Positions 1 through 64,000 of a stretch of 64,000 nt of DNA are shown one piece after another. Source of the stretch: Polyangiaceae bacterium (GTDB taxonomy: Bacteria > Myxococcota_A > Polyangia > Polyangiales > Polyangiaceae); assembly GCA_033763455.1 (NCBI GenBank), contig JANRKO010000060.1:78586-142585 (forward strand), read 5' to 3'. Numbering within the stretch: position 1 is the stretch's first letter; each line of letters begins with the position of its first letter. Made by a program: the position numbers and the translations under genes. The notes below the pieces were generated by a model. The model was not told where the DNA came from. It saw only the letters and a program-made list of their open reading frames with translations, and did not search any database.

Positions 1-2
1 AA

Positions 3-1283
3 AAAGGAACAGACCTAACGCCGCTTATGGATACTATCCTGGAGCGAGTTAAGCCCCCGAATGCCGATGATGAAGCGCCGCTTCAGATGTTGGTACACAA
101 TATTGACCACGATGAATACGTGGGCCGTTTGGGTATTGGTCGCGTCTACCGCGGGACCGCCAAAGTGGGCCAAACCATCAAGCTTCTGGGGTCGGAATCC
201 GCCACCTCGCAGCGCATTGTAAGTATTTTTAGCTACATCGGCACCAAGCGCACCAAGGTGGAGAGCGCACGCGGTGGCGATATCGTCGCTATCTCCGGTA
301 TGGATGATGTCCAGATTGGCGACACGCTTGCCGATCCGTTGAACCCCGAAGCTTTACCGCGCATCGCCGTGGAAGAGCCGACGATGAAGGTTCGGTTCAT
401 GGTGAGCACTTCGCCATTTGCTGGAAAAAGCGGCAAGTGGGTAACCTCCCGCCACCTGCGCGAGCGCCTGGAGAAGGAGGGACACCGAAACCTAGCGTTG
501 CGTTTTGAACCCACTGACGAGCCCGACACGTTCATTGTTTACGGGCGTGGTGAGCTTATGTTGGCGGTGCTCGCAGAGACGATTCGCCGCGAAGGCTACG
601 AATTTTGCCTTGGGATGCCAGAAATTGTGACCAAAGAGGTCGACGGCAAGCTGTGTGAACCGGTGGAGCTCGTGGTGGTGGATGTGCCGGACGAATTCAT
701 TGGCGCGGTGACGACCCGTTTGGGTGAACGAAAGGGCCAGATGACCAAGCTCACGAGCCTTGGTTTTGGCCGCACGCGCGCTGAATTTCGAGTGCGTTCG
801 CGTGGGCTTATCGGATTTCGTTCGGCCTTCCTTACCGAGACGCGCGGAACGGGCCTTTTGAATACGATGTTTGACGGCTGGGAACCCTACGGCGGGCCGA
901 TGCTGCGTCGTCCGAACGGAGCCATGGTGTCCGATCGTGCTGGCGTCACTACGCCCTACGCGCTTTTTCACCTTCAGCCCCGAGGCACCCTTTTCGTTAC
1001 TTCCGGAGTGGGCGTGTATGAGGGAATGATCATCGGCGAGCACAATCGCAGCAATGATCTTGATGTAAATGCGGTGCGTGAAAAGAAGCTCACCAACATT
1101 CGTGCGGCTGGCAAAGATGAGAACGTTGTCTTGACGCCTCCCCGGCCACTCACCATCGATCTTGCCATGGAGTTTATCGACCGCGACGAGCTGGTGGAGG
1201 TAACTCCCGATGCGGTGAGGCTGCGCAAAGTCGTGCTCACTGCCAATCGACGGCCACGCCGCGAAGACGCCGACAATTCCTAA
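3..1283 (+). CDS. typA: Translational GTPase TypA/BipA, C-terminal part (5' end lies upstream of the window)
   Basis: Frame is open from base 3. Motifs GRGELMLAVLAETIRREGYE, RGLIGFRS, KKLTNIRAAGKDE and ELVEVTP are characteristic of TypA. The G-domain is absent because the gene is truncated by the window edge. Confidence 0.95.
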   Translation, partial: KGTDLTPLMDTILERVKPPNADDEAPLQMLVHNIDHDEYVGRLGIGRVYRGTAKVGQTIKLLGSESATSQRIVSIFSYIGTKRTKVESARGGDIVAISGMDDVQIGDTLADPLNPEALPRIAVEEPTMKVRFMVSTSPFAGKSGKWVTSRHLRERLEKEGHRNLALRFEPTDEPDTFIVYGRGELMLAVLAETIRREGYEFCLGMPEIVTKEVDGKLCEPVELVVVDVPDEFIGAVTTRLGERKGQMTKLTSLGFGRTRAEFRVRSRGLIGFRSAFLTETRGTGLLNTMFDGWEPYGGPMLRRPNGAMVSDRAGVTTPYALFHLQPRGTLFVTSGVGVYEGMIIGEHNRSNDLDVNAVREKKLTNIRAAGKDENVVLTPPRPLTIDLAMEFIDRDELVEVTPDAVRLRKVVLTANRRPRREDADNS

Positions 1284-1286
1284 GCG

Positions 1287-2162
1287 CTAAAGGCGCCGGC
1301 TCTTCCTTGAAGCACTCTTTTTAGAAGGGTGCTTCAGATCTTTTGTGCTCACCAAGAGCTCTTCCACCACACCGCGGCCACCGCCGTTGCTGTTGATGGA
1401 GCGGCGGGCTCGGACCAGCCGGTAGCGAAAATCCTCATAGAGCGCCTGCGTTTCCGGGGTTGAGGAATTGGAGAGTACGGCAGAAATCCCCCGCCGGGCG
1501 AGCTGGCTAAAAAGCTTGGAAAGGCGTTCGTGCTCTTCGAGGGCGAAGCTATCCGCGTGGTAGCTCGTGAAATTCGACGTTTTTGATACAGGGACATACG
1601 GCGGATCGAGGTAAATGGCGTCCCCCTTTTTGGCCTCACGGCAGACCTCTTCGAAATCCAAATTTCGGATCTCTGCCTTTTGCAGCAAGAGGGCGCACGC
1701 TCGCAGGTTCCCGGCATCACAGATTTTCGGGTTCTTGTAACGGCCAAAGGGCACGTTGAAGCCACCCTTGCTGTTCACGCGATAAAGGCCGTTGTACCCC
1801 GTCTTGTTGAGGTACATGAGCCGCGCTGCCCGCGCAAAACGGTCCTTCGGCGTTGAGGCCCGCACGGCATAGTAGAAGGCTTCGCTGTGCTGATCTTGCA
1901 TGTCAGTAAGGCGCGAAATGAGCTTCTCCACGTCCTCCTGGAGTGCCCTATATACAGCTACAAGCTCTCGATTTTTGTCGGATAGCACCGCCTTCTTAAA
2001 GCGATTTTGCGCCGCGAGCTCGAAGAATACGGCCGCTCCGCCCATGAACGGCTCGTAATAGGTGTTAACGCGTTCCGGCAAGAGCGGAAGGATCTCCCCC
2101 AACAACTGGGTTTTGCCTCCGGCCCACTTCAGCACGGGTCGACGCCTTCCGGTCTGCATCAC
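1287..2162 (-). CDS. DNA adenine methyltransferase, Dam/D12 class (orphan)
   Basis: LKWAGGK, EPFMGGAAV (motif I), NGLYRVNSKGGFNVPFG and YLDPPY (motif IV). Confidence 0.93.
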   Translation of the reverse strand: MMQTGRRRPVLKWAGGKTQLLGEILPLLPERVNTYYEPFMGGAAVFFELAAQNRFKKAVLSDKNRELVAVYRALQEDVEKLISRLTDMQDQHSEAFYYAVRASTPKDRFARAARLMYLNKTGYNGLYRVNSKGGFNVPFGRYKNPKICDAGNLRACALLLQKAEIRNLDFEEVCREAKKGDAIYLDPPYVPVSKTSNFTSYHADSFALEEHERLSKLFSQLARRGISAVLSNSSTPETQALYEDFRYRLVRARRSINSNGGGRGVVEELLVSTKDLKHPSKKSASRKSRRL

Positions 2163-2222
2163 AAACTTGGGTGATTACCCCGTTCCTTCGAGCCGTGTCT
2201 AGGTGGCGTCAGGAAAACCGGT

Positions 2223-3560
2223 CTAGTCCGAACCCACGAGCACGCTCACTTCGTACGGAAAGGCCGGCGGAGTTCCGCTGCCACGAAGGAACACGCGCGC
2301 GTGGTCTTGCGAGCCGCGATCCAAGTCAAAAGCAGCGCTACAACGGGCGTTGGCAAGGACTTGGGCAAGAGCGAGGCTTGAGTCTTGGTGGGTGTGCGCT
2401 AGCAATAGGGAGCCCCCCGGTTGTGCACAGAGGGCTCCGCGTTCGCGGAGCGTGCCGTGACTCCGAGCCATAGCCGTAGGTTCGCCGAAGCTCACGACAA
2501 GAGGAAGCTGGACCAATTCTTCGTTGGGGGAGAGCTCCGGGCGAGTTCCAGCTGGCAACAGTCCAAACCGTCTTCCATCCGTGATCTTCAAAGTGGGGTA
2601 GCTCACTCGAAATGGGAGGTATGTGTTCCCACTTGCCCCGAGGCCGTAGCGCGTGCCAACGCTGGTACGCCCCAACGTGATGACGACGGCCACACGTGCC
2701 TGTTCACTCGGTGTGAGGTTGACACGTTCGCCGGGGAATGGCTCCGAAATTCCGGGGAGGATTCGCCAGCGGAAGGTTTGCGCGTCGATCGTGGTGAGCT
2801 CAACTTTTATGGCACCCGTCTGCTCCGTGCGTTTCCACACTCGGGCTTTGGCACGCGGATCTGAAAGCAAAACTGGTATGCCTAGAGCCTTCAGCACAGC
2901 CTTTTCGCGAGTTCCAGGCAGCTCCACAACTTCTTCGCTCCTGGCAGGGAATGGCGTTAAAGGAAGCTCTAGCGCGGGGCCGTCACCAGCTTTCAATCGC
3001 AACTCGTGTGGCAGGAGCTGTGCGGTAACTTCTTCTACCTGCAGGCGAAACGAAACGCGGTATTGGTCAAGCACCTTGAGGCTATACGGGGGGACGCTGC
3101 AGGCAAGCAGCGCGGAAGCGAAGCGCACCAGGCGTGTGGCAACCACTTGCTCTCCGGTGATCACGAAGGCCGCGTGGGTTCCGTTTGAAAGTAGATGTGC
3201 GTCGTCCTCGTGCGGGCTCTCGGTGATATTTGCAGGCGTGCCAACGCTCCTGACCCGCCCATCGGGCAATACGCGTGCACAGGTTGCGAAGACGTCTCTC
3301 GGTCCTTCGTGACCGGGAGACGCCGCGAAAAGTACCACTCGGCCGAACAAGTAGTCCCCCAGCGCTCCCGAAGAAGGAGCCCAAACGATTTCGTCGCGTT
3401 CGACCTTTGCGGATACCGCCTCCCCCAGAGATAGAGCGAGGGCCGAGAGATCCGCCGAGGCACCCACCACGCCTGCTCTCGGAGCCCAGGCTGCCAATAG
3501 AGCCGCGAACCCGACCACACAGGCCTTCGGTAACAGGAGACCTCGGCGACCTTTCATCAA
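2223..3560 (-). CDS. Exported hypothetical protein with weak similarity to the phosphodiester glycosidase (NAGPA-like) C-terminal domain
   Basis: N-terminal hydrophobic signal. C-terminal GSLLLAH...LAQVLANARCSAAFDLDRGS resembles the NAGPA A(L/I)NLDGGGS region. Confidence 0.5.
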   Translation of the reverse strand: MMKGRRGLLLPKACVVGFAALLAAWAPRAGVVGASADLSALALSLGEAVSAKVERDEIVWAPSSGALGDYLFGRVVLFAASPGHEGPRDVFATCARVLPDGRVRSVGTPANITESPHEDDAHLLSNGTHAAFVITGEQVVATRLVRFASALLACSVPPYSLKVLDQYRVSFRLQVEEVTAQLLPHELRLKAGDGPALELPLTPFPARSEEVVELPGTREKAVLKALGIPVLLSDPRAKARVWKRTEQTGAIKVELTTIDAQTFRWRILPGISEPFPGERVNLTPSEQARVAVVITLGRTSVGTRYGLGASGNTYLPFRVSYPTLKITDGRRFGLLPAGTRPELSPNEELVQLPLVVSFGEPTAMARSHGTLRERGALCAQPGGSLLLAHTHQDSSLALAQVLANARCSAAFDLDRGSQDHARVFLRGSGTPPAFPYEVSVLVGSD

Positions 3561-3678
3561 CTTGGCTCCAGGTAGCCAGCCCGTGAGCCCCTCGCAAGTG
3601 TTGGGGGGAGGACCGGCCTAAAGCCACGCGCTCGGGCTTGTGACCCGGGCGAGCGGCTGATAACGCTACGGACCACTT

Positions 3679-4512
3679 GTGGCGAGCAGCAACCTCGTAG
3701 TCCGCGTAGTAACGGCTCTGACGGCAATTCCCTTGCTCGTGCTGCTCCTTTTCTGGGGGCCAGTCTGGGGCTTTGCGGCGCTGTTGTTCCTCTCAATAGG
3801 GCTTGCAGCGAGTGAATTCTTCGCGATGACTCACCCTGGGGATCGCGTGGCTCAGGCCGTGGGGGTGCTGAGCACGGTTGGCACAGGGGTGTGCTTCTAC
3901 TTGTTTTCATCCAACGCTAAGGTGTTGGTGCTTCTTTTCATGCTCGTGCCGATCGTAGGCATGTTGGTCCCCCTTTGGCGCTTGGGGGAGGTGCAGACCG
4001 CGGCGTTGCGGGCGCTCGCGGGCGTGGCGGGCCCCTTCTACATCGGCGTTTTGCTGTCGACGTTGGGATTGATGCGGAGAGATCTTGGGGAAGTTGGCCC
4101 CGGCTATGTCGTGCTAACGCTTACGATCGCCTGGGTGGGTGATACCGGCGGCTATTTTGGAGGGCGCTTTTTTGGCAAGACCAAGCTGTATGAGTTGGTG
4201 AGTCCGAAGAAGACTCGGGAAGGCCTGGTGGGTGTCGTGCTGGGAGCGCTTGTGGCCGGAGCCATTGCGCATTTCTCGTATCTCCCCGAGATCCCGTTGT
4301 GGCACGTCCTCGTGCTTTCCGCGGTTGCCGGGGTGTTGGGTCAATTGGGGGATCTTGTGGAATCCTTGTTCAAACGTGCCACGGGTATCAAAGATTCAGG
4401 GCGGATTGTTCCCGGGCACGGAGGGTTGCTCGATCGGATCGATGCGGTGCTGATAGTGGGCCCCGCCGTCTATATTTACGCGATTTGGTTCGGCGCCAAC
4501 GCAGGCTTCTGA
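3679..4512 (+). CDS. cdsA: Phosphatidate cytidylyltransferase
   Basis: Multi-TM protein with SPKKTREG, GDLVESLFKR and KDSGRIVPGHGGLLDRID. Confidence 0.95.
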   Translation: MASSNLVVRVVTALTAIPLLVLLLFWGPVWGFAALLFLSIGLAASEFFAMTHPGDRVAQAVGVLSTVGTGVCFYLFSSNAKVLVLLFMLVPIVGMLVPLWRLGEVQTAALRALAGVAGPFYIGVLLSTLGLMRRDLGEVGPGYVVLTLTIAWVGDTGGYFGGRFFGKTKLYELVSPKKTREGLVGVVLGALVAGAIAHFSYLPEIPLWHVLVLSAVAGVLGQLGDLVESLFKRATGIKDSGRIVPGHGGLLDRIDAVLIVGPAVYIYAIWFGANAGF

Positions 4513-4648
4513 GCACGAATGTCGCACAGTTAGCGGCTGGGGCGATACCTCCGGGAGGGGGAGCTGAACAAAAGCAATGGAGCACAAAAGCAAACGAGCC
4601 ATCGTCTTTCGATGGCTCGTACCGGAGGTTAGGTTGAGAAAAAGAATC

Positions 4649-5473
4649 TCAGGCGGCTTCGGTGATGATGGCCTTGAGCATCACCATCGCACGCGAGTGC
4701 AATTGGGAGATGCGAGGCTCGCTCACGCCGAGCTCGTCGCCGAGTTCTTTGAACTTTACGCCGCGAAAGTAGTGGGCTGAGACGATGTGGCGTTCCCGCT
4801 CGGGGAGTTGATCCACGGCGCGTGCGAGGTTCTCGCGTGCGAACTTTGCTTCAACAGCACTCTCGCTGTCCGGGACAGCTGCGCTCAAGAGCGAGCGGCT
4901 CTGCTCTGCGGGGCTCACGTCGTCAAAGCGAACAACGGAAGGAGTAGCTCGGTTGCCATCACCGCCCTTGTTGGCTAGTGCACGGACGCGGCGCGGTAAC
5001 CAATCTTGCGCGCGCAATTCGTCTAGAATGGCGCCTCGGATGCGCACACGCACATACCATTCAAAGCTATCGGCCGGCTTGCCCTCGTGGCGGCGGATGG
5101 CATCCCAAAGGCCGCTCATGCCAGCTGCCAGGAGATCTTCGCGAAGCACGTTGCTGGGGAGTTTGCGCTGAAAGCCGCCCACGATTTGGCGAACGAGGGG
5201 GGTGTAGAGGGTCAGTAAATCGTCGGTGCGCTGTAGATCACTTCGCTTGGTTCGCGCTCGGTGAACGACTGTCGCGGGGGACACTGCCGCGGGTCGCTTG
5301 GGACGAATTTTGTCAGCAACCACTTTGGCCTGCGCTTTGGCTCGGCGCGCTGGTTTCGGCGGAATCGAGGCACGGGGGATGATGGAAATCCGTGAAGGTG
5401 CCGTATGTTCCGTAGAACGCCGGTTACTGGCTGGGGTCTTTCGGGCTGTCTGTTTCGAGTGTCGCAAACTCAT
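4649..5473 (-). CDS. FliA/WhiG-like RNA polymerase sigma factor with basic N-terminal extension
   Basis: Region 2 EDLLAAGMSGLWDAI...RIRGAILDELRAQDWLPR and region 4 LPERER...KELGDELGVSEPRISQLHSRA. Confidence 0.85.
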   Translation of the reverse strand: MSLRHSKQTARKTPASNRRSTEHTAPSRISIIPRASIPPKPARRAKAQAKVVADKIRPKRPAAVSPATVVHRARTKRSDLQRTDDLLTLYTPLVRQIVGGFQRKLPSNVLREDLLAAGMSGLWDAIRRHEGKPADSFEWYVRVRIRGAILDELRAQDWLPRRVRALANKGGDGNRATPSVVRFDDVSPAEQSRSLLSAAVPDSESAVEAKFARENLARAVDQLPERERHIVSAHYFRGVKFKELGDELGVSEPRISQLHSRAMVMLKAIITEAA

Positions 5474-5849
5474 GGGGTGATCCTCCGGACCCTCGGCAAA
5501 GCAGCGACCGTGCCAGGTCGTCCAAATTCGAGAATTTGCCTGTTTCTTTGCGAGACGCCGCCGCCTTGTGGGTCGCCAGTGACCTTGGACGCCTCCGGGG
5601 AATATTCCAGTGAAGACACAACAGTTCTGGGAATTTTGTTTAATTTCAGTGAGTTACACGGGAGCCTTCTGCCGGCGGCCCAGCTGGGGTAAAACCGACC
5701 CGCTTGCGGCGAATGGTGACAATTCCTGCTAAACCCAGGCAATTTGCGGCCGGGTCAGGAGCAACCCGGGCGCGAGCCAGCCGGTTTGTTGCCGGTTTAT
5801 CCCGGATGATGCGAGAGTTCCGAGTGCTCGCATTCCTGGTGGCCACAAC

Positions 5850-6929
5850 ATGAGAGAAGGAAAGAACCTCGTCGGTGTCGATATAGGCTCGACGGGCATC
5901 AAAGTGTGCCAGCTGGAGGATACCCGCCGGGGTGTCCGGCTTGTTCGATTTGGGTATGCCCCCTTGGCGCCCCAAGTGGTGGTGGATGGTCAGGTGATGG
6001 ACGCCGGCGCCGTAACGGCAACGCTGGAACAAGTCTTTTCGCAGTACAAGATCCGGGAGCGTTCCTGTGCCCTCAGTGTATCGGGCCAGAGCGTGATCAT
6101 TCGCAAGATCACCGTTCCGATGATGACCGATGCGGAACTGGCCGAGCAGATCACGTGGGAGGCTGAGCAACATATCCCCTTTGACATCAAAGATGTCGAG
6201 GTGGACTACCAGGTGCTTAGAAGGCGCCCGGAGGCGAGCCAGATGGATCTGTTGCTGGTTGCCGCGAAGCGCGATCAGATTAACGACTATGCTCAGCTGG
6301 CACGCAATGCCAAGTTGAAGCCGGTGATCTGCGATATCGACGCCTTTACGGTGCAGAATCTCTTCGAGCGTGCACGTGGTTTGCCGGCAGGTCAGATTAT
6401 CGCGATCATCAACGTTGGAGCGAGCCTTTCGTCGCTCAACGTGGTTGCCAATGGGGTGAGCGCCTTTACACGCGAAATCGCTAATGGCGGCAACCTGATC
6501 ACCGAAGAGATCCAAAAGGCACTGGGGATGCCCCAAGAGCAGGCCGAGGCTCTGAAATGCGCCAGTACGCTCCAGATATCTCCAGATTCGAGCCGCTCGG
6601 GCGCCCAGCCGCACAACCTGATGCGCATCATCGAGGCGGCAACGGACGCAATTGCCGCCGAGATCCAGCGTAGCCTCGACTTCTACCTCGCCACCAGCGG
6701 CGAGACAGAGATTGCGCGTATGTACTTAACAGGCGGCAGCGCCAATCTCCCGAGCCTGGCCCAGGCCATTGAGCGGCGGGCTCGCGTTCCGGTGGAAGTG
6801 TGGTCGCCTCTTGAAGGCCTCACGGTGGATCCGAAACATGTGGATACCACGTTGCTAGAGGCGCGTTCGGCACAATTGGCGGTCGCTCTCGGCCTTGCGC
6901 TGCGTAAGCAAAAAGAGGTGCGGGCGTGA
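5850..6929 (+). CDS. pilM: Type IV pilus assembly protein PilM (actin-like)
   Basis: VGVDIGSTGIK, WEAEQHIPFDI, EIQRSLDFY, LTGGSA, VALGLALR; first gene of the pilMNOPQ order. Confidence 0.95.
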   Translation: MREGKNLVGVDIGSTGIKVCQLEDTRRGVRLVRFGYAPLAPQVVVDGQVMDAGAVTATLEQVFSQYKIRERSCALSVSGQSVIIRKITVPMMTDAELAEQITWEAEQHIPFDIKDVEVDYQVLRRRPEASQMDLLLVAAKRDQINDYAQLARNAKLKPVICDIDAFTVQNLFERARGLPAGQIIAIINVGASLSSLNVVANGVSAFTREIANGGNLITEEIQKALGMPQEQAEALKCASTLQISPDSSRSGAQPHNLMRIIEAATDAIAAEIQRSLDFYLATSGETEIARMYLTGGSANLPSLAQAIERRARVPVEVWSPLEGLTVDPKHVDTTLLEARSAQLAVALGLALRKQKEVRA

Positions 6930-7573
6930 TCAAGATCAACCTTCTGCCCGATAAGACGCGCACCAAAGGCAAAAAAACGAGCGAAGCGAGCCAGGTTTGG
7001 CTCGTGGTTATCCTGGTAGTGTGTCTTGCCGAGGTAGCGGGTCTATTTGTCTTCCATGGGTTCAAGGAGAGCGAGCTCGCCGAACAGACCCAGAAGAACG
7101 CTATCATTCAGAAGCAGATCGACCAGGCCAAGACCGCCGTGGCTGACCACGCCAAGGTCAAAGAAAAGCTCGCACAACTGCGCGCGCGTGAGGATGCGAT
7201 AGCCGAGCTCCAGAGCGCCCGCACGGGCCCCACCGCCATGTTATTGGAACTTGCTCGCATTTTAACCCCTGGGCGAGGGCCGAGCGTTAATCCGGATCAG
7301 CTCAACAAGCTCCGAAGGGACAATCCTCTCGCTATCTACAACCCAGCTTGGGATGCCCGGCGGCTTTGGATATCTGACCTCAAAGAGGAATCTCGCAAGT
7401 TGAGCCTGCGCGGGATTGCTCGAGACGGTGAGGATGTAAGTGAGCTCGCGCGGCGGTTGAATCTCTCGAGCTACTTCACAGATGTTAAGTTGCTCCCAGC
7501 CAAGCAGGTAACGGTGGTTAAAAGCGGGCCACAGTTGATCGAGTTCAACCTTGAAGCGATGGCGAGGTACTAA
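6926..7573 (+). CDS. pilN: Type IV pilus assembly protein PilN
   Basis: N-terminal MIKINLLP motif, one TM helix, coiled coil; GTGA overlap with pilM. Confidence 0.92.
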   Translation: MIKINLLPDKTRTKGKKTSEASQVWLVVILVVCLAEVAGLFVFHGFKESELAEQTQKNAIIQKQIDQAKTAVADHAKVKEKLAQLRAREDAIAELQSARTGPTAMLLELARILTPGRGPSVNPDQLNKLRRDNPLAIYNPAWDARRLWISDLKEESRKLSLRGIARDGEDVSELARRLNLSSYFTDVKLLPAKQVTVVKSGPQLIEFNLEAMARY

Positions 7574-8187
7574 TGGCCGACTCCGCCCTTTCTAAATTGG
7601 CCCTCCCCGCTAAAATTGGCATTGGCGTTGGCATGGGGGCCCTCTTGGCGTTCGCCTACTTTGTCGTTTTCTACGGAGATGTAGCCAGCAAGATCGAGGC
7701 TGCCACAAGCTCTGAGGAGCGCCTGAAGGTCGAACTGCAACAATGGAATAAGTCCAAATCCGACTACAACAAGGACCTAGCAGAGCTTACCGATCGCGAG
7801 CAACGTCAAACAGAACTCAACAAGATCCTCCCGGCCACAACCGAGTATCCCGCGTTTCTGAGTTCTGTGCAGAGCGTCGCCAATACCACCGGTGTTGTGT
7901 TGAATGCGTGGACGCCCGAGGACGAGGTGAAAAAAGAGTTTTACGCTCGTATCCCGATGAAGCTGGAACTTCAGGGGCGCTACCATCAGATTGCGCGATT
8001 CTTCTACGGCGTGGGCCAGCTCGATCGCATCATCAACATGGAGAACATCGCGCTCACTCAACCCCAGGCAAAGGGTGATGAAGTGACCGTGAGCGTCAAG
8101 GTGCTGGCAACGGCGTTTCGCGCGCTCAGCGGAGAGCCGGATGCGAAAGCGGACAAGCGCGGCAACGCTTTAGGGGGTAAGCCGTGA
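7573..8187 (+). CDS. pilO: Type IV pilus assembly protein PilO
   Basis: TM helix, coiled coil, FYARIP...GRYHQIARFF...LDRIIN; position in operon. Confidence 0.92.
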   Translation: MADSALSKLALPAKIGIGVGMGALLAFAYFVVFYGDVASKIEAATSSEERLKVELQQWNKSKSDYNKDLAELTDREQRQTELNKILPATTEYPAFLSSVQSVANTTGVVLNAWTPEDEVKKEFYARIPMKLELQGRYHQIARFFYGVGQLDRIINMENIALTQPQAKGDEVTVSVKVLATAFRALSGEPDAKADKRGNALGGKP

Positions 8188-8765
8188 AGCGAGTATTCGG
8201 AGCACTGCTCTTGGGAGGTGCCTGCACACTGGTCTCAGCTTGTGAAGAACCCGTTGTGACAAGCAGTAGCACGACTGCGACGCGTGCGCCGAGTGCTGCG
8301 GCTGCCAGCAGCGCCCCCGTGGAGCAGGGGCCGCCTCGGGTAGAGTTTCAGGAATCCGAGTTTGCGGAGACTGACCGCAGCCGGGACCCATTTCGTAGTT
8401 ATGAAGATCTCATCGTTGCCGAGGTCCGGGGTAACCTGCGCTCGCAGCGCAACGTTGTTTTGGATGAGTTCTCGATTGACGAACTCCGCCTGATTGGCAT
8501 TGTCACCGGGATCGAACCGGCCAAGGCCATGCTGGTAGATCCGAAGGGCAAAGGGCACGTGGTTGAGCGGGGTCAGTTTATTGGTCGCTCAGAGCTCGTG
8601 CAGGGGACGGGGGTGGGTGCGCCGAACTTCGAAATCAATTGGCGCATCGACCGCATTCGCGAAGGTGACATCGTTTTGGTCCGCGAAGACCCAAACAATC
8701 CCGACGTGCCAAGCGCCACACGTGTAATTGCCCTCCGACCTGAAGGTGACGCCACCCTCCAGTAA
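8184..8765 (+). CDS. pilP: Type IV pilus lipoprotein PilP
   Basis: Lipobox (VSAC), RDPFRS and LDEFSIDELRLIGIV...AMLVDPKG. Confidence 0.9.
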   Translation: MKRVFGALLLGGACTLVSACEEPVVTSSSTTATRAPSAAAASSAPVEQGPPRVEFQESEFAETDRSRDPFRSYEDLIVAEVRGNLRSQRNVVLDEFSIDELRLIGIVTGIEPAKAMLVDPKGKGHVVERGQFIGRSELVQGTGVGAPNFEINWRIDRIREGDIVLVREDPNNPDVPSATRVIALRPEGDATLQ

Positions 8766-8971
8766 GGCTTGGGCCGGAAGGCCTGCCACGGGCCGGGAGC
8801 CCGCCGTGGCCAAGAAAGGCTGGTTGGTGTGTTTACATCGAGTCCAAAGCCCTGCCACAATCGAAGAAACGTGCCCGTAAGGAATCTCTTAGACTCGGTT
8901 TGCCAGGGCTCTGCTGCCACAGGTAGCGGTCCTTTTTGCGATCAACCCCGTAATGCTCGTGGAGCGCAGCC

Positions 8972-11269
8972 ATGAAGTGGAGAAAAAACTATTTTCCCAC
9001 CGTGTTAGCCATTTCCGCGGCGTTCTCGTTGAGCGTAGTCGCGAGCGGGGCGAGTGCCGAGGGCGCTGTTAAGCGTCACGCCACGGAAGTCACTGTCCAG
9101 GAGGATGAAGCCCTGGGCGTTACAGAAGTGAGAGTTCGCTTCGACGCGCCGCCCACGTATTCTGCGCGTGTCGATCGCGGTGGGCTTCGAGTGGTTCTGG
9201 ACGTGCCTGGCGCAGCGGTTCTGGGCGCCAAACCGGCCATCGTCGATCGCACCGGGCTTGTGTCTGGTGTTCTCACGCAGTCCTTCGGGGCCGGTGAGTC
9301 GGCTACCGCTCGAGTGCTAGTGACGTTAGCGCAGCCAGCGTCGCGGTTGGTGCGTGTCGAAGGTAACGATCTGGTGATGTGGTTGGCCGTTTCGCCCGAA
9401 AAGCTCGAGGTAAAGCGCGCTCCACGTGCGCCTCTTGCCCAAGCCCCTGAGGCCACCCGCGTCTTGGGTGTGAAGTTTAGCCACTTAGCCGATCAAGATC
9501 AGGTGCGCATTCAGCTATCAGGGGTGCCAAGTTATAGCTTAGAAAATGGCCAGGCTGGGCGTTCACGTTTGGTCCTGCACAACACCAGCTTGCCCGCTGA
9601 ACTCCAGCAAACGCTTGATGCCTCTGCCTTCGGTGGCCAGCTAAAGGCTGTTTCCACGTATGAAGCGGCGGCTCCAGAAAAGGGCGTTACTCTGGAAGCG
9701 GAGCGTCAGGTTTCGGCTACCAGTCAGGTACGTCTTGTCGGGTCCGCGCTGGTGTGGTCGTTCTTTCGCCCAGGAGATGTGAGCTCCGCCGTTACCGGAA
9801 TCGCTGCCGATGGTAAAGAAGCGCGCCGTATTCGAACGTTGCACGTGGATGCGCCGGCTTCGGATTTGATGCAGATACACTCCACCTTTAGCGGCATTGA
9901 AGGTGAATCTAGCTCACCCGAGCAGGCCGGAAGCCTTACACCTACCGTTTTGGGGCAGGCCGATGGTGGCGCGGGGCGTCGCATCGACTTGGATTTGAAG
10001 GATGCCGATATTCATAACGTCTTGCGGTTGCTCGCAGACGTTGGTCGCGTGAACATTGTTACGGCGGATAACGTTACCGGTTCGGTAACAATCCGGATGC
10101 GCAACGTACCGTGGAAGCAAGCGCTCGATGTCGTGCTCCAGGCGAAAGCCCTGGGCATGGTGGAGCGTGGCAACATGGTGCGAGTAGCTCCGCTCGCGGA
10201 TCTTGAAAAGGAGCGCGAGATGGAGGTGGCGCGGCGTTCGCAGGAAGTGCGGCTTGCTCCACTCGAAACCCGCCTTATTCCAGTGAGTTACGCCACAGCT
10301 GATGACGTGCAGCAAAGAGTTTCGCCCCTCCTATCAGAGCGGGGAAGCGTTGCGGTAGATGGCCGAACGAACATCCTCATTGTTCGGGATCTTTCGGGCA
10401 ATCTAGATCAAATTGAGCAACTTACGCGCGAGCTCGACACTCAGACACCTCAGGTGTTGGTGGAAGCGCGCATCGTGGAGGCAACCAGCCGCTACATCAA
10501 AGATGTGGGCATTCAGTGGGGTGGAGATCTCACCTTTTCTCCGGCCACAGCAAACCCAACCGGTTTGGTATTTCCCAACTCCGTTGGAATCGCAGGCGGT
10601 GCAAGCGACGGCAATACGCCTACAGCGGGCCTGAGCCCCTTCCAGTCTTCAGTTACCAACCCCAACTTTGCCGTTAACCTTCCGGCGGCCGTTGGTACCG
10701 GGAGCGGTGGCGCGCTCGGTCTTACCTTTGGGTCCATCGACAACACTATCAATCTTGGCTTGCGGCTTTCGGCGGCGGAGTCGAGCGGCATGCTGCGGAT
10801 CCTTTCAAGCCCGCGAATATTGACTCTCGACAACAACGAGGCTCGCATTTCTCAAGGCACACTGATTCCCTTCTCGCAGGTGAGCGCCCAGGGCGTCCAA
10901 ACCACCTTTCAAGAAGCGAAGCTCCAGCTGCTGGTGACCCCACACGTCACCGCTGATGGCAGCGTCAGTATGAAGGTGAAGATCAATCGCGACGAGCCAG
11001 ACTTCAACCAAACCTCAGCTCGCGGTGATCCGACGGTGCTCAAGCGAGAGGCGGAGACTGAGCTGTTGGTTCCCGACGGTCACACCGCAGTGATTGGCGG
11101 TATCTACACGCGCAATTCTGGTCGGAGCGCCGACCAGGTACCTTTCTTTGGAGACATCCCGCTGGTCGGCCTGTTGTTTCAACGCCGCCGCGCGAGCGAC
11201 CAAAGGCAAGAACTGGTCATCTTCTTGACTCCACGGATTGTGAACCGCGCCCAAGCGCTCGGTCGGTAG
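8972..11269 (+). CDS. pilQ: Type IV pilus secretin PilQ
   Basis: AMIN-like N-terminus, RIDLDLKDADI, VPWKQALDVVL, QVLVEARIVEA and ELVIFLTPRIV. Confidence 0.95.
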   Translation: MKWRKNYFPTVLAISAAFSLSVVASGASAEGAVKRHATEVTVQEDEALGVTEVRVRFDAPPTYSARVDRGGLRVVLDVPGAAVLGAKPAIVDRTGLVSGVLTQSFGAGESATARVLVTLAQPASRLVRVEGNDLVMWLAVSPEKLEVKRAPRAPLAQAPEATRVLGVKFSHLADQDQVRIQLSGVPSYSLENGQAGRSRLVLHNTSLPAELQQTLDASAFGGQLKAVSTYEAAAPEKGVTLEAERQVSATSQVRLVGSALVWSFFRPGDVSSAVTGIAADGKEARRIRTLHVDAPASDLMQIHSTFSGIEGESSSPEQAGSLTPTVLGQADGGAGRRIDLDLKDADIHNVLRLLADVGRVNIVTADNVTGSVTIRMRNVPWKQALDVVLQAKALGMVERGNMVRVAPLADLEKEREMEVARRSQEVRLAPLETRLIPVSYATADDVQQRVSPLLSERGSVAVDGRTNILIVRDLSGNLDQIEQLTRELDTQTPQVLVEARIVEATSRYIKDVGIQWGGDLTFSPATANPTGLVFPNSVGIAGGASDGNTPTAGLSPFQSSVTNPNFAVNLPAAVGTGSGGALGLTFGSIDNTINLGLRLSAAESSGMLRILSSPRILTLDNNEARISQGTLIPFSQVSAQGVQTTFQEAKLQLLVTPHVTADGSVSMKVKINRDEPDFNQTSARGDPTVLKREAETELLVPDGHTAVIGGIYTRNSGRSADQVPFFGDIPLVGLLFQRRRASDQRQELVIFLTPRIVNRAQALGR

Positions 11270-11424
11270 TCGGCTTCTCGCCCTAAGTGGCGAGGGCCCA
11301 GGGCCATAACGCATGGCCCGGCGCGCAAAAACGTGGCTTCTATTTCAATCCTCTTGCACCGCTATCGCAGCGGCGGGTATAGCCCGATGTCAGATTTACT
11401 TGCCCTGCGCAACGGAGGTCCTGA

Positions 11425-11679
11425 GTGAAGGAACTTGCAGAATATCTTCTCAGCAACTTGTACGTAGACTTCCAGGGCGACATCTCCGTTGAAACGATCC
11501 GGGAGTTTCTACGCGGGGACGACAGTCGCGAGGCTCGGGCGCTTCTGGCTAAAATCATTGAGGAAAAAGGGATTGATGACCTTTTGATCACCCTGGCAGA
11601 TTGCCTCCGGGAGCACCTTCGGAGCGGTATCAGCCCGGAGACCGTGCGGGATCAGCTGAACGTCTACACCGATAGCTGA
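11425..11679 (+). CDS. Small acidic hypothetical protein (84 aa)
   Basis: GGAGG RBS upstream of GTG; globular, protein-like composition. Confidence 0.7.
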   Translation: MKELAEYLLSNLYVDFQGDISVETIREFLRGDDSREARALLAKIIEEKGIDDLLITLADCLREHLRSGISPETVRDQLNVYTDS

Positions 11680-11931
11680 GCAGCTTCGGCAGCCTGCCGG
11701 CAAGGTTTATCCGTCTCCACCGGAATTTGTTGTACTTTTCGGGGCTTCGGCGACCCACATTGGTCACGCGTGGGGCACTGTGATCGTGTGGCTCTCAGGA
11801 CGTTGGCAGCCCGAAGCAGCTAAGCACCACAGATTCGTGGTTGAGTGCAGCTGGGCGGCCAGCTGCCAACATTGTTGACGAATCTCTCCGGATTCTCGGG
11901 TAGCATAGGTTGTGCTGTTTCGGAGGGATGA

Positions 11932-14900
11932 ATGTCAACTTTGTTGACGGTAGCGGGCCGGACGCTCCGGGTCCTCGAGCACGTAGGGCAGGGCGCCACC
12001 AGCATTGTGTTTCGCGCGGCCGATGTTGCCACGGGTGCAGCGCTGGTGCTGAAGGTCGCTCGGAACGCGCGAGATACTGGAGCGTTCCTCAACGAAGCTG
12101 AGCGTCACGCCCGTGTCCGCTGTCCTGAACTCGTGCCGCTCGTGGGAGTGGGGCGGATTGAAGGAGTGTCTGCCGAAGGGCCGACGACCGTGTCGGTACT
12201 GCCTGGGGGGCCAGCGCTGTTGTTTCCCTGGATCGAAGGTGAAGACCTCACGCTCAGCTTCCGACCTGAGTCGAAGTATTCGTCCGTGTTAGGTCCCGAA
12301 GGGGCCCTCTTGGTGGCGTGGGAGCTTGGGCGGGCGCTCGACGAGTTGCACGAGATGGGGCAATCGCACGGGGATCTCAAGCCGAGCAATGTGATGTTAA
12401 CCGGGAACGCCTTCGTACCGGATACGCTCTCTGTGCAGCTCATCGACCTTGGCCTAGGTGTTGATGCGACGGAACGTGTGCCGCGCGGTGGAACTCCGCG
12501 ATACCTGGATCCAGATCTGCTGAGTGGTAGACACTCGGGTGAGGCGCGCGCGCGCGATCTTTTTGCATTGGGGCTGTTGTTGGCGGAGATATCGGAACCA
12601 GCGCTTGCTGCTAGCCAGGATCTGCAGCAATCCCTGCGCCTAACTTCGCTAGACTCTCGGGTGCAGACGCTGGTGGGCCCCCTCGTCCGCAGCAGTCCAA
12701 GCGCGCGGCCGTCGGCTCGCTGGGTGTGGCAGCGCGCGGGGCAGATGTTGGGGCGGGCACAATCGGTTGAGTCGATTCGCGCTTGGCGCCGCCGTCGGGC
12801 TCGCGCCGCGTATTTGAAGGCTCGCGCGAGTGATCTCTCGGTGGTCTGGGGCACCCGCCCGGAGCTTCAAGTCTCAACTTTGGAAACGGAATGGCTGGCT
12901 GATTTCCTGAGCATCAGTGCACAGGTTGGCTCGTTTTCAGAAACCCCTAGAGGCGCGCAACTGAAGCTCCATGAGTTGAACGGTACTGGGCTAACGGCAT
13001 TTTTGGTGCACTTGATCGGACCTGTCGCAAGCGATTGGCCGGTTGGGCTCTTAGGGCCGGTACCGGCGGCACTAGAACGGGTGAGAGCTTTGCTGGATGA
13101 GTACGAGCCCGCTCAGCTCACGTTCGCGATGCTCCAGCCGAACCGCGTTCTGTCTAGCGTGACGCCGCCTGCTTCCTTTCCTACGGCAGAGGGGCTGGGC
13201 AAGGCTGAGGAGCGGTTGGTGTCCATGACGCTGGAGCTATCTGATCCCGGTAAAGCGTGGGCAGCGCTCACCTTGGCTGAACTTACGATCGCGGCAGGCC
13301 AGGCCCCACCGGCGCTCGTGGCGCTCACCGCGACGAGGTTGCGCCAAGTAGGTCAGTTGGGTCGAGCGTTGGTTCTCACCGAGGAGTCGAGGGTCATACG
13401 CGATCAGGTGTTTGCTGCGGAAACCTACCGCCGAGCGCGAGATCCGAAAAAAGCGGAGGCAATAGCTGATAGGATTCGAGGTTCAGGGGTGGCCCTCTCT
13501 GTCGATGAATTAGCCCAGTTGAGCGCCACGAGCGCGCGTATTTTGCTGGATCGCGGGGAGCTTGAAGCGGCATTTTTGTTGATAGATTCGGCCCCGCCGC
13601 TGTCGGTGGTGTGGGAAACCCGAGCGCAAATTGAGGTGGCGCGTGGGCACGTCTCGGAGGCTCTCGCCTGTGCCGAACGGGCTAAAGCATCTGCGCGCAG
13701 CGATGAAGAGCTCGCACGTGCTGAGGCGGTGCTCGGGTTTGCCGCTCACCAGGCTGGCAACTCAGATCTTGAACTTCTGGCGTATCAACGAGCGTCCGAG
13801 TACGCAGCTCGTGCTGGCGCTGTGATCGAAGAGGCGCACTACTTGACGGGTGTGGCTGCCGCGAGCGTTCAGGTGGGTGCGTACGAGCACGCACAGAAGA
13901 GTGCCAGGCGTGCGCGCTTGTTGTTTGATTGGAGTGAACGGGGAGCGCAAGCTGCACGAGCCGCTCAGGCTGAGGCGGCGGTGTTCGCAGCGCTTGGGGC
14001 ACGTGAAGAGGCGGAAGATTGCGCACGCGAAGCTGAACAGCGTGCCAAGCTCGCGGGGGATGTGCTGTGTCGCGCCTACGTGCACTTGACTCTAAGTGAT
14101 GTACACGCTTCGGGCCGGCGTGGTCGCGAGCACGCTGAGCGTGCCCAGCAGCTTTTCGGTGAAAAATCGAGTCCGGCTGATAGCGTGCGAGTTGCAGCAC
14201 GTTTACTACGCCACGGGGCCCCCGTGGCTATCAGCAGTGTAGATTCGCTGGCGTTGAATTGTGGAGCTGTAGATGCTTTGTTTGAATGGTGGGGTGCCCG
14301 CGCACAGGATTGCGCGAAGCGGCGTGACGTGCCGGTGGGAGCCTTGGTTGTTACCGAGCTGCTTGGCTTGTCGGCCAAGCGCGCACCGGCAGCTGTGCGC
14401 GGACCGTCGCTTGTCGCGGGCGCGCATCTCGCTTCTGAACTCGGAGATGGGGATGCCGCACGGCGACTGTTTGCCGGAGCGAACGAGGCGGCGCGGCAAG
14501 TGCTTGCGGCTGCGCCTGAATCCCTTCGAGCACGCATAGAGGCGCTTGACTGGATCCAACGGTGCCAAACCGTTGGCGAGCGGGCGCTTTTGCCTGAGCA
14601 ACTTTCGGATGTGGAGGGCCTTATCCGGGCGCTCGGAGGTCGCGAGAACCGGCGCCTCTTGTTCGAGCGAATTCTAGACATGTTAGTGTTGTGGACAGGC
14701 GTAGAGCGGGCGCTCTTGCTCTTACCAGCGCCCAACGGAAAGCTCATGGTTCGCGCGGCGCGAAACCTGGCCCGCCACGATTTGGAGGGGGCACAGCTCG
14801 AATTGAGCCGTTCTTTGGCGCAGAGGGCGCTCGACGAAGGGGCACCGGTGGTGGCGGTGGATGCTCAGTTCGATTTGCCAGAAGTGCATGCGAGCGTTCA

Positions 14901-16152
14901 CGCGCTCAAGTTGAGAAGCGTATTGGCTGTGCCACTCGTTGCACACGGTCAGAAGTTGGGTGTTGTGTACCTAGACGATCGGATTAAGCGGGGTGCGTTT
15001 GGTCCTCAAGAGTTAGGCTGGGTGCGGGTTATTGCAAGCCTCGCGGCGATAGCGCTGGGCGATATGCGCGCGGAGCTCTTGTTGCGGCGTTCACTCCGGC
15101 GCGCGTCACGTGCTGAAGCGCGTGTGCGTTCTGAGTTAGGTCGGCGTGAAGCGGAGTTGGAGGTCGCTCAACGTGAGTTGGCACAGGCACACAACGGACG
15201 TAACACGCGCTATGCGTATGACGCGATAGTGGGGGAAAGCGAACCCATCGTGCGGCTTCTCAGTTTGATTGACCGAGTTGCAGGTTCGGACATTCCTGTG
15301 CTTGTGTTGGGTGAATCCGGAACCGGTAAGGAACTGGTAGCGCGCGCCCTTCATTCGAATAGCCCGAGAGCGAGCGGCCCCTACGTGTCCGAGAACTGCT
15401 CGGCCATCCCGGAAACTTTGCTGGAATCAGCCCTATTTGGCCATGTTCGGGGTGCTTTTACGGGCGCCAGCCACACACGCGCGGGCCTATTCGATGCGGC
15501 GGATGGAGGCACGCTCTTTCTTGATGAAGTTGCCGAAATGAGCCTTGGGATGCAGACCAAGTTGCTGCGAGTGTTGGAAGATGGCCTGGTAAAACCGGTG
15601 GGTTCCGAGCGAACACGTAAGGTGAACGTGCGAGTGCTTGCGGCCACCCATCGCGATCTCGAAGCTCGCGTTGAATCCGGAGCCTTTCGAAAGGATCTTT
15701 ACTATCGCTTGAATGTGGTGACGCTAAAGGTCCCCGCGTTGCGGGAGCGTCCGGGCGATGTTGCGCTACTGATTAAGCATTTTATCGCGCAGTATTCTCC
15801 TGAAAAGCATCGCCGCCTATCGCGCGGCGCCGAAGGAGCTCTGCTCGCTTACCCGTGGCCCGGCAATGTGCGCCAGCTACAGAATGAGATCCGCCGTGCG
15901 CTGCTCATGGCCGATGATACTATCGAGCTCTCGCACCTCAGCCCACAGATTATCGGCACCGCGCCAAGCGACGTCGCCGGTGCTGATTCCGTAAACTTGA
16001 AGGTACGCGTGGACGCGATGGAGCGACAACTCGTGACGTTGGCGCTCGAACGCACGGGCGGAAACCAGACGCGGGCCGCGGAGATGCTCGGCGTATCGCG
16101 CTTTGGCCTCCAAAAAATGCTGAAAAGGCTCGAAATTGAAGCCAAAAATTGA
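11932..16152 (+). CDS. Sigma-54 enhancer-binding protein with N-terminal Ser/Thr kinase, helical (TPR-like) region, GAF, AAA+ and Fis-type HTH
   Basis: Kinase: GQGATS, HGDLKPSN, DLG, GTPRY. GAF: SVLAVPL...GVVYLD. AAA+: GESGTGKE, GAFTGA, LFLDEV, WPGNVRQL. HTH: GNQTRAAEMLGVSR. Confidence 0.92.
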   Translation: MSTLLTVAGRTLRVLEHVGQGATSIVFRAADVATGAALVLKVARNARDTGAFLNEAERHARVRCPELVPLVGVGRIEGVSAEGPTTVSVLPGGPALLFPWIEGEDLTLSFRPESKYSSVLGPEGALLVAWELGRALDELHEMGQSHGDLKPSNVMLTGNAFVPDTLSVQLIDLGLGVDATERVPRGGTPRYLDPDLLSGRHSGEARARDLFALGLLLAEISEPALAASQDLQQSLRLTSLDSRVQTLVGPLVRSSPSARPSARWVWQRAGQMLGRAQSVESIRAWRRRRARAAYLKARASDLSVVWGTRPELQVSTLETEWLADFLSISAQVGSFSETPRGAQLKLHELNGTGLTAFLVHLIGPVASDWPVGLLGPVPAALERVRALLDEYEPAQLTFAMLQPNRVLSSVTPPASFPTAEGLGKAEERLVSMTLELSDPGKAWAALTLAELTIAAGQAPPALVALTATRLRQVGQLGRALVLTEESRVIRDQVFAAETYRRARDPKKAEAIADRIRGSGVALSVDELAQLSATSARILLDRGELEAAFLLIDSAPPLSVVWETRAQIEVARGHVSEALACAERAKASARSDEELARAEAVLGFAAHQAGNSDLELLAYQRASEYAARAGAVIEEAHYLTGVAAASVQVGAYEHAQKSARRARLLFDWSERGAQAARAAQAEAAVFAALGAREEAEDCAREAEQRAKLAGDVLCRAYVHLTLSDVHASGRRGREHAERAQQLFGEKSSPADSVRVAARLLRHGAPVAISSVDSLALNCGAVDALFEWWGARAQDCAKRRDVPVGALVVTELLGLSAKRAPAAVRGPSLVAGAHLASELGDGDAARRLFAGANEAARQVLAAAPESLRARIEALDWIQRCQTVGERALLPEQLSDVEGLIRALGGRENRRLLFERILDMLVLWTGVERALLLLPAPNGKLMVRAARNLARHDLEGAQLELSRSLAQRALDEGAPVVAVDAQFDLPEVHASVHALKLRSVLAVPLVAHGQKLGVVYLDDRIKRGAFGPQELGWVRVIASLAAIALGDMRAELLLRRSLRRASRAEARVRSELGRREAELEVAQRELAQAHNGRNTRYAYDAIVGESEPIVRLLSLIDRVAGSDIPVLVLGESGTGKELVARALHSNSPRASGPYVSENCSAIPETLLESALFGHVRGAFTGASHTRAGLFDAADGGTLFLDEVAEMSLGMQTKLLRVLEDGLVKPVGSERTRKVNVRVLAATHRDLEARVESGAFRKDLYYRLNVVTLKVPALRERPGDVALLIKHFIAQYSPEKHRRLSRGAEGALLAYPWPGNVRQLQNEIRRALLMADDTIELSHLSPQIIGTAPSDVAGADSVNLKVRVDAMERQLVTLALERTGGNQTRAAEMLGVSRFGLQKMLKRLEIEAKN

Positions 16153-16229
16153 TGCCAACGTGTGGAGCCCGATGGGGCGAGAGTGGCTTTTGCGAGTGAG
16201 GTGCTTAGGATGTGCACCGTGTTGTCAGC

Positions 16230-16844
16230 TCAAGCGTGCAAAATTTGGCTGATAGCTTCACGCTCGGCGGAATCTAAATTGGGCGTGAAACGCACAATGC
16301 GTTCCAGGATCTCTTGCGCTAAGGATTCGGTGCTCGCAAGGGAACTGTTGGCAGGTGTGGGCAAGGCTTCCGTAGTGGACGAACCTTCAGGCTGCTCCTC
16401 TGCCTGTCGCGCAAAATACGCGAAGGCGCAACTCAAGTGGATAAAACCAATTGGCTGAAAGCGCGATTCTTCGAGGAGCTGCAGGGCAATACGCAGGCTG
16501 CCTTTCTCCATCAGCTCCTTGCAGTGCCGGCAGCGTGCACGCCCACTGGGGTCACGCTCCCCGCGACAGATGCGCGCGAGCCGTGGAAACTGAACGCCCG
16601 CCTCTGCAAGCCGTTCTAAGGTGGCCCGCTCTGGTAGTTCGCCCTCGTGCACCTTCAGCAACTGTGAGAACTTCTCGGGGCGCATGCAGGCCGCGCAGAC
16701 AGGGTGAAACCACAGACGTGATTCGCCCTCACCATATGCATTGGGCACGGCTTCGCCAAAGCGTAGCGAGCCCTTTTCGATCACCGTGCCGCAGCCGCGG
16801 CACTTCGCCCTCCCGCTCGGGGCGGCTTCAACAATGTCAGGCAT
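16230..16844 (-). CDS. Protein with two PARP-type zinc fingers
   Basis: Two copies of SGRAxCxxC...KGSLR...HxxC (CRGC...HPVC; CRHC...HLSC). ATG at 16844 overlaps the upstream stop (ATGCCTGA). Confidence 0.85.
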   Translation of the reverse strand: MPDIVEAAPSGRAKCRGCGTVIEKGSLRFGEAVPNAYGEGESRLWFHPVCAACMRPEKFSQLLKVHEGELPERATLERLAEAGVQFPRLARICRGERDPSGRARCRHCKELMEKGSLRIALQLLEESRFQPIGFIHLSCAFAYFARQAEEQPEGSSTTEALPTPANSSLASTESLAQEILERIVRFTPNLDSAEREAISQILHA

Positions 16845-17823
16845 CTTTGGGTGCTTCGTTGAGAAAACAGCGGCTTTCGCCGGAAGAAACTGGGTAAAGC
16901 TGTGGCATTTCCTGTGAGCAACGAGCGAACGCTTTGGGGCAACGAGTGTGAAAGCGGCACCCGGAAGGCGGGTGCGCAGGGGAGGGGACATCTCCCAGTA
17001 GGCGTATTCTCTTCTTATGACCGAGTGGATCCCTACTCGGCACAGCTGCCAGTAGCGACTCGGTGTAGGGGTGGGTTGAGTGATCAAGGACATCGCCGGC
17101 GGAACCGGTTTCGACGATTTGCCCGAGGTACATCACTGCAATGCGATCAGCCATGTAGCGCACCACGCCGAGATCGTGGGTAATGAACAGATAGGTGAGG
17201 CCAAATTCTCTCTGCAGATCTTTCAGCAGATTCAGGATCTGTGCCTGTACCGAAACATCCAGCGCCGACACCGCTTCGTCGCAGACGATGAGCCGTGGGC
17301 GCACCGCCAGCGCTCGCGCGATACACACGCGCTGCCGCTGACCGCCCGATAGTTCATGCGGGTAGCGGTTGCGCATGCTTGGAGCAAGCCCCACTTGAGC
17401 CATGAGATCACATACGCGGCGCACACGCTGCTTTGAATTGAAGCGCTCGTGAAGAATGAGAGGCTCCGCGATCGATGCTTCTAGGGTCAGCCTGGGATTG
17501 AGGCTCGCGTCAGGATCCTGAAAGATCATCTGAATGTCGCGGCACCGAGCGTCGCGGGCTCGCGAGCCTAACGGGCCGAGCTCGTGACCCTCGAATAGAA
17601 CTGTACCTGCGGTTGGCGGCTGCAGCCCGACGAGCGCGCGGGCCAAGGTCGACTTCCCGCAGCCAGACTCACCGACGAGCGCCAGGGTTTCGTTTTCCCG
17701 GACATCGAGCGTGATTCCGTCCACTGCGCGGACTGGCCCGCTCGGCCCCGGGAAATGTACCGAGAGAGCTGCGGCGCGGAGGAGCGGCGGCCGCGTAGTT
17801 AGGTTGGCAGGCGAGGGGATCAT
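16837..17823 (-). CDS. Oligopeptide/dipeptide ABC transporter ATP-binding subunit (OppF/DppF-like)
   Basis: [29 protein letters not shown] and [12 protein letters not shown] overlap sets the start at 17823. Confidence 0.93.
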   Translation of the reverse strand: MIPSPANLTTRPPLLRAAALSVHFPGPSGPVRAVDGITLDVRENETLALVGESGCGKSTLARALVGLQPPTAGTVLFEGHELGPLGSRARDARCRDIQMIFQDPDASLNPRLTLEASIAEPLILHERFNSKQRVRRVCDLMAQVGLAPSMRNRYPHELSGGQRQRVCIARALAVRPRLIVCDEAVSALDVSVQAQILNLLKDLQREFGLTYLFITHDLGVVRYMADRIAVMYLGQIVETGSAGDVLDHSTHPYTESLLAAVPSRDPLGHKKRIRLLGDVPSPAHPPSGCRFHTRCPKAFARCSQEMPQLYPVSSGESRCFLNEAPKDA

Positions 17824-18800
17824 TCGAGCTCCTCCCGCCGCAACACACACCTGTGCGCGTGGCGCCCTGAGAGCATTTCCAGGCGGGGCTCTTCCCGACG
17901 ACACTCCTCCCGCACAAGGGCGCACCGCGGGGCAAATGAGCACTCCGAAAATCCCCCGCGATCGAGCCTTGGTGGCATGCCCTCGATACTTTCTAGCCGC
18001 TCGCCATGGCGATGCTCCAGCCGCGGCGCACTTTCTAGAAGTGCTCTTGTGTACGGATGCAGGGGGCTTGCGAAAAGCTCTTTGCACGGAGCCTGCTCAA
18101 GCACACGCCCCGCGTACATGATCAGGATCTGATCCGCGGTATCGGCCACAACCCCTAGATCGTGAGTAATCAAAATGATCGATAACTTGCGCTCGGCCTT
18201 GAGCTCTAGCAGAAGATCCAGAATCTGAGCTTGAATCGTGACGTCTAGGGCCGTCGTGGGTTCGTCTGCGATCAAAAGATCTGGATCGCACAAGAGCGCC
18301 ATGGCGATCATCACCCGTTGCCGCATTCCGCCGCTCAACTCGTGAGGGTAGCTCTTGATACGATTCTTTGCGTCGCCGATGCGCACTTGATCTAGCAAAC
18401 GCACCGCCCTCTGCACGGCCTCGGCCTTTGAGAGGCCAAGGTGCAACATGGGTACCTCGGTGAGCTGATCTTCCAGCGTGAGATAGGGATTCAGGCTGGT
18501 CATCGGATCCTGAAAGATCATAGAAATCCTTCGACCTCGAATCTTCTGCAGCACCTGCTCGGACGCATGAGCGAGATCTTGACCTTGGAAGACAATGCTT
18601 CCAGCTACAATGCGTCCGTGAGGTTCGGGCAGGAGGCCCAAAATGCTGAGGCAGGTGGCGCTCTTGCCACAGCCTGATTCGCCAACAAGCCCGAGAACCT
18701 CCCCTTCGGCAAGCTCAAAACTCACTCGGTCGACAGCGCGCACCGTTGCGCGTTGGGAGCGAAACTCTGTCGTGAGTTCGGAGACAGACAGAAGTGCCAT
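17820..18800 (-). CDS. Oligopeptide/dipeptide ABC transporter ATP-binding subunit (OppD/DppD-like)
   Basis: [26 protein letters not shown] and [16 protein letters not shown]. Confidence 0.94.
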
Positions 18801-19708
18801 TACGGTGTCCTTGATTTGGGATCCAGCGCATCTCGCAGCCCATCACCCACAAAATTGAGGCTGAAGAGTGTGAGCCCTAGGAGTGAACCTGGCCATACGA
18901 GCAACCACCAATACGAGCGAATCGGATTCACTACGCTCACCCCCTCCGAAATGAGCTGGCCCCATGAGAGCTTCACGCCTAGGCCAAGAAACGAAAGAAA
19001 GGATTCCAGAATAATCACCGACGGCACAGTGAGTGTTGCATAAACTAGGATCACACCGAGAGCGTTGGGGAGGAGGTGGACAAGAATAATGCGCGGCCCC
19101 CGGGCTCCGAGGAGCTTGGCAGCTAGAACAAATTCACGTCGGCGCAAGGTGAGAACTTGGCCGCGGATCACACGAGCTATCGTGAGCCATTCCACAAGGC
19201 CCAGGGCAAGGAACACAGGTAGAGCTTCACCGCGCGCTGTTTCCGCGAACATCAACATGATGATGATCACCAAAAACATGTATGGAACTCCGTACAGGAA
19301 GTCGACGAGGCGCATCATCACGTCGTCCACTTTCCCGCCGTAATATCCAGCGATGGCGCCGTAGAGAACTCCCACCAACACCGAAGCCAGCGTTGCTGCG
19401 AGGCCCACTAGCAGCGATGTTTGGCCTCCCACCAAAACCTGCGCAAGGAAGTCCCGCCCGAGGCTATCTGTGCCAAACCAATGTTCGGCGGAGGGCGGTA
19501 GCTTTTGTCGAACTGGATCTGTCGTATCTGGATCTAGGCCAAGAAAAGGTGGGAGGGCAAAGCACGCGAAACCAATAAGGGCGAGCAAGACAGCTCCCAA
19601 CACAGCTAATCGATTTTGCCGTAGGCGGCGCCACGCGTCGCTACCCAGACTTCGCCCGGGCTCCGGCTCCACCATGCTGGCTCTGGGGTCCTCAGCGAAC
19701 GCAGTCAT
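18800..19708 (-). CDS. Peptide ABC transporter permease (OppC-like)
   Basis: HWFGTDSLGRD, EFVLAAKLLGA (EAA loop), ESFLSFLGLG and [15 protein letters not shown] overlap start. Confidence 0.93.
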   Translation of the reverse strand: MTAFAEDPRASMVEPEPGRSLGSDAWRRLRQNRLAVLGAVLLALIGFACFALPPFLGLDPDTTDPVRQKLPPSAEHWFGTDSLGRDFLAQVLVGGQTSLLVGLAATLASVLVGVLYGAIAGYYGGKVDDVMMRLVDFLYGVPYMFLVIIIMLMFAETARGEALPVFLALGLVEWLTIARVIRGQVLTLRRREFVLAAKLLGARGPRIILVHLLPNALGVILVYATLTVPSVIILESFLSFLGLGVKLSWGQLISEGVSVVNPIRSYWWLLVWPGSLLGLTLFSLNFVGDGLRDALDPKSRTP

Positions 19709-20820
19709 AGGGTTCCCCTCACCCGCGGATCGAGCCAAGCGTACGCCAGATCCACGGCCAAGTTGAAGCAAGTAACCAGCGTTGTGTAGACAATCGCTGT
19801 GCCCAGCACGACCGAGTAGTCTCGATTCACGGCGCCCTTCACGAACCACTGCCCCATTCCGGGTACGCCAAAGAGAGTCTCTACAACGAACGAGCCGGTC
19901 ATGATCCCAGCGGCTGCAGGCCCGAGGAATGACACCACCGGCAAGAGTGCGCCCTTGAGAGCGTGTTTGAGCACGATGATCTTGTGAGGCAACCCTTTGG
20001 CGCGCGCCGTTCGGATGAAGTCCTGCTGCATGACCTCAATGGTGCCCCCGCGGGCAAGGCGAGCAATATAGGCTGCATAAGGCAGGGCCAGTGTGAAGGA
20101 GGGCATCAAAAGGTGCTGGTAGCTCCCCCAGCCTGCGACGGGTAGCCAGCCCAGACCAAGTGAGAAGAGGATGATAAGCAGCGCTCCGATGACGAAATTG
20201 GGCAGGGAGATCCCCAGCAGCGCAAGGGCCATGCTGCTGTAGTCCGCTGCGGAATTGGGACGCAGCCCCGCACGCACACCAAGCGTTAACCCAATGGCGC
20301 AAGCAAACACGAGGGCTAGTAGCCCAAGAGCGATACTAACCGGAAGCGCAGGCCCGATAAGGGCTTCCACGGAGCGCCCAGAGACCTTGATGGAAGGCCC
20401 GAGGGTGCCTTCGAATAACAGGCGCCGCATGTAAATCATGAAAAACTCGGTGGCATTAGCCGGCACGCCGTAATGAGCTCGAAGTGCGGCTTCAACTTCA
20501 GGCGATGCCACCTTCTCTGCCGCGAAGGGATTGCCCGGAGCGCGGTACATAAGAAGCGTTGTGGTGAAAATGAGGAGCACTAAGGATGGGACGAGAAACG
20601 CAATACGCCGCAGGACCCTAAGTGGTGCGAAGCGAAAGGCGAGAGCGCTCCCCACGATAGCCAGACTCCCGCCGACGGCCGTGCCCCAAGCCGCGCGGCC
20701 GCCGACAAACAGCAGCCCAGCGAGCAGGATGGGCGCCACAATCCTTGCCGAACGGGGCCCGAGCCAAGCCGTACTTGCGAGAGCGGCAAACCCAAAAATG
20801 AGCGCCAGCGCTTCGATCAT
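19705..20820 (-). CDS. Peptide ABC transporter permease (OppB-like) with extra N-terminal TM segments
   Basis: APGNPF, DFIRTARAKGL, GSFVVETLFGVPGMG and DLAYAWLDPR. Confidence 0.93.
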   Translation of the reverse strand: MIEALALIFGFAALASTAWLGPRSARIVAPILLAGLLFVGGRAAWGTAVGGSLAIVGSALAFRFAPLRVLRRIAFLVPSLVLLIFTTTLLMYRAPGNPFAAEKVASPEVEAALRAHYGVPANATEFFMIYMRRLLFEGTLGPSIKVSGRSVEALIGPALPVSIALGLLALVFACAIGLTLGVRAGLRPNSAADYSSMALALLGISLPNFVIGALLIILFSLGLGWLPVAGWGSYQHLLMPSFTLALPYAAYIARLARGGTIEVMQQDFIRTARAKGLPHKIIVLKHALKGALLPVVSFLGPAAAGIMTGSFVVETLFGVPGMGQWFVKGAVNRDYSVVLGTAIVYTTLVTCFNLAVDLAYAWLDPRVRGTL

Positions 20821-22832
20821 TGAGCGGCTCCGCGTTCTACCCAGATGTCTCGCAGTGGGTGCAAATCTTTCAGGTTGGGGGCACGGGTTCCATCGGGTAG
20901 CTCTATCTGAGAATAGAACCCGCGGAGCGTGGGCTTGACCAAGCCAGATACAACGTAGAAGTACACGGGCATGATCGGGAATTCATCTTGGACTAAGATG
21001 GCTTCGGCTTCACGAAGAAGCTGCATGCGGATCCTGCCCCAAGCTTGGGCCTTTTCTGCTCCCGTACCCATCTTCGCGGTGTTCAGCTCACGCCGTACAT
21101 TTTCGGGCTCTTTGAGGTGAGTCAGCAGTGGTTCCGGGTTGGCCAGGAACGGATCCGGATTTGAGGCGAACGCGATCAGCTGATCGTAGACGGGCGAACT
21201 AAAGCCCGTTTGGTTGTTGCCTCCGTTGGTGACCCACATATCCAGGAACGTATTGGGATCGCTGTAATCACCCACCCATCCGGCGCGGGCAATATCGTAG
21301 GACTGGCTTCGCGTGGCTGAGATGTAGGACTGCCATTCCTGATTGTACGCCTTCGCCTGCACGCCAAGGTTTCTCCGCAACTGATCCGCGACGACTTCAG
21401 CGATCTTCTTGTGCATTTCCATCGTGTTGTACAGAATCCCAACTTCAGGGAAGCCTTTGCCCTCGGGAAAACCCGCCTCCGCGAGCAGACGCTGGGCGAG
21501 CGCGACATCTTTTGCGATCTTGCTCAGTGGCGGCTGGTAGCCGGGCATTCCCGGAGGCACGAAGCTGGTTGCTGGAATTTGCCCGAGCCCCAGAACTTGT
21601 TCGACGATGAGCTTGCGATCGATCGCCAGGTTGAAAGCGTGCCGGACGCGAACGTCAGTAAACGGCTTCTTCGTGTTGTTGAAGCGGTAATAATAGACCA
21701 CAAGACCGGGATTGCTGTAGAAATCCGGCCGCTTTCTCAAGTCTCTAACCAAATCCGTTGGGTAGTTGCTGGGAAGCCAGTCGGCTTCACCCGTTAGGTA
21801 CATGTTCAAGGAAGTGGTGGCGGACTCGGTCGGAAGCGCATCGACGGCCTGCACTCGCACTTCGTTGCGACCCCAGTAGCTCGGGCTCTTGGTGAGGCGA
21901 ATGCGTTCGTTCACCCGCCAGCTTGAGAGTAGGAAGGGGCCGTTGCTCACAATTTTTTCGGGGAGAAACCAGTCCTTGTCATTCCCCGCTTGCTCGATGA
22001 CGGAACGCGGCACCGGCATGGTCGAATAAAACGAGGTGATTTCGAGAAAATAGGGAGTTGGAGCGGTGAGCTCAACCACCAGTGTGTGAGCGTTGAGTGC
22101 ATAAACCCCAGCGTTCTTTCCAAACTTCTGCCGCGCCTCGGCGCTCTTTTCCAGCAGGCGACCCGCCTCGATCTCGAGTGCTCGCGAAAAGGCTCTTACC
22201 TGCTCGGGGGTGACTCGACCCGTTTTAATAGTGAGCAGGTCGCGGATCTCGGCGTGTTCTGTGAACTTGAGCGGCCCGTGTGCATCCGCATCGGCCAGGA
22301 AGAGCTGCCACTCCTGTGCTCCGATCTCCTGGTTTTTCTTGACCAGCGATGAGACCTTCGCTTGGAGGGGCCCTCGGATAGCTTCCGCGTAGGACTTGTA
22401 GGCATTGAAGGCTTCGGCGTAACGGACGGGGAATAGAATATAGGCGTATTCACTTCCCAAAGCGGGCTCAACCAGGCGTTTCCAAGAGTAGACAAAGTCG
22501 TCCGCGATGAGGGGTTGCCCGTTCGACCATTTCGCGTCGGCACGCAGGTGGAAGGTGTACGTCTTCAGATCTGGCGAAAGTTCCCAGCTTTCGGCAACGC
22601 CGGGGGCAGCCTCAAGCGTTTTCGGATCTCGCCGCGTAAGACCTTCGAAGACGGCTGAGATAATTCTTCCTTCCGGCTCCCCCGTTGCGAGCTGCGGATC
22701 TAGCGTTTTCGGCTCAGCTCCATTGATAAAACGATAATCTGGGATGGCGTCATGCGATGCCGAGAATGTGAGCCCCACGAGCAGTAACGCTGCCGCAAAC
22801 ATCAGAAGGACGCTGAACAGGGTGCGGTACAT
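20817..22832 (-). CDS. Peptide ABC transporter substrate-binding protein (OppA-like, SBP family 5)
   Basis: EPKTLDP, YTFHLR..AKWSNG, NGPF, FTDVRVRHAF and RAGWVGDYSDPNTFL. Confidence 0.93.
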   Translation of the reverse strand: MYRTLFSVLLMFAAALLLVGLTFSASHDAIPDYRFINGAEPKTLDPQLATGEPEGRIISAVFEGLTRRDPKTLEAAPGVAESWELSPDLKTYTFHLRADAKWSNGQPLIADDFVYSWKRLVEPALGSEYAYILFPVRYAEAFNAYKSYAEAIRGPLQAKVSSLVKKNQEIGAQEWQLFLADADAHGPLKFTEHAEIRDLLTIKTGRVTPEQVRAFSRALEIEAGRLLEKSAEARQKFGKNAGVYALNAHTLVVELTAPTPYFLEITSFYSTMPVPRSVIEQAGNDKDWFLPEKIVSNGPFLLSSWRVNERIRLTKSPSYWGRNEVRVQAVDALPTESATTSLNMYLTGEADWLPSNYPTDLVRDLRKRPDFYSNPGLVVYYYRFNNTKKPFTDVRVRHAFNLAIDRKLIVEQVLGLGQIPATSFVPPGMPGYQPPLSKIAKDVALAQRLLAEAGFPEGKGFPEVGILYNTMEMHKKIAEVVADQLRRNLGVQAKAYNQEWQSYISATRSQSYDIARAGWVGDYSDPNTFLDMWVTNGGNNQTGFSSPVYDQLIAFASNPDPFLANPEPLLTHLKEPENVRRELNTAKMGTGAEKAQAWGRIRMQLLREAEAILVQDEFPIMPVYFYVVSGLVKPTLRGFYSQIELPDGTRAPNLKDLHPLRDIWVERGAAQ

Positions 22833-22835
22833 TCC

Positions 22836-24497
22836 TCAAAGGCCTTCCTGAGCGGAGCCGATATCGTCGCCACTTGGTTGCTGGTCGGGGCCGAAGGTGC
22901 CAAGCGAAAATTTCTGTTTCGACTCTGGCTGGGCGCGATACCGCCACCGGTTTCCCCAAGGATCCACCGGTGTGCCGTCTGGAAAGACGCCGTAGAGACG
23001 AAACCCAAGGTCAGTGAGTTGCCGGGGAAGTTCACCGGTATGGCGCGAGTAGCTGAGAATTTCAGCTCGAAGCGTTTCGAATTGACGTTGAGCCTCGCGC
23101 TTCTGGAGGCGAGCTTTGACCGGAAAAGACAGGGCAACGGCAAGGGCAAGCCCAAGCGCGAGAGGGCGGTAGGCGTTCAGGCGGAAGCGCCGATTAACAT
23201 CGAGCTGTGCAATAAATGCGCAGGCGGCGAGCAACGGACCCCACACCGAGTGCCCGAGGCTCGTGAGCACTGCACCGGACGCGATAGCGGCCCAGTAGAT
23301 GCCGCGAGCGACCATGCGATCCGCAGGCGTGCCCGCGTCGCTCGTGTCGCCAACGGAGGGCGTAGACGGCGCCGTTTGCTCAGTGATGTTAGCTGGATGG
23401 ACCTGCGGACTTCCGTTGTCGGTACCCTCGTGGCTGAGGGCGGCAACTTCGGGAGCGGATACGCTGGGCCGTTCGGCCTTCTTGAAGCGGGTTTCGAGCT
23501 GCACGAACCAATCAGGCTCCGAGCTGAGCCCTTCGGCATGCCAGCACTGTGAGTGGTGACCCTTTTCCACTTCGAAGGCGGGCGGCTCCTCAGTCGAACA
23601 GCGATCAAATGCGACCGGGCAGCGGGTGTGAAAGCGACAACCGGAAGGGGGCCGCAACGCACTTGGGACATCGCCCTCAAGCTCTACGTTCACGATGGCT
23701 CGGCGAGGATCTGGCCACGGCACTGCGGCGAGCAACGCGCGCGAATAGGGATGGGCAGGGCGTGCGAACAGCGCTTCGGTGGGTGCGAGCTCCACGATCT
23801 GGCCTAGATACATCACAGCAACACGATGGGAGATGAACTTAACGATGGAAAGGTCGTGCGAAATAAACAGGTAAGCAAGCTTTAGCTCTTCACGCAGTTC
23901 GATCAGAAGGTTGATAACCTGAGCGCGAATCGAGACGTCCAACGCCGATACGGCCTCATCGCACACGATGAGTTTAGGATTCAGGGCGAGAGCGCGTGCG
24001 ATGCCGATGCGTTGGCGCTGACCACCGGAAAATTCGTGCGGATACCGGTGCATCCACGAGGGCGCTACGCCTACTTTGCCGAGCAGCGTGCGGACGCGGT
24101 TCTCCATGTCCACACCCTTCGCCACGCCGTGAACAGCCAGCGCTTCTCCGACAATATCCAGTACGCGCATGCGCGGATTGAGCGAACTGTAGGGGTCTTG
24201 GAAGATGATCTGCATGTCGCGCCGAAGTGGTCGGAGCTCGTTGGCACTCATGCTTCCGATGTCTTGGCCCTCAAAACGCACCGTGCCATTGGTAGGGTCA
24301 AGCAGGCGAAGCAGCAGCCTGCCAACGGTGCTTTTGCCGCATCCTGATTCGCCCACCAGCGCTAACGTTTCCCCGCGTGCGATCTCGAAGGAAACGCCAT
24401 CCACGGCACGCACTTGCCCCACCACGCGACTCAAGAGGCCGCGGGTCACGGGGAAGTGCTTGGCGAGCCCTTCGACACTGAGGAGCGGCTCAGGCAT
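22836..24497 (-). CDS. OppF-like ABC ATPase fused to TM segments and a C-terminal GspG-like (T2SS pseudopilin) domain
   Basis: N-terminal [20 protein letters not shown] and GCRFHTRC. C-terminal [11 protein letters not shown]...DPWGNRWRY...[15 protein letters not shown]. Confidence 0.88.
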
Positions 24498-25533
24498 CCT
24501 TCACCTCCATGCGCTCGGGAGCATGATTGGGCGTTTCCGCGTGCAGAAGATCGAGGTCGGGGTCGGCTTCCGTGACAAAACAGGCTGCTTTTTGGCCGTT
24601 TTTGTGTTCGACCAACGCGGGTGCCACCGTTGCGCATTTCGGAAGGCGAAACCGGCAGCGGGGGTGGAATCGGCACCCCGTTGGCAGCCCGAGCGCATCC
24701 GGAACGTTCCCAGGTATCGGTTCTAAGTGGCGCCCGGAGGCATCATACGTGGGCAGTGAGCGCAGGAGGCCGGCGGTATAAGGATGTTTGGGGCGTTCGA
24801 AAATGTCGTAAACGCTTCCCTGCTCCACAATGCGGCCGGCGTACATGATGGCTACGTCTTCGGCCATTGAAGCTACTACTCCAAGGTCATGCGTGATCAG
24901 TAGGATCGACATGCCCAGCTTGGCCTGGAGGCCTCGCATGAGCGTCAGGATCTGCGCTTGAATCGTGACATCCAGCGCGGTTGTTGGCTCGTCCGCGATG
25001 AGCAACTTCGGGCGGCAACACAGTGCCATCGCGATCATTACGCGTTGACGCATACCGCCCGAAAGCTGATGCGGGTATTCCGCGAACCGCTGCTCAGGAG
25101 ATGGAATGCCAACGAGGTGCAGGTAGCGTATGGCCTCGGCTCGCTGCTCCTCACCCTGTAGCCCGCGGTGAAGCTCCAGCGCTTCTCCGATCTGGTTCCC
25201 CACGGTGTACACGGGGTTCAGGCTTGTCATGGGCTCCTGGAAAATCATTGCGATCTCATTGCCACGAACCCCACGCATGGCTTCTTCATCCAACTCGAGG
25301 AGATCGCGCCCCTGAAACTCAACTCTTCCCGCGGTGACTTCTCCGCGCTGCTTTTCGATCAAACGCAGAATCGTCATCGCCGTAACGCTCTTGCCGCAGC
25401 CCGATTCGCCCACTACAGCTAACGTTTTCCCGTGACCAATCGCGTAGCTTACGCCATCTACCGCACGCACAATGCCCGCGCTCGTGCGAAACTGCACGCT
25501 TAGGTCTGTGAGTTGGAGCAGCGGTGAAGTCAT
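24490..25533 (-). CDS. Peptide ABC transporter ATP-binding subunit (OppD-like)
   Basis: [26 protein letters not shown] and [12 protein letters not shown] overlap start at 25533. Confidence 0.93.
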
Positions 25534-26825
25534 GTCTTTAGCTTCGGATCCAGTGCATCGCGTAGGCCTTCGCCCACCAAGTTGAAGACGCTCACAACAA
25601 AGAAGATTGCGAACCCTGGAGCGAGGATTAGCCACAATTTCTGTTCCAGGCGCCCAGCGTTGAGCGTCTCCCCCCAGCTGGCCACGCTGAGATCGCCGAT
25701 GCCCAAAAATGCGAGGCTTGATTCCACCAGAATTGCTGAAGCCACACCAAAGGTGGCACTAACCAGCACCGGCGCAATGGCGTTGGGCAAGATGTGCCGG
25801 AAGATGATGCGAAAGCGCGGGATGCCGAGTGCGAGCGCCGCCTGCGCATATTCGAGCGAGCGATGCTTCAAGAATTCGGCACGGATCAATCGAGCTACGC
25901 CCGTCCAGCTCGTAACCCCAATGATGATCATTACGTGAAAAATAGAACGGCGTTCGATAAGGGCGGCAATGGTGAGGATCAGAAAGAAGCTCGGAAAGCA
26001 GATCATTACCTCAATCAAGCGACTGATAAGCATGTCTGCCCAGCCGCCAAAGTAGCCAGCCAATGCTCCGAGCAGGAGCCCAATGCCCACGTAAATCGAA
26101 ACCGCGACCACACCGATGGTCAAAGAAATTCGTGTGCCATATAGCATGCGTGCGAACACATCACGCCCTTCTGTATCAGTGCCGAGCCAGTGTTGAGCGC
26201 TCGGTGGTTCAACATTGCGGGTCGGGTCCGTGTCCCTGTAACCGTAGCGAAGTGGCGGAAACCACGCGCTGTAAGGCTCCTTTTGTGCATCCAAGGCAAG
26301 AGCCAAGGTCGTGTAGTTGGTTACCTTCTCCTGATGATAGAGCGGATTTTCGAACGAAAAGAAGCGCTCCGGCAGCATGAGCGCGTAGACGAAGAAGTAA
26401 GAAGCAAGAAAGCCGCCCAGCAGGCGCAGCCTCAGCCGAAAGAAGCGTGCCCCTAGCACCTTGGAGGCGATGAAGTATCCGAGCGCGTAAAGGGGCGACA
26501 ATACGAGCGCTAAGTTGAACAGGATATCCACGGCATTTTCGTAGAGGAGCCGATTGAAGAGGCCACGCCAGAACGGAAAAGAGGCTTGCCCCTGGTAATG
26601 AAAATAGAGTGGCTGATTGCAGGACAAGAAAGGCGCGTAAACGGCCAGAACGATCAGAAATAGGACCGCATAAAGACCAAACAGCGCCAAGCGGTTCTTC
26701 TTGAATTGACCCCAAACCAACGTCAGGTAGGAGAGGCGCTGCCAATCCATCTCAGCCTGATCCCGAGCCTCCCCAGCCGAGGGCGAAGGACTGCCGGGCA
26801 CCGAAGGAGGGGTGGCGTCACTCAT
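25530..26825 (-). CDS. Peptide ABC transporter permease (OppC-like)
   Basis: [27 protein letters not shown] and [11 protein letters not shown]. Confidence 0.93.
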
Positions 26826-28276
26826 GAATAGCGAATCCTCGGATCGACCAGAGCGTAGCTGAGGTCAGTGAGCAAAATGCCAACGAGGACGAGCACAGTG
26901 GAAAGTAGCTCAATGGCCATGATCACGTTGTAATCACGTTGGTAAATCGCATCGACCGCCCACAACCCCATTCCAGGAATTCCAAAAATGTACTCAATGA
27001 TGACGCTGCCTCCGAGCACTGCCGGCAATAGTCCGGCGAGGAGCGTCAAGATGGGCAAGAGGCCGTTGCGCATGGCGTGTTTGCCGATCACGCTCGACTC
27101 CGGTAACCCTTTAGCTCGGGCAGTTCGGATGTAATCCGACTGAATAACCTCAAGAAGGCCGCTTCGCATGTAACGGCTGAGGGCGGCGAGTGAGCCGTAG
27201 GTCATGCAAAACATGGGCAGCACCAAATGCCAGGCTACATCCAACCACTGCTCGTACCACGTGAGCGTTGCTACGTTCTGAGACTCCCAACCGCCTGTGG
27301 GAAAAAGCCTCCAGCTTTCAAACGGCGAGCCCTGCGATAAGAAGTACAGGAGCAGCGTGGCCACAAAAAAGCTCGGAAGGGAATAGAGCATAAATAGGCC
27401 CACTGTCAGCGTGCGATCAGCCGTCGAATCCCGCTTCACGGCCGAAAAGACACCCAGCGGAATAGCGATCAGGTAAGCCAGGAGGAGCGAGCCAACTGAC
27501 AGCCCCAGAGAATAGCGGAGCTTTCGTACGAGTGTCTCAAGTACAGGTTCTTTGCTTACCAGGGAAATGCCAAAATCGAGCCGTGCTAGGTTGGACCAAT
27601 ATTTGGCAAAACGTGTGTCCGTAAAGAAGATCTTCACCTTCTCTCCGAAGGTATAGCTGAAGCGCGCCTGATTCTCCTTGAACCAGGCGTTCCACGCCCG
27701 CACCACTTCAAGCTTCTTCGATTCCTCGGCATCAAGAGGGTAACGCAGGACACGAAGCTTGGAATTTTCAAGGTCTACAGCGCGGTTGTACGCCGCAACT
27801 TCGGGAGGCGGCGCCGAATTGTATGGATCCAATAGGGGGCGCTGAGCTGCCACGCTGAGAAAATAGACGGCCACATCGCGCAACTTCTTCTGATTCGTGC
27901 TCTCGGCGCGGCGGAGAACAGCCATCAGGTGGGGTACGGCATACGATCCGTAGTCTTCCAGCTCTTCTTGTGCCCGGATGCGCGCCGAAACGGCAGCGGT
28001 TTCGAGTTCTGCGAATACACGCAGACGAGTTTCAATATCGCTTTCGGAGAGGGTAAAATAGGAGTTAAGCAGCGTGGGCTTGTCCAGATGGAATTGCTCT
28101 CTAAAAATTCGGTAGGATTCCTGAGTCGTTTGCCCCCTGAGCGTCGACGCGGTGTCTCCTTGCTGGGTCATACCTGGACGACCGGGAGCAAGGTTCAATA
28201 CAACGAAGACAATAATTGAGATCCCTACGAATGTTGGAATCATCAGCAGCATTCGACGTAGGATGTAGGTCGTCAT
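26822..28276 (-). CDS. Peptide ABC transporter permease (OppB-like) with a large periplasmic insertion
   Basis: YILRRML, APGRP, DYIRTARAKGL, GSVIIEYIF and DLSYALVDPRI. Confidence 0.93.
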   Translation of the reverse strand: MTTYILRRMLLMIPTFVGISIIVFVVLNLAPGRPGMTQQGDTASTLRGQTTQESYRIFREQFHLDKPTLLNSYFTLSESDIETRLRVFAELETAAVSARIRAQEELEDYGSYAVPHLMAVLRRAESTNQKKLRDVAVYFLSVAAQRPLLDPYNSAPPPEVAAYNRAVDLENSKLRVLRYPLDAEESKKLEVVRAWNAWFKENQARFSYTFGEKVKIFFTDTRFAKYWSNLARLDFGISLVSKEPVLETLVRKLRYSLGLSVGSLLLAYLIAIPLGVFSAVKRDSTADRTLTVGLFMLYSLPSFFVATLLLYFLSQGSPFESWRLFPTGGWESQNVATLTWYEQWLDVAWHLVLPMFCMTYGSLAALSRYMRSGLLEVIQSDYIRTARAKGLPESSVIGKHAMRNGLLPILTLLAGLLPAVLGGSVIIEYIFGIPGMGLWAVDAIYQRDYNVIMAIELLSTVLVLVGILLTDLSYALVDPRIRYS

Positions 28277-28291
28277 CCGTCGGGCTGTGTC

Positions 28292-30292
28292 CTATTGTGA
28301 CTGGGCCACTGACCACGGCCGAAAATCGGTGGTAGGGCGAACTTTTGCAAAAACGACATCTTTCACGTCGCGGCTCGTGCAAAACACCTCCTTGGAGGTC
28401 ATGATGAAGCTGTAGACGTGCGATTCGTAGATGAGACGGTGGATTTTCCTGAGAAGCACGCGCCGTTCTTCAGGGTCAAATGTCTCCCGCAGCTGCTCAA
28501 TGAGCTTATCGGCTTCCTTGCTACGAAAGCCAACCCGGTTGGACCCCTTGGGAATATCAGCCTGCGATGAATGCCAAATCTGGAAGGCGTCGACCTCCCA
28601 TGGGAGGGCCCAGCCACCGGTAAATGCATCAAAGTTCTTCTCGTCCATGCGTTTTTGCATGAGGCTCCATTCTGCGGATGTAACATTCAGCTTAACGCCT
28701 ATCTTCAGGAGGTCTTCTTTGAAGATGTTGGCGAGTGCCGTGTACTCTGGGGAGCTTCCGTAAATTAGCAGGGTGAATTCGAACTGGGTTCTCTTCCCCT
28801 TTATTGCCTTATCGATTAGGCCATTTCCGTCCGTGTCGGCCCAACCCGCGTCCGACAAAACCTTGCGTGCTCGCGCGAGATCAAAGTTCAGTGGATCCAC
28901 CGTGGTGTCGAGCCCGCCGGTGCTCGGTAGGAATGGCCCGATGGCTACCTCCCCCAACCCCACGAAGATGCGTTCGATGATCTCCTTTCGGTTGAGAGCT
29001 AGCGTCATCGCCATGCGCACTCGAGGATCCGAAAATATGGGATGGTCTCCGTTCCAGCCGATGTATCGGTAGCCAAAGGCGTCCAGCGTGCGACAGTTGA
29101 TTCTACCATCGAAGAACGGACTGTTCTTAGGAAGCGCCGACTGGGGTTGGCCCTGATACCGCTGTATTTCTTCCCGGTACTGCGAGGCTCGAAGCCGACC
29201 GAGGCTGAGCTCACCAGCTTTGAGTTTCAACAAAGTGAGGTTCGGATCGGTGTAGATCGGGTGGACAACCCGTTTGATCGCAGGCTTGCTCCCAAAGTAG
29301 TCCTCGTTGCGCTCAAGCACGAGCTTATTACCTGGCACATACTCGCTCAAGCGATAGGGCCCGGCGCCGACGTAGCCTTTGTTATTGTACCAATGTTGGT
29401 TGAAGCGCAACCCAAGCGTTTCCTTCGGAAATGGCACCCCACGCTCATCATAAGCAAGCAAAAACTTGGGGATTGGAGCGAGATTCAGCGTGAACGCGAT
29501 GCTGTTGACAACCTTTTTCTTCCAACGCACGACAAGAGTGTGGCTATTTACTACCTTCCAGCTTTGCAGGTCGGCGTAGTAGTTCTTGAGGAACCCGTTC
29601 TCGACCTGCGGGTTCAACAGCATCTCGAACGTGAACGCGAGATCTTCGGCAGTCACTTCATGCGGGCGGTCCAGCCACGCATACTCCTTGCTCTTCAGGT
29701 TAATGCCCGAGGGGGCATGCCAGCGAACCCCCTTGCGAAGGTAGATCGTGTATTCCCTGAAGTCGTCGGTAACTTCGACCCTGCATGCCAGTTCGCCATG
29801 CCACTTGTCAGGATCTGTCCATTTGTTGCGGTCAGCAATTAGGGCGTCAACGTAGTTAAAAACGTCCTCCTGTAACTCCGCCGAGTTCTCCAACAGGCTG
29901 TTGAACCCCTTGGGATCCCCGCTTGGCCACCCCTTCGTGAGAGCTCCGCCAAGATTGGCTCCTGCTGCGGGCCAATGAGTGTCATGGTTGACCAGAAAAT
30001 TGGGTACTTCTGGATGCAGGACCGGGTCCGTCTCGCAATCTTCCGAACTTGGTACGGAAGCGGTGCCGACGTTGGAGTTCACTTTCTCCGTGGAAGCAGC
30101 CCCATTCCCCTTCAAGCGTTTGAGCTCACCCACCATCCGCTCCGAGGATTCACCGAGCGAACGAAGCTGTTGCTCTTGCGTCGAAATCCGTTTCTCAACG
30201 GCGTTGAGTTGCACAACCCCTACAACAAGAAGGACGACGGCGAGGGCGATGAGTACGGTTTGCAGGGCTCTAGGTGAGCTGGTTGATTTCAT
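28292..30292 (-). CDS. Peptide ABC transporter substrate-binding protein (SBP family 5) with N-terminal TM anchor and coiled coil
   Basis: YTIYLRKGVRW, GAGPY, FSDPRVRMAMTLALNR and WHSSQ; start placed at the ATG preceding the TM helix. Confidence 0.9.
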   Translation of the reverse strand: MKSTSSPRALQTVLIALAVVLLVVGVVQLNAVEKRISTQEQQLRSLGESSERMVGELKRLKGNGAASTEKVNSNVGTASVPSSEDCETDPVLHPEVPNFLVNHDTHWPAAGANLGGALTKGWPSGDPKGFNSLLENSAELQEDVFNYVDALIADRNKWTDPDKWHGELACRVEVTDDFREYTIYLRKGVRWHAPSGINLKSKEYAWLDRPHEVTAEDLAFTFEMLLNPQVENGFLKNYYADLQSWKVVNSHTLVVRWKKKVVNSIAFTLNLAPIPKFLLAYDERGVPFPKETLGLRFNQHWYNNKGYVGAGPYRLSEYVPGNKLVLERNEDYFGSKPAIKRVVHPIYTDPNLTLLKLKAGELSLGRLRASQYREEIQRYQGQPQSALPKNSPFFDGRINCRTLDAFGYRYIGWNGDHPIFSDPRVRMAMTLALNRKEIIERIFVGLGEVAIGPFLPSTGGLDTTVDPLNFDLARARKVLSDAGWADTDGNGLIDKAIKGKRTQFEFTLLIYGSSPEYTALANIFKEDLLKIGVKLNVTSAEWSLMQKRMDEKNFDAFTGGWALPWEVDAFQIWHSSQADIPKGSNRVGFRSKEADKLIEQLRETFDPEERRVLLRKIHRLIYESHVYSFIMTSKEVFCTSRDVKDVVFAKVRPTTDFRPWSVAQSQ

Positions 30293-30453
30293 GCATGCCT
30301 TCGAAGTGGGAGCTCGCGATGGATCCGGTTGCTTACGGCGAGGGCCGATTAGAGACTGGCCGCATGGTACACGAATTTGGGCGCCCACAAATGTAGACGC
30401 TCACGCCAAAGAGGGCACAGCGACCGATGCTGCTGCCGACTAACGTGCGCTGC

Positions 30454-32193
30454 CTACGCAGCCGCGTCTGACTCACTTTCCAGTTCCCGAAAGAGCGGGC
30501 CGAGCTCGGGGCGTGCTCGGAGTGGTTCGCAGAAGCGGGAAGCCTGGGCCAGAAGGTCGTTCTCCATGGCGCCTGCGGCGCGCCCTAGGCTTTCGAGCTG
30601 GGCTTGTAAGGCGGTCTGTTCGCGCTCAAGGCTCTCTTCTTGGGTGGCCATGGCCTGCCGCAGCTGCAGGATTTGAAATTCGAGATCTTCGACGTCGTGC
30701 TTGCTGGCGACGCAGCGGGCGTCCGCTGCGGCTTGTTGTTTTTTCGCCTCGCACCAACTTTCCACTACGTCGGCAGCGGCGCGGTAGGCGTCCGCCATTT
30801 CTTGGTACGGTTCGAGGAAGCCCGTGCGCCCCTCCCAGAACAGGACCTCGTGCTGAGCCTCGCGAAATGCTTCGCGTTTCTCTTCGCGCAGCGCAGCGGC
30901 AAGCTTGGCTGCGGCGGTTGCGTCTTTGAGTTTGTCGCGCGCAAGGCTCGCGTCCACACCCAGGGCGTGGACGGCGTGACCGATGCGTTGGCGCATTTCG
31001 CGTCCGCTCGCGTCTACGTTTTCGAGGTTGCGCTGGTGAGCCATGGCTTCGTCGCGATGACTCGCAATTTGCTTCACCAACGCGTTGATTCGTTCGAGCA
31101 GTTCTACTTGTTGTGGGGGAGCTCCAGCGCCGTAGACTTTTTCCAGCATTTGCCGGAAGACCTCAACACGGCGGCCCCACAAGTCGATCGCCACAGGCGG
31201 CAGACTCTTGGAGGCCGGGCGCAGGCTCTCGGGCACCTCGGAGAGATCTCGAGGTACGGTTGCGCCAACAGCTTCGGCTATGGCGACCAAATCCTTGTAG
31301 AGCCGGTGTGCATCCACCGGGCGTTCCTTCGGATCTTTCGCGAGAAGCTCAAGTATGAGCTTGTCGAGGGCCTCGGGAATGCTTGGATCGGATGCGCGAG
31401 CGCTTGGCGCCGCTTCGCTCAGATGTTTGATGAAGAGTACCGGGACTTGCGCTGCATCGAAGGGCAAGCGCCCCGTTACCATTTCGAACAGAATGATGCC
31501 AACGGCGTAAAGATCGGCACTTGGCCCGGCGTCAATCGAGGTGATGCGCTCGGGAGCCATGTATTGGGGCGTGCCGAAAACTTCACCGGCCCCGGTTAGC
31601 CGCGCGTCCTGCATGGAGCGAGCGATGCCAAAATCTAGCAGCTTAACCACTTCGGTGCCGGTCTGCGGATCGTGAGCAAGGTAGATGTTTTCGGGCTTGA
31701 GGTCGCGATGGATAACTTGAAGATCGTGAGCGCGGGCGAGCGCGCGGGCGATCTGAATGCCGATGGTGAGGGCGCGCGAGACAGAGATTTTCCCGCGCTC
31801 CAAGAGGTCAGCGAGGGTTTCCCCTTCCAGGAGCTCCATTACCAAGTAGACGCACCCATCGTCGGTTTCGCCTTGGTCAGAGATCTCGATGATGTTCGGA
31901 TGCGCTAGCTTTTGAGCGGCTTTCGCTTCACGCCGGAAGCGCTCGCGCATCACTTCATTTTTGGCAAAAGATTCGTTCAGGATCTTGATGGCACACAAGC
32001 GATCTACCAAGCGATGGCGTGCCGTGTAGACGGTGGCCATACCCCCCTGCCCGAGCACGCTTTCGATCTCGTAGCGACCCGCGAGCACGGTTCCGATACG
32101 CTCGTCTTGGATGGGGGCAAGCGTTGCGCCGTCAACGAAGCACAACGTGCGATCGTCTGGATACTTCAGCTTGCAGAGTGGGCAGGCCTTCAT
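30454..32193 (-). CDS. Ser/Thr protein kinase with N-terminal CxxC knuckle and C-terminal coiled coil
   Basis: GQGGMA, AIK, HRDLKPEN, DFG and GTPQYMAPE are all intact. Confidence 0.94.
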   Translation of the reverse strand: MKACPLCKLKYPDDRTLCFVDGATLAPIQDERIGTVLAGRYEIESVLGQGGMATVYTARHRLVDRLCAIKILNESFAKNEVMRERFRREAKAAQKLAHPNIIEISDQGETDDGCVYLVMELLEGETLADLLERGKISVSRALTIGIQIARALARAHDLQVIHRDLKPENIYLAHDPQTGTEVVKLLDFGIARSMQDARLTGAGEVFGTPQYMAPERITSIDAGPSADLYAVGIILFEMVTGRLPFDAAQVPVLFIKHLSEAAPSARASDPSIPEALDKLILELLAKDPKERPVDAHRLYKDLVAIAEAVGATVPRDLSEVPESLRPASKSLPPVAIDLWGRRVEVFRQMLEKVYGAGAPPQQVELLERINALVKQIASHRDEAMAHQRNLENVDASGREMRQRIGHAVHALGVDASLARDKLKDATAAAKLAAALREEKREAFREAQHEVLFWEGRTGFLEPYQEMADAYRAAADVVESWCEAKKQQAAADARCVASKHDVEDLEFQILQLRQAMATQEESLEREQTALQAQLESLGRAAGAMENDLLAQASRFCEPLRARPELGPLFRELESESDAAA

Positions 32194-32308
32194 AACTCCC
32201 GAAGCCTTCGATGTTCCCGCGCGAGCGATAAAGATTCCAGCCCAAAGCCCAAGAGGCCGGGTGCGCCCGGTTTTCCATAGTCAAATCCTGTGCTACCTGC
32301 CTTTGCAG

Positions 32309-33154
32309 ATGGTCACCAAGGCGAAGAAGCCCCCTTTCGGGGCGCCCCGGGTGGAGGTCCGAGCGCCCTCCCGGTCGGAGGACCGCGTTCACTTAGGCCG
32401 CTTGGCCATCATTGTAGCGGTTGGGTTTGTCGTGGGTGTCGCTTGGCCCCGCCTGGCGGGGATCCATTTGGCCCCCGTGGTGCCCGACGACGGAACACCG
32501 ACCAAGAAGGCGCCCGCCAAAGCGGCTGAGTTGCCCCCCTCGGAGCCTTTGGCGGTTGCGGTGGTCGAAGAGGTGAAGATAGGGGAACCCCAGATCACGG
32601 CGTGTAAAGATACCGACGGCCGCGCGCAGAAGCCGTGCGATACGGTGCTGTTTCAAGATGTAGTTAACCCGAGATTAAAAACGCTGAGCTCGTGTGAGGC
32701 AGCTCAGGGAGCCCTTGGCGCACTATCGCTCGGGTTCGACTTTAACTTTGACAAGAATCGGGTTGAACGCATCATCCTAGGCAAGCGCACTACACTCCCA
32801 CTCCCAACAGCCAAAGCCTTGGTTGAGTGCGTAGAGCGCGAGTTTGAAACAGCTGCGCTTACACAGCTTAAGCACCAATACGCTCGCTACTCGGTCTTCT
32901 TCTTGGTTGAGTTTGCGCCGCCTGAACCCAAGAAAGGCGAAGAAGATCAAATCCTCGAAGCAACGGGTCGAGCCACCGTGGGTTGGGAGTTGGCTTTGAT
33001 CCGCGAGACTCCAGGAAATGAGGCCCCCGTGAAGGCTCGGATCAGGAGCGGAACGCGCGTGGTGGTCACTGGTAGAAAAGCGGACTGGTATCGCGTGAAA
33101 TATGACGGGCAGGGCAATGAGGGCTGGGTCTTCAAGGCTGCCATCGGCCTCTAG
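32309..33154 (+). CDS. Membrane-anchored protein with C-terminal bacterial SH3 domain
   Basis: One TM helix; C-terminal GTRVVVTGRKADWYRVKY...GWV SH3b signature. Start uncertain. Confidence 0.75.
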   Translation: MVTKAKKPPFGAPRVEVRAPSRSEDRVHLGRLAIIVAVGFVVGVAWPRLAGIHLAPVVPDDGTPTKKAPAKAAELPPSEPLAVAVVEEVKIGEPQITACKDTDGRAQKPCDTVLFQDVVNPRLKTLSSCEAAQGALGALSLGFDFNFDKNRVERIILGKRTTLPLPTAKALVECVEREFETAALTQLKHQYARYSVFFLVEFAPPEPKKGEEDQILEATGRATVGWELALIRETPGNEAPVKARIRSGTRVVVTGRKADWYRVKYDGQGNEGWVFKAAIGL

Positions 33155-33231
33155 ACGGCCGTCGTTTGAGCCGAGTTTTTGGTCGCGGTTGGCCACCGCG
33201 TGCGATGGCGTGCTAAGGATCGCCTACGAGC

Positions 33232-33627
33232 ATGAGCAACTCTGACAAACCTCAGAAGCCTTCAGTGGACATGCCGGCCGTCTCTCATCAGGACGTCGCG
33301 CTCGTGCACGGTGTTACCCCCGACGGCGGGTATCGTATCGTCCGGCGCCGGGGTGAACAGCTTGAGCTTGGGTCCGTGCATCCGCTCAAAGAAGGCAAGC
33401 CTCTCGAAGGGGAAGTGGTCGCACTGCGACCGCGTAAGGAATTCCCTCTCGTGTGTGACGTAGAAACGCTGTATAGCCCGCCGAAGCCTTTGGTAGGGGA
33501 CACGGCGGCTGCCCCGCCTGCCCAAGCTCGGGCGAAAAAAGGGCCAGCGCAGGTTTCCACCGAGGCTTATCGCGAAAATTGGGATCAGATTTGGCCCCAA
33601 GCCAAGAAGAATAACGCGGTTAATTAG
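33232..33627 (+). CDS. Hypothetical protein
   Basis: ORF fills the gap with protein-like composition and a C-terminal GPAQVSTEAYRENWDQIW motif. Confidence 0.7.
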   Translation: MSNSDKPQKPSVDMPAVSHQDVALVHGVTPDGGYRIVRRRGEQLELGSVHPLKEGKPLEGEVVALRPRKEFPLVCDVETLYSPPKPLVGDTAAAPPAQARAKKGPAQVSTEAYRENWDQIWPQAKKNNAVN

Positions 33628-33634
33628 ACGCGGT

Positions 33635-35833
33635 TTAGAAAAGTTCGAGCAGAGCCTGGAGCTCGGAACGGGCTATTGCAAAGGTCGCGGGCGTGCCTGA
33701 GCGTCGCAGGTAGTAGATGCTCGTGTTGCGCCAACTATCGCCCGCGCCGAACTCACACATGCGCGCCCCTTCGCGTGCGTCTTTGGGGGTGACTGCGACG
33801 CTGAGCCAAGGTTGGGTTAGCCCCTCTTCGGGCAAAGCAGCTCCCACGTGCAGGGCGGCCTCCGCGCGCAGGCTTGCCAGGGCCTCTAATGCGTCTTCAA
33901 GCCCTTGGGTGATTTCCCGTCCTTCGTTGTCTACGGCGGCCCAGCCTTCTCCTTGTGCACGCAGTGTCACCGTCTGGCGATCCTTGCGGAGTGTAATGGC
34001 CTCTGCGGTTCCTGGAGCTATCTGGCAAAGGGAGCGATCGAGCGCCCACGTGGTCAATGTATCGAACGTTGCGCTTGTTACAATGAATACCCCCGCAAGC
34101 GTATCTACAGATGCAAAGTAGCCCTGGCGAGTACGGGCGCCCAGAGTAAGAGTAATGTTTTGAGGGAGCACTGGCTCGCTGGAGGCAGCGGCGGGGGCGC
34201 TCAGATGAAGCTTCAAATGAAACGCGCGCCCATCGGAGAGCCCGTGGGACATCTGGACCTCATCGGATACCCAACGTTCAGCACGCAGCGCGGATAAGGT
34301 GCCGATGATGGAGTCGATAAGGGCGGCATCATGTGGCACTGCACGCGCCGCGGTACGGAGGGCGTAGGCACCTGGTGCCGACTGCCCAAGCGTTTGTTCG
34401 AAGTTGGGCCCGGAAATTCGAACTTCCGAAATCCGTGAGCGGGGGATATCCAGAACGTTAAGAGGCTTCATCAGCGTGGCATCCGGGCGCAACACTTGAG
34501 CTTGTTCTGAGGAGAGGAGGAAGCGTGCTCCGTCGCTGGTGCGCTCCACAACGCACTTGCCTTGAGCATTGGGTGCCCCGACCCGCACAGACTCCGTAAA
34601 GCTGGCAGGATCGGAGAGAGCTTGGGATTCAAGCTCAATCAATGTGAACGGAGGCGTGAGCTCTTCTTCTACCGGTTGGCCACTGAGGCTAGTGAGAGCT
34701 TCCAGGCGCGTGTTTCCTGGCTCAAGAGGCACTTCAATACGTTGCGGTTCCTTGAGCAGAAAGGCCGAGTTGGAGCGCTCAAGTACAAGCCTTCGAGCGT
34801 CAGAAACGATCCGAAGCTTTTCCACTTCATCGGAGCGCAACCAGAAAAGGCGCCTGGAGGTGAGGTCTTTATCCGCGAGTTGCAAACGTGTAACGAAGCT
34901 CGGTTGAACGCAGAGTGCCACGGGATGTGGTTCGATCCGGAGAGCTAGCACAAGGTTAGGATCGGAGGGGCAGGGGGTGCCGAAACGGAGCGTTGCTCTT
35001 GGGTTCTTGGTATCCAGCGGGAAGAGCGTAAGGCTTAAGGTGTTAGGATCTTTGGCTTGCTCAAGGCTCGCTTTGTTCCAATCTGTGGGTAAAGCGCCGT
35101 CCATATCCGCGAGGGTTTCGAAGAGTCGATCCACAGCTTGTCGCTCAACAAGGTGACGTTTCTCTGTACGCACATACCACAGGCCGCGTTCGTCACGCTC
35201 CAGCCTCTTAGTGACCCCACGCACATGCTGTTCTACGGCACTCACCTCCACGGAGCCGTAGGGCAAGAATTGCACGCGCCTGAGCGCATTCAGATCAAAC
35301 TTCCAGTCGTCGGTAACCTTGCTTTCGACAACGTAAACATTAGCCATCCGGTCACCCGCACAGGAAATCTCCACGTAAGATTGGCTGTTCTGACCAGGAA
35401 CAGGGTTTCCCTGGGTGAGGGTGCAGGATTGCTGTCGGGTACTGAATGTTAGGGAAAATCGGGGTGGTTTCAGCCCAAGAGCAGGTTGGTTGAGCGAATC
35501 AGTGGACAACCTGCGAACAAAATTGGCTGACTCCAGGCCCCTCAAGATCTTATCCAAAAGCGCGACGTCTGCTTCGCCTTTTTCTGGGGATAGGAGCTCC
35601 CACTCGGCCGGTTCTTTGGAAAGCTGGCGCTCCAGGCGAAAAGTCACGCCATCGCGGGTGAACGCTAACGCATAAACCTCCGATGGAACGAACGTGGGCA
35701 AAAGGTGCTGTGAGCGCAGGGCCACTTCGTCCGTTGTTGGCAGCATGAAAGTGGTGAGCGCAATCCCGAGTGATGCAACGGCCAGGGCGATGGATCCAAG
35801 CGTAAGCCATTGGCGACGGCGAAGCTCTTTCAC
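33635..35833 (-). CDS. DUF4340-like repeat protein associated with the Gld-like ABC module
   Basis: N-terminal TM helix; repeated units (L.A..F/W...GL..P...LTLG); follows a GldG-like gene. Confidence 0.75.
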   Translation of the reverse strand: MKELRRRQWLTLGSIALAVASLGIALTTFMLPTTDEVALRSQHLLPTFVPSEVYALAFTRDGVTFRLERQLSKEPAEWELLSPEKGEADVALLDKILRGLESANFVRRLSTDSLNQPALGLKPPRFSLTFSTRQQSCTLTQGNPVPGQNSQSYVEISCAGDRMANVYVVESKVTDDWKFDLNALRRVQFLPYGSVEVSAVEQHVRGVTKRLERDERGLWYVRTEKRHLVERQAVDRLFETLADMDGALPTDWNKASLEQAKDPNTLSLTLFPLDTKNPRATLRFGTPCPSDPNLVLALRIEPHPVALCVQPSFVTRLQLADKDLTSRRLFWLRSDEVEKLRIVSDARRLVLERSNSAFLLKEPQRIEVPLEPGNTRLEALTSLSGQPVEEELTPPFTLIELESQALSDPASFTESVRVGAPNAQGKCVVERTSDGARFLLSSEQAQVLRPDATLMKPLNVLDIPRSRISEVRISGPNFEQTLGQSAPGAYALRTAARAVPHDAALIDSIIGTLSALRAERWVSDEVQMSHGLSDGRAFHLKLHLSAPAAASSEPVLPQNITLTLGARTRQGYFASVDTLAGVFIVTSATFDTLTTWALDRSLCQIAPGTAEAITLRKDRQTVTLRAQGEGWAAVDNEGREITQGLEDALEALASLRAEAALHVGAALPEEGLTQPWLSVAVTPKDAREGARMCEFGAGDSWRNTSIYYLRRSGTPATFAIARSELQALLELF

Positions 35834-37398
35834 GACGCCTCCTTGCTTTGGCGCGAGCGGTCTTCAATTTGCTTCCGCCGGAACAACACGGCAAGGCCCA
35901 AGAGCAGCGCCGAGATGGGCAGGGAAAGAACTACGTAGCGGAACAGCGAGCTGAGCGCGGCCTCCGATAATGCCAGCCCTGAAGGATGAGCAGCCTTCTC
36001 GGGCACGCTCACCAAGTGTGGGCGTGCGACAAGCCAGGAGATGGCACTCTCCACTAAGAGCTTGTTGCCGGCCCACGCTGGATCCGAAAATGCCCGAGAC
36101 CACACCAGATTACCGGCGCCGATCACTACTGTGCGACTTGTACCGGATTGCTTTGAGCTCTTTACGGCCTGTTCGACGGCAAAACCGAGGGTGAGTGGGC
36201 CGCGATGAGAGCTCTCGTTCGCTGTGGGAAGGCGCGCGGAATCTGTGAAGTTAGCTGGATTTTCAATGCTGAAGCCGGCCGGGGATGTCACCAACAGGGG
36301 CGTCAGCGTGCCGGGTGTGACGCCTGGCAGGGAGGCTAGCGACTGAGCTGCACTTACGAGTAAACGATACTGCACCTTGCTGCCCGGGCGCGCCAACGCT
36401 TCGGTGACAGCGTGTGGCCTAGTATCCGCAAAGAATGTCTCCCCTATTCCGGACGGCAAGCGGAGCTCTGGATCACCCTCCAGCACCACATCTTGCCCGA
36501 GCTTCAGCCCTAGAACGGTAAGCCATGGCTCAAGCCCACTCTTCTGCACTCGCTCTTCTTCGAGTGCCGGTGGCAAGAATGCCAATACTCTGCCTCCGCT
36601 TGCTGTGTAGGCAACCAGGCTTTGGGCCGCAGCTTCGGTGAAGGTACGCTCGGGTGCAGCCACGATCACCGCGTTGCAATCAAGGAGCGGGTTTTTGCGA
36701 AGTGGCGGGCTCAGATCGATCGCGCGAACGTCGTAGTTGTTCTTCTTGAGTTCATTGGCAAATGCACCCAGGCCCTCCGGCCCCAGGTTATCGGGGGAGA
36801 GTTCTTCGTGCCCGCTCGTGAGGCACACGTGCGGCGCCTCGGAGGATTCGAGGCTGCGGAGGCCTAACGTGAGAGCCTGCTCTAGCCTGGGCTGGCTCGC
36901 GCCCGTTTCCTGGTTGTACGCGACGATGTTCTCCGGTGTAATGAACCACTTCCGCTTGCCTTGCGCTAGCACGATGACCGCATCCGTGGTGACTTTACCG
37001 TCGTCCGTTTTGCCCGCAACCATGCCGTATTCAGCGTGAAGCGCCGCGAATGTTGCTGGGTCACGGTCAGGGTCGATGAAGCGCGGCCGGAGCAGGTGCG
37101 TCTGGCCACCATACGCGGCCAAGAGCTGGCGCACATTGGCGCTTAGTGGATCGCCGTGGCTCAGGAACACCGTTACATCTACAGGTTCTCGCAAGGAGGC
37201 GAGGGTAGCGAGTGTGGCAGGGGAAAGCGTGTAGAGCCCAGTGCTCGTGAGATCCCAACGGGTGTAGAAGCGATGCACTATAACGTTGGAGCACACCGAT
37301 GCGACTCCGATTGCTAATACAGCCGCAGCTGAGAGCAGACGAAAAGCCTGGCTACCCTGTTGGCGGAGGCGAAAGAAGCGCTTCAGCTCCAGCGCCAT
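35830..37398 (-). CDS. GldG-family ABC transporter auxiliary component
   Basis: RWDLTSTGLYTLSPAT, FIDPDRDP, GHEE, SAISWL and a C-terminal TM helix. Confidence 0.85.
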   Translation of the reverse strand: MALELKRFFRLRQQGSQAFRLLSAAAVLAIGVASVCSNVIVHRFYTRWDLTSTGLYTLSPATLATLASLREPVDVTVFLSHGDPLSANVRQLLAAYGGQTHLLRPRFIDPDRDPATFAALHAEYGMVAGKTDDGKVTTDAVIVLAQGKRKWFITPENIVAYNQETGASQPRLEQALTLGLRSLESSEAPHVCLTSGHEELSPDNLGPEGLGAFANELKKNNYDVRAIDLSPPLRKNPLLDCNAVIVAAPERTFTEAAAQSLVAYTASGGRVLAFLPPALEEERVQKSGLEPWLTVLGLKLGQDVVLEGDPELRLPSGIGETFFADTRPHAVTEALARPGSKVQYRLLVSAAQSLASLPGVTPGTLTPLLVTSPAGFSIENPANFTDSARLPTANESSHRGPLTLGFAVEQAVKSSKQSGTSRTVVIGAGNLVWSRAFSDPAWAGNKLLVESAISWLVARPHLVSVPEKAAHPSGLALSEAALSSLFRYVVLSLPISALLLGLAVLFRRKQIEDRSRQSKEAS

Positions 37399-38132
37399 GA
37401 ATCCACGACCTCCGTTGTTGTAAAGAGAGCAAGCACTACCACGCTCAGATCAAACACCACGCGGCGAAGGTCAATGATGCCTTTGGAGAATTCCTCCATG
37501 TGGCTCATCATCGATACATGACTACAAATGGAATGAAGGAGGCCAGGGTCGAAGATATATTCACCCACCCCCAAAACAAACATCCCAAACTGTAGAAGTA
37601 CCGTGAGCATCAGCGCAGACAGCTGGCTTTGCGTAAGCGCGCTCATCAACGTTCCCACAGCCAAATAGGCCGCTCCGAGCAGCAAAAGGCCCAAGTAGCT
37701 TGTGAATACGACCCCGCCATCCACAACGCCTGTATCGCGCAACAGAAATGGGTAAAGGAGCGTGGGGCTCCACATGAGAATGTAAGTGCTCAGTGTGGCT
37801 AGGTATTTCCCGAGCACGATCGAGAGCGCGCGAACCGGTGCTGTTAATAGCGATTCAATGGTGCCGCTTCTTCGTTCTTCGGAGAATAACCGCATGCTGA
37901 GCGCCGGGCAGAGCAAGAGCAAAGTTACCAAAAGAAAGATGGACCCTTGGCCAAAGTAGGCCTCGATGGGGCCATTGTCGAAGCTGAGCTCGGCCGCTCC
38001 CGAATAGTGAGAGACAATGGAGTAAAATACACCACCCTGCAGCAGCAAGAACGTTACCAACAAGATCCAAGCCACGGGTGTGACCCACAAGGACAACATC
38101 TCCCGTTTGTAGATTGCCCAAAACCCAGTCAT
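37383..38132 (-). CDS. ABC-2 type permease (GldF-like)
   Basis: AIYKREM, MRLFSEERRSGTIESLLTAP, IVLGKYLA and KGIIDLR. Confidence 0.9.
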   Translation of the reverse strand: MTGFWAIYKREMLSLWVTPVAWILLVTFLLLQGGVFYSIVSHYSGAAELSFDNGPIEAYFGQGSIFLLVTLLLLCPALSMRLFSEERRSGTIESLLTAPVRALSIVLGKYLATLSTYILMWSPTLLYPFLLRDTGVVDGGVVFTSYLGLLLLGAAYLAVGTLMSALTQSQLSALMLTVLLQFGMFVLGVGEYIFDPGLLHSICSHVSMMSHMEEFSKGIIDLRRVVFDLSVVVLALFTTTEVVDSWRWS

Positions 38133-39139
38133 GGGGCGGAGCCTTCTATTTGAATATTCCCGGGCACCATTTTCGATGGCTCGGCAGCTTCAGTGAGTGC
38201 TGAAAATACCTCTTCTAGCTTGGCGCGTTCGCTGTAAACGCGGCGCACTCCAACGCCCTTTTGAACGAGCAAAGCGATAGCTTGCTCAACCGCGGCTTCT
38301 GGATCTGGCAACTCTTTGCCCCATTCCGTTTGAAGCTGCACGCAGCCGCCCGGTGGAGATGTTGCGCTGTTTTTGAGCCTAGCACCGACACCTTCCAGCA
38401 CGTTCAGGATGGTGCTTTCGGGGCCTCGGAGCTCCCAGTGCAAGGAGCGCGTGTTCTGTTCTCGCAATAGAGCATTCATCGGGCCATCTGCCACGAGCTG
38501 CCCTTTTTGCATCACCAACGCGCGCGCGCACATGGCTTCCACTTCTTGCAAGATATGAGTGGAGAGCAGGATGGTGTGCTCCCGGCCAAGCTCGGCGATA
38601 AGTTCGCGCACCTCGCGGATCTGGTTTGGATCAAGGCCTGCTGTTGGCTCGTCGAGAATAAGGAGCGGCGGGTTCGCCACCAAGGCATCCGCGAGACCGA
38701 CACGCTGCCGGTAACCTTTTGACAGGTGGCCTATGAGCGTGTCTTTGGCGTCCGCAATGCGCGCCTGCTCCATGCAGCGGCTGACCGCGGCTTTTCGCTG
38801 ATTCCGAGGAACTAGCTTGAGCTCCGCACGAAACGAGAGGTATTCGCCTACGCGCATTTCTGGATAGAGTGGCGCGGCCTCCGGCATGTAACCAACGGAT
38901 TGGCGTGCGAGCATGGGCTCTTGGGTTACATCGTGTCCAAGGATGCGTACGTTGCCGCTGGTGGGCCCCAAAAAGCCCGCCAACATGCGCAACGTCGTGG
39001 TCTTGCCTGCCCCATTTGGACCCAGGAACCCCACCACTTGCCCCTGCGCGACAGAGAACGACAAATCGCGTACGGCAGTGAAGCTTCCGTACTGTTTGCT
39101 GAGTTGATTCGCCTCGATCATGGGACCTTTGGCCGGCAT
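38129..39139 (-). CDS. ABC transporter ATP-binding protein (GldA-like)
   Basis: GPNGAGKTT, LSKGYRQRVGLA and LDEPTAGLDPNQI. Confidence 0.93.
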   Translation of the reverse strand: MPAKGPMIEANQLSKQYGSFTAVRDLSFSVAQGQVVGFLGPNGAGKTTTLRMLAGFLGPTSGNVRILGHDVTQEPMLARQSVGYMPEAAPLYPEMRVGEYLSFRAELKLVPRNQRKAAVSRCMEQARIADAKDTLIGHLSKGYRQRVGLADALVANPPLLILDEPTAGLDPNQIREVRELIAELGREHTILLSTHILQEVEAMCARALVMQKGQLVADGPMNALLREQNTRSLHWELRGPESTILNVLEGVGARLKNSATSPPGGCVQLQTEWGKELPDPEAAVEQAIALLVQKGVGVRRVYSERAKLEEVFSALTEAAEPSKMVPGNIQIEGSAP

Positions 39140-39163
39140 AGCACGCTAGGCGAGGCGTCCCAA

Positions 39164-39622
39164 TCAACCGGCGCGCTGAGCCACGCCTTTCAATACATAT
39201 CGTAGGAACTGATCCCCGCATTCACGGTAATTTCGGTGGCTGCTCAGGCGAAAGAAGGCCCCCAGCTCAGCCTTGGTAACGGTTAGACCGGCGGCTTCGA
39301 TGAGTGCGATAATGTCCGTATCTTTGAGTGAGAATGCGACGCGGATCTTCTTAAGCACCGCGTTGTTGGTCACGGGCACTTCCAACGGTTGCGGCGGCCT
39401 AGCAGGATCCTTACCGCGCTTGAAGATGACAAGCCCGTTGAGAAAATGCGCCATCACTTCGTGGGGGCATGGCGCGTAGCCTTCTTCTTCCTCTCTCTTC
39501 AAAAAAGCTGCCACATCTTCTGGGCTCACCTCCAATCCAGCGAGCCGAAAGATTTCGATCAGGCGAGCTTCGCCGACGTTGAGTGCGTACCTGAGCGATC
39601 GAAGGACGTCGTTGTTGGTCAT
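39164..39622 (-). CDS. DUF1456 family protein (YehS-like)
   Basis: MTNNDVLRSLRYAL, NNAVLKKIRVAF and NYRECGDQFLR. Confidence 0.9.
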   Translation of the reverse strand: MTNNDVLRSLRYALNVGEARLIEIFRLAGLEVSPEDVAAFLKREEEEGYAPCPHEVMAHFLNGLVIFKRGKDPARPPQPLEVPVTNNAVLKKIRVAFSLKDTDIIALIEAAGLTVTKAELGAFFRLSSHRNYRECGDQFLRYVLKGVAQRAG

Positions 39623-39660
39623 GCGCGGTAGTCCTATCAGGTGTTTTCTCGGCGGCCCAT

Positions 39661-40788
39661 CTACACCAGAGTGCCCAGAAATTTCAGCGCTGGGGTGAAC
39701 CGGATGCCTTCGGCGGTCATGGAATCACGTGTGCCAGAGGCGGCAACTTGGATGCACTCGCAGGCGGGAAACTTGTGTTTGAAGTAACTTAGCCCTTTGT
39801 TCGCGGGTTCGTCAGCAAGCTTGCATTCCACAGCCAGGAGGGGTTTTCGATTTTCGGTTACGACAAAGTCGACCTCGCGCCCGTCAACGTCGCGGAAGTA
39901 TCGGAGCTCAAGTTCGCGGCCCTCAGAATCCTGTTGAAAGCTCACCCATTTTAGCAAGTGAACCCCTACCAAGTTTTCGAAACGTGCGCCGGGTGAAGCT
40001 ACCAGCGTCCAATCGAGGTGGTAGTGCTTGCGCTCCTTTTTTACGGCTCGGATCTTGGGAGTCCCGAAGGGTTGTACCCGGAAGATGCCATACAAGCGTT
40101 CAAAGATATCGAGCCAATTGGCTACGGTCTTGTGTGCCAGCTGGAGATCTTCCCGGAGGGCGTTGATCGAGAGTGGAGAACCTACCAATTCAGGCAGGCG
40201 CATCGCCAAAAGCTCCATGTTGCCGAGATCGGAAATGCGCTCCACCCCGGCCACTTCTTCTCGCACTAAGCGAGTGCGATACTCGCGCGACCAACGCCGT
40301 GCTACGCGTTCAGAGCCTGAGAAAAAGGGTTCAGGAAAGCCACCCAGCGCTAGCAACGAGTCCAGATCTTTGGGATGTGTCATGCCAAGTTCTGCGACGC
40401 TCAGCGGATGCATTCGCCAAAGGTGGTAGCGGCCTTGCAGCGAATCACCTCCGTAGCGATAGAAATCGAGCTTCGCACTGCCGGTGACCAGAATTTTCTG
40501 ATCTCGACCTTGGGCGTCGAAAAGACCTTTGAGGTATCCGCGCCAGCTTTTGTATTTGTGGATCTCGTCGAAAACCCAGAGCGGACTTACTGGCAAATCC
40601 TGCGCTAGGATCCGCGTCCGATGAGCGGCAACATCCCAATTGAGATAGGCGTTCTCGCGTTTTCCAAGAAGGCGTCGCGCGAGCGTTGTCTTGCCAACTT
40701 GGCGCGGGCCTGCCAAAAATACCATCTTGCGCGCTAGGTCTTGCGCAATGAAAGGCTCCAAATGGCGCGGCTTTGACCTTTCGAGCAT
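39661..40788 (-). CDS. AAA_14 / DUF4143 ATP-binding protein with C-terminal PD-(D/E)xK-like motif
   Basis: GPRQVGKTT, FDEIH, VTGSA, DSLQGR, FENLV and EVDFV...VECK. Start is the ATG at 40788 or the GTG at 40815. Confidence 0.9.
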   Translation of the reverse strand: MLERSKPRHLEPFIAQDLARKMVFLAGPRQVGKTTLARRLLGKRENAYLNWDVAAHRTRILAQDLPVSPLWVFDEIHKYKSWRGYLKGLFDAQGRDQKILVTGSAKLDFYRYGGDSLQGRYHLWRMHPLSVAELGMTHPKDLDSLLALGGFPEPFFSGSERVARRWSREYRTRLVREEVAGVERISDLGNMELLAMRLPELVGSPLSINALREDLQLAHKTVANWLDIFERLYGIFRVQPFGTPKIRAVKKERKHYHLDWTLVASPGARFENLVGVHLLKWVSFQQDSEGRELELRYFRDVDGREVDFVVTENRKPLLAVECKLADEPANKGLSYFKHKFPACECIQVAASGTRDSMTAEGIRFTPALKFLGTLV

Positions 40789-40799
40789 AGAGCACGGTA

Positions 40800-40846
40800 C
40801 GAGTAAATTGGACACCAGTCAAAAATACTCGCGAGTAAATTGGACA
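40800..40846. repeat. 15-bp perfect direct repeat CGAGTAAATTGGACA x2 (period 32) upstream of the AAA_14 gene
   Basis: Copies at 40800-40814 and 40832-40846. Confidence 0.85.
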
Positions 40847-40958
40847 GGTAGCTAAAATATCAGGGCCGAGAGTGGCCAAATAGAGCCGTTTGGCTCAGTG
40901 GCCCGTTCAGCCGTTTCGATCCCTCGCTCCACCCTGGCCACGCACTTGGTGCTTGCGC

Positions 40959-40990
40959 TTAACCTCTGGGTTAATTAACTAGAAGGTGTA
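40959..40990. promoter_or_regulatory. Putative ArsR operator: TTAACC-N4-GGTTAA followed by a degenerate TTAACT-N4-GGTGTA
   Basis: Perfect palindrome at 40959-40974 and a second imperfect box abutting the ArsR start codon. Confidence 0.65.
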
Positions 40991-41359
40991 ATGCAGGATG
41001 CGCTCACACAAAAGTTCTCCGCCCTCGCCGATCCCACACGGCGGGCGATGCTGGAGCAGCTCTCGCGAGGCACGGCGAGTGTTTCGGATCTTGCCAAGCC
41101 TTTTCTGAAGGAGATGAGCCTGCCCGCAGTGACCAAGCACCTCAAGGTGTTGGAGGCAGCTGGCCTCATTACCAAATCACGGGATGCGCAGTGGCGCCCT
41201 TGTACGCTGAACGCCGAGGCCTTGAAGCATGTCTCGGACTGGATGGAGCAGTACCGAATCTTCTGGGAGGAGAGCTTGGACAGGCTCGATGCCTATCTGA
41301 AAACCGTCACACAAAAGAAAGCCACGAAGGGTAAGAAAAATGGCCGCAAGCAAGTCTAA
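40991..41359 (+). CDS. ArsR/SmtB family transcriptional regulator
   Basis: FSALADPTRRAML, SLPAVTKHLKVLEAAGLI and AQWRPC. Confidence 0.92.
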   Translation: MQDALTQKFSALADPTRRAMLEQLSRGTASVSDLAKPFLKEMSLPAVTKHLKVLEAAGLITKSRDAQWRPCTLNAEALKHVSDWMEQYRIFWEESLDRLDAYLKTVTQKKATKGKKNGRKQV

Positions 41360-42284
41360 CGAGTTGAAAATAGTTCGGCTCTATGAAGCGCCTATTCAGG
41401 CGGTGTGGGATGCGTGGGCAGATCCGGCGCAGGTAGCAAAGTGGTGGGGGCCTCGCGGCTTCACGATTACCACGCACAGCAAAGATCTGAAGCCCGGTGG
41501 CCACTGGCGCTACACGATGCATGGCCCCGATGGTATGGATTACCCGAACGTTACACATTACTTCGAGGTCGAGAAGTACTCGAAGCTCGTTTACGATCAC
41601 GGTGCCACCGATGATCGCCCGGCTCTCTTCCGCGTGACGGTGCTTTTTAGCGAAAGTGAAGGGAAAACGCGGCTTGAAATGACTATGGCATTCGTCTCCG
41701 CGGAGGCCTCGGAGGAGGCGAGCAAGTTCATCAAACGAGCTAGTGGTGAATCAACCTGGGATAGGCTCGCTGAGTATCTGGAGCAGAAGGCCACCGGGCG
41801 AGAGACCTTCGTTATCAATCGAAGCTTCGCTGTGCCAATTTCCACCATGTTCGAGATGTGGACCAACCCAAAGCACTTTTCTCAATGGATGGGACCCAAG
41901 GGCTCCACGATGGAGTTCATTCGGAGTGATATCCGCCCGGGTGGCAGCACTTTCTATGTCATGACCAGCGAAGGCGGCCCCAAGCTCTATGGGCGCGCTC
42001 AATACCTGAAGGTCGAAACCCCAACCAGCCTCGTTTATACGCAAGAGTTCGTGGACGAACACGAGAATATCTCCCGGCATCCTTTTGCGCCGACGTGGCC
42101 CGAAGCGATGCTCACGAGCGTAACGTTGAGCGAAGAGGGCCCGAATCAAACGCGGGTTACGGTCTGCTGGGCACCCCATGGAGCGACAACGGCTGAAGAG
42201 CTCACGACCTTCATTCAAGGGCGAGGCGGGATGACGCAGGGGTGGACTGGATCATTCGATAAATTGGAGGCTTACCTCAACTAA
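41340..42284 (+). CDS. Tandem SRPBCC (AHSA1-like) domain protein
   Basis: Two repeats of W..P.....W.GP.G...D.(K/R)PGG; C-terminal GWTGSFDKL. Confidence 0.9.
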   Translation: MAASKSNELKIVRLYEAPIQAVWDAWADPAQVAKWWGPRGFTITTHSKDLKPGGHWRYTMHGPDGMDYPNVTHYFEVEKYSKLVYDHGATDDRPALFRVTVLFSESEGKTRLEMTMAFVSAEASEEASKFIKRASGESTWDRLAEYLEQKATGRETFVINRSFAVPISTMFEMWTNPKHFSQWMGPKGSTMEFIRSDIRPGGSTFYVMTSEGGPKLYGRAQYLKVETPTSLVYTQEFVDEHENISRHPFAPTWPEAMLTSVTLSEEGPNQTRVTVCWAPHGATTAEELTTFIQGRGGMTQGWTGSFDKLEAYLN

Positions 42285-42303
42285 AGGCGGGCCTCACGAA
42301 CGT

Positions 42304-44217
42304 CTATTGCCACCACTGGTCGTCGAAAAGGCCTGCACGTGCGGTGCCTGAAGCAGGCTTTTTTGGCGCCGATTGGGCTTCAGTCGCAGAAACGGGAGCT
42401 TCTTTTTTGGTGGCAGCCTTGCTTGTGGGTGCGGGCGCTTCTGAGGGGGCGTCGGTTGCTTGCTCCGCCGGGCGTTTCTTCGGGCGTGAAGCCGTGACGA
42501 CAGGCCCGGAAGCGACAACCGTGGTGGCCACCGCTGGGGGAGCGCTCGCGGCTGGCTGCGCTGGGGACGCGGGAGGGGGAGCAGGGGTAGCGATGTTCGC
42601 TGTGGTTGGCACGGCTGTGGTTGGCGTAGCTGCAGGTGGCACGGCTGTGGCCACAGGCTGCGGTGCGATAACTAAGGGCTGCGGAGCAGGCAAAGGGCTC
42701 CGCTCAAGCGCAACGGGCCTTGCGGTACCGAGCGCCTCTCCTTTTGCGGCGACCGCGCCTTGTTTTGCGCCGCTAGGAAATAGCTGAAATGCCAACAACC
42801 CAAGGACACCGATAGCTAACGCTGCGAGCAACAGATTCGTGGTGCGAGCGCCCGATCGATTGCCGGTGACCTGAGGCTGTGCAGGCGCAGGGAGCGATTG
42901 CACCGGGGCTTGTTGGGCCGGCGCAACGACGGGCGCAGTCGATCCAGCCTGTGCGACCGAAGGCGGGGGAGCCGCTGAAACGACCGGGGAAGGGGGCAAA
43001 ATCGGCTCTTGATCAGCCGTGGCGATCGGCGCCGGTGGGGTCGAGACGAACAGGGGCGGAGGCATGCGCGGGGCCTGCGTGCTTGCGCCGGGGAGCGGAG
43101 GCGGAGTGCGCGCACTCGGAACCTCAGGGAGATCCCATGACCGCGCTTCGGGGCGCTGAGTGTCGCGTTCGTCTTGGCGGGTATAGACCGCTGGGGGCTC
43201 GGAGCTACGCGTCCTCTCTTGCAGCGCTTCCTTTAAGGCGTGCACGGTCTGAAATCGATCATCGCGAGATTTTCGCAAGCAACGGAGTAGTGTGCGCTCC
43301 AGGCTCTCCGGAATATCCCGCCGTAAGCTTCGAGCGGGCGTTGGTGGATCGGCCACGATCTTCGCCAAGAGGCCTGGCACCGTGCGGTCCTCAAACACAG
43401 GTTGCCCCGTGAGCAATTCGTACAAGATCGCCCCGAGGCTCCATACATCGGTGCGAACATCTAGGTGGCCGGGATCTCGCGCGTGCTCTGGCGCCAGGTA
43501 ACGCAGCGAAAGTGGGACCGAAGCCATCGATAACATCCCGGCGCCGGCGCTTCCGAGATCTGTGGCTTCAGTGCTGGAGGTGGTGAACCCGACGATGCGA
43601 ATGATGGGTGAGCCGTCCGCGGAGCGACACACGAAGATATTTTCAGTGCTGAGCCCGCCGTGAATCACGTTCAAATCATGGGCAGCTGCAACGCCCACGC
43701 ACGCCTGGAGGATGTAGTCGACGGCTTCCGGTATGGGTAGGGCTCCTCGTACCTTGATCACCTGCGCCAGATCTGGACCAGTGGGCTGCTCGGTGACCAT
43801 GTAGGGCGGGCCAAAATCGAGCATCCCCACGTCTAAGACGCGCGCGACGTGTTCACTTCGAACCTGGGAAAGACGACGCGCCCCAGTAAGGAAGTCGCCA
43901 ACGGCATCAGGGAAGGCAAGAGCCTCCGGGCGAAGGTATTTCAACGTGGCGGCTTCATCCAGCACGAGGTGCCTCACCTGCAGCAAGGTCGCGAGCCCAA
44001 CGTCGGCGATGCGGCGTTCGACCCGATACTTACCAGCTACCACTTCGCCGGGCCGAACGTGTCGACGTGCTCGCACAAGTGCAGCGGAGTGCGGTGGCAC
44101 GGAATACGAACGCTGAGAACTCACTTGATGGTCCCGCGGTTCTTCATCGAGCAACTCGTCCTCGCGAACGTCCAGCTCTTCCTCAGCGGCTAATACACTC
44201 CGAAACGATTCGTTCAT
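42304..44217 (-). CDS. Membrane-spanning Ser/Thr kinase-like protein with degenerate catalytic motifs (probable pseudokinase)
   Basis: Kinase fold retained (YLAPE, DVWSLGAILYELLTG), but HGGLSTEN replaces HRDLKPEN and DFG is absent. Pro-rich linker, TM helix and Pro/Ala-rich tail. Confidence 0.85.
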   Translation of the reverse strand: MNESFRSVLAAEEELDVREDELLDEEPRDHQVSSQRSYSVPPHSAALVRARRHVRPGEVVAGKYRVERRIADVGLATLLQVRHLVLDEAATLKYLRPEALAFPDAVGDFLTGARRLSQVRSEHVARVLDVGMLDFGPPYMVTEQPTGPDLAQVIKVRGALPIPEAVDYILQACVGVAAAHDLNVIHGGLSTENIFVCRSADGSPIIRIVGFTTSSTEATDLGSAGAGMLSMASVPLSLRYLAPEHARDPGHLDVRTDVWSLGAILYELLTGQPVFEDRTVPGLLAKIVADPPTPARSLRRDIPESLERTLLRCLRKSRDDRFQTVHALKEALQERTRSSEPPAVYTRQDERDTQRPEARSWDLPEVPSARTPPPLPGASTQAPRMPPPLFVSTPPAPIATADQEPILPPSPVVSAAPPPSVAQAGSTAPVVAPAQQAPVQSLPAPAQPQVTGNRSGARTTNLLLAALAIGVLGLLAFQLFPSGAKQGAVAAKGEALGTARPVALERSPLPAPQPLVIAPQPVATAVPPAATPTTAVPTTANIATPAPPPASPAQPAASAPPAVATTVVASGPVVTASRPKKRPAEQATDAPSEAPAPTSKAATKKEAPVSATEAQSAPKKPASGTARAGLFDDQWWQ

Positions 44218-44348
44218 GGTGCTCCTCGGGGAGCTATACGCCGTAAAGGGCGGACTCGCTCCAGCAAATTCTGCTACAAATAGGCGACATCCATGACGCG
44301 AGCGTGACGATCTGATTCGCTGCGCGTCCGGCCTGCGTGACCGCTAAC

Positions 44349-45200
44349 TCAGCGCTTTACCAACAACGCGTTGTCGAACAACACTTCGAAGCTTGGCTGT
44401 TGGAATGGTTTGGTAACGCCCAAGCTAAACAGTACTGATTGGGCGTTGTCGGGCGCGGTAACCACTTGGCTCAGAGTTGTCCACTTCCCAACCTCACTCG
44501 TGCTGCCACCTTCAGCCACTGACAGGAAGCCCGGAGTGGTGCAGTTCGATGAGCTAAACCAGCGTAGAGCAAGGCCGCCGTTGCCGGTTCCCTGGCCGCC
44601 CGCGATGAACAACTGAACACCAACGTCGTAGGTGCCGGGCGTAATCGAGATGCACTGGCGGGTGTATTCGACGACCTGAAGTATGGACGTGCTAGATACA
44701 ACCGTGAGCTGAACCTTGACCGCCCCCGAGCCCTGATAGGAGCCAGCATCTTGCTCAGCGGCCCAGGTTTGCGTGATGTGTGGATCAGGTAGCCAGAATT
44801 CTAGGTTCTGCGCGAAATCTCCGTTCTGGGCGAGTGACTCCTCGCAATCCAGGACGCGATTCCCATTTAGATCTGGGCATTTCAGAAGTATCGGTGGTCC
44901 CGCCCCACCAGAACCCATTGAACCCACGCCTGCCGTGCCCGCGTGCCCGGCGTTCCCGACCGCACCTCCAGAGGGGCCTATCGGAAGTGCCCCGCCAGCT
45001 GATGCGCCGCCCCTGCCAGCAAGGTTAGACTCAGCACCAGCTTCACCGCCAGCGCCCGAACCTCCTGCGATCGCTCTGCGTACTGAGATCGGTAGAGCCA
45101 GGGCACGATCGTCCACGGCGCAGCCGCCACCAAGTATCACGGGGCTTATGCTTGCGAGGCCGAAACAGAGCAGCCTGGCAGCGCATCGTGGTCGTGACAC
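44349..45200 (-). CDS. Lipoprotein with Gly-rich linker and C-terminal CBM-like beta-sandwich domain
   Basis: Lipobox-like LGGGC; CPDLNGNRVLDCEESLAQNGDF...LFDNALL is paralogous to the C-terminus of 56510-58222. Confidence 0.75.
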   Translation of the reverse strand: MSRPRCAARLLCFGLASISPVILGGGCAVDDRALALPISVRRAIAGGSGAGGEAGAESNLAGRGGASAGGALPIGPSGGAVGNAGHAGTAGVGSMGSGGAGPPILLKCPDLNGNRVLDCEESLAQNGDFAQNLEFWLPDPHITQTWAAEQDAGSYQGSGAVKVQLTVVSSTSILQVVEYTRQCISITPGTYDVGVQLFIAGGQGTGNGGLALRWFSSSNCTTPGFLSVAEGGSTSEVGKWTTLSQVVTAPDNAQSVLFSLGVTKPFQQPSFEVLFDNALLVKR

Positions 45201-46397
45201 CTAGAAGCTCCCCTCGACGATGGCGCCGGTAAGCGAGCGGCCATTGTCTCCCAAGAGCGGCCCGACCCGGACGCCAGACTTCTGGTGCTTCGGTGCGTAG
45301 ACATCTGAGAGGATCAAGAAGCCTCCTACAGCTAACGCCACACCTCCGAGCCCGACGCCGATAAGCCCCTTGGTGCGAGCACTTCGGGCCTCTCGCACGA
45401 GCTCCGTATGGCGCGTGATCTCCGCCACGGTGCAACCCTGGCTGCTGGGGCATACGGCCTTCGCGTCCGCGTTGGAGCTCGAATAATCAGCAAGAAAAGC
45501 GAAACCCACGGCACTAGAGAGGACGCCGTAGCCGGCGATCGCGTAGCCCAGGTATGGTGGAGAACTCTCTTGTGTCTGAATTACCCCACTGTCTTTTGGC
45601 ACAGCCGCAGGCGTAGCCCCAGCGGTTGAAGTGGTTCGGCTTCGCGTTGTTGCCGGCGTGGAAGACGGGCGCTTGGGGCGCTCATCGACTCCGATGAGCG
45701 CAGCGTTTGTTGCGGCTTGGGGAAGCTCGTCGGTGAGCGGCGGGATCTTCACCGAGATAATGGATGGGCACACGGGTACCTCAACTTCAACGGACCACGG
45801 AAGCTTTCCCGGAGCCGAGGCTTGAAGGCTGTACGTGCCGCTAGTGACATAGGAGCCTCGATCCCACGCGCTCGGCTCAATTACCTCACCATCTCGACGC
45901 ACGATCAGCGACTTTACGGGCTTGTCCGCCAAGATCCGCAACTTGCAGAGTCGAGGTTTCAGCAGCTCTGCGCGATTTGAGGCCTCCGCCTCGCGGGCGC
46001 TGTCCCCGGATGCGCGCATTGCTTCGGCAACTTTCAGAAAAAGCGCCCTCGCTTCCACAAGCTTGCCGCGCCGTTCGAGGCAATCAGCGAGATTAAATTG
46101 GGTGGTTACGCGTGGCACCAAGGAAAGGCTTTGCGTGAACAAGAAGCAGGCCTCCTCCACCTCACCATTCTTAGCCTTGGCGAGACCATCGAGGAAAAGC
46201 GTGCGAGCTTCTGCCTCCTTGGGGTCCGCAATTTCAGACGGCTCCGCGTGAGCAGACGGACATAAAGTGACCGCCATAAGCAGCGATGCGAGTAGCCCGA
46301 CTCCCCACCTTTGGCTCCAGAACCCTCTTCGCAATGCCCGCGCCATCATTTTGGGTTGCCGGAAGCTAGTCGAGTTCACTTCTCCTTGATGTGACAA
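45201..46397 (-). CDS. Exported TPR-like protein with Ig/PEGA-like domain and C-terminal hydrophobic segments
   Basis: EARTLFLDG...EEACFLF...FNLADCLERRGKLVEA helical repeats, GTYSLQASAPGK and a C-terminal GAIVEGSF. True start may be the ATG at 46349. Confidence 0.75.
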   Translation of the reverse strand: MSHQGEVNSTSFRQPKMMARALRRGFWSQRWGVGLLASLLMAVTLCPSAHAEPSEIADPKEAEARTLFLDGLAKAKNGEVEEACFLFTQSLSLVPRVTTQFNLADCLERRGKLVEARALFLKVAEAMRASGDSAREAEASNRAELLKPRLCKLRILADKPVKSLIVRRDGEVIEPSAWDRGSYVTSGTYSLQASAPGKLPWSVEVEVPVCPSIISVKIPPLTDELPQAATNAALIGVDERPKRPSSTPATTRSRTTSTAGATPAAVPKDSGVIQTQESSPPYLGYAIAGYGVLSSAVGFAFLADYSSSNADAKAVCPSSQGCTVAEITRHTELVREARSARTKGLIGVGLGGVALAVGGFLILSDVYAPKHQKSGVRVGPLLGDNGRSLTGAIVEGSF

Positions 46398-46427
46398 GTT
46401 GGGGGCAGATTGGTGGCGTTCATATTG

Positions 46428-46859
46428 TTATTCGCAAGTTATCGGAACGATCCCCGAAATTGAATCGCAGCTCCCGTTACTGACGGTCACGTGAACATCA
46501 AAGGAGCCGGGCTCGGTACAGGTATAGGTTGAATTCGCTTCAGAAGGGGCTGAAATGGTGCCTCCGCTTGCAGACCAGTTGTAGTCGAGCGTGCCGCCTT
46601 CAGGATCCACTGCGCGCGCGAAAAGTAAGGCGTGTGTCCCGATCTTTAAGTTTGTGGGTGCCACAATTGCGAACTCAAGCTCTGGACACTGATTCTGGGT
46701 GATTCCCACGATCACAGGCGTTCCCCGCGGCGGACGATTGCCCGAAACGTTTGGCTTAAAGGAAAATGGATCTTCTTGGCCGTAATAGTCTCCGCAAGCC
46801 AGCAAAAGGGCAGTGCTGAATACCGCAAGAACAAGCTCTCCAAAGTAAGCGTCGCGCAT
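46428..46859 (-). CDS. Small lipoprotein consisting of one Ig/PKD-like domain
   Basis: Lipobox LLAC; NQCP...AVDPEG...WSASGG...YTC...VTVSNG.C. Confidence 0.75.
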   Translation of the reverse strand: MRDAYFGELVLAVFSTALLLACGDYYGQEDPFSFKPNVSGNRPPRGTPVIVGITQNQCPELEFAIVAPTNLKIGTHALLFARAVDPEGGTLDYNWSASGGTISAPSEANSTYTCTEPGSFDVHVTVSNGSCDSISGIVPITCE

Positions 46860-47066
46860 TAGGCGGCCGGGACCGTATCATTTAACGACGCTCCCTGTTG
46901 AGTCGCCAAGAAGTGTTCACGTGTTCTTCACACGTTGTTAGATGTGCGTTTAGTTCGTATGCAATGAGTGAAAACCCCCAAAGCGCCCCAACACGTCACG
47001 ACAATGTGACTTCGCGGCTCGTCCGTTCGCCGTAGATTCCGGCAAAGCATGGCGAGGAGAGCCCCT

Positions 47067-48929
47067 ATGAAGACATTCTCGGTAGCACGCTGGGTGGGAT
47101 TTCTTTTCCTGGTTGGCGCCAACGCGGGCGCGGCCCCGCTCATTGGATCGGACGACTTGGCAACGGTGACGCAGCAAGTGTTAGCCAGTTGCGCCGGGGC
47201 AACTGGGATTACTCCCACTTTTGGAACCTCCGCCCAAGCGGAAGCTGCTTTAGCCCAGCGCATCCAAGAAGTCGCGCCGATGACGCGTCCTCTTGACCCA
47301 GCCCCTACCTGTGGAGGGCCGAATGCGAAGGAAAGCGAGGGCGTGGTGTTCGGTTTGGATGCGGCGGTCGCCCTGGGCGCACAGGCGGAGGTGGGCTCTT
47401 GTGCCTTAGCGTATAGCCGTACGCTGGCTGTCACGGACCAAAATGGTAACCCGGGGTTAGATTGTCCGGATTGCAGTGCAGGCTTTTATCAACTCACCGA
47501 TTGGCGCGATGTCTTGCGTGTGCTCCTCGCTGGAATGACCCACGGCGCAGGCTCTGATCTTGCCTCCCAGCAGTGCAATAGTGATGTGCGTCACACACTG
47601 GCTAACTCCTGGGCGTCGTTGTTTCAGGGGGAATGCGGTGCTTCGGGGTGTACCGCTTTGCGCCACATCTTTCGAGCGGAGGACACAGCGGAAGTGTCCG
47701 TTACCCTCTTGAAACTTCTTTCCTTGCCATCCCCCGTAGTGGATGCGGCAGGTGAGCCAATTTCTACCCCATTTTGCAATGGCGGCACTTACGACGACAA
47801 TGACCCGGTCCGCCGCCCGTGCTCCGATGCTGAAGGAGTGTGCGGCGCCGATGGGACACTCGGCTTACTCCTGCCCGCGGCACCAGTGAAGAATGCTCCC
47901 GCATCCGCCGCGTATCCAACAATGCCCTGTAGCACAGGGGTGTACGAGTGGCGTCCAGCTCCAAGCTCGGAACTCTCCTCTTGCCCCGGCGGTGGCCTCA
48001 ACGTCTTCACCCTGTGTTTGGTACCAGGCCTAACACTGCCGGACGGCACCGTTAGCCATCAGTGCTACAAGTCAGAAGCCAACGATGCGCCGTTTTTCAC
48101 GCCTAACAGCGTAAATACAAGGGTTTTTAACAAGTATCTCAGAAATCCCAACGGCTCGTTAGTGATCGATAACCAAGGCCGCGAGGTCTATGGTGCGTTC
48201 TACCGTTTGCACAGCGCCTCCGCGCTTTCACCTTCCGGGCGGCTGTGCACCGAAGCGGATGCACAAGGTGCGCTTGGGTGCTTGCCACAAGCGAGCCAGT
48301 GTAGCCTTAGCCTCGCCCGGCGCGTGGCCACTCGCCAGGCTGGAAGCCACGCGCTTCCGATCAATGCCGTTTCTCCAACGGACGCCAACGTGCGGAAGAT
48401 CTTGCAGAAGCCTGTGCCCGGGGATGCATATCCTCTTTCGAGCAAGCTTCTGATGAACACGATGGTGGGCTCTGAAGAAGTGGTGAGTCTACCGCAAAAG
48501 AACCTGTACGAATGTTTTCGCCGACAACTATTCGCCGAGACGCCCGTGTTGAATGCAGGCTACGTTTCCATTCAGCAGAATGGGATCTGCGAAGATTTCG
48601 ATGAGCGCCAGTGTGGCGCGGTGTTCAACAAGAATAACTGCAAAAAGGGCATTAATTTTTGCCCCAGCATAGGGCTGGTAACTGCCTTTCCACTCCAAGT
48701 TGCCGTGGGCGGTACCGTGTTCTTGTCGGGCTCTGCCAGTGATATTGATGATCCGTTTTCGGATCTGCAAGTGGCGTGGAGCGCGCCCTTTGGCACCTTT
48801 GCTGATTTTCGCTCGCTCGCGACTACCTATACGTGCACTCAAGTTGGCACTGCTCAGCTCAAGCTGACCATCTGGGACGGGGCATGCGATGATGTTTTTT
48901 CTGTGTCTGTAACCTGCGTGGCTCCGTAA
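47067..48929 (+). CDS. Secreted Cys-rich PstS/PBP-like protein with C-terminal Ig/PKD-like domain
   Basis: GAGGAG RBS and signal peptide. GSDDL, APMTRPL, GLDAAV, INAVSPTDANV and YPLSSKL follow the PstS-type motif order. Confidence 0.65.
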   Translation: MKTFSVARWVGFLFLVGANAGAAPLIGSDDLATVTQQVLASCAGATGITPTFGTSAQAEAALAQRIQEVAPMTRPLDPAPTCGGPNAKESEGVVFGLDAAVALGAQAEVGSCALAYSRTLAVTDQNGNPGLDCPDCSAGFYQLTDWRDVLRVLLAGMTHGAGSDLASQQCNSDVRHTLANSWASLFQGECGASGCTALRHIFRAEDTAEVSVTLLKLLSLPSPVVDAAGEPISTPFCNGGTYDDNDPVRRPCSDAEGVCGADGTLGLLLPAAPVKNAPASAAYPTMPCSTGVYEWRPAPSSELSSCPGGGLNVFTLCLVPGLTLPDGTVSHQCYKSEANDAPFFTPNSVNTRVFNKYLRNPNGSLVIDNQGREVYGAFYRLHSASALSPSGRLCTEADAQGALGCLPQASQCSLSLARRVATRQAGSHALPINAVSPTDANVRKILQKPVPGDAYPLSSKLLMNTMVGSEEVVSLPQKNLYECFRRQLFAETPVLNAGYVSIQQNGICEDFDERQCGAVFNKNNCKKGINFCPSIGLVTAFPLQVAVGGTVFLSGSASDIDDPFSDLQVAWSAPFGTFADFRSLATTYTCTQVGTAQLKLTIWDGACDDVFSVSVTCVAP

Positions 48930-49131
48930 TCGGCCCTCGATTCGAACAGGCTGTTCGTTTGGCTACAGGTTCGATGGTTCGCACTGCGTGATTAGTTCAC
49001 ATTGTTTGTGTGAATGCTGCCTACGTGTGCAGCACTATTAGTGCATCTCATGCGCTTAATGCACTTGTGCTACGCGATTGTCTTGATCGTTGCGGTGACA
49101 TTCTCAAGCGCTTTTGCAGGGTATTCGCCTT

Positions 49132-49168
49132 CCTGGCGTCGTACATGGACCCCGCAAATGTAACATCG
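49132..49168 (+). promoter_or_regulatory. Conserved upstream element (copy 1) shared with 50848-50884
   Basis: cctggcgtcgtacatggaccccgcaaatgtaacatcg versus ccaggcgtcgcagaaggatcccggaaatgtaacaccg. Confidence 0.55.
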
Positions 49169-49248
49169 TTGCTGTTTGAATTCGGTTATACGAGTCGCGC
49201 TGCCAATTCTGGGCAGAGTAAGAAATTCAATACTGGAGGTCATTCATC

Positions 49249-50730
49249 GTGACTAAATTCTCATTCGCAAAAGCAACAGTACTCGCGTTGGCCAGCATTT
49301 GCGGCAGCGCAGCTGTCGTCGGCTGCTCCACCGGAAGCGATCAACTCGCACAAGGTAGCGTCGGCGAAGTTGGCCTAAACCTCACCATCGCTCCGGGCGT
49401 GGTTGTCGACGCCGTCACCTTCACGGTGACTGGGAACGGCATCACCCCGATCACCAACAGCATCCCTGTCGCCAGCCTAGGCTCCACGGTTTCCGCCGTT
49501 ATCGGCGGTCTCCCGGCTGGTTCCGGCTACAACATCACCCTTTCCGCCGTTTCGACGGATGGCAAGACGAACTGCGGTGGTTCGGCTCCGTTCAGCGTGG
49601 TAGCTGGCCAGACGACCTCCGTAAGCATCGCTCTGCAGTGCCGTGGTCCTCAGACCACCGGTGGCGTGCAGATCGGTGGCACGTTCAACAACTGCCCCAC
49701 GGTTGACGCCTTGGTGGTATTCCCGCTTGAGGTTACCATCGGCACCCCAATCAGCGTCTTTTCAGGCGCGAGCGATGTCGACGGCAACATGTTGACCACG
49801 TCATGGAGTGCCACGAGCGGCTCGTTCGCAGATGCTGCCGCGGCCAATACAAGCTATTCCTGCGGACTCAAGGGCAGCCAGACCCTGACCGTTACGGTTT
49901 CGGATGGCAACCCTGCTTGCAACGCCACTGCTCAAGTTGCAGTCAACTGCTTGTCTGCGGCTGTTTGCGGCAACAGCGTTGTTGAACCCGGTGAAGCGTG
50001 TGACGACGGCAACACCGTTGGTGGTGACGCGTGCTCTGCTAATTGCTCACAGATCCTCCCAGTTTGCGGCAACAACATCCTTCAGCCCGGTGAAGAGTGT
50101 GAGGATGGTAACAAGGTATCGGGCGACGGCTGCAGCAGCACCTGCCAGACCGAGGCTTGTGGCAACAATCGCGTGGATGCGAACGAAGAGTGCGATCCCC
50201 CGAACGGCGTGACGTGTGACGCACAGTGCAAGAGCATTGGCGTTGTTTGCGGCAACGGCATCAAGCAGGCCAACGAAGCTTGCGACGATGGCAACCTGGT
50301 GAATGGCGACGGTTGTGAGGCTGACTGCACGATCACCCCCGATCCTTGCAAGACCTGCTTGGCCGCTAGCTGCCAAACCAACATCAACGCATGTGCCAAT
50401 GCCACTGGCAACGCTGCTGCGGGTCCCGCAGCGGGTCAGCCCAAGAGCGCACTCTGTGCAGCCATGAACACCTGTGCTGATACCACGAAGTGTGCGAAGG
50501 GTAGCCTTGGTTCTGGTGAAGGTTGCTACTGCGGTACGGTTGACACCACGAGCTGCATTTCCGGTCTCGCTAACGGTCTGTGCAAGACTGAGGCAGAACG
50601 CGCTGCAGAAACCACCAGCGGCCTCACGGTTGGTCAGCGTTGGGTGAACCCTGGGTTTGCGATCGGTCTCTCCGGTCAGTACATCCGTTGTTCACTCCAG
50701 CAGTGCAAGACGCAATGCGGCTTGCAGTAA
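49249..50730 (+). CDS. Cys-rich lipoprotein: Ig-like domains, Myxococcus Cys-rich (DUF4215-like) repeats and one 14-Cys domain
   Basis: GGAGGT RBS, lipobox VVGC and repeats CGN...E.CDDGN...GDGCS..C. Confidence 0.88.
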   Translation: MTKFSFAKATVLALASICGSAAVVGCSTGSDQLAQGSVGEVGLNLTIAPGVVVDAVTFTVTGNGITPITNSIPVASLGSTVSAVIGGLPAGSGYNITLSAVSTDGKTNCGGSAPFSVVAGQTTSVSIALQCRGPQTTGGVQIGGTFNNCPTVDALVVFPLEVTIGTPISVFSGASDVDGNMLTTSWSATSGSFADAAAANTSYSCGLKGSQTLTVTVSDGNPACNATAQVAVNCLSAAVCGNSVVEPGEACDDGNTVGGDACSANCSQILPVCGNNILQPGEECEDGNKVSGDGCSSTCQTEACGNNRVDANEECDPPNGVTCDAQCKSIGVVCGNGIKQANEACDDGNLVNGDGCEADCTITPDPCKTCLAASCQTNINACANATGNAAAGPAAGQPKSALCAAMNTCADTTKCAKGSLGSGEGCYCGTVDTTSCISGLANGLCKTEAERAAETTSGLTVGQRWVNPGFAIGLSGQYIRCSLQQCKTQCGLQ

Positions 50731-50821
50731 GCTAAGCAGTAAAGAAGAGTGCGGGCTCGGCTCGCCTCGCAAACAAAGGAACTGGCGTCGGCACAGTGTG
50801 TCGGCGCCAGCGCCGTTTTGT
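50731..50821 (+). repeat. ~90-bp 3' UTR direct repeat (copy 1)
   Basis: Nearly identical to 54065-54154. Confidence 0.9.
50782..50821 (+). terminator. Putative terminator/stabilising hairpin
   Basis: 13-bp stem ctggcgtcggcac-agt-gtgtcggcgccag (2 G-U pairs) followed by cgccgttttgt. Confidence 0.6.
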
Positions 50822-50847
50822 GGCTTAGCGCGAGTAGCGCCTGGTGC

Positions 50848-50884
50848 CCAGGCGTCGCAGAAGGATCCCGGAAATGTAACACCG
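50848..50884 (+). promoter_or_regulatory. Conserved upstream element (copy 2)
   Basis: Same motif as 49132-49168, at a similar distance from the paralog start. Confidence 0.55.
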
Positions 50885-50968
50885 ACGATGTCCGACCTGA
50901 GCTAAGATCCGTAGCCTAGAGCTGCTGTCCAGCGAGGGGGCGGCGAGCCGGGAATAGGGAGGCTGTAT

Positions 50969-53900
50969 ATGGTGGCAAGGTTTTTAATCGCAAAGGCAAC
51001 AGTAGTTGCATTGATCGGCATTTGCGGCAGCGGAGCGGTCGTGGGGTGCTCCGCGGGGAGGGATCGGGTTGCGCAGCGCAGCGTTGGCCAGGTGAGTTTG
51101 AAGCTCACCATAGCTCCGGGTGTGGACGTCAACGAGGTTTCTTTCACGGTGGTGGGCAATGGCATATCTCCGATCACAAACAAGATCCCCGTCGCCAATC
51201 TGGGCTCCACCGCCTCCGCCTTTGTCGGCGGCCTCCCGGCTGGTGCCGGCTACAACATCACGCTTTCTGCTGTATCGGTAGATGGCAAGACGCACTGCGG
51301 TGGCTCGGCTCCGTTCAGCGTAGTTGCTGGCCAGACGACCTCCGTGAGCATCGCTCTGCAGTGCCGTGGTCCAGAGACCACCGGTGGCGTGCAGGTTGGT
51401 GGCACGTTCAACAACTGCCCCACGGTTGACTCCTTGGTGGTATTCCCGCTTCAGGTGCTCGCTGGCGGAAGCATCAGCGTCTTCTCGGGTGCTAGCGATC
51501 TCGATGGCAACATGCTGACCACGAAGTGGAGTGCAACCGCCGGAAACTTCGTTGACGAGGCTGCTAAGGACACCAGCTACATTTGTTATGCTGCGGGCAA
51601 CCAGACCCTCACGGTTACTGTTTCCGACGGGAACCCAGCCTGCAACGCGACAGCTCAGGTTGGTGTAGAGTGCCTGGCCGCCGGTATTTGTGGTAACTTC
51701 GTTGTCGACCTCGGTGAGCAGTGTGACGACGCCAACCTCGTCAGCGGCGATGGCTGCTCCAGCATCTGCTTGCGCGAAATCTTCTGCAGCGACGGCCTCA
51801 AGGAAGGCAACGAAGAGTGCGATGACAGCAATAAGGTATCGGGCGACGGCTGCAGCAGCACCTGTCAGACCGAGATCTGCGGCAACAATCGCGTGGACGC
51901 GAACGAACAGTGCGATCCCCCGAACGGAGTGACCTGTGACGCGCAGTGCATGGGGATCGGTCTGGCTTGCGGCAACGGTATCAAGCAGGCCTACGAAGCT
52001 TGCGACGACGGCAACCTCATCAGTGGCGACGGCTGCGAGCTTGACTGCACAATCACCCCCGATCCTTGCAAGACCTGCTTGGCCGCTAGCTGCCAAACCA
52101 ACATCGACGCATGCACCAACGCCACTGGCACCGCAGCAGCGGGTCCAGCAGCGGGTCAGCCCAAGAGCGCACTCTGCGCTGCGATGAACACCTGTGCTGA
52201 CACGACGAAGTGCGCCAGGGGCAGTTTTGGTTCGGGTGAAGCCTGCTACTGCGGTACGGTCGACACCACGAACTGCATCTCCGGTCTGGCTAACGGTCTG
52301 TGCAAGACCGAGGCAGAGCGCGCTGCAGAAACCACGAGCGGCCTCACGGTTGGTCAGCGTTGGGTAAACCCAGGATTTGCTGTCGGTATCTCCGGCCAGT
52401 ACATCCGTTGTTCACTCCAGCAGTGCAAGACGCAGTGCGGCTTGGGTTCTGGGTCTTCCTCCAATTGCGGCAACGGTGTGAAGGAGGGTAACGAAGCCTG
52501 CGACGATGGCAATACGTCCTCGGGTGATGGCTGCAGCGCGGCCTGTTTGACGGAGAGTTGTGGCAATTCGCGACTGGACGTTGGAGAGGACTGTGATCCG
52601 CCCGACGGCACAAGCTGTGACGTAGCCTGTAAGTTCGAATGCGGTAACGGCATCAGACATACGAGCGAAGAATGCGACGACGGGAACAGGGTTTCGAACG
52701 ACGGGTGCGACAGCAGCTGCAGGCGTGAGGTTTGCGGTAACCGGCTCGTGGAGGGCAATGAAGAGTGTGATCCGCCGAACGGCACAAGCTGCGACACAGT
52801 ATGTAAACGTGAATGCGGCAACGGCGTTCAGCGAGGGGGCGAAGAGTGCGACGATGGCAATCGCGTCGGTGGCGACGGTTGCGAGGCTGACTGCAGGATA
52901 TCCTCGACGGCTCCCTGCCCATCGTGCGTGGCGTTGAGATGTCAATCGTCTATCGACGCTTGTAGCACCGCAACGGGCAACGCAGCAGCGGGCCCCGCAG
53001 CAGGTCAGCCCAAGAAAGACCTCTGCGGTGCGATGATCGATTGTGCGAACACTACGAAGTGCGCCAAGGGCAGCCTTGGTTCAGGTGAACGCTGCTACTG
53101 CGGGACGTTTGACACCACGAGCTGTATCTCGGGTTTCGCCAATGGTCCGTGCAGAACCGAGGCAGAACGCGCCGCGGAGAGCACCACCGGTCTCACCGTT
53201 GGCCAGCGTTGGGCGAACTCCGACTTCGCTATAGGCCTCGCTACCTCCTACATCCGTTGTACCTTAGAGAAGTGCAAGTCTCAGTGCGAGCTCGGGGCTG
53301 CGATCTGCGGTGACGGAGTGGCGGACGGGGCTGAGGGGTGTGACGACGGAAACAAGATCAGTGGCGATGGCTGCTCGAGCACGTGTTCGCCCGAAATCCA
53401 ATGTGGGGATGGCAATCAAGAAGGCCACGAAGGTTGTGATGACGGCAACACGGTGTCGGGTGACGGCTGCAGTAGCAGCTGTTTGACTGAGGCTTGTGGC
53501 AACTTTCGCCTGGATGCCGACGAAGAGTGTGATCCGCCGAATGGCACAACCTGTGACGCAGCGTGTAAGAACGAATGCGGCAACGGCATCGTTCGAGGTT
53601 TGGAGGAGTGTGACGACGGCAACCGGATCAGCGGCGACGGATGCGAGTACTGTATCCTCCCTTCCGAGCCCACCGCTCTCTGTCTTGGCTGCATCGGAGC
53701 GAGCTGCCAGAGCTTCATCGATCGTTGCACCACCGCAACGGGCACCGCAGCAGCGGGTCCGGCCGCGGGCCAGCCGAAGAAGGACCTCTGCGGTGCGATG
53801 ATCGATTGTGCGAACGCCACGAAGTGCGCCAAGGGCAGCCTTGGTTCGGGTGAAGGCTGCTATTGCGGTACGGTCGACACCACGAGCTGCATCTCCGGTC

Positions 53901-54064
53901 TGGCTAACGGTCTGTGCAAGACCGAGGCAGAACGCGCTGCAGAAACCACGAGCGGCCTCACGGTTGGTCAGCGTTGGGTGGACCCACGATTTGCTGTAGG
54001 TATCTCCGGCCAGTACATCCGTTGTTCACTCCAGCAGTGCAAGACGCAGTGCGGCTTGCAGTAA
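50969..54064 (+). CDS. Expanded paralog of 49249-50730: Ig-like domains, many DUF4215-like repeats and three 14-Cys domains
   Basis: Lipobox VVGC; the first ~490 aa are colinear with the upstream gene (offset 1720 bp). Confidence 0.88.
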   Translation: MVARFLIAKATVVALIGICGSGAVVGCSAGRDRVAQRSVGQVSLKLTIAPGVDVNEVSFTVVGNGISPITNKIPVANLGSTASAFVGGLPAGAGYNITLSAVSVDGKTHCGGSAPFSVVAGQTTSVSIALQCRGPETTGGVQVGGTFNNCPTVDSLVVFPLQVLAGGSISVFSGASDLDGNMLTTKWSATAGNFVDEAAKDTSYICYAAGNQTLTVTVSDGNPACNATAQVGVECLAAGICGNFVVDLGEQCDDANLVSGDGCSSICLREIFCSDGLKEGNEECDDSNKVSGDGCSSTCQTEICGNNRVDANEQCDPPNGVTCDAQCMGIGLACGNGIKQAYEACDDGNLISGDGCELDCTITPDPCKTCLAASCQTNIDACTNATGTAAAGPAAGQPKSALCAAMNTCADTTKCARGSFGSGEACYCGTVDTTNCISGLANGLCKTEAERAAETTSGLTVGQRWVNPGFAVGISGQYIRCSLQQCKTQCGLGSGSSSNCGNGVKEGNEACDDGNTSSGDGCSAACLTESCGNSRLDVGEDCDPPDGTSCDVACKFECGNGIRHTSEECDDGNRVSNDGCDSSCRREVCGNRLVEGNEECDPPNGTSCDTVCKRECGNGVQRGGEECDDGNRVGGDGCEADCRISSTAPCPSCVALRCQSSIDACSTATGNAAAGPAAGQPKKDLCGAMIDCANTTKCAKGSLGSGERCYCGTFDTTSCISGFANGPCRTEAERAAESTTGLTVGQRWANSDFAIGLATSYIRCTLEKCKSQCELGAAICGDGVADGAEGCDDGNKISGDGCSSTCSPEIQCGDGNQEGHEGCDDGNTVSGDGCSSSCLTEACGNFRLDADEECDPPNGTTCDAACKNECGNGIVRGLEECDDGNRISGDGCEYCILPSEPTALCLGCIGASCQSFIDRCTTATGTAAAGPAAGQPKKDLCGAMIDCANATKCAKGSLGSGEGCYCGTVDTTSCISGLANGLCKTEAERAAETTSGLTVGQRWVDPRFAVGISGQYIRCSLQQCKTQCGLQ

Positions 54065-54154
54065 GCTAAGCAGTAAGGAGAGTGCGGGCTCGGCTCGCCT
54101 CGCAAACAAAGGAACTGGCGTCGGCACAGTGTGTCGGCGCCAGCGCCGTTTTGT
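54065..54154 (+). repeat. ~90-bp 3' UTR direct repeat (copy 2) containing the same hairpin (54115-54143)
   Basis: Nearly identical to 50731-50821. Confidence 0.9.
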
Positions 54155-54268
54155 AGGGACGGATGAGCCGACAAAGTTGCGCTTGGAACTCGTGCGATGT
54201 TTTGTAACGCGAACGCCCGATAATGTTCACAAGGCCGCCAAACTCTGGTTGCTAGGTTCGAACCCACG

Positions 54269-54859
54269 ATGAGCCCAAATGGTCGGTCTTTTGTCCAGCT
54301 GGGGGCGGTGGCCTTGCTGCTGGTTGTGGGTGTGTGGTTGCTGATCCCGACGGGCGAAAGCGCGCCAATGGCAGCCCCGGCGGGCGAGACATCGGGGCCG
54401 GCAGCTTCAGCGAGTAGTCCAAGTCCTCCTTCAGAACCGGGCGTTAGCGAAGCATGCCTGAAGTGTGGGGCGGCGGCGTGCGCCGAAGAGCAGAAGGGGT
54501 GCTCGGTGCTCTCAGGAACAGCGACCGATGGTTTTCGCAAGGGCGCGTCCCGAGTGCAACTTTGTGAGGAGGTTCTGTCGTGCGTCCGGAAAACCGGGTG
54601 TGCTCCAGGAGCACGCGGGGTGGGGCACGAATGTTACTGCGGCGGGGACGACGTGCAGAAGTGCATCACCGAGGCCACGCCGCACGGCCCGTGCAAGGAG
54701 GTGATCGAAGCCGCCGGTGAGTCGAATTCTCCGATGGAGGTAGGCAAACGTTGGGGTAACCATGAGTTCGCGGTGGGGGCGGCATTTCGGAGGGTCCGCT
54801 GTGAGGCTCAGCGCTGCCGAACCGAGTGTTTCCCTGGTGCTAAGCCAGAGGCGCGGTGA
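54269..54859 (+). CDS. Membrane-anchored or exported protein consisting of a single divergent 14-Cys domain
   Basis: N-terminal hydrophobic helix; all 14 Cys plus CYCG and G.RW....FA.G are conserved. Confidence 0.8.
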   Translation: MSPNGRSFVQLGAVALLLVVGVWLLIPTGESAPMAAPAGETSGPAASASSPSPPSEPGVSEACLKCGAAACAEEQKGCSVLSGTATDGFRKGASRVQLCEEVLSCVRKTGCAPGARGVGHECYCGGDDVQKCITEATPHGPCKEVIEAAGESNSPMEVGKRWGNHEFAVGAAFRRVRCEAQRCRTECFPGAKPEAR

Positions 54860-56343
54860 ACGTTCGGCTTGCGCTTGGTCCTCGGTCGTTTGGCTATTTG
54901 TTAGGCTTTTGGCTTGGTTTGGCGGCTTGCCAGAAGCGAGCGGTCGAGGAGTCGCAAGTAAGCGGCGTGCAGCCCAGACAGCCCAGCCTCCGTCTATTCG
55001 TGATCACGGATCTTGCTGGCACTTTGGAGCCCTGTGGCTGCCACGAGGGATCCTTGGGGGGCATGGATCGTTTGGTACACGTGGTGCATCAGGCGCGAAC
55101 GGACGGCGTTCCGGACCTCGTGCTCTCGGCGGGGTCGCTCTACTTTGCTGAGGAAGAGCGGCAAGATGAGTCTTTTCGGGCTCGAACAGTTGCGGACGTA
55201 TTGGCGCTCTTGCCGTTGGCGGCTTCGGCTCCAGGTTCTCGCGATCTGGCAAAGGGAAGGGCGCTACTTGGGGAATTGGCAGCGCGCTCTCGCACCAGGT
55301 TGCTGGCGGCAGGTACTCTCTTCGAGGAAGAGCCAACCTTGGGTGCCCGCACCGCAGCGGCCTTTGAACACGCTGGAAATATGCCGATTGCACCTGGAAT
55401 GAGCTTGGAGCTCAAGGGTTTAAAGATCGGGTTAGTGGGTTTGGTGGCACACCAGCCACACAATGGAAGCACCGTCGCGATGATGCCAAACACCGCCCTC
55501 AATGCGGCTGCGGAACGAGCTCGCGAACTGAGAGCGCAGGGAGCCAACTTGGTGGTTGGCTTGGTTACAGGCACAGCGGGGGACGCCAATATGCTCGCGG
55601 AGAGAGGCGAGCTCGATTTGACTGTATTGGGAGGTAACGGCACGGAGCGCTCAGAGCCTCAGCTCGTCGCGCGCCCCGTTTTGAGTGCCGGTGAGCGAGG
55701 GGAGCGCGTGTTGGTAGTAGATCTTTGGCTCGATACACCTGGGGCCGCGTTCCAGCGCTGGACGCTGCCAAAAGCACCGCCTGTAGCTCCACACCGAAAC
55801 TGGATTCGGTGGAGAAGCGAGGAGTTGAGCAGGCACGTCCAAAAGGAGGCAAAATCTCGTCAGATCCTGGAAAGCTTTGCCAAACAGGTCAACACCAGCA
55901 ATCGCAGTCAGTGGGAGCATGTTCAGCCACGCCCTGCGACGGAGAAAACGGGCGGGTACGTGGGATCGCGCCCGTGTGCCTCGTGTCACACCGCTGCGTA
56001 CCTTTGGTGGACACGCTCCGCCCATGGTCAAGCGTACCAGTCGCTCACAGAGGTTTCCAAAGAGTACCACCTGGATTGCGTTGGCTGTCATGTCACAGGT
56101 TACGACCAACCGGGTGGTTCAACAGTGACCCACGTGGAAGGCCTCACCAACGTGGGCTGCGAGAGTTGCCACGGTCCTGGCAGCGCACACGTGGCAGATA
56201 CAAGGCCACCCTTCAAGCACATCCACAAGGAGGTTGCGGAGGGTCTCTGCCGCAGTTGCCACACCCCGGAACACAGTGCGCCTTTTGATTTCAATCGCTA
56301 TCGCGAACGCCTGCTCGCACCCGGGCATGGTCTGCCGATGTAA
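54856..56343 (+). CDS. Lipoprotein: UshA/5'-nucleotidase-like domain fused to a tetraheme c554-like cytochrome c
   Basis: Lipobox LAAC and GTLEPCGC...LGGMDR; heme motifs CASCH, CVGCH, CESCHGPGSAH and CRSCH. Confidence 0.88.
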   Translation: MNVRLALGPRSFGYLLGFWLGLAACQKRAVEESQVSGVQPRQPSLRLFVITDLAGTLEPCGCHEGSLGGMDRLVHVVHQARTDGVPDLVLSAGSLYFAEEERQDESFRARTVADVLALLPLAASAPGSRDLAKGRALLGELAARSRTRLLAAGTLFEEEPTLGARTAAAFEHAGNMPIAPGMSLELKGLKIGLVGLVAHQPHNGSTVAMMPNTALNAAAERARELRAQGANLVVGLVTGTAGDANMLAERGELDLTVLGGNGTERSEPQLVARPVLSAGERGERVLVVDLWLDTPGAAFQRWTLPKAPPVAPHRNWIRWRSEELSRHVQKEAKSRQILESFAKQVNTSNRSQWEHVQPRPATEKTGGYVGSRPCASCHTAAYLWWTRSAHGQAYQSLTEVSKEYHLDCVGCHVTGYDQPGGSTVTHVEGLTNVGCESCHGPGSAHVADTRPPFKHIHKEVAEGLCRSCHTPEHSAPFDFNRYRERLLAPGHGLPM

Positions 56344-56352
56344 GCGAATTAA

Positions 56353-56368
56353 TGGCACAGAGTGTGCT
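56353..56368 (+). promoter_or_regulatory. Putative sigma-54 (-24/-12) promoter
   Basis: TGGCACAGAGTGTGCT matches TGGCAC-N5-(T)TGC with GG-N10-GC spacing, in intergenic DNA upstream of 56510. Confidence 0.65.
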
Positions 56369-56509
56369 TAGTTGAAGCGCATCCTGGCATGTCTTGGCCC
56401 CCAGCACGCCACTTCGTTCGTCTTCAAATCTTCACATCATTACTACTCACCTGAGTACGGTGTTTGGTCTATGCGCTACCGGCAAACCCGCTCGTAGGGA
56501 TTGATCATT

Positions 56510-58222
56510 ATGCTGAGAACGCGCCTCGCTTTCGTAATTGTTGGTGTGTCCTTGTTTGCAGCGCACTGCAACACCGATGGGCGGCGATCGCCAAGTCGCG
56601 TTACGATTTTCAGGAGCTTTGCCGGCGCAGAGGGGATCGCGGGCCAATCGCAGAACGGGCTCGGTGGTGCCATGGGTGCACAGGGCGGTGGTGCAGGGAG
56701 CGGTGGTGCAGCGAACGGATCGGGTGGCGAAGCGGGAGCTACGGGAGCTGCCGGCTCCCCAGGCGATACGGGGGGTGCGGCAAGCGGAGGTAACCCAACG
56801 TCAGCCGGGGGCAGTGGCACGGGAGGGGCGTTCCAGGTTACTGGCGGTAGCGGGGGCGTGCCTTCAGGCACGACGGGTGGGCAAGGCACGGGCACGACGG
56901 GTGGGCAAGGCACGGGAGGCAGCGGCAACGCATATGAGGTGTGCGTGGCTACTTGTCAGCAGACGTACTGCGATACGCAGCGCGCCAACTGCACGAATGC
57001 CACCGGCAATGCCGTGGCGGGACCTGCGGCGGGGCAGCCGAAGAAGAACTTGTGTGGCGACATGATCGCATGTGCTGAGGCGACGAAGTGTTACGCGGGG
57101 AGTACTGGCGCGGGTGAGAGCTGCTACTGCGGGACGGCGGACCAAGTTGGGTGCATTAGCGGCCTGGCTGACGGCGCGTGCAAGATGGAGGCCGAGAAGG
57201 CGGCCGAATCAAGCGTGGGCCTCACCATCGGTCAGCGCTGGGTAAACCCAGGTTACGCGATGGGGTTGAGCGGCGTGTTTATACGTTGCACCTTGAAGGC
57301 ACCTGTGGAATGCGCCAAGCAGTGTTCAAGTTCGGGCACTGGCGGTTCAGGGCCTGTCGGTGGCACAGGCGGTGGCTCATCTGGCGGAAGTGGCGGCACC
57401 GAAGCTGGCGGTACCGGTGGTGATCTTGGTCTGGGTGGCACCGAAGCTGGCGGTACCGGTGGTGACTTGGGTGCGGGTGGTTCGGGAGCTACCGGCGGTA
57501 GCGACGGCCTCGGAGGCGGCGGCAGCGGAGGTGCCCTAGGCGCTGGCGGTACGTTGGGCAGCGGTGGCACGTTAAGCAGCGGCGGAGGCGGCGGGTTGGG
57601 CGGAAGTGGAGGTTCGCTTGGTAGTGGTGGCTCCGGCGGAGGAACGCCTCCAGGAACTTGCGTTGGGCCGAGCTCGTGTTACGTCGATCTGAACGCCAAC
57701 GGTAAATCGGATTGCTCGGAGTCTGTGGTTGCCAATAGCCAGTTTTTGAACGACATCGCCGGATGGTCGCCCGGGTACCTGTCGGCTGGTGCGTGGAGTG
57801 CTTCTGGGCCAAACAGCTGTACGGGGTCAGTGGCAGCCACCGTGAAGAGCGGGCTTCAGCAGGGCGGTGTCTCCCAGTGCGTTCGGGTGACAGCTGGAGA
57901 TAGCTACCGCGTGCGCGCACAATACTTCATCGAGGCTTCCCTCACCACGACTGACGCGTCCCTTACGCTCGCCGCTTACTCGAACGCAGATTGCTCGACG
58001 GCTGGGCCAGCACTTCCTGGGGGCACATGGACATCGAGTGGCAGCGTACGCGGCACGTGGACTTCGCTCCGCTGGCTTTCGCAGGATACGCCCCCCGTAG
58101 ACCTGATGGTGATGCCGGTGGGTGCTCAATCACTGAGGATCTCCCTGAACGCAACTCGACCGAGCTCCTCACAGCCCGACGCCACGGTGCTGTGGGACAA
58201 CGTGTTACTCCTCAAACAGTGA
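56510..58222 (+). CDS. Gly-rich lipoprotein with one 14-Cys domain and a C-terminal CBM-like domain
   Basis: Lipobox-like AAHC, GGT/GGS linkers, domain paralogs elsewhere in the cluster. Start is the ATG at 56510 or the TTG at 56501. Confidence 0.82.
   Translation: MLRTRLAFVIVGVSLFAAHCNTDGRRSPSRVTIFRSFAGAEGIAGQSQNGLGGAMGAQGGGAGSGGAANGSGGEAGATGAAGSPGDTGGAASGGNPTSAGGSGTGGAFQVTGGSGGVPSGTTGGQGTGTTGGQGTGGSGNAYEVCVATCQQTYCDTQRANCTNATGNAVAGPAAGQPKKNLCGDMIACAEATKCYAGSTGAGESCYCGTADQVGCISGLADGACKMEAEKAAESSVGLTIGQRWVNPGYAMGLSGVFIRCTLKAPVECAKQCSSSGTGGSGPVGGTGGGSSGGSGGTEAGGTGGDLGLGGTEAGGTGGDLGAGGSGATGGSDGLGGGGSGGALGAGGTLGSGGTLSSGGGGGLGGSGGSLGSGGSGGGTPPGTCVGPSSCYVDLNANGKSDCSESVVANSQFLNDIAGWSPGYLSAGAWSASGPNSCTGSVAATVKSGLQQGGVSQCVRVTAGDSYRVRAQYFIEASLTTTDASLTLAAYSNADCSTAGPALPGGTWTSSGSVRGTWTSLRWLSQDTPPVDLMVMPVGAQSLRISLNATRPSSSQPDATVLWDNVLLLKQ
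56867..56914 (+). repeat. Perfect 24-bp tandem repeat x2 (GTTGGQGT)
   Basis: ggcacgacgggtgggcaaggcacg occurs twice in tandem. Confidence 0.9.
57395..57472 (+). repeat. 42-bp tandem repeat x2 (GTEAGGTGGDLG)
   Basis: ggcaccgaagctggcggtaccggtggtga at 57395 and 57437. Confidence 0.85.
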
Positions 58223-58228
58223 GGTCTC

Positions 58229-59200
58229 TTGGCAAACGGCCGCATGCAAAGTGGGTTACGCATCCGGGGAAGGTGGGTGAGCATTTCGGGTGCGCTTATA
58301 TCTTTGCTGTCGGCGCCGGAGGCGTTGGGCTTCTGTCGAGCGCATGCTTGTGATCCCGACTCGGGTCAGACTTGTACGCGGGATCCGGCGACCCAATGTT
58401 CGAATCAAGGGGTACAACTCAGCCGGAAGAACGGTTGCTTCACCTACGGCGTGGCGCGGGGAGCGGGGTTCCCGTTGGGGTTGAGCGATGCGGAGGTTGA
58501 AGCGATCATCGCGCGAGCCTTCCGAAAGTGGGCGTCCGCAGACTGCGACGGTCGGCCGCCAGGAATCGTTGTACGTACGGTGGGTGTCGTGGACGCAACA
58601 GCGCCGTTTACCTGTGGAGTTCCAAGTCTCAATTTAGACACCTGGTTCGTTACGCCCCTAACGAACTCCAGTGCGGAGATGCCGACCAACGCGTTGGTTG
58701 CGGGCGCAACTGTGCCCAAATTCCTTGAAGCTACTGGGGAAATTATCGATGCGGATGTCCGCCTGAATGAGTCTTTTTGGGGAGCTCTTAGGAAAGATCC
58801 GACATTCCTCGGACTCCTGGCCACAACCGCTGTGCACGAAGCGGGTCACGTACTCGGCTTGGCGCACTCTCAAGATAAAGCCGCCTTGATGTTCAGGAGC
58901 TATGAAGTTACCACCGATCGCCCGCTCGCTGCTGACGATGTGGCTGCGATCTGTACGCTCTACCCACCAGTGGAGAGTGTGACGTGCTCGGAGCCAGGTG
59001 TCACCGAGGCCGCTCTGAACCAGGCTGCTTGTGATGCTGTCGCCAAGCAGAGTGGATCGGGATGTGCGATGGGGAACGCCCGGCGTGAGCCAACGCCCTG
59101 GGCCTGGGCGGTGTTGTGCCTGGGGATTTTGGGGGTGGTGGGTTGGCTTGGATTGCGCTTTGCGTCTTCTAAGCCCTCTGCCCGAAAAGAGGTTCGTTAA
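58229..59200 (+). CDS. Matrixin-family (M10-like) zinc metalloprotease with MYXO-CTERM-like C-terminal anchor
   Basis: HEAGHVLGLAHS, Met-turn ALMF and DDVAAICTLYP; tail SGSGC, TM helix and basic residues. Confidence 0.88.
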   Translation: MANGRMQSGLRIRGRWVSISGALISLLSAPEALGFCRAHACDPDSGQTCTRDPATQCSNQGVQLSRKNGCFTYGVARGAGFPLGLSDAEVEAIIARAFRKWASADCDGRPPGIVVRTVGVVDATAPFTCGVPSLNLDTWFVTPLTNSSAEMPTNALVAGATVPKFLEATGEIIDADVRLNESFWGALRKDPTFLGLLATTAVHEAGHVLGLAHSQDKAALMFRSYEVTTDRPLAADDVAAICTLYPPVESVTCSEPGVTEAALNQAACDAVAKQSGSGCAMGNARREPTPWAWAVLCLGILGVVGWLGLRFASSKPSARKEVR

Positions 59201-59237
59201 TGGCTAACGCCGAGCGATCTGAGACCGCCGGGAACAT

Positions 59238-62200
59238 CTACTTCGAAAGGCTCTCGCATTGATCGTAGCCAGGCTTCGGTAGCGCGGTCCCGCGCGCCAC
59301 CGCGTCAACATAAGCGAACACGGCTAGCCCTGCATTGATGGCGCCGCGCCGAGCCCAACTGGTGATTCGCTCCTCCGTCCATATTGGAGAGACGGTGGCT
59401 CCACCCATCACACTGATGTCTTGGAACATTTGCGGTGGACAGATCGGGAGTGGCTTTCCTCCGATAGGGTGACTGTCTGCGTACGCCTGGAGTGCTTCAT
59501 CCGTCGTGTTGGTTCCGGCTCGCAGGCACCACGGTAGACGATTCGACGCGCTCACCCCCGAAACGACTTGAGCGTCGTGCGTACCTACCGGCGCAGAACT
59601 CGGATAAGCTGCTCTGTCGTAGAGGTTCACAGTTTGGTAATCGAAAGACAGAGTGCCGCCGCCGGAGACCACGTGGATAGCACGCACAGGGGGTAAGTTG
59701 TCGAATCCGCACAGCCTCTGCCACATTTCGGCGTCGCCGTTGCTGTCAAACAGACCCCAGTCGACAGGACCTTCCGTTACGAAATGCCCTCGCTCAGGGT
59801 TGAACCTTGTGCTCTGGCCGGGCAGCACCTGACGGCAGAGCTCCATGGCGACCTGTAGCATATTCGGCGAGCCGGCAGGTAGGGTCAGCTGCCGCTGCAT
59901 GCCTAGGACCGGCTTAGCGCCCACAAGCTGAAGGATCGACGGTGGAAGGTTGACCTTGGTGCCTCCCAGACCCATCCATGCGACGTAGCGACCTGCGACG
60001 TCATCCACGGACAAGCCCCAGGCACCTGCATCCACCCCGAGGACGTCGTTTCTATACTTGCCAGGTAGATCGACTGGGCCAAAGAGGCCGTCGCGGAGGT
60101 TTGCGACTCGTGCGATGCCCCCGGTCATCTCGACGATGCGGTCGGCTAGCTTACCGTTTGAGTCCGCCTTCTGCCCGTGGCAGTTGGAACAGATCATTTC
60201 GAAAACAACACCACCCGGGGTTTGCTCAAAGACAGGCTTGTTACGTCGGTCAACCTGAACTTCCTGAGTCCATTGCCACTTATCGGCGTTCTGGGCGAAG
60301 GCATCAATCGTGGGGACCGTTGAGAAATCGCACTCAGGATTTTCCTTCCAGGTGCCGTAGGGGAATGTCTGGAGTGCGAAGGCGCGCAATTCCGGGGTGA
60401 GTTGGACGGACTTCAGCAGCTTGAGTACCCCAAGCTCTTCCTCCGTGATGCACGTTATTCCGGGCTCGCAACTTACCCCAATGGCGAAACCGCTGGGAAG
60501 CGGGGCGAAAGGGTCGAGCGAAAGAACTTTTTTCCAATCCGCGCGCCTGGGGTTCCAGGGGCCCGGAACCTGTGTTGTATCAGTGGGGATGAAGTGCGGG
60601 CGCAATGGCACGCCCAGAGCAAACTGTGGGCTCGGGTTCGGTTCCCTCGGTACAACGATTGTCTTGCCCTGCGCATCGGTAGTGCCTACCTCCGGGTCTA
60701 GGATGTCAGTCGTGTCTGGACACCAGTTGTACCGTTCGCCCGCTTGGTAAATCTTGAGTCGCTCCTCGGCTTCAGCAACGGCGTCCTCGTAGCTGCCACC
60801 CCCGCGCTGGGTGTAGTGGTTGGTCTTACGCCCCGCGCCCGGCAAGACCTCCACGAACGGTTGCGTCTTCATGCCGAAGTCTTTGATCTCCGGATCAATG
60901 CACCAGCCGCCAACGCAGTACTCACAGTTGTGCTTGTCCGTCGTTCCTGGGGCTGGTGAGAGGAGCTGCCATCCCGTTGGAATGATGCCTGGGTTAGTCC
61001 CGTTGTCGAAATAGTCCAGGAGCGGCGTTTCGCACGGGACCATCCAGCCGACGGCCGTCACCTTTACCGGTGCTTCATTTCTGGCTTCAGAAATGCGCCT
61101 TCCTTCAAGCTGCAGATGCGCCGGGATACTTACCATCCAGTTGCCCGCGATTTGCGGCAATCTGCAGTCAAACCCCGAGGTATGGAGGGGCATGTGGGTG
61201 AAGATCGCCTTGCCTTCGGCATACGTGAACGGTGTATCGACATTGCGGTAAATGAGGCTGCGCCAGGGTGCGTCCACCGGCTCCTTCTCATTGTCGGGAA
61301 TCGTTTGTCCATTCGCGCGCAAGAAGGGTACCGAGCGAGGTGGTTTCGAGCCGCCTGCCAGGCCTGGTAGGATCATCTTTCGTTGGGTGATGGCATTTGA
61401 CTCGGACTCGAACTTCGCCGACATTTCGGTAAGCGAAGGTGTGATGTAGGGGATGTCGAATTGAGCGTCAGGGTCCGCTTGCCTGAGCCTCCCATAGCGC
61501 TTGGTTCGCGGACTCACTCTATCCAGCGGAAACTGGAAGATTCCGCCGGATTCAGCATCTGGCCAGAAGTTGAGCACCGACGCGAGCTCCGGGAAGTTGG
61601 TGGAGGGGAATCCGCGGGGATTGTGACAGTGTGCACAATTGCCGAGAAAGTATCCTTGAGCCTCAAGCTCGTACTTGTTTCTAGGTTTCCTGGAGCCTTG
61701 CGAATCTTCTAACTTGGCCTCTCTGCCCGACGCATCTATCCCAGTGACGACCCCGTAGTCGATCAGCCGCTGCAGTTGCGTGAGTTCGTCCTCGCTCGGC
61801 GCCTCAATGGTGCCGCCTTCCCCGAGCGGGCGTCGGGCGATCTGAAGCGGTGTGAACCCGAGCACGAAACTTCCGTCCGGGGCGCCTTCGTGACATTGAT
61901 CGCAACGTTCCTTGCCCGGGATCGCGTAGTGGCGCAAAAGGCCCTGCTTCTTGAGCTCTTTCACAACATCAGGCGAATCGCCTGCCAAAATTGGAGCGGC
62001 TTTTACTTCATCAGTGGGGTAGGTGATAAGCTCGTCCGCGAATACGCTGCCGTCGTTGCGCCTAGCCTCTTGGAGCACAGCCTCAGACTCGTCGTCGTTT
62101 AGCCACTTATAGGTACCGTAAAGAGCGTTCACTTGGGAGGTGCCGTCGGGCGCCTTGGTGTCCGGTCTTGAGACGATGATCCTGGTCTCGATCTTGCGAA

Positions 62201-63227
62201 AACTGACCTTACCGGTGAGGTCAATCACTTGCTTGAAGAACGTCTTGTAAAACCTGGTGTTCGCGGGAATGTCGAAGAGCTTGGTAGTTGGGTTGTAGGC
62301 AATCGATTTCCCAACAGGTACGCGGACGTGTCGGAGCTTCTTTGCGTTGTCCGCCCAAAGCGGGTAAGCGGGCGCAAAGGCAATGACGCCCTGTTGCGCC
62401 AAGATTTCTGAATCGAGAGAAATGAGGTCCGTCTCTTCGAGGCGCTTGGGAAGTTCTGTGGCCTTCTCGAACATTTGGTCCAACTTGGCTGCCGCGTCCC
62501 TGTTCGTCCCCACGAGCGAAGCTTCGGGGATGCAATTGCCGATATTCGTCAAACTCTTTCCGAGGGTCTCGGAGAGCACGTAGGCTTTTTTCGGATCCAC
62601 CGGCATAGGTGGATAAAAGAGGTCAGGGGGGCTTCCAGCCGCAATCCACTGCTTGAGCTCATTCGCGTACTGTAGGATGGGGTCGTCTGGGCTGCGTTCG
62701 CTCACTCGCTTGCCAAGCGGGGGCTTGGGCATCACCAGGGCCAGGTCGTCACTGAGCATGCGATCGACAGCCGCAGTGTTCATCTTCGCGGGAAAGGTTT
62801 CACGCGTTACGTTCCAGCCGCCGAGGCTCTGCGTGGTGTGGCAAACGTAGCACTGGCCTACCGATTGATACTTGTTCCAAAGAGTGTCCACGAATATTGG
62901 TTGTGGCTTTGCTTGAGCATCCGGGGAGGTTACCGAGCTACGCGCGGGAACTTTCTCGGCTTCGGTCGCGCGGGCGGGAGTGCACACTCCCTGGACGCTG
63001 CTGCCACCACCGGGTCCACCGCTTGCCGGGCTACCCGGTGCCCCAGCGTTACCGCCAACCCCCGAAGCGCCCGGGATATTGCTTTGAATATTGGGCCTCC
63101 TTGGGTAGGTTTCGTAGATGATGGTTTCAGACGGCGGTCCGGGGATATTCGTCTCACACGCCGTGAACAGGCAGCCGATGATCCCCAGTCGTGCGATCGC
63201 TTGCAGGTTTGAGAGGCGATGAATCAT
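59238..63227 (-). CDS. Large lipoprotein multiheme cytochrome c (4 CxxCH) containing an SO2930/HNE_0200-like diheme module
   Basis: Lipobox FTAC; CYVCH, CDQCH, CAHCH and CSNCH; PLWADNAKKLR...FYKTF...ETRII...YKW precedes the central heme pair. Start uncertain (63227, 63236 or 63296). Confidence 0.82.
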   Translation of the reverse strand: MIHRLSNLQAIARLGIIGCLFTACETNIPGPPSETIIYETYPRRPNIQSNIPGASGVGGNAGAPGSPASGGPGGGSSVQGVCTPARATEAEKVPARSSVTSPDAQAKPQPIFVDTLWNKYQSVGQCYVCHTTQSLGGWNVTRETFPAKMNTAAVDRMLSDDLALVMPKPPLGKRVSERSPDDPILQYANELKQWIAAGSPPDLFYPPMPVDPKKAYVLSETLGKSLTNIGNCIPEASLVGTNRDAAAKLDQMFEKATELPKRLEETDLISLDSEILAQQGVIAFAPAYPLWADNAKKLRHVRVPVGKSIAYNPTTKLFDIPANTRFYKTFFKQVIDLTGKVSFRKIETRIIVSRPDTKAPDGTSQVNALYGTYKWLNDDESEAVLQEARRNDGSVFADELITYPTDEVKAAPILAGDSPDVVKELKKQGLLRHYAIPGKERCDQCHEGAPDGSFVLGFTPLQIARRPLGEGGTIEAPSEDELTQLQRLIDYGVVTGIDASGREAKLEDSQGSRKPRNKYELEAQGYFLGNCAHCHNPRGFPSTNFPELASVLNFWPDAESGGIFQFPLDRVSPRTKRYGRLRQADPDAQFDIPYITPSLTEMSAKFESESNAITQRKMILPGLAGGSKPPRSVPFLRANGQTIPDNEKEPVDAPWRSLIYRNVDTPFTYAEGKAIFTHMPLHTSGFDCRLPQIAGNWMVSIPAHLQLEGRRISEARNEAPVKVTAVGWMVPCETPLLDYFDNGTNPGIIPTGWQLLSPAPGTTDKHNCEYCVGGWCIDPEIKDFGMKTQPFVEVLPGAGRKTNHYTQRGGGSYEDAVAEAEERLKIYQAGERYNWCPDTTDILDPEVGTTDAQGKTIVVPREPNPSPQFALGVPLRPHFIPTDTTQVPGPWNPRRADWKKVLSLDPFAPLPSGFAIGVSCEPGITCITEEELGVLKLLKSVQLTPELRAFALQTFPYGTWKENPECDFSTVPTIDAFAQNADKWQWTQEVQVDRRNKPVFEQTPGGVVFEMICSNCHGQKADSNGKLADRIVEMTGGIARVANLRDGLFGPVDLPGKYRNDVLGVDAGAWGLSVDDVAGRYVAWMGLGGTKVNLPPSILQLVGAKPVLGMQRQLTLPAGSPNMLQVAMELCRQVLPGQSTRFNPERGHFVTEGPVDWGLFDSNGDAEMWQRLCGFDNLPPVRAIHVVSGGGTLSFDYQTVNLYDRAAYPSSAPVGTHDAQVVSGVSASNRLPWCLRAGTNTTDEALQAYADSHPIGGKPLPICPPQMFQDISVMGGATVSPIWTEERITSWARRGAINAGLAVFAYVDAVARGTALPKPGYDQCESLSK

Positions 63228-63411
63228 GTTCCACATCCTATTGGAGACCCCGGTGCACCGGCTTACATAGCACAAGGAGTGGGTCCTTCGCAGCAAGTGG
63301 ACTTATCGCACACCGCGCCGTATCGGATCTTGGACACGCGTTGGGCCCGGCGTCATCGTCGCCGGCCTGTCGCGGTTCGTGGCCCACCGCGACCACGGGT
63401 GGGTTGGTCCA

Positions 63412-63999
63412 TTAGTTGTAGGGCGGAATACCAAGTGGGTTGTTGAGGCAGGCGTCGAAGTTATTCGGTTGTGTCTCCTCACAAGTAGATTCGTTGAAGT
63501 CCACACATCGGACCTTCGCGGCTGGATCGATGAGATTCAGCGGCAGCAAGCCGGCCCAGGCGGCAGCAGCATGAACGGTGGGGCCGTGGGCGAAGCATCT
63601 GGCTACTTCTTGATTGCCGTTCTCGAATCCCCTAAGGGAGTTGAGGTACATGGGGGAGGCCAGTGGGTAGACCTTGGAGAGCACATTGGCGGGCGTGGGG
63701 CCGGCGCTGTTGATCCAAACCGCGGTTGCACCGAGCTGCTCTGCCTCTTGGCGGGCGAAGCCCATGCTGCAGGTGTACTTGGCTGCGAGGCAGCCGATCT
63801 GGCGGGTCGCGGATACCTCTCGGCAAGCGCTCGCCGTGCGGCTGCGGATACGGTACCAAGCACCGGTCACTTCGCGGTTCTCAGCGTCGATGATCAAGCT
63901 GCCGTTCGGGTTGCGGAGGTACTGGTTGTACGCCAAGGTGTTGGTGGTGTTGGGGGTGAAGAACGGGGCATCGTCGGCTTCACGCTTGAGGCAGCTGTG
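63412..63999 (-). CDS. C-terminal part of a PstS/PBP-like Cys-rich protein paralogous to 47067-48929 (5' end beyond the window)
   Basis: Frame is open to the window edge: HSCLKREADDAPFFTPNTTNTLAYNQYLRNPNGSL versus HQCYKSEANDAPFFTPNSVNTRVFNKYLRNPNGSL. Confidence 0.85.
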   Translation of the reverse strand, partial: HSCLKREADDAPFFTPNTTNTLAYNQYLRNPNGSLIIDAENREVTGAWYRIRSRTASACREVSATRQIGCLAAKYTCSMGFARQEAEQLGATAVWINSAGPTPANVLSKVYPLASPMYLNSLRGFENGNQEVARCFAHGPTVHAAAAWAGLLPLNLIDPAAKVRCVDFNESTCEETQPNNFDACLNNPLGIPPYN

Positions 64000-64000
64000 G

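Follow-up and report, generated by a model that had tools for sequence, protein, structure and literature searches.

A tetraheme cytochrome lipoprotein and PstS-fold proteins as the conserved core of a Cys-rich gene cluster in a Polyangiaceae bacterium

Positions 42304..64000 of the 64,000-nucleotide window (the whole stretch of DNA analysed) from a Polyangiaceae bacterium contain 13 ORFs that raise the question of what system, if any, they encode together. A first-pass annotation, made from the sequence alone, read them as an undescribed disulfide-rich surface assembly with redox and proteolytic accessory proteins and its own signalling module. Each ORF was found where that annotation had placed it:

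42304..44217, minus strand: transmembrane pseudokinase, an occasional accessory
44349..45200, minus strand: lipoprotein sharing a CBM-like domain with 56501
45201..46397, minus strand: exported TPR protein, an occasional accessory (11/79 loci)
46428..46859, minus strand: small PKD/Ig lipoprotein (Pfam)
47049..48929, plus strand: Cys-rich PstS-fold protein fused to PKD/Ig (AF2 pLDDT 81.3; VIA Z 20.6, rmsd 2.7, 245 aligned, to PstS 1twy)
49249..50730, plus strand: Polyangia accessory lipoprotein with an N-terminal beta domain, Ig, three TIGR02232 repeats and a 14-Cys domain
50969..54064, plus strand: expanded tandem duplicate of 49249 with three 14-Cys domains
54269..54859, plus strand: membrane-anchored protein with a single 14-Cys domain, a domain of no known family
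54856..56343, plus strand: passenger, UshA-like protein with a C554-type tetraheme C-terminus (NF041198)
56501..58222, plus strand: protein with a Gly-rich linker, a 14-Cys domain, a CBM-like beta domain and a non-canonical lipobox
58229..59200, plus strand: matrixin (HExxHxxGxxH) with a C-terminal TM helix, MXAN_2677-like, an occasional accessory
59238..63296, minus strand: tetraheme c-type cytochrome lipoprotein, core; the real start is probably Met24
63412..64000, minus strand: C-terminal part of a stand-alone Cys-rich PstS-fold protein, core, cut by the contig end

The genes form three strand blocks (minus 42304-46859, plus 47049-59200, minus 59238-64000), and these three transcription directions rule out a single operon for the 13 genes. 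The cluster had been said to run on past the window edge; the window end is in fact the contig end, but the gene at 63412 is indeed cut there. At the ends of contigs C24 and C25 there are two N-terminal halves, both carrying GSDTL, PMSR and an R..xGT motif, and the assignment of 63412 also uses synteny with genome G001.

Most of the domain inventory stood. Of the six 14-Cys domains (one in 49249, three in 50969, one each in 54269 and 56501), five show precisely 14 Cys in a pattern search, and the one in 56501 matches the HMM (E 4e-43). The four Ig/PKD domains (Pfam and structure, Z about 10), two PstS-like proteins (structure comparison), four CxxCH in each of two cytochromes, and the identities of the matrixin, TPR protein and pseudokinase (HRD to HGG, DFG to VGF) were likewise upheld. 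The two CBM-like domains were counted correctly, but their label is unproven because Pfam gives no CBM family match for 44349 or 56501. Six of the seven proposed lipoboxes fit the standard pattern; that at 56510 (FAAHC) is non-canonical. Overlooked were TIGR02232 repeats (3 and 9 copies) and an N-terminal beta domain common to 49249 and 50969, a recent duplicate with 80.5% nucleotide identity to 49249 and no counterpart in the G001 cluster. Within the 6.56 Mb genome, the HMMs for the 14-Cys, Ig and CBM-like domains match ORFs of this cluster and no others, so the recurrence of these domains is more than chance. The 14-Cys domain matched no PDB sequence and no Pfam family (only flanking DUF4215 and weak singletons), and its best structural match in the ESM Atlas reached TM 0.44.

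To find which genes travel together, we compared loci carrying a homolog of the large cytochrome 59238; an all-versus-all BLAST covered 1472 filtered ORFs, a filter that may drop true genes. The neighbourhood is conserved rather than scattered, in line with the proposed co-inherited cell-envelope system: 14-Cys proteins lie near the cytochrome in 40/41 long loci, as do PstS-fold genes within 10 kb (40/41). The N-terminal beta domain and the Ig domain each occur in 33/41 and the CBM-like domain in 18/41. The second cytochrome (1/41 long loci; 1/79 overall), matrixin (7/41; 8/79) and pseudokinase (4/41; kinases in 5/79 overall) are local passengers, and a built-in signalling module is therefore not a conserved feature. 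The second cytochrome, 54856, is by its sequence a relative of the UshA-like (seleno)protein family NF041198 that scores below the family cut-off (204.5 of 275 bits, E 2.5e-60) and has a paralog on contig C33. Matrixin paralogs also occur elsewhere in the source genome, and the exported TPR protein is distinct from a conserved TPR membrane protein encoded on contig C25. Locus counts led us to reject the UshA-like cytochrome, matrixin, kinase and exported TPR protein as core parts.

The conserved core is instead the tetraheme lipoprotein 59238-63296 together with the PstS-fold proteins (47049, 63412). The cytochrome, previously ranked as an accessory, is core because loci devoid of every Cys-rich lipoprotein still retain it alongside a small PstS-fold partner; this minimal two-gene form has no LepB, TPR-TM, Ig or 14-Cys matches. 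In a 401-genome sample the large PstS-fold profile matched 39 genomes, the cytochrome profile 43 and both 35; in four of the genomes with a cytochrome match alone, a short cytochrome gene is the immediate neighbour of a small PstS-fold gene. Among metagenome loci of at least 12 kb, a PstS-fold gene is present in 17/18 of the long type and 13/22 of the short type. The intergenic gap is 0-35 bp in six of the 11 pairs measured, and in Sorangium So ce1128 the pair has adjacent locus tags (ACMHYB_10980/10985). The cytochrome stands without a PstS-fold neighbour at two near-identical loci (L198, L199). Long and short cytochromes split in the tree (support 100), large PstS-fold forms nest within small ones (support 98), and the two genes occur and diversify together.

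The system is patchy: cytochrome homologs were found in 11 of 201 genomes of a class-wide sample and the long cytochrome in only two of 341 genomes phylum-wide. The cytochrome family has at least 744 members in protein databases. Named Myxococcaceae contain both families, and short cytochromes occur in cultured Stigmatella aurantiaca DW4/3-1 (STAUR_8374) and Corallococcus exiguus; the pair is present in many myxobacteria and in some genomes that are likely relatives of Bdellovibrio.

Database entries often label the PstS-fold partner a phosphate-transport protein. The cytochrome-linked proteins branch apart from transport PstS (support 97), the neighbours include no recurrent ABC permease family, and pstC found no match in 79 + 80 loci. 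The source genome has three ordinary PstS at other places; in G001 an ordinary pstSCAB lies about 7 kb beyond the cluster. The anion site is invariant among small copies and intact in 50 of 63 large ones; the 13 damaged copies include 47049, which has lost RxxxSGT and falls in a clade of degenerate copies fused to Ig. Genes of phosphate-acquisition type are found in the vicinity in 12/55 loci versus 4/288 tiles of the source genome; this count comes from related and hence non-independent genomes and depends heavily on a TonB-receptor/beta-helix pair and on OprP-like porins, whose phosphate role is inferred. A Pho-box-like repeat upstream is no commoner than background (1/63 versus 12/791), and a sigma-54-like motif 5′ of the PstS-fold genes was found in 0/64.

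The cytochrome (AF2 pLDDT 79.9) places heme 1 and heme 4 each within a class I-like domain and has an invariant Met702 after heme 3; four CxxCH are present in 63 of 70 near-full homologs. TIGR03806 matches the middle diheme region (E 1.6e-25) at 89.9 bits, short of its 313.3 cut-off. Heme 2 closes a beta-sheet domain of middling similarity to P460/c′-beta (VIA Z 5.9-6.0, rmsd 4.1-4.8 A), in which Lys351 is conserved and no distal Met/His is. A Lys in P-x-[NG]-x4-K register occurs in 59/63 long and 35/36 short cytochromes; the spacing equals Pro71/Gly73/Lys78 of McP460 (PMC6427953), and the Lys is assigned by motif spacing. Profile comparison with a four-sequence P460 alignment gave nothing, PF16694 did not match 59238, and a Foldseek search with the model returned no match at E <= 0.001.

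This P460/c′-beta-like domain with its conserved Lys could point to nitrogen-oxide handling, the domain oxidising hydroxylamine or binding NO while the PstS-fold subunit regulates by phosphate. We consider this very unlikely: no N-cycle family is among the 45 most recurrent neighbour families, the source genome has a separate small P460-family gene, and, according to PMC11928373, a heme cross-link by itself is insufficient for NH2OH oxidation.

Complex prediction was run on the short pair from genome G369, rather than on the window's proteins, and with the heme-1 domain left out. It gave ipSAE values of 0.73, 0.73 and 0.72, against 0.00 for the best of three controls; our ipSAE mark was reached by 116/157 solved and 2/215 mismatched pairs, rough counts from our own alignments. 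The runs share at least 77% of contacts, with partner pLDDT of at least 85. The predicted interface joins PstS-fold cleft residues 31-32, 51-56 and 165-170 to cytochrome residues 711-728, including the heme-4 CxxCH, so that the anion cleft is predicted to face the heme-4 domain. The P460-like domain takes no part in the modelled interface, so the model lends no support to a direct transfer to its heme.

A maturase would also fit the strict pairing, the tight interface predicted across the cleft, the open heme site and the very Cys-rich neighbours: the cytochrome would be a MauG- or MbnH-like heme enzyme that alters the PstS-fold protein by oxidation or assists in forming the many disulfides of the cluster's proteins. 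However, the cytochrome has no peroxidase-family match by sequence or fold, the small partners contain just 2-4 Cys, and the residues that never vary in them belong to an anion site. We rate this reading as very unlikely.

The explanation we favour, tentatively, is that the lipid-anchored cytochrome and the secreted PstS-fold protein, predicted to form a complex, together act in the cell envelope as an oxidoreductase whose substrate is a phosphate-like oxyanion. The PstS-fold cleft would dock onto the heme-4 domain and the bound anion, with phosphite- or arsenic-type ions or a phosphorylated small molecule as candidates, would swap electrons with heme 4. His/Met hemes may relay the electrons, and heme 2, P460-like with a Lys in cross-link register and no conserved distal Met/His, may be an open second redox site.

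Polyangia add to this pair a signal peptidase I (LepB) and a two-part TPR membrane protein with an internal AxA site, both on a neighbouring contig, as well as 14-Cys/Ig lipoproteins. Of the 63 loci long enough to show it, 47 have LepB directly 3′ of the cytochrome; LepB is an S26 peptidase (PF10502, E 2e-37), with the Lys motif in 24 of 27 examined, the Ser motif being the inclusion criterion. Further S26 genes exist in the source genome and in four other genomes whose cluster has LepB; cluster copies separate from other chromosomal S26 peptidases in a quick tree (support only 69) of 27/51 cluster copies (S.SM motif) and 13 others. Signal peptides of the PstS-fold proteins carry a GAG-type motif in 35/51 cases with LepB versus 2/10 without, and AxA-Q in 1/51 versus 7/10. 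The cluster LepB is likely a dedicated signal peptidase. Within our favoured oxidoreductase, inserts rich in disulfides and an atypical Gly/Ala-rich signal peptide, the substrate of this peptidase, would be Polyangia additions to the PstS-fold subunit, and the TPR membrane protein and variable 14-Cys/Ig lipoproteins may chaperone or surface-display the complex.

The same peptidase and signal peptides, with tandem PstS-fold paralogs, could instead speak for the fibre, coat or adhesin array of the first-pass annotation, in which PstS-fold proteins polymerise after SipW-like cleavage, 14-Cys/Ig lipoproteins anchor them and the cytochrome anchors or cross-links. Precedents are the PstS/DING appendages (PMC3949141) and tapA-sipW-tasA (PMC9245690). 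On the other side, the anion site is kept in most PstS-fold copies, and the two-gene form, devoid of all these extras, is still predicted to bind its cytochrome. We regard a fibre as quite unlikely for the system overall; a fibre or coat is possible for the Polyangia elaboration.

A surface electron conduit is unlikely too. Here the tetraheme lipoprotein, small cytochromes and a heme-bearing porin would trade electrons with minerals, and the PstS-fold protein would merely capture or sense phosphate freed from Fe-P. A predicted heme barrel lies within 10 kb of the cytochrome in 21/79 loci, low-GC loci show the order PstS-fold, cytochrome, YceI, diheme cytochrome, heme barrel, porin, and contig C2 of the source genome carries YceI and a heme barrel. 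Yet the barrel occurs in many more genomes than the pair does (139 versus about 43 of 401), is unlinked in the source genome and missing from many short loci, which rules out the heme-porin as an obligate part; a PDB search bearing on likeness to Cyc2 gave no relevant match. Four hemes spread over 900-1350 residues would also be sparse for a wire.

No described system is known to us that joins a PstS-fold protein to a multiheme cytochrome, and literature searches found no paper on the cluster; the first-pass annotation likewise recognised no named system of this composition. A bolder version of the oxidoreductase reading, which we rate as speculative and more probably wrong than right, is a new molybdenum-free class of heme enzyme: a PstS-type fold would supply the substrate site against a tetraheme cytochrome with a P460-type cross-linked heme, for redox of a P (or As) oxyanion on the predator surface, in Polyangia on a self-processed disulfide-rich scaffold of the new 14-Cys domain. 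Should the pair prove to be an enzyme, its heme chemistry would be new and soil predators might have a route for redox cycling of P or As; the SO2930 domain may then gain its first hint of a function, and the P460 fold a wider scope.

Among known systems, PstS of V. cholerae (1twy) and P. aeruginosa (4omb) share the fold (Z 20.6 and 19.6) and the GSDT, GS, PMSR and R..SGT motifs, whereas the cluster proteins form a separate clade, lack a recurring PstCAB family, contain Cys-rich inserts of up to about 300 residues and have a cytochrome as pair partner. The middle diheme region resembles the SO2930-family diheme cytochromes (TIGR03806), but the cluster cytochrome has two extra heme domains, a PstS-fold partner and a score below cut-off. 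The heme-2 domain resembles cytochrome P460/c′-beta to a middling degree, as a modelled beta-sheet domain ending in CxxCH, with a Lys in the putative cross-link register and no conserved distal Met/His; here the domain is embedded in a 900-1350 residue tetraheme lipoprotein and the cross-link is putative. The tapA-sipW-tasA system of B. subtilis also co-encodes signal peptidase I with secreted proteins having distinctive signal peptides, but the cargo here is PstS-fold rather than jelly-roll and the core is a cytochrome. The PstS/DING appendages of P. aeruginosa likewise place PstS-fold proteins outside ABC transport, and the available part of PMC3949141 describes them with no mention of a cytochrome, Cys-rich inserts or a peptidase. 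Finally, Cyc2-type cytochrome-porins resemble the neighbouring predicted barrel with its N-terminal CxxCH; unlike in the Cyc2 system, the barrel is not required, and most of the genomes that encode it do so without the pair.

The pairing of a tetraheme cytochrome gene with a PstS-fold gene is well supported by conserved gene neighbourhoods. A species-level genome scan for homologs of the tetraheme cytochrome lipoprotein (gene 59238, named by its start in the window) gave 79 loci, drawn from the 80 best of 192 confirmed stretches; most carry titles of uncultured Polyangia or Myxococcales, and near-duplicates or repeats of loci already collected are among them. In the 41 loci that span 20 kb or more, over which neighbour families were counted, PstS-fold and 14-Cys genes each occur in 40, LepB (signal peptidase I), TPR-TM (a two-part TPR membrane protein), Ig and an N-terminal beta domain each in 33, the CBM-like domain in 18, and exported TPR, matrixin, kinase and UshA-like genes in 8, 7, 4 and 1. 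A sample of 401 genomes of the order was searched with profiles of the large PstS-fold protein, which matched 39, and of the cytochrome, which matched 43 (the unpublished G327 among them); a tally of the two lists gives 35 with both. All these counts include related genomes, which are not independent.

The 13 ORFs that the first-pass annotation placed at 42304-64000 are present, and its domain counts and heme motifs were reproduced on re-analysis. Its lipobox calls hold in general but not for 56510, which is non-canonical, and its count of CBM-like domains stands, but the CBM label finds no family support in Pfam. The genes are transcribed in three directions, and within the source genome matches to the 14-Cys, Ig and CBM-like HMMs are confined to this cluster. 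The 14-Cys lipoprotein gene 50969 arose by recent duplication of 49249, with which it shares 80.5% nucleotide identity. A nearly identical 100-bp sequence follows 49249 (50731-50830) and 50969 (54065-54164), a trace of this event. Elsewhere in the window we labelled by eye a type IV pilus operon, pilM-N-O-(P)-Q (5850-11269), two side-by-side oligopeptide/dipeptide ABC transporter operons (16837-30388), in which the ATPase ORF 22836-24497 carries a C-terminal TM and a T2SS pseudopilin-G-like tail, and a Gld/Agm-like ABC transporter set with DUF4340-like and GldG-like proteins (33635-39139).

The window ends where its contig, C60, ends, and that end is matched by the first bases of contig C25, which encodes signal peptidase I, an alkaline phosphatase and a TPR membrane protein. 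Contigs C24 and C25 both stop within PstS-like genes, at almost identical sequence, so the point at which the assembly was interrupted is a duplicated gene. Because G001, a genome of the same genus, carries on a single contig PstS-fold, PstS-fold, LepB, TPR-TM, cytochrome, matrixin and Cys-rich genes in that order, the contig order in the source genome is likely C24-C25-C60, a putative join. An IS630-like HTH protein gene lies divergent from the PstS-fold genes in the source genome and G001 (L020:7422-8606, on C24, and L013:8072-9208) and is possibly a domesticated regulator.

In four genomes with a match to the cytochrome profile only (G369, G370, G390, G408), a small PstS-fold gene adjoins the gene for a shorter tetraheme protein of 906-1024 aa. 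This short cytochrome family comprises at least 744 database proteins, including records from named Corallococcus, Pyxidicoccus, Stigmatella, Archangium, Sorangium, Pendulispora, Oligoflexus and Bdellovibrionota; records of the small partner come from Sorangium, Archangium, Cystobacter, Myxococcus and Bacteriovoracia. The PstS-fold gene is present in 13 of 22 short-type metagenome loci, and of the nine without it seven are contigs of at most 6.5 kb and two, near-identical, are true misses. In a quick tree all cytochrome-linked PstS-fold proteins separate from transport PstS (branch support 97), the large Cys-rich forms nest among the small ones (98), and one group unites the Ig-fused degenerate copies (98). 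A tree of the cytochromes likewise splits long from short forms (100). In three genomes (L174-L176) the genes flanking the short pair encode a DUF4397 lipoprotein and a Vgb-lyase-like beta-propeller; in L181, too, the cytochrome has DUF4397 proteins at its flanks.

A complex of the two proteins is predicted. Three runs of the short G369 pair (cytochrome 190-902, partner 22-304) gave ipSAE of 0.73, 0.73 and 0.72, and the best of three controls gave 0.00; 116 of 157 solved pairs and 2 of 215 mismatched ones attained the mark for this score, counts that are only rough with our own alignments. At least 77% of contacts were common to the runs, with partner pLDDT of at least 85. Searches for solved homologs of the cytochrome turned up nothing except short class I motifs, which makes recall of a similar complex by the model unlikely. 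On the partner side the interface includes the anion-cleft segments 31-32, 51-56 and 165-170, and on the cytochrome side it occupies the C-terminal heme-4 domain rather than the P460-like domain. The model thus supports binding with the anion cleft near heme 4, and the interface position speaks against a simple hand-over to the P460-like heme.

Around this pair the Polyangia loci are elaborated. LepB lies directly 3' of the cytochrome in 47 of the 63 loci with room, is extra to other S26 genes, and is absent on at least three branches of the cytochrome tree. Among PstS-fold copies, the signal peptide has a GAG-type motif in 35/51 from LepB loci versus 2/10 from LepB-less loci, and an AxA-Q end in 1/51 versus 7/10, three of the LepB-less loci being short contigs. 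Most of 35 TPR-TM sequences examined share the layout TPR, TM, poly-Arg, a second hydrophobic stretch with an AxA end, TPR, TM and basic tail, which suggests a cleavable internal signal peptide; the source-genome protein (L019:5073-6701, C25), with its internal segment conserved, may be a polyprotein yielding two anchored TPR proteins. The 14-Cys domain, present in one to four copies per locus, matched no known family. None of the 22 short-type metagenome loci had a match to LepB, Ig or 14-Cys, so the disulfide-rich fibre, coat or adhesin array proposed in the first-pass annotation may fit these add-ons but does not describe the core.

The Ig-fused PstS-fold protein 47049 (AF2 pLDDT 81.3) resembles phosphate-binding proteins (Z 20.6) and has a C-terminal PKD domain. 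Of 63 large copies, 50 keep all four anion-site motifs intact, but 47049 does not; three ordinary PstS are encoded elsewhere in the source genome. Very large copies in L073, L075 and L076 (927-1027 aa) have few Cys and repeat-like inserts. Phosphate-acquisition-type genes lie near 12/55 and 6/28 loci of at least 12 kb versus 4/288 tiles of the source genome, and neither Pho-box-like nor sigma-54 motifs were enriched. On contig C64 (6868-21657) a lipoprotein, which we take to have a beta-helix-like fold and which had no family match, and a TonB-dependent receptor adjoin pstSCAB-phoU-phoR, with a Pho-box-like repeat upstream of pstS; this lipoprotein-receptor pair also adjoins the cytochrome in other genomes.

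A heme-bearing barrel without a Pfam match lies within 10 kb of the cytochrome in 21/79 loci, following YceI and a diheme cytochrome in low-GC loci, and occurs in 139/401 genomes (unpublished G327 and G396 among them). In the source genome it is on a different contig from the cluster. A separate locus there (C2 50311-58687, L178) encodes YceI, a small CxxCH protein with a C-terminal TM, a heme-bearing beta-barrel and small cytochrome lipoproteins.

The system is real and apparently undescribed: it is described in none of the literature matches listed for SO2930/TIGR03806, Polyangia Cys-rich lipoprotein clusters, PstS appendages or STAUR_8373-8375. Oxyanion redox is a tentative function for the pair, which we rate somewhat short of probable. 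Of 70 near-full homologs of the 59238 cytochrome, 63 have exactly four CxxCH motifs. Met189, Met702, Met1108 and Met1146 are invariant; homolog conservation revealed no conserved His or Met upstream of heme 2 in the beta-sheet domain, and the heme-ligand assignments that we infer come from motifs. In the AF2 model of residues 140-1339 (pLDDT 79.9, pTM 0.79), the termini match class I cytochromes weakly, and residues ~280-490 match cytochrome P460 and c'-beta with middling scores (Z 5.9-6.0, rmsd 4.1-4.8); profile comparison with P460 was negative. Lysine occupies the Lys351 position in 59/63 long and 35/36 short proteins, and the aligned P344-x-N346-x4-K351 is spaced like Pro71, Gly73 and the cross-linking Lys78 in M. 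capsulatus P460 (PMC6427953).
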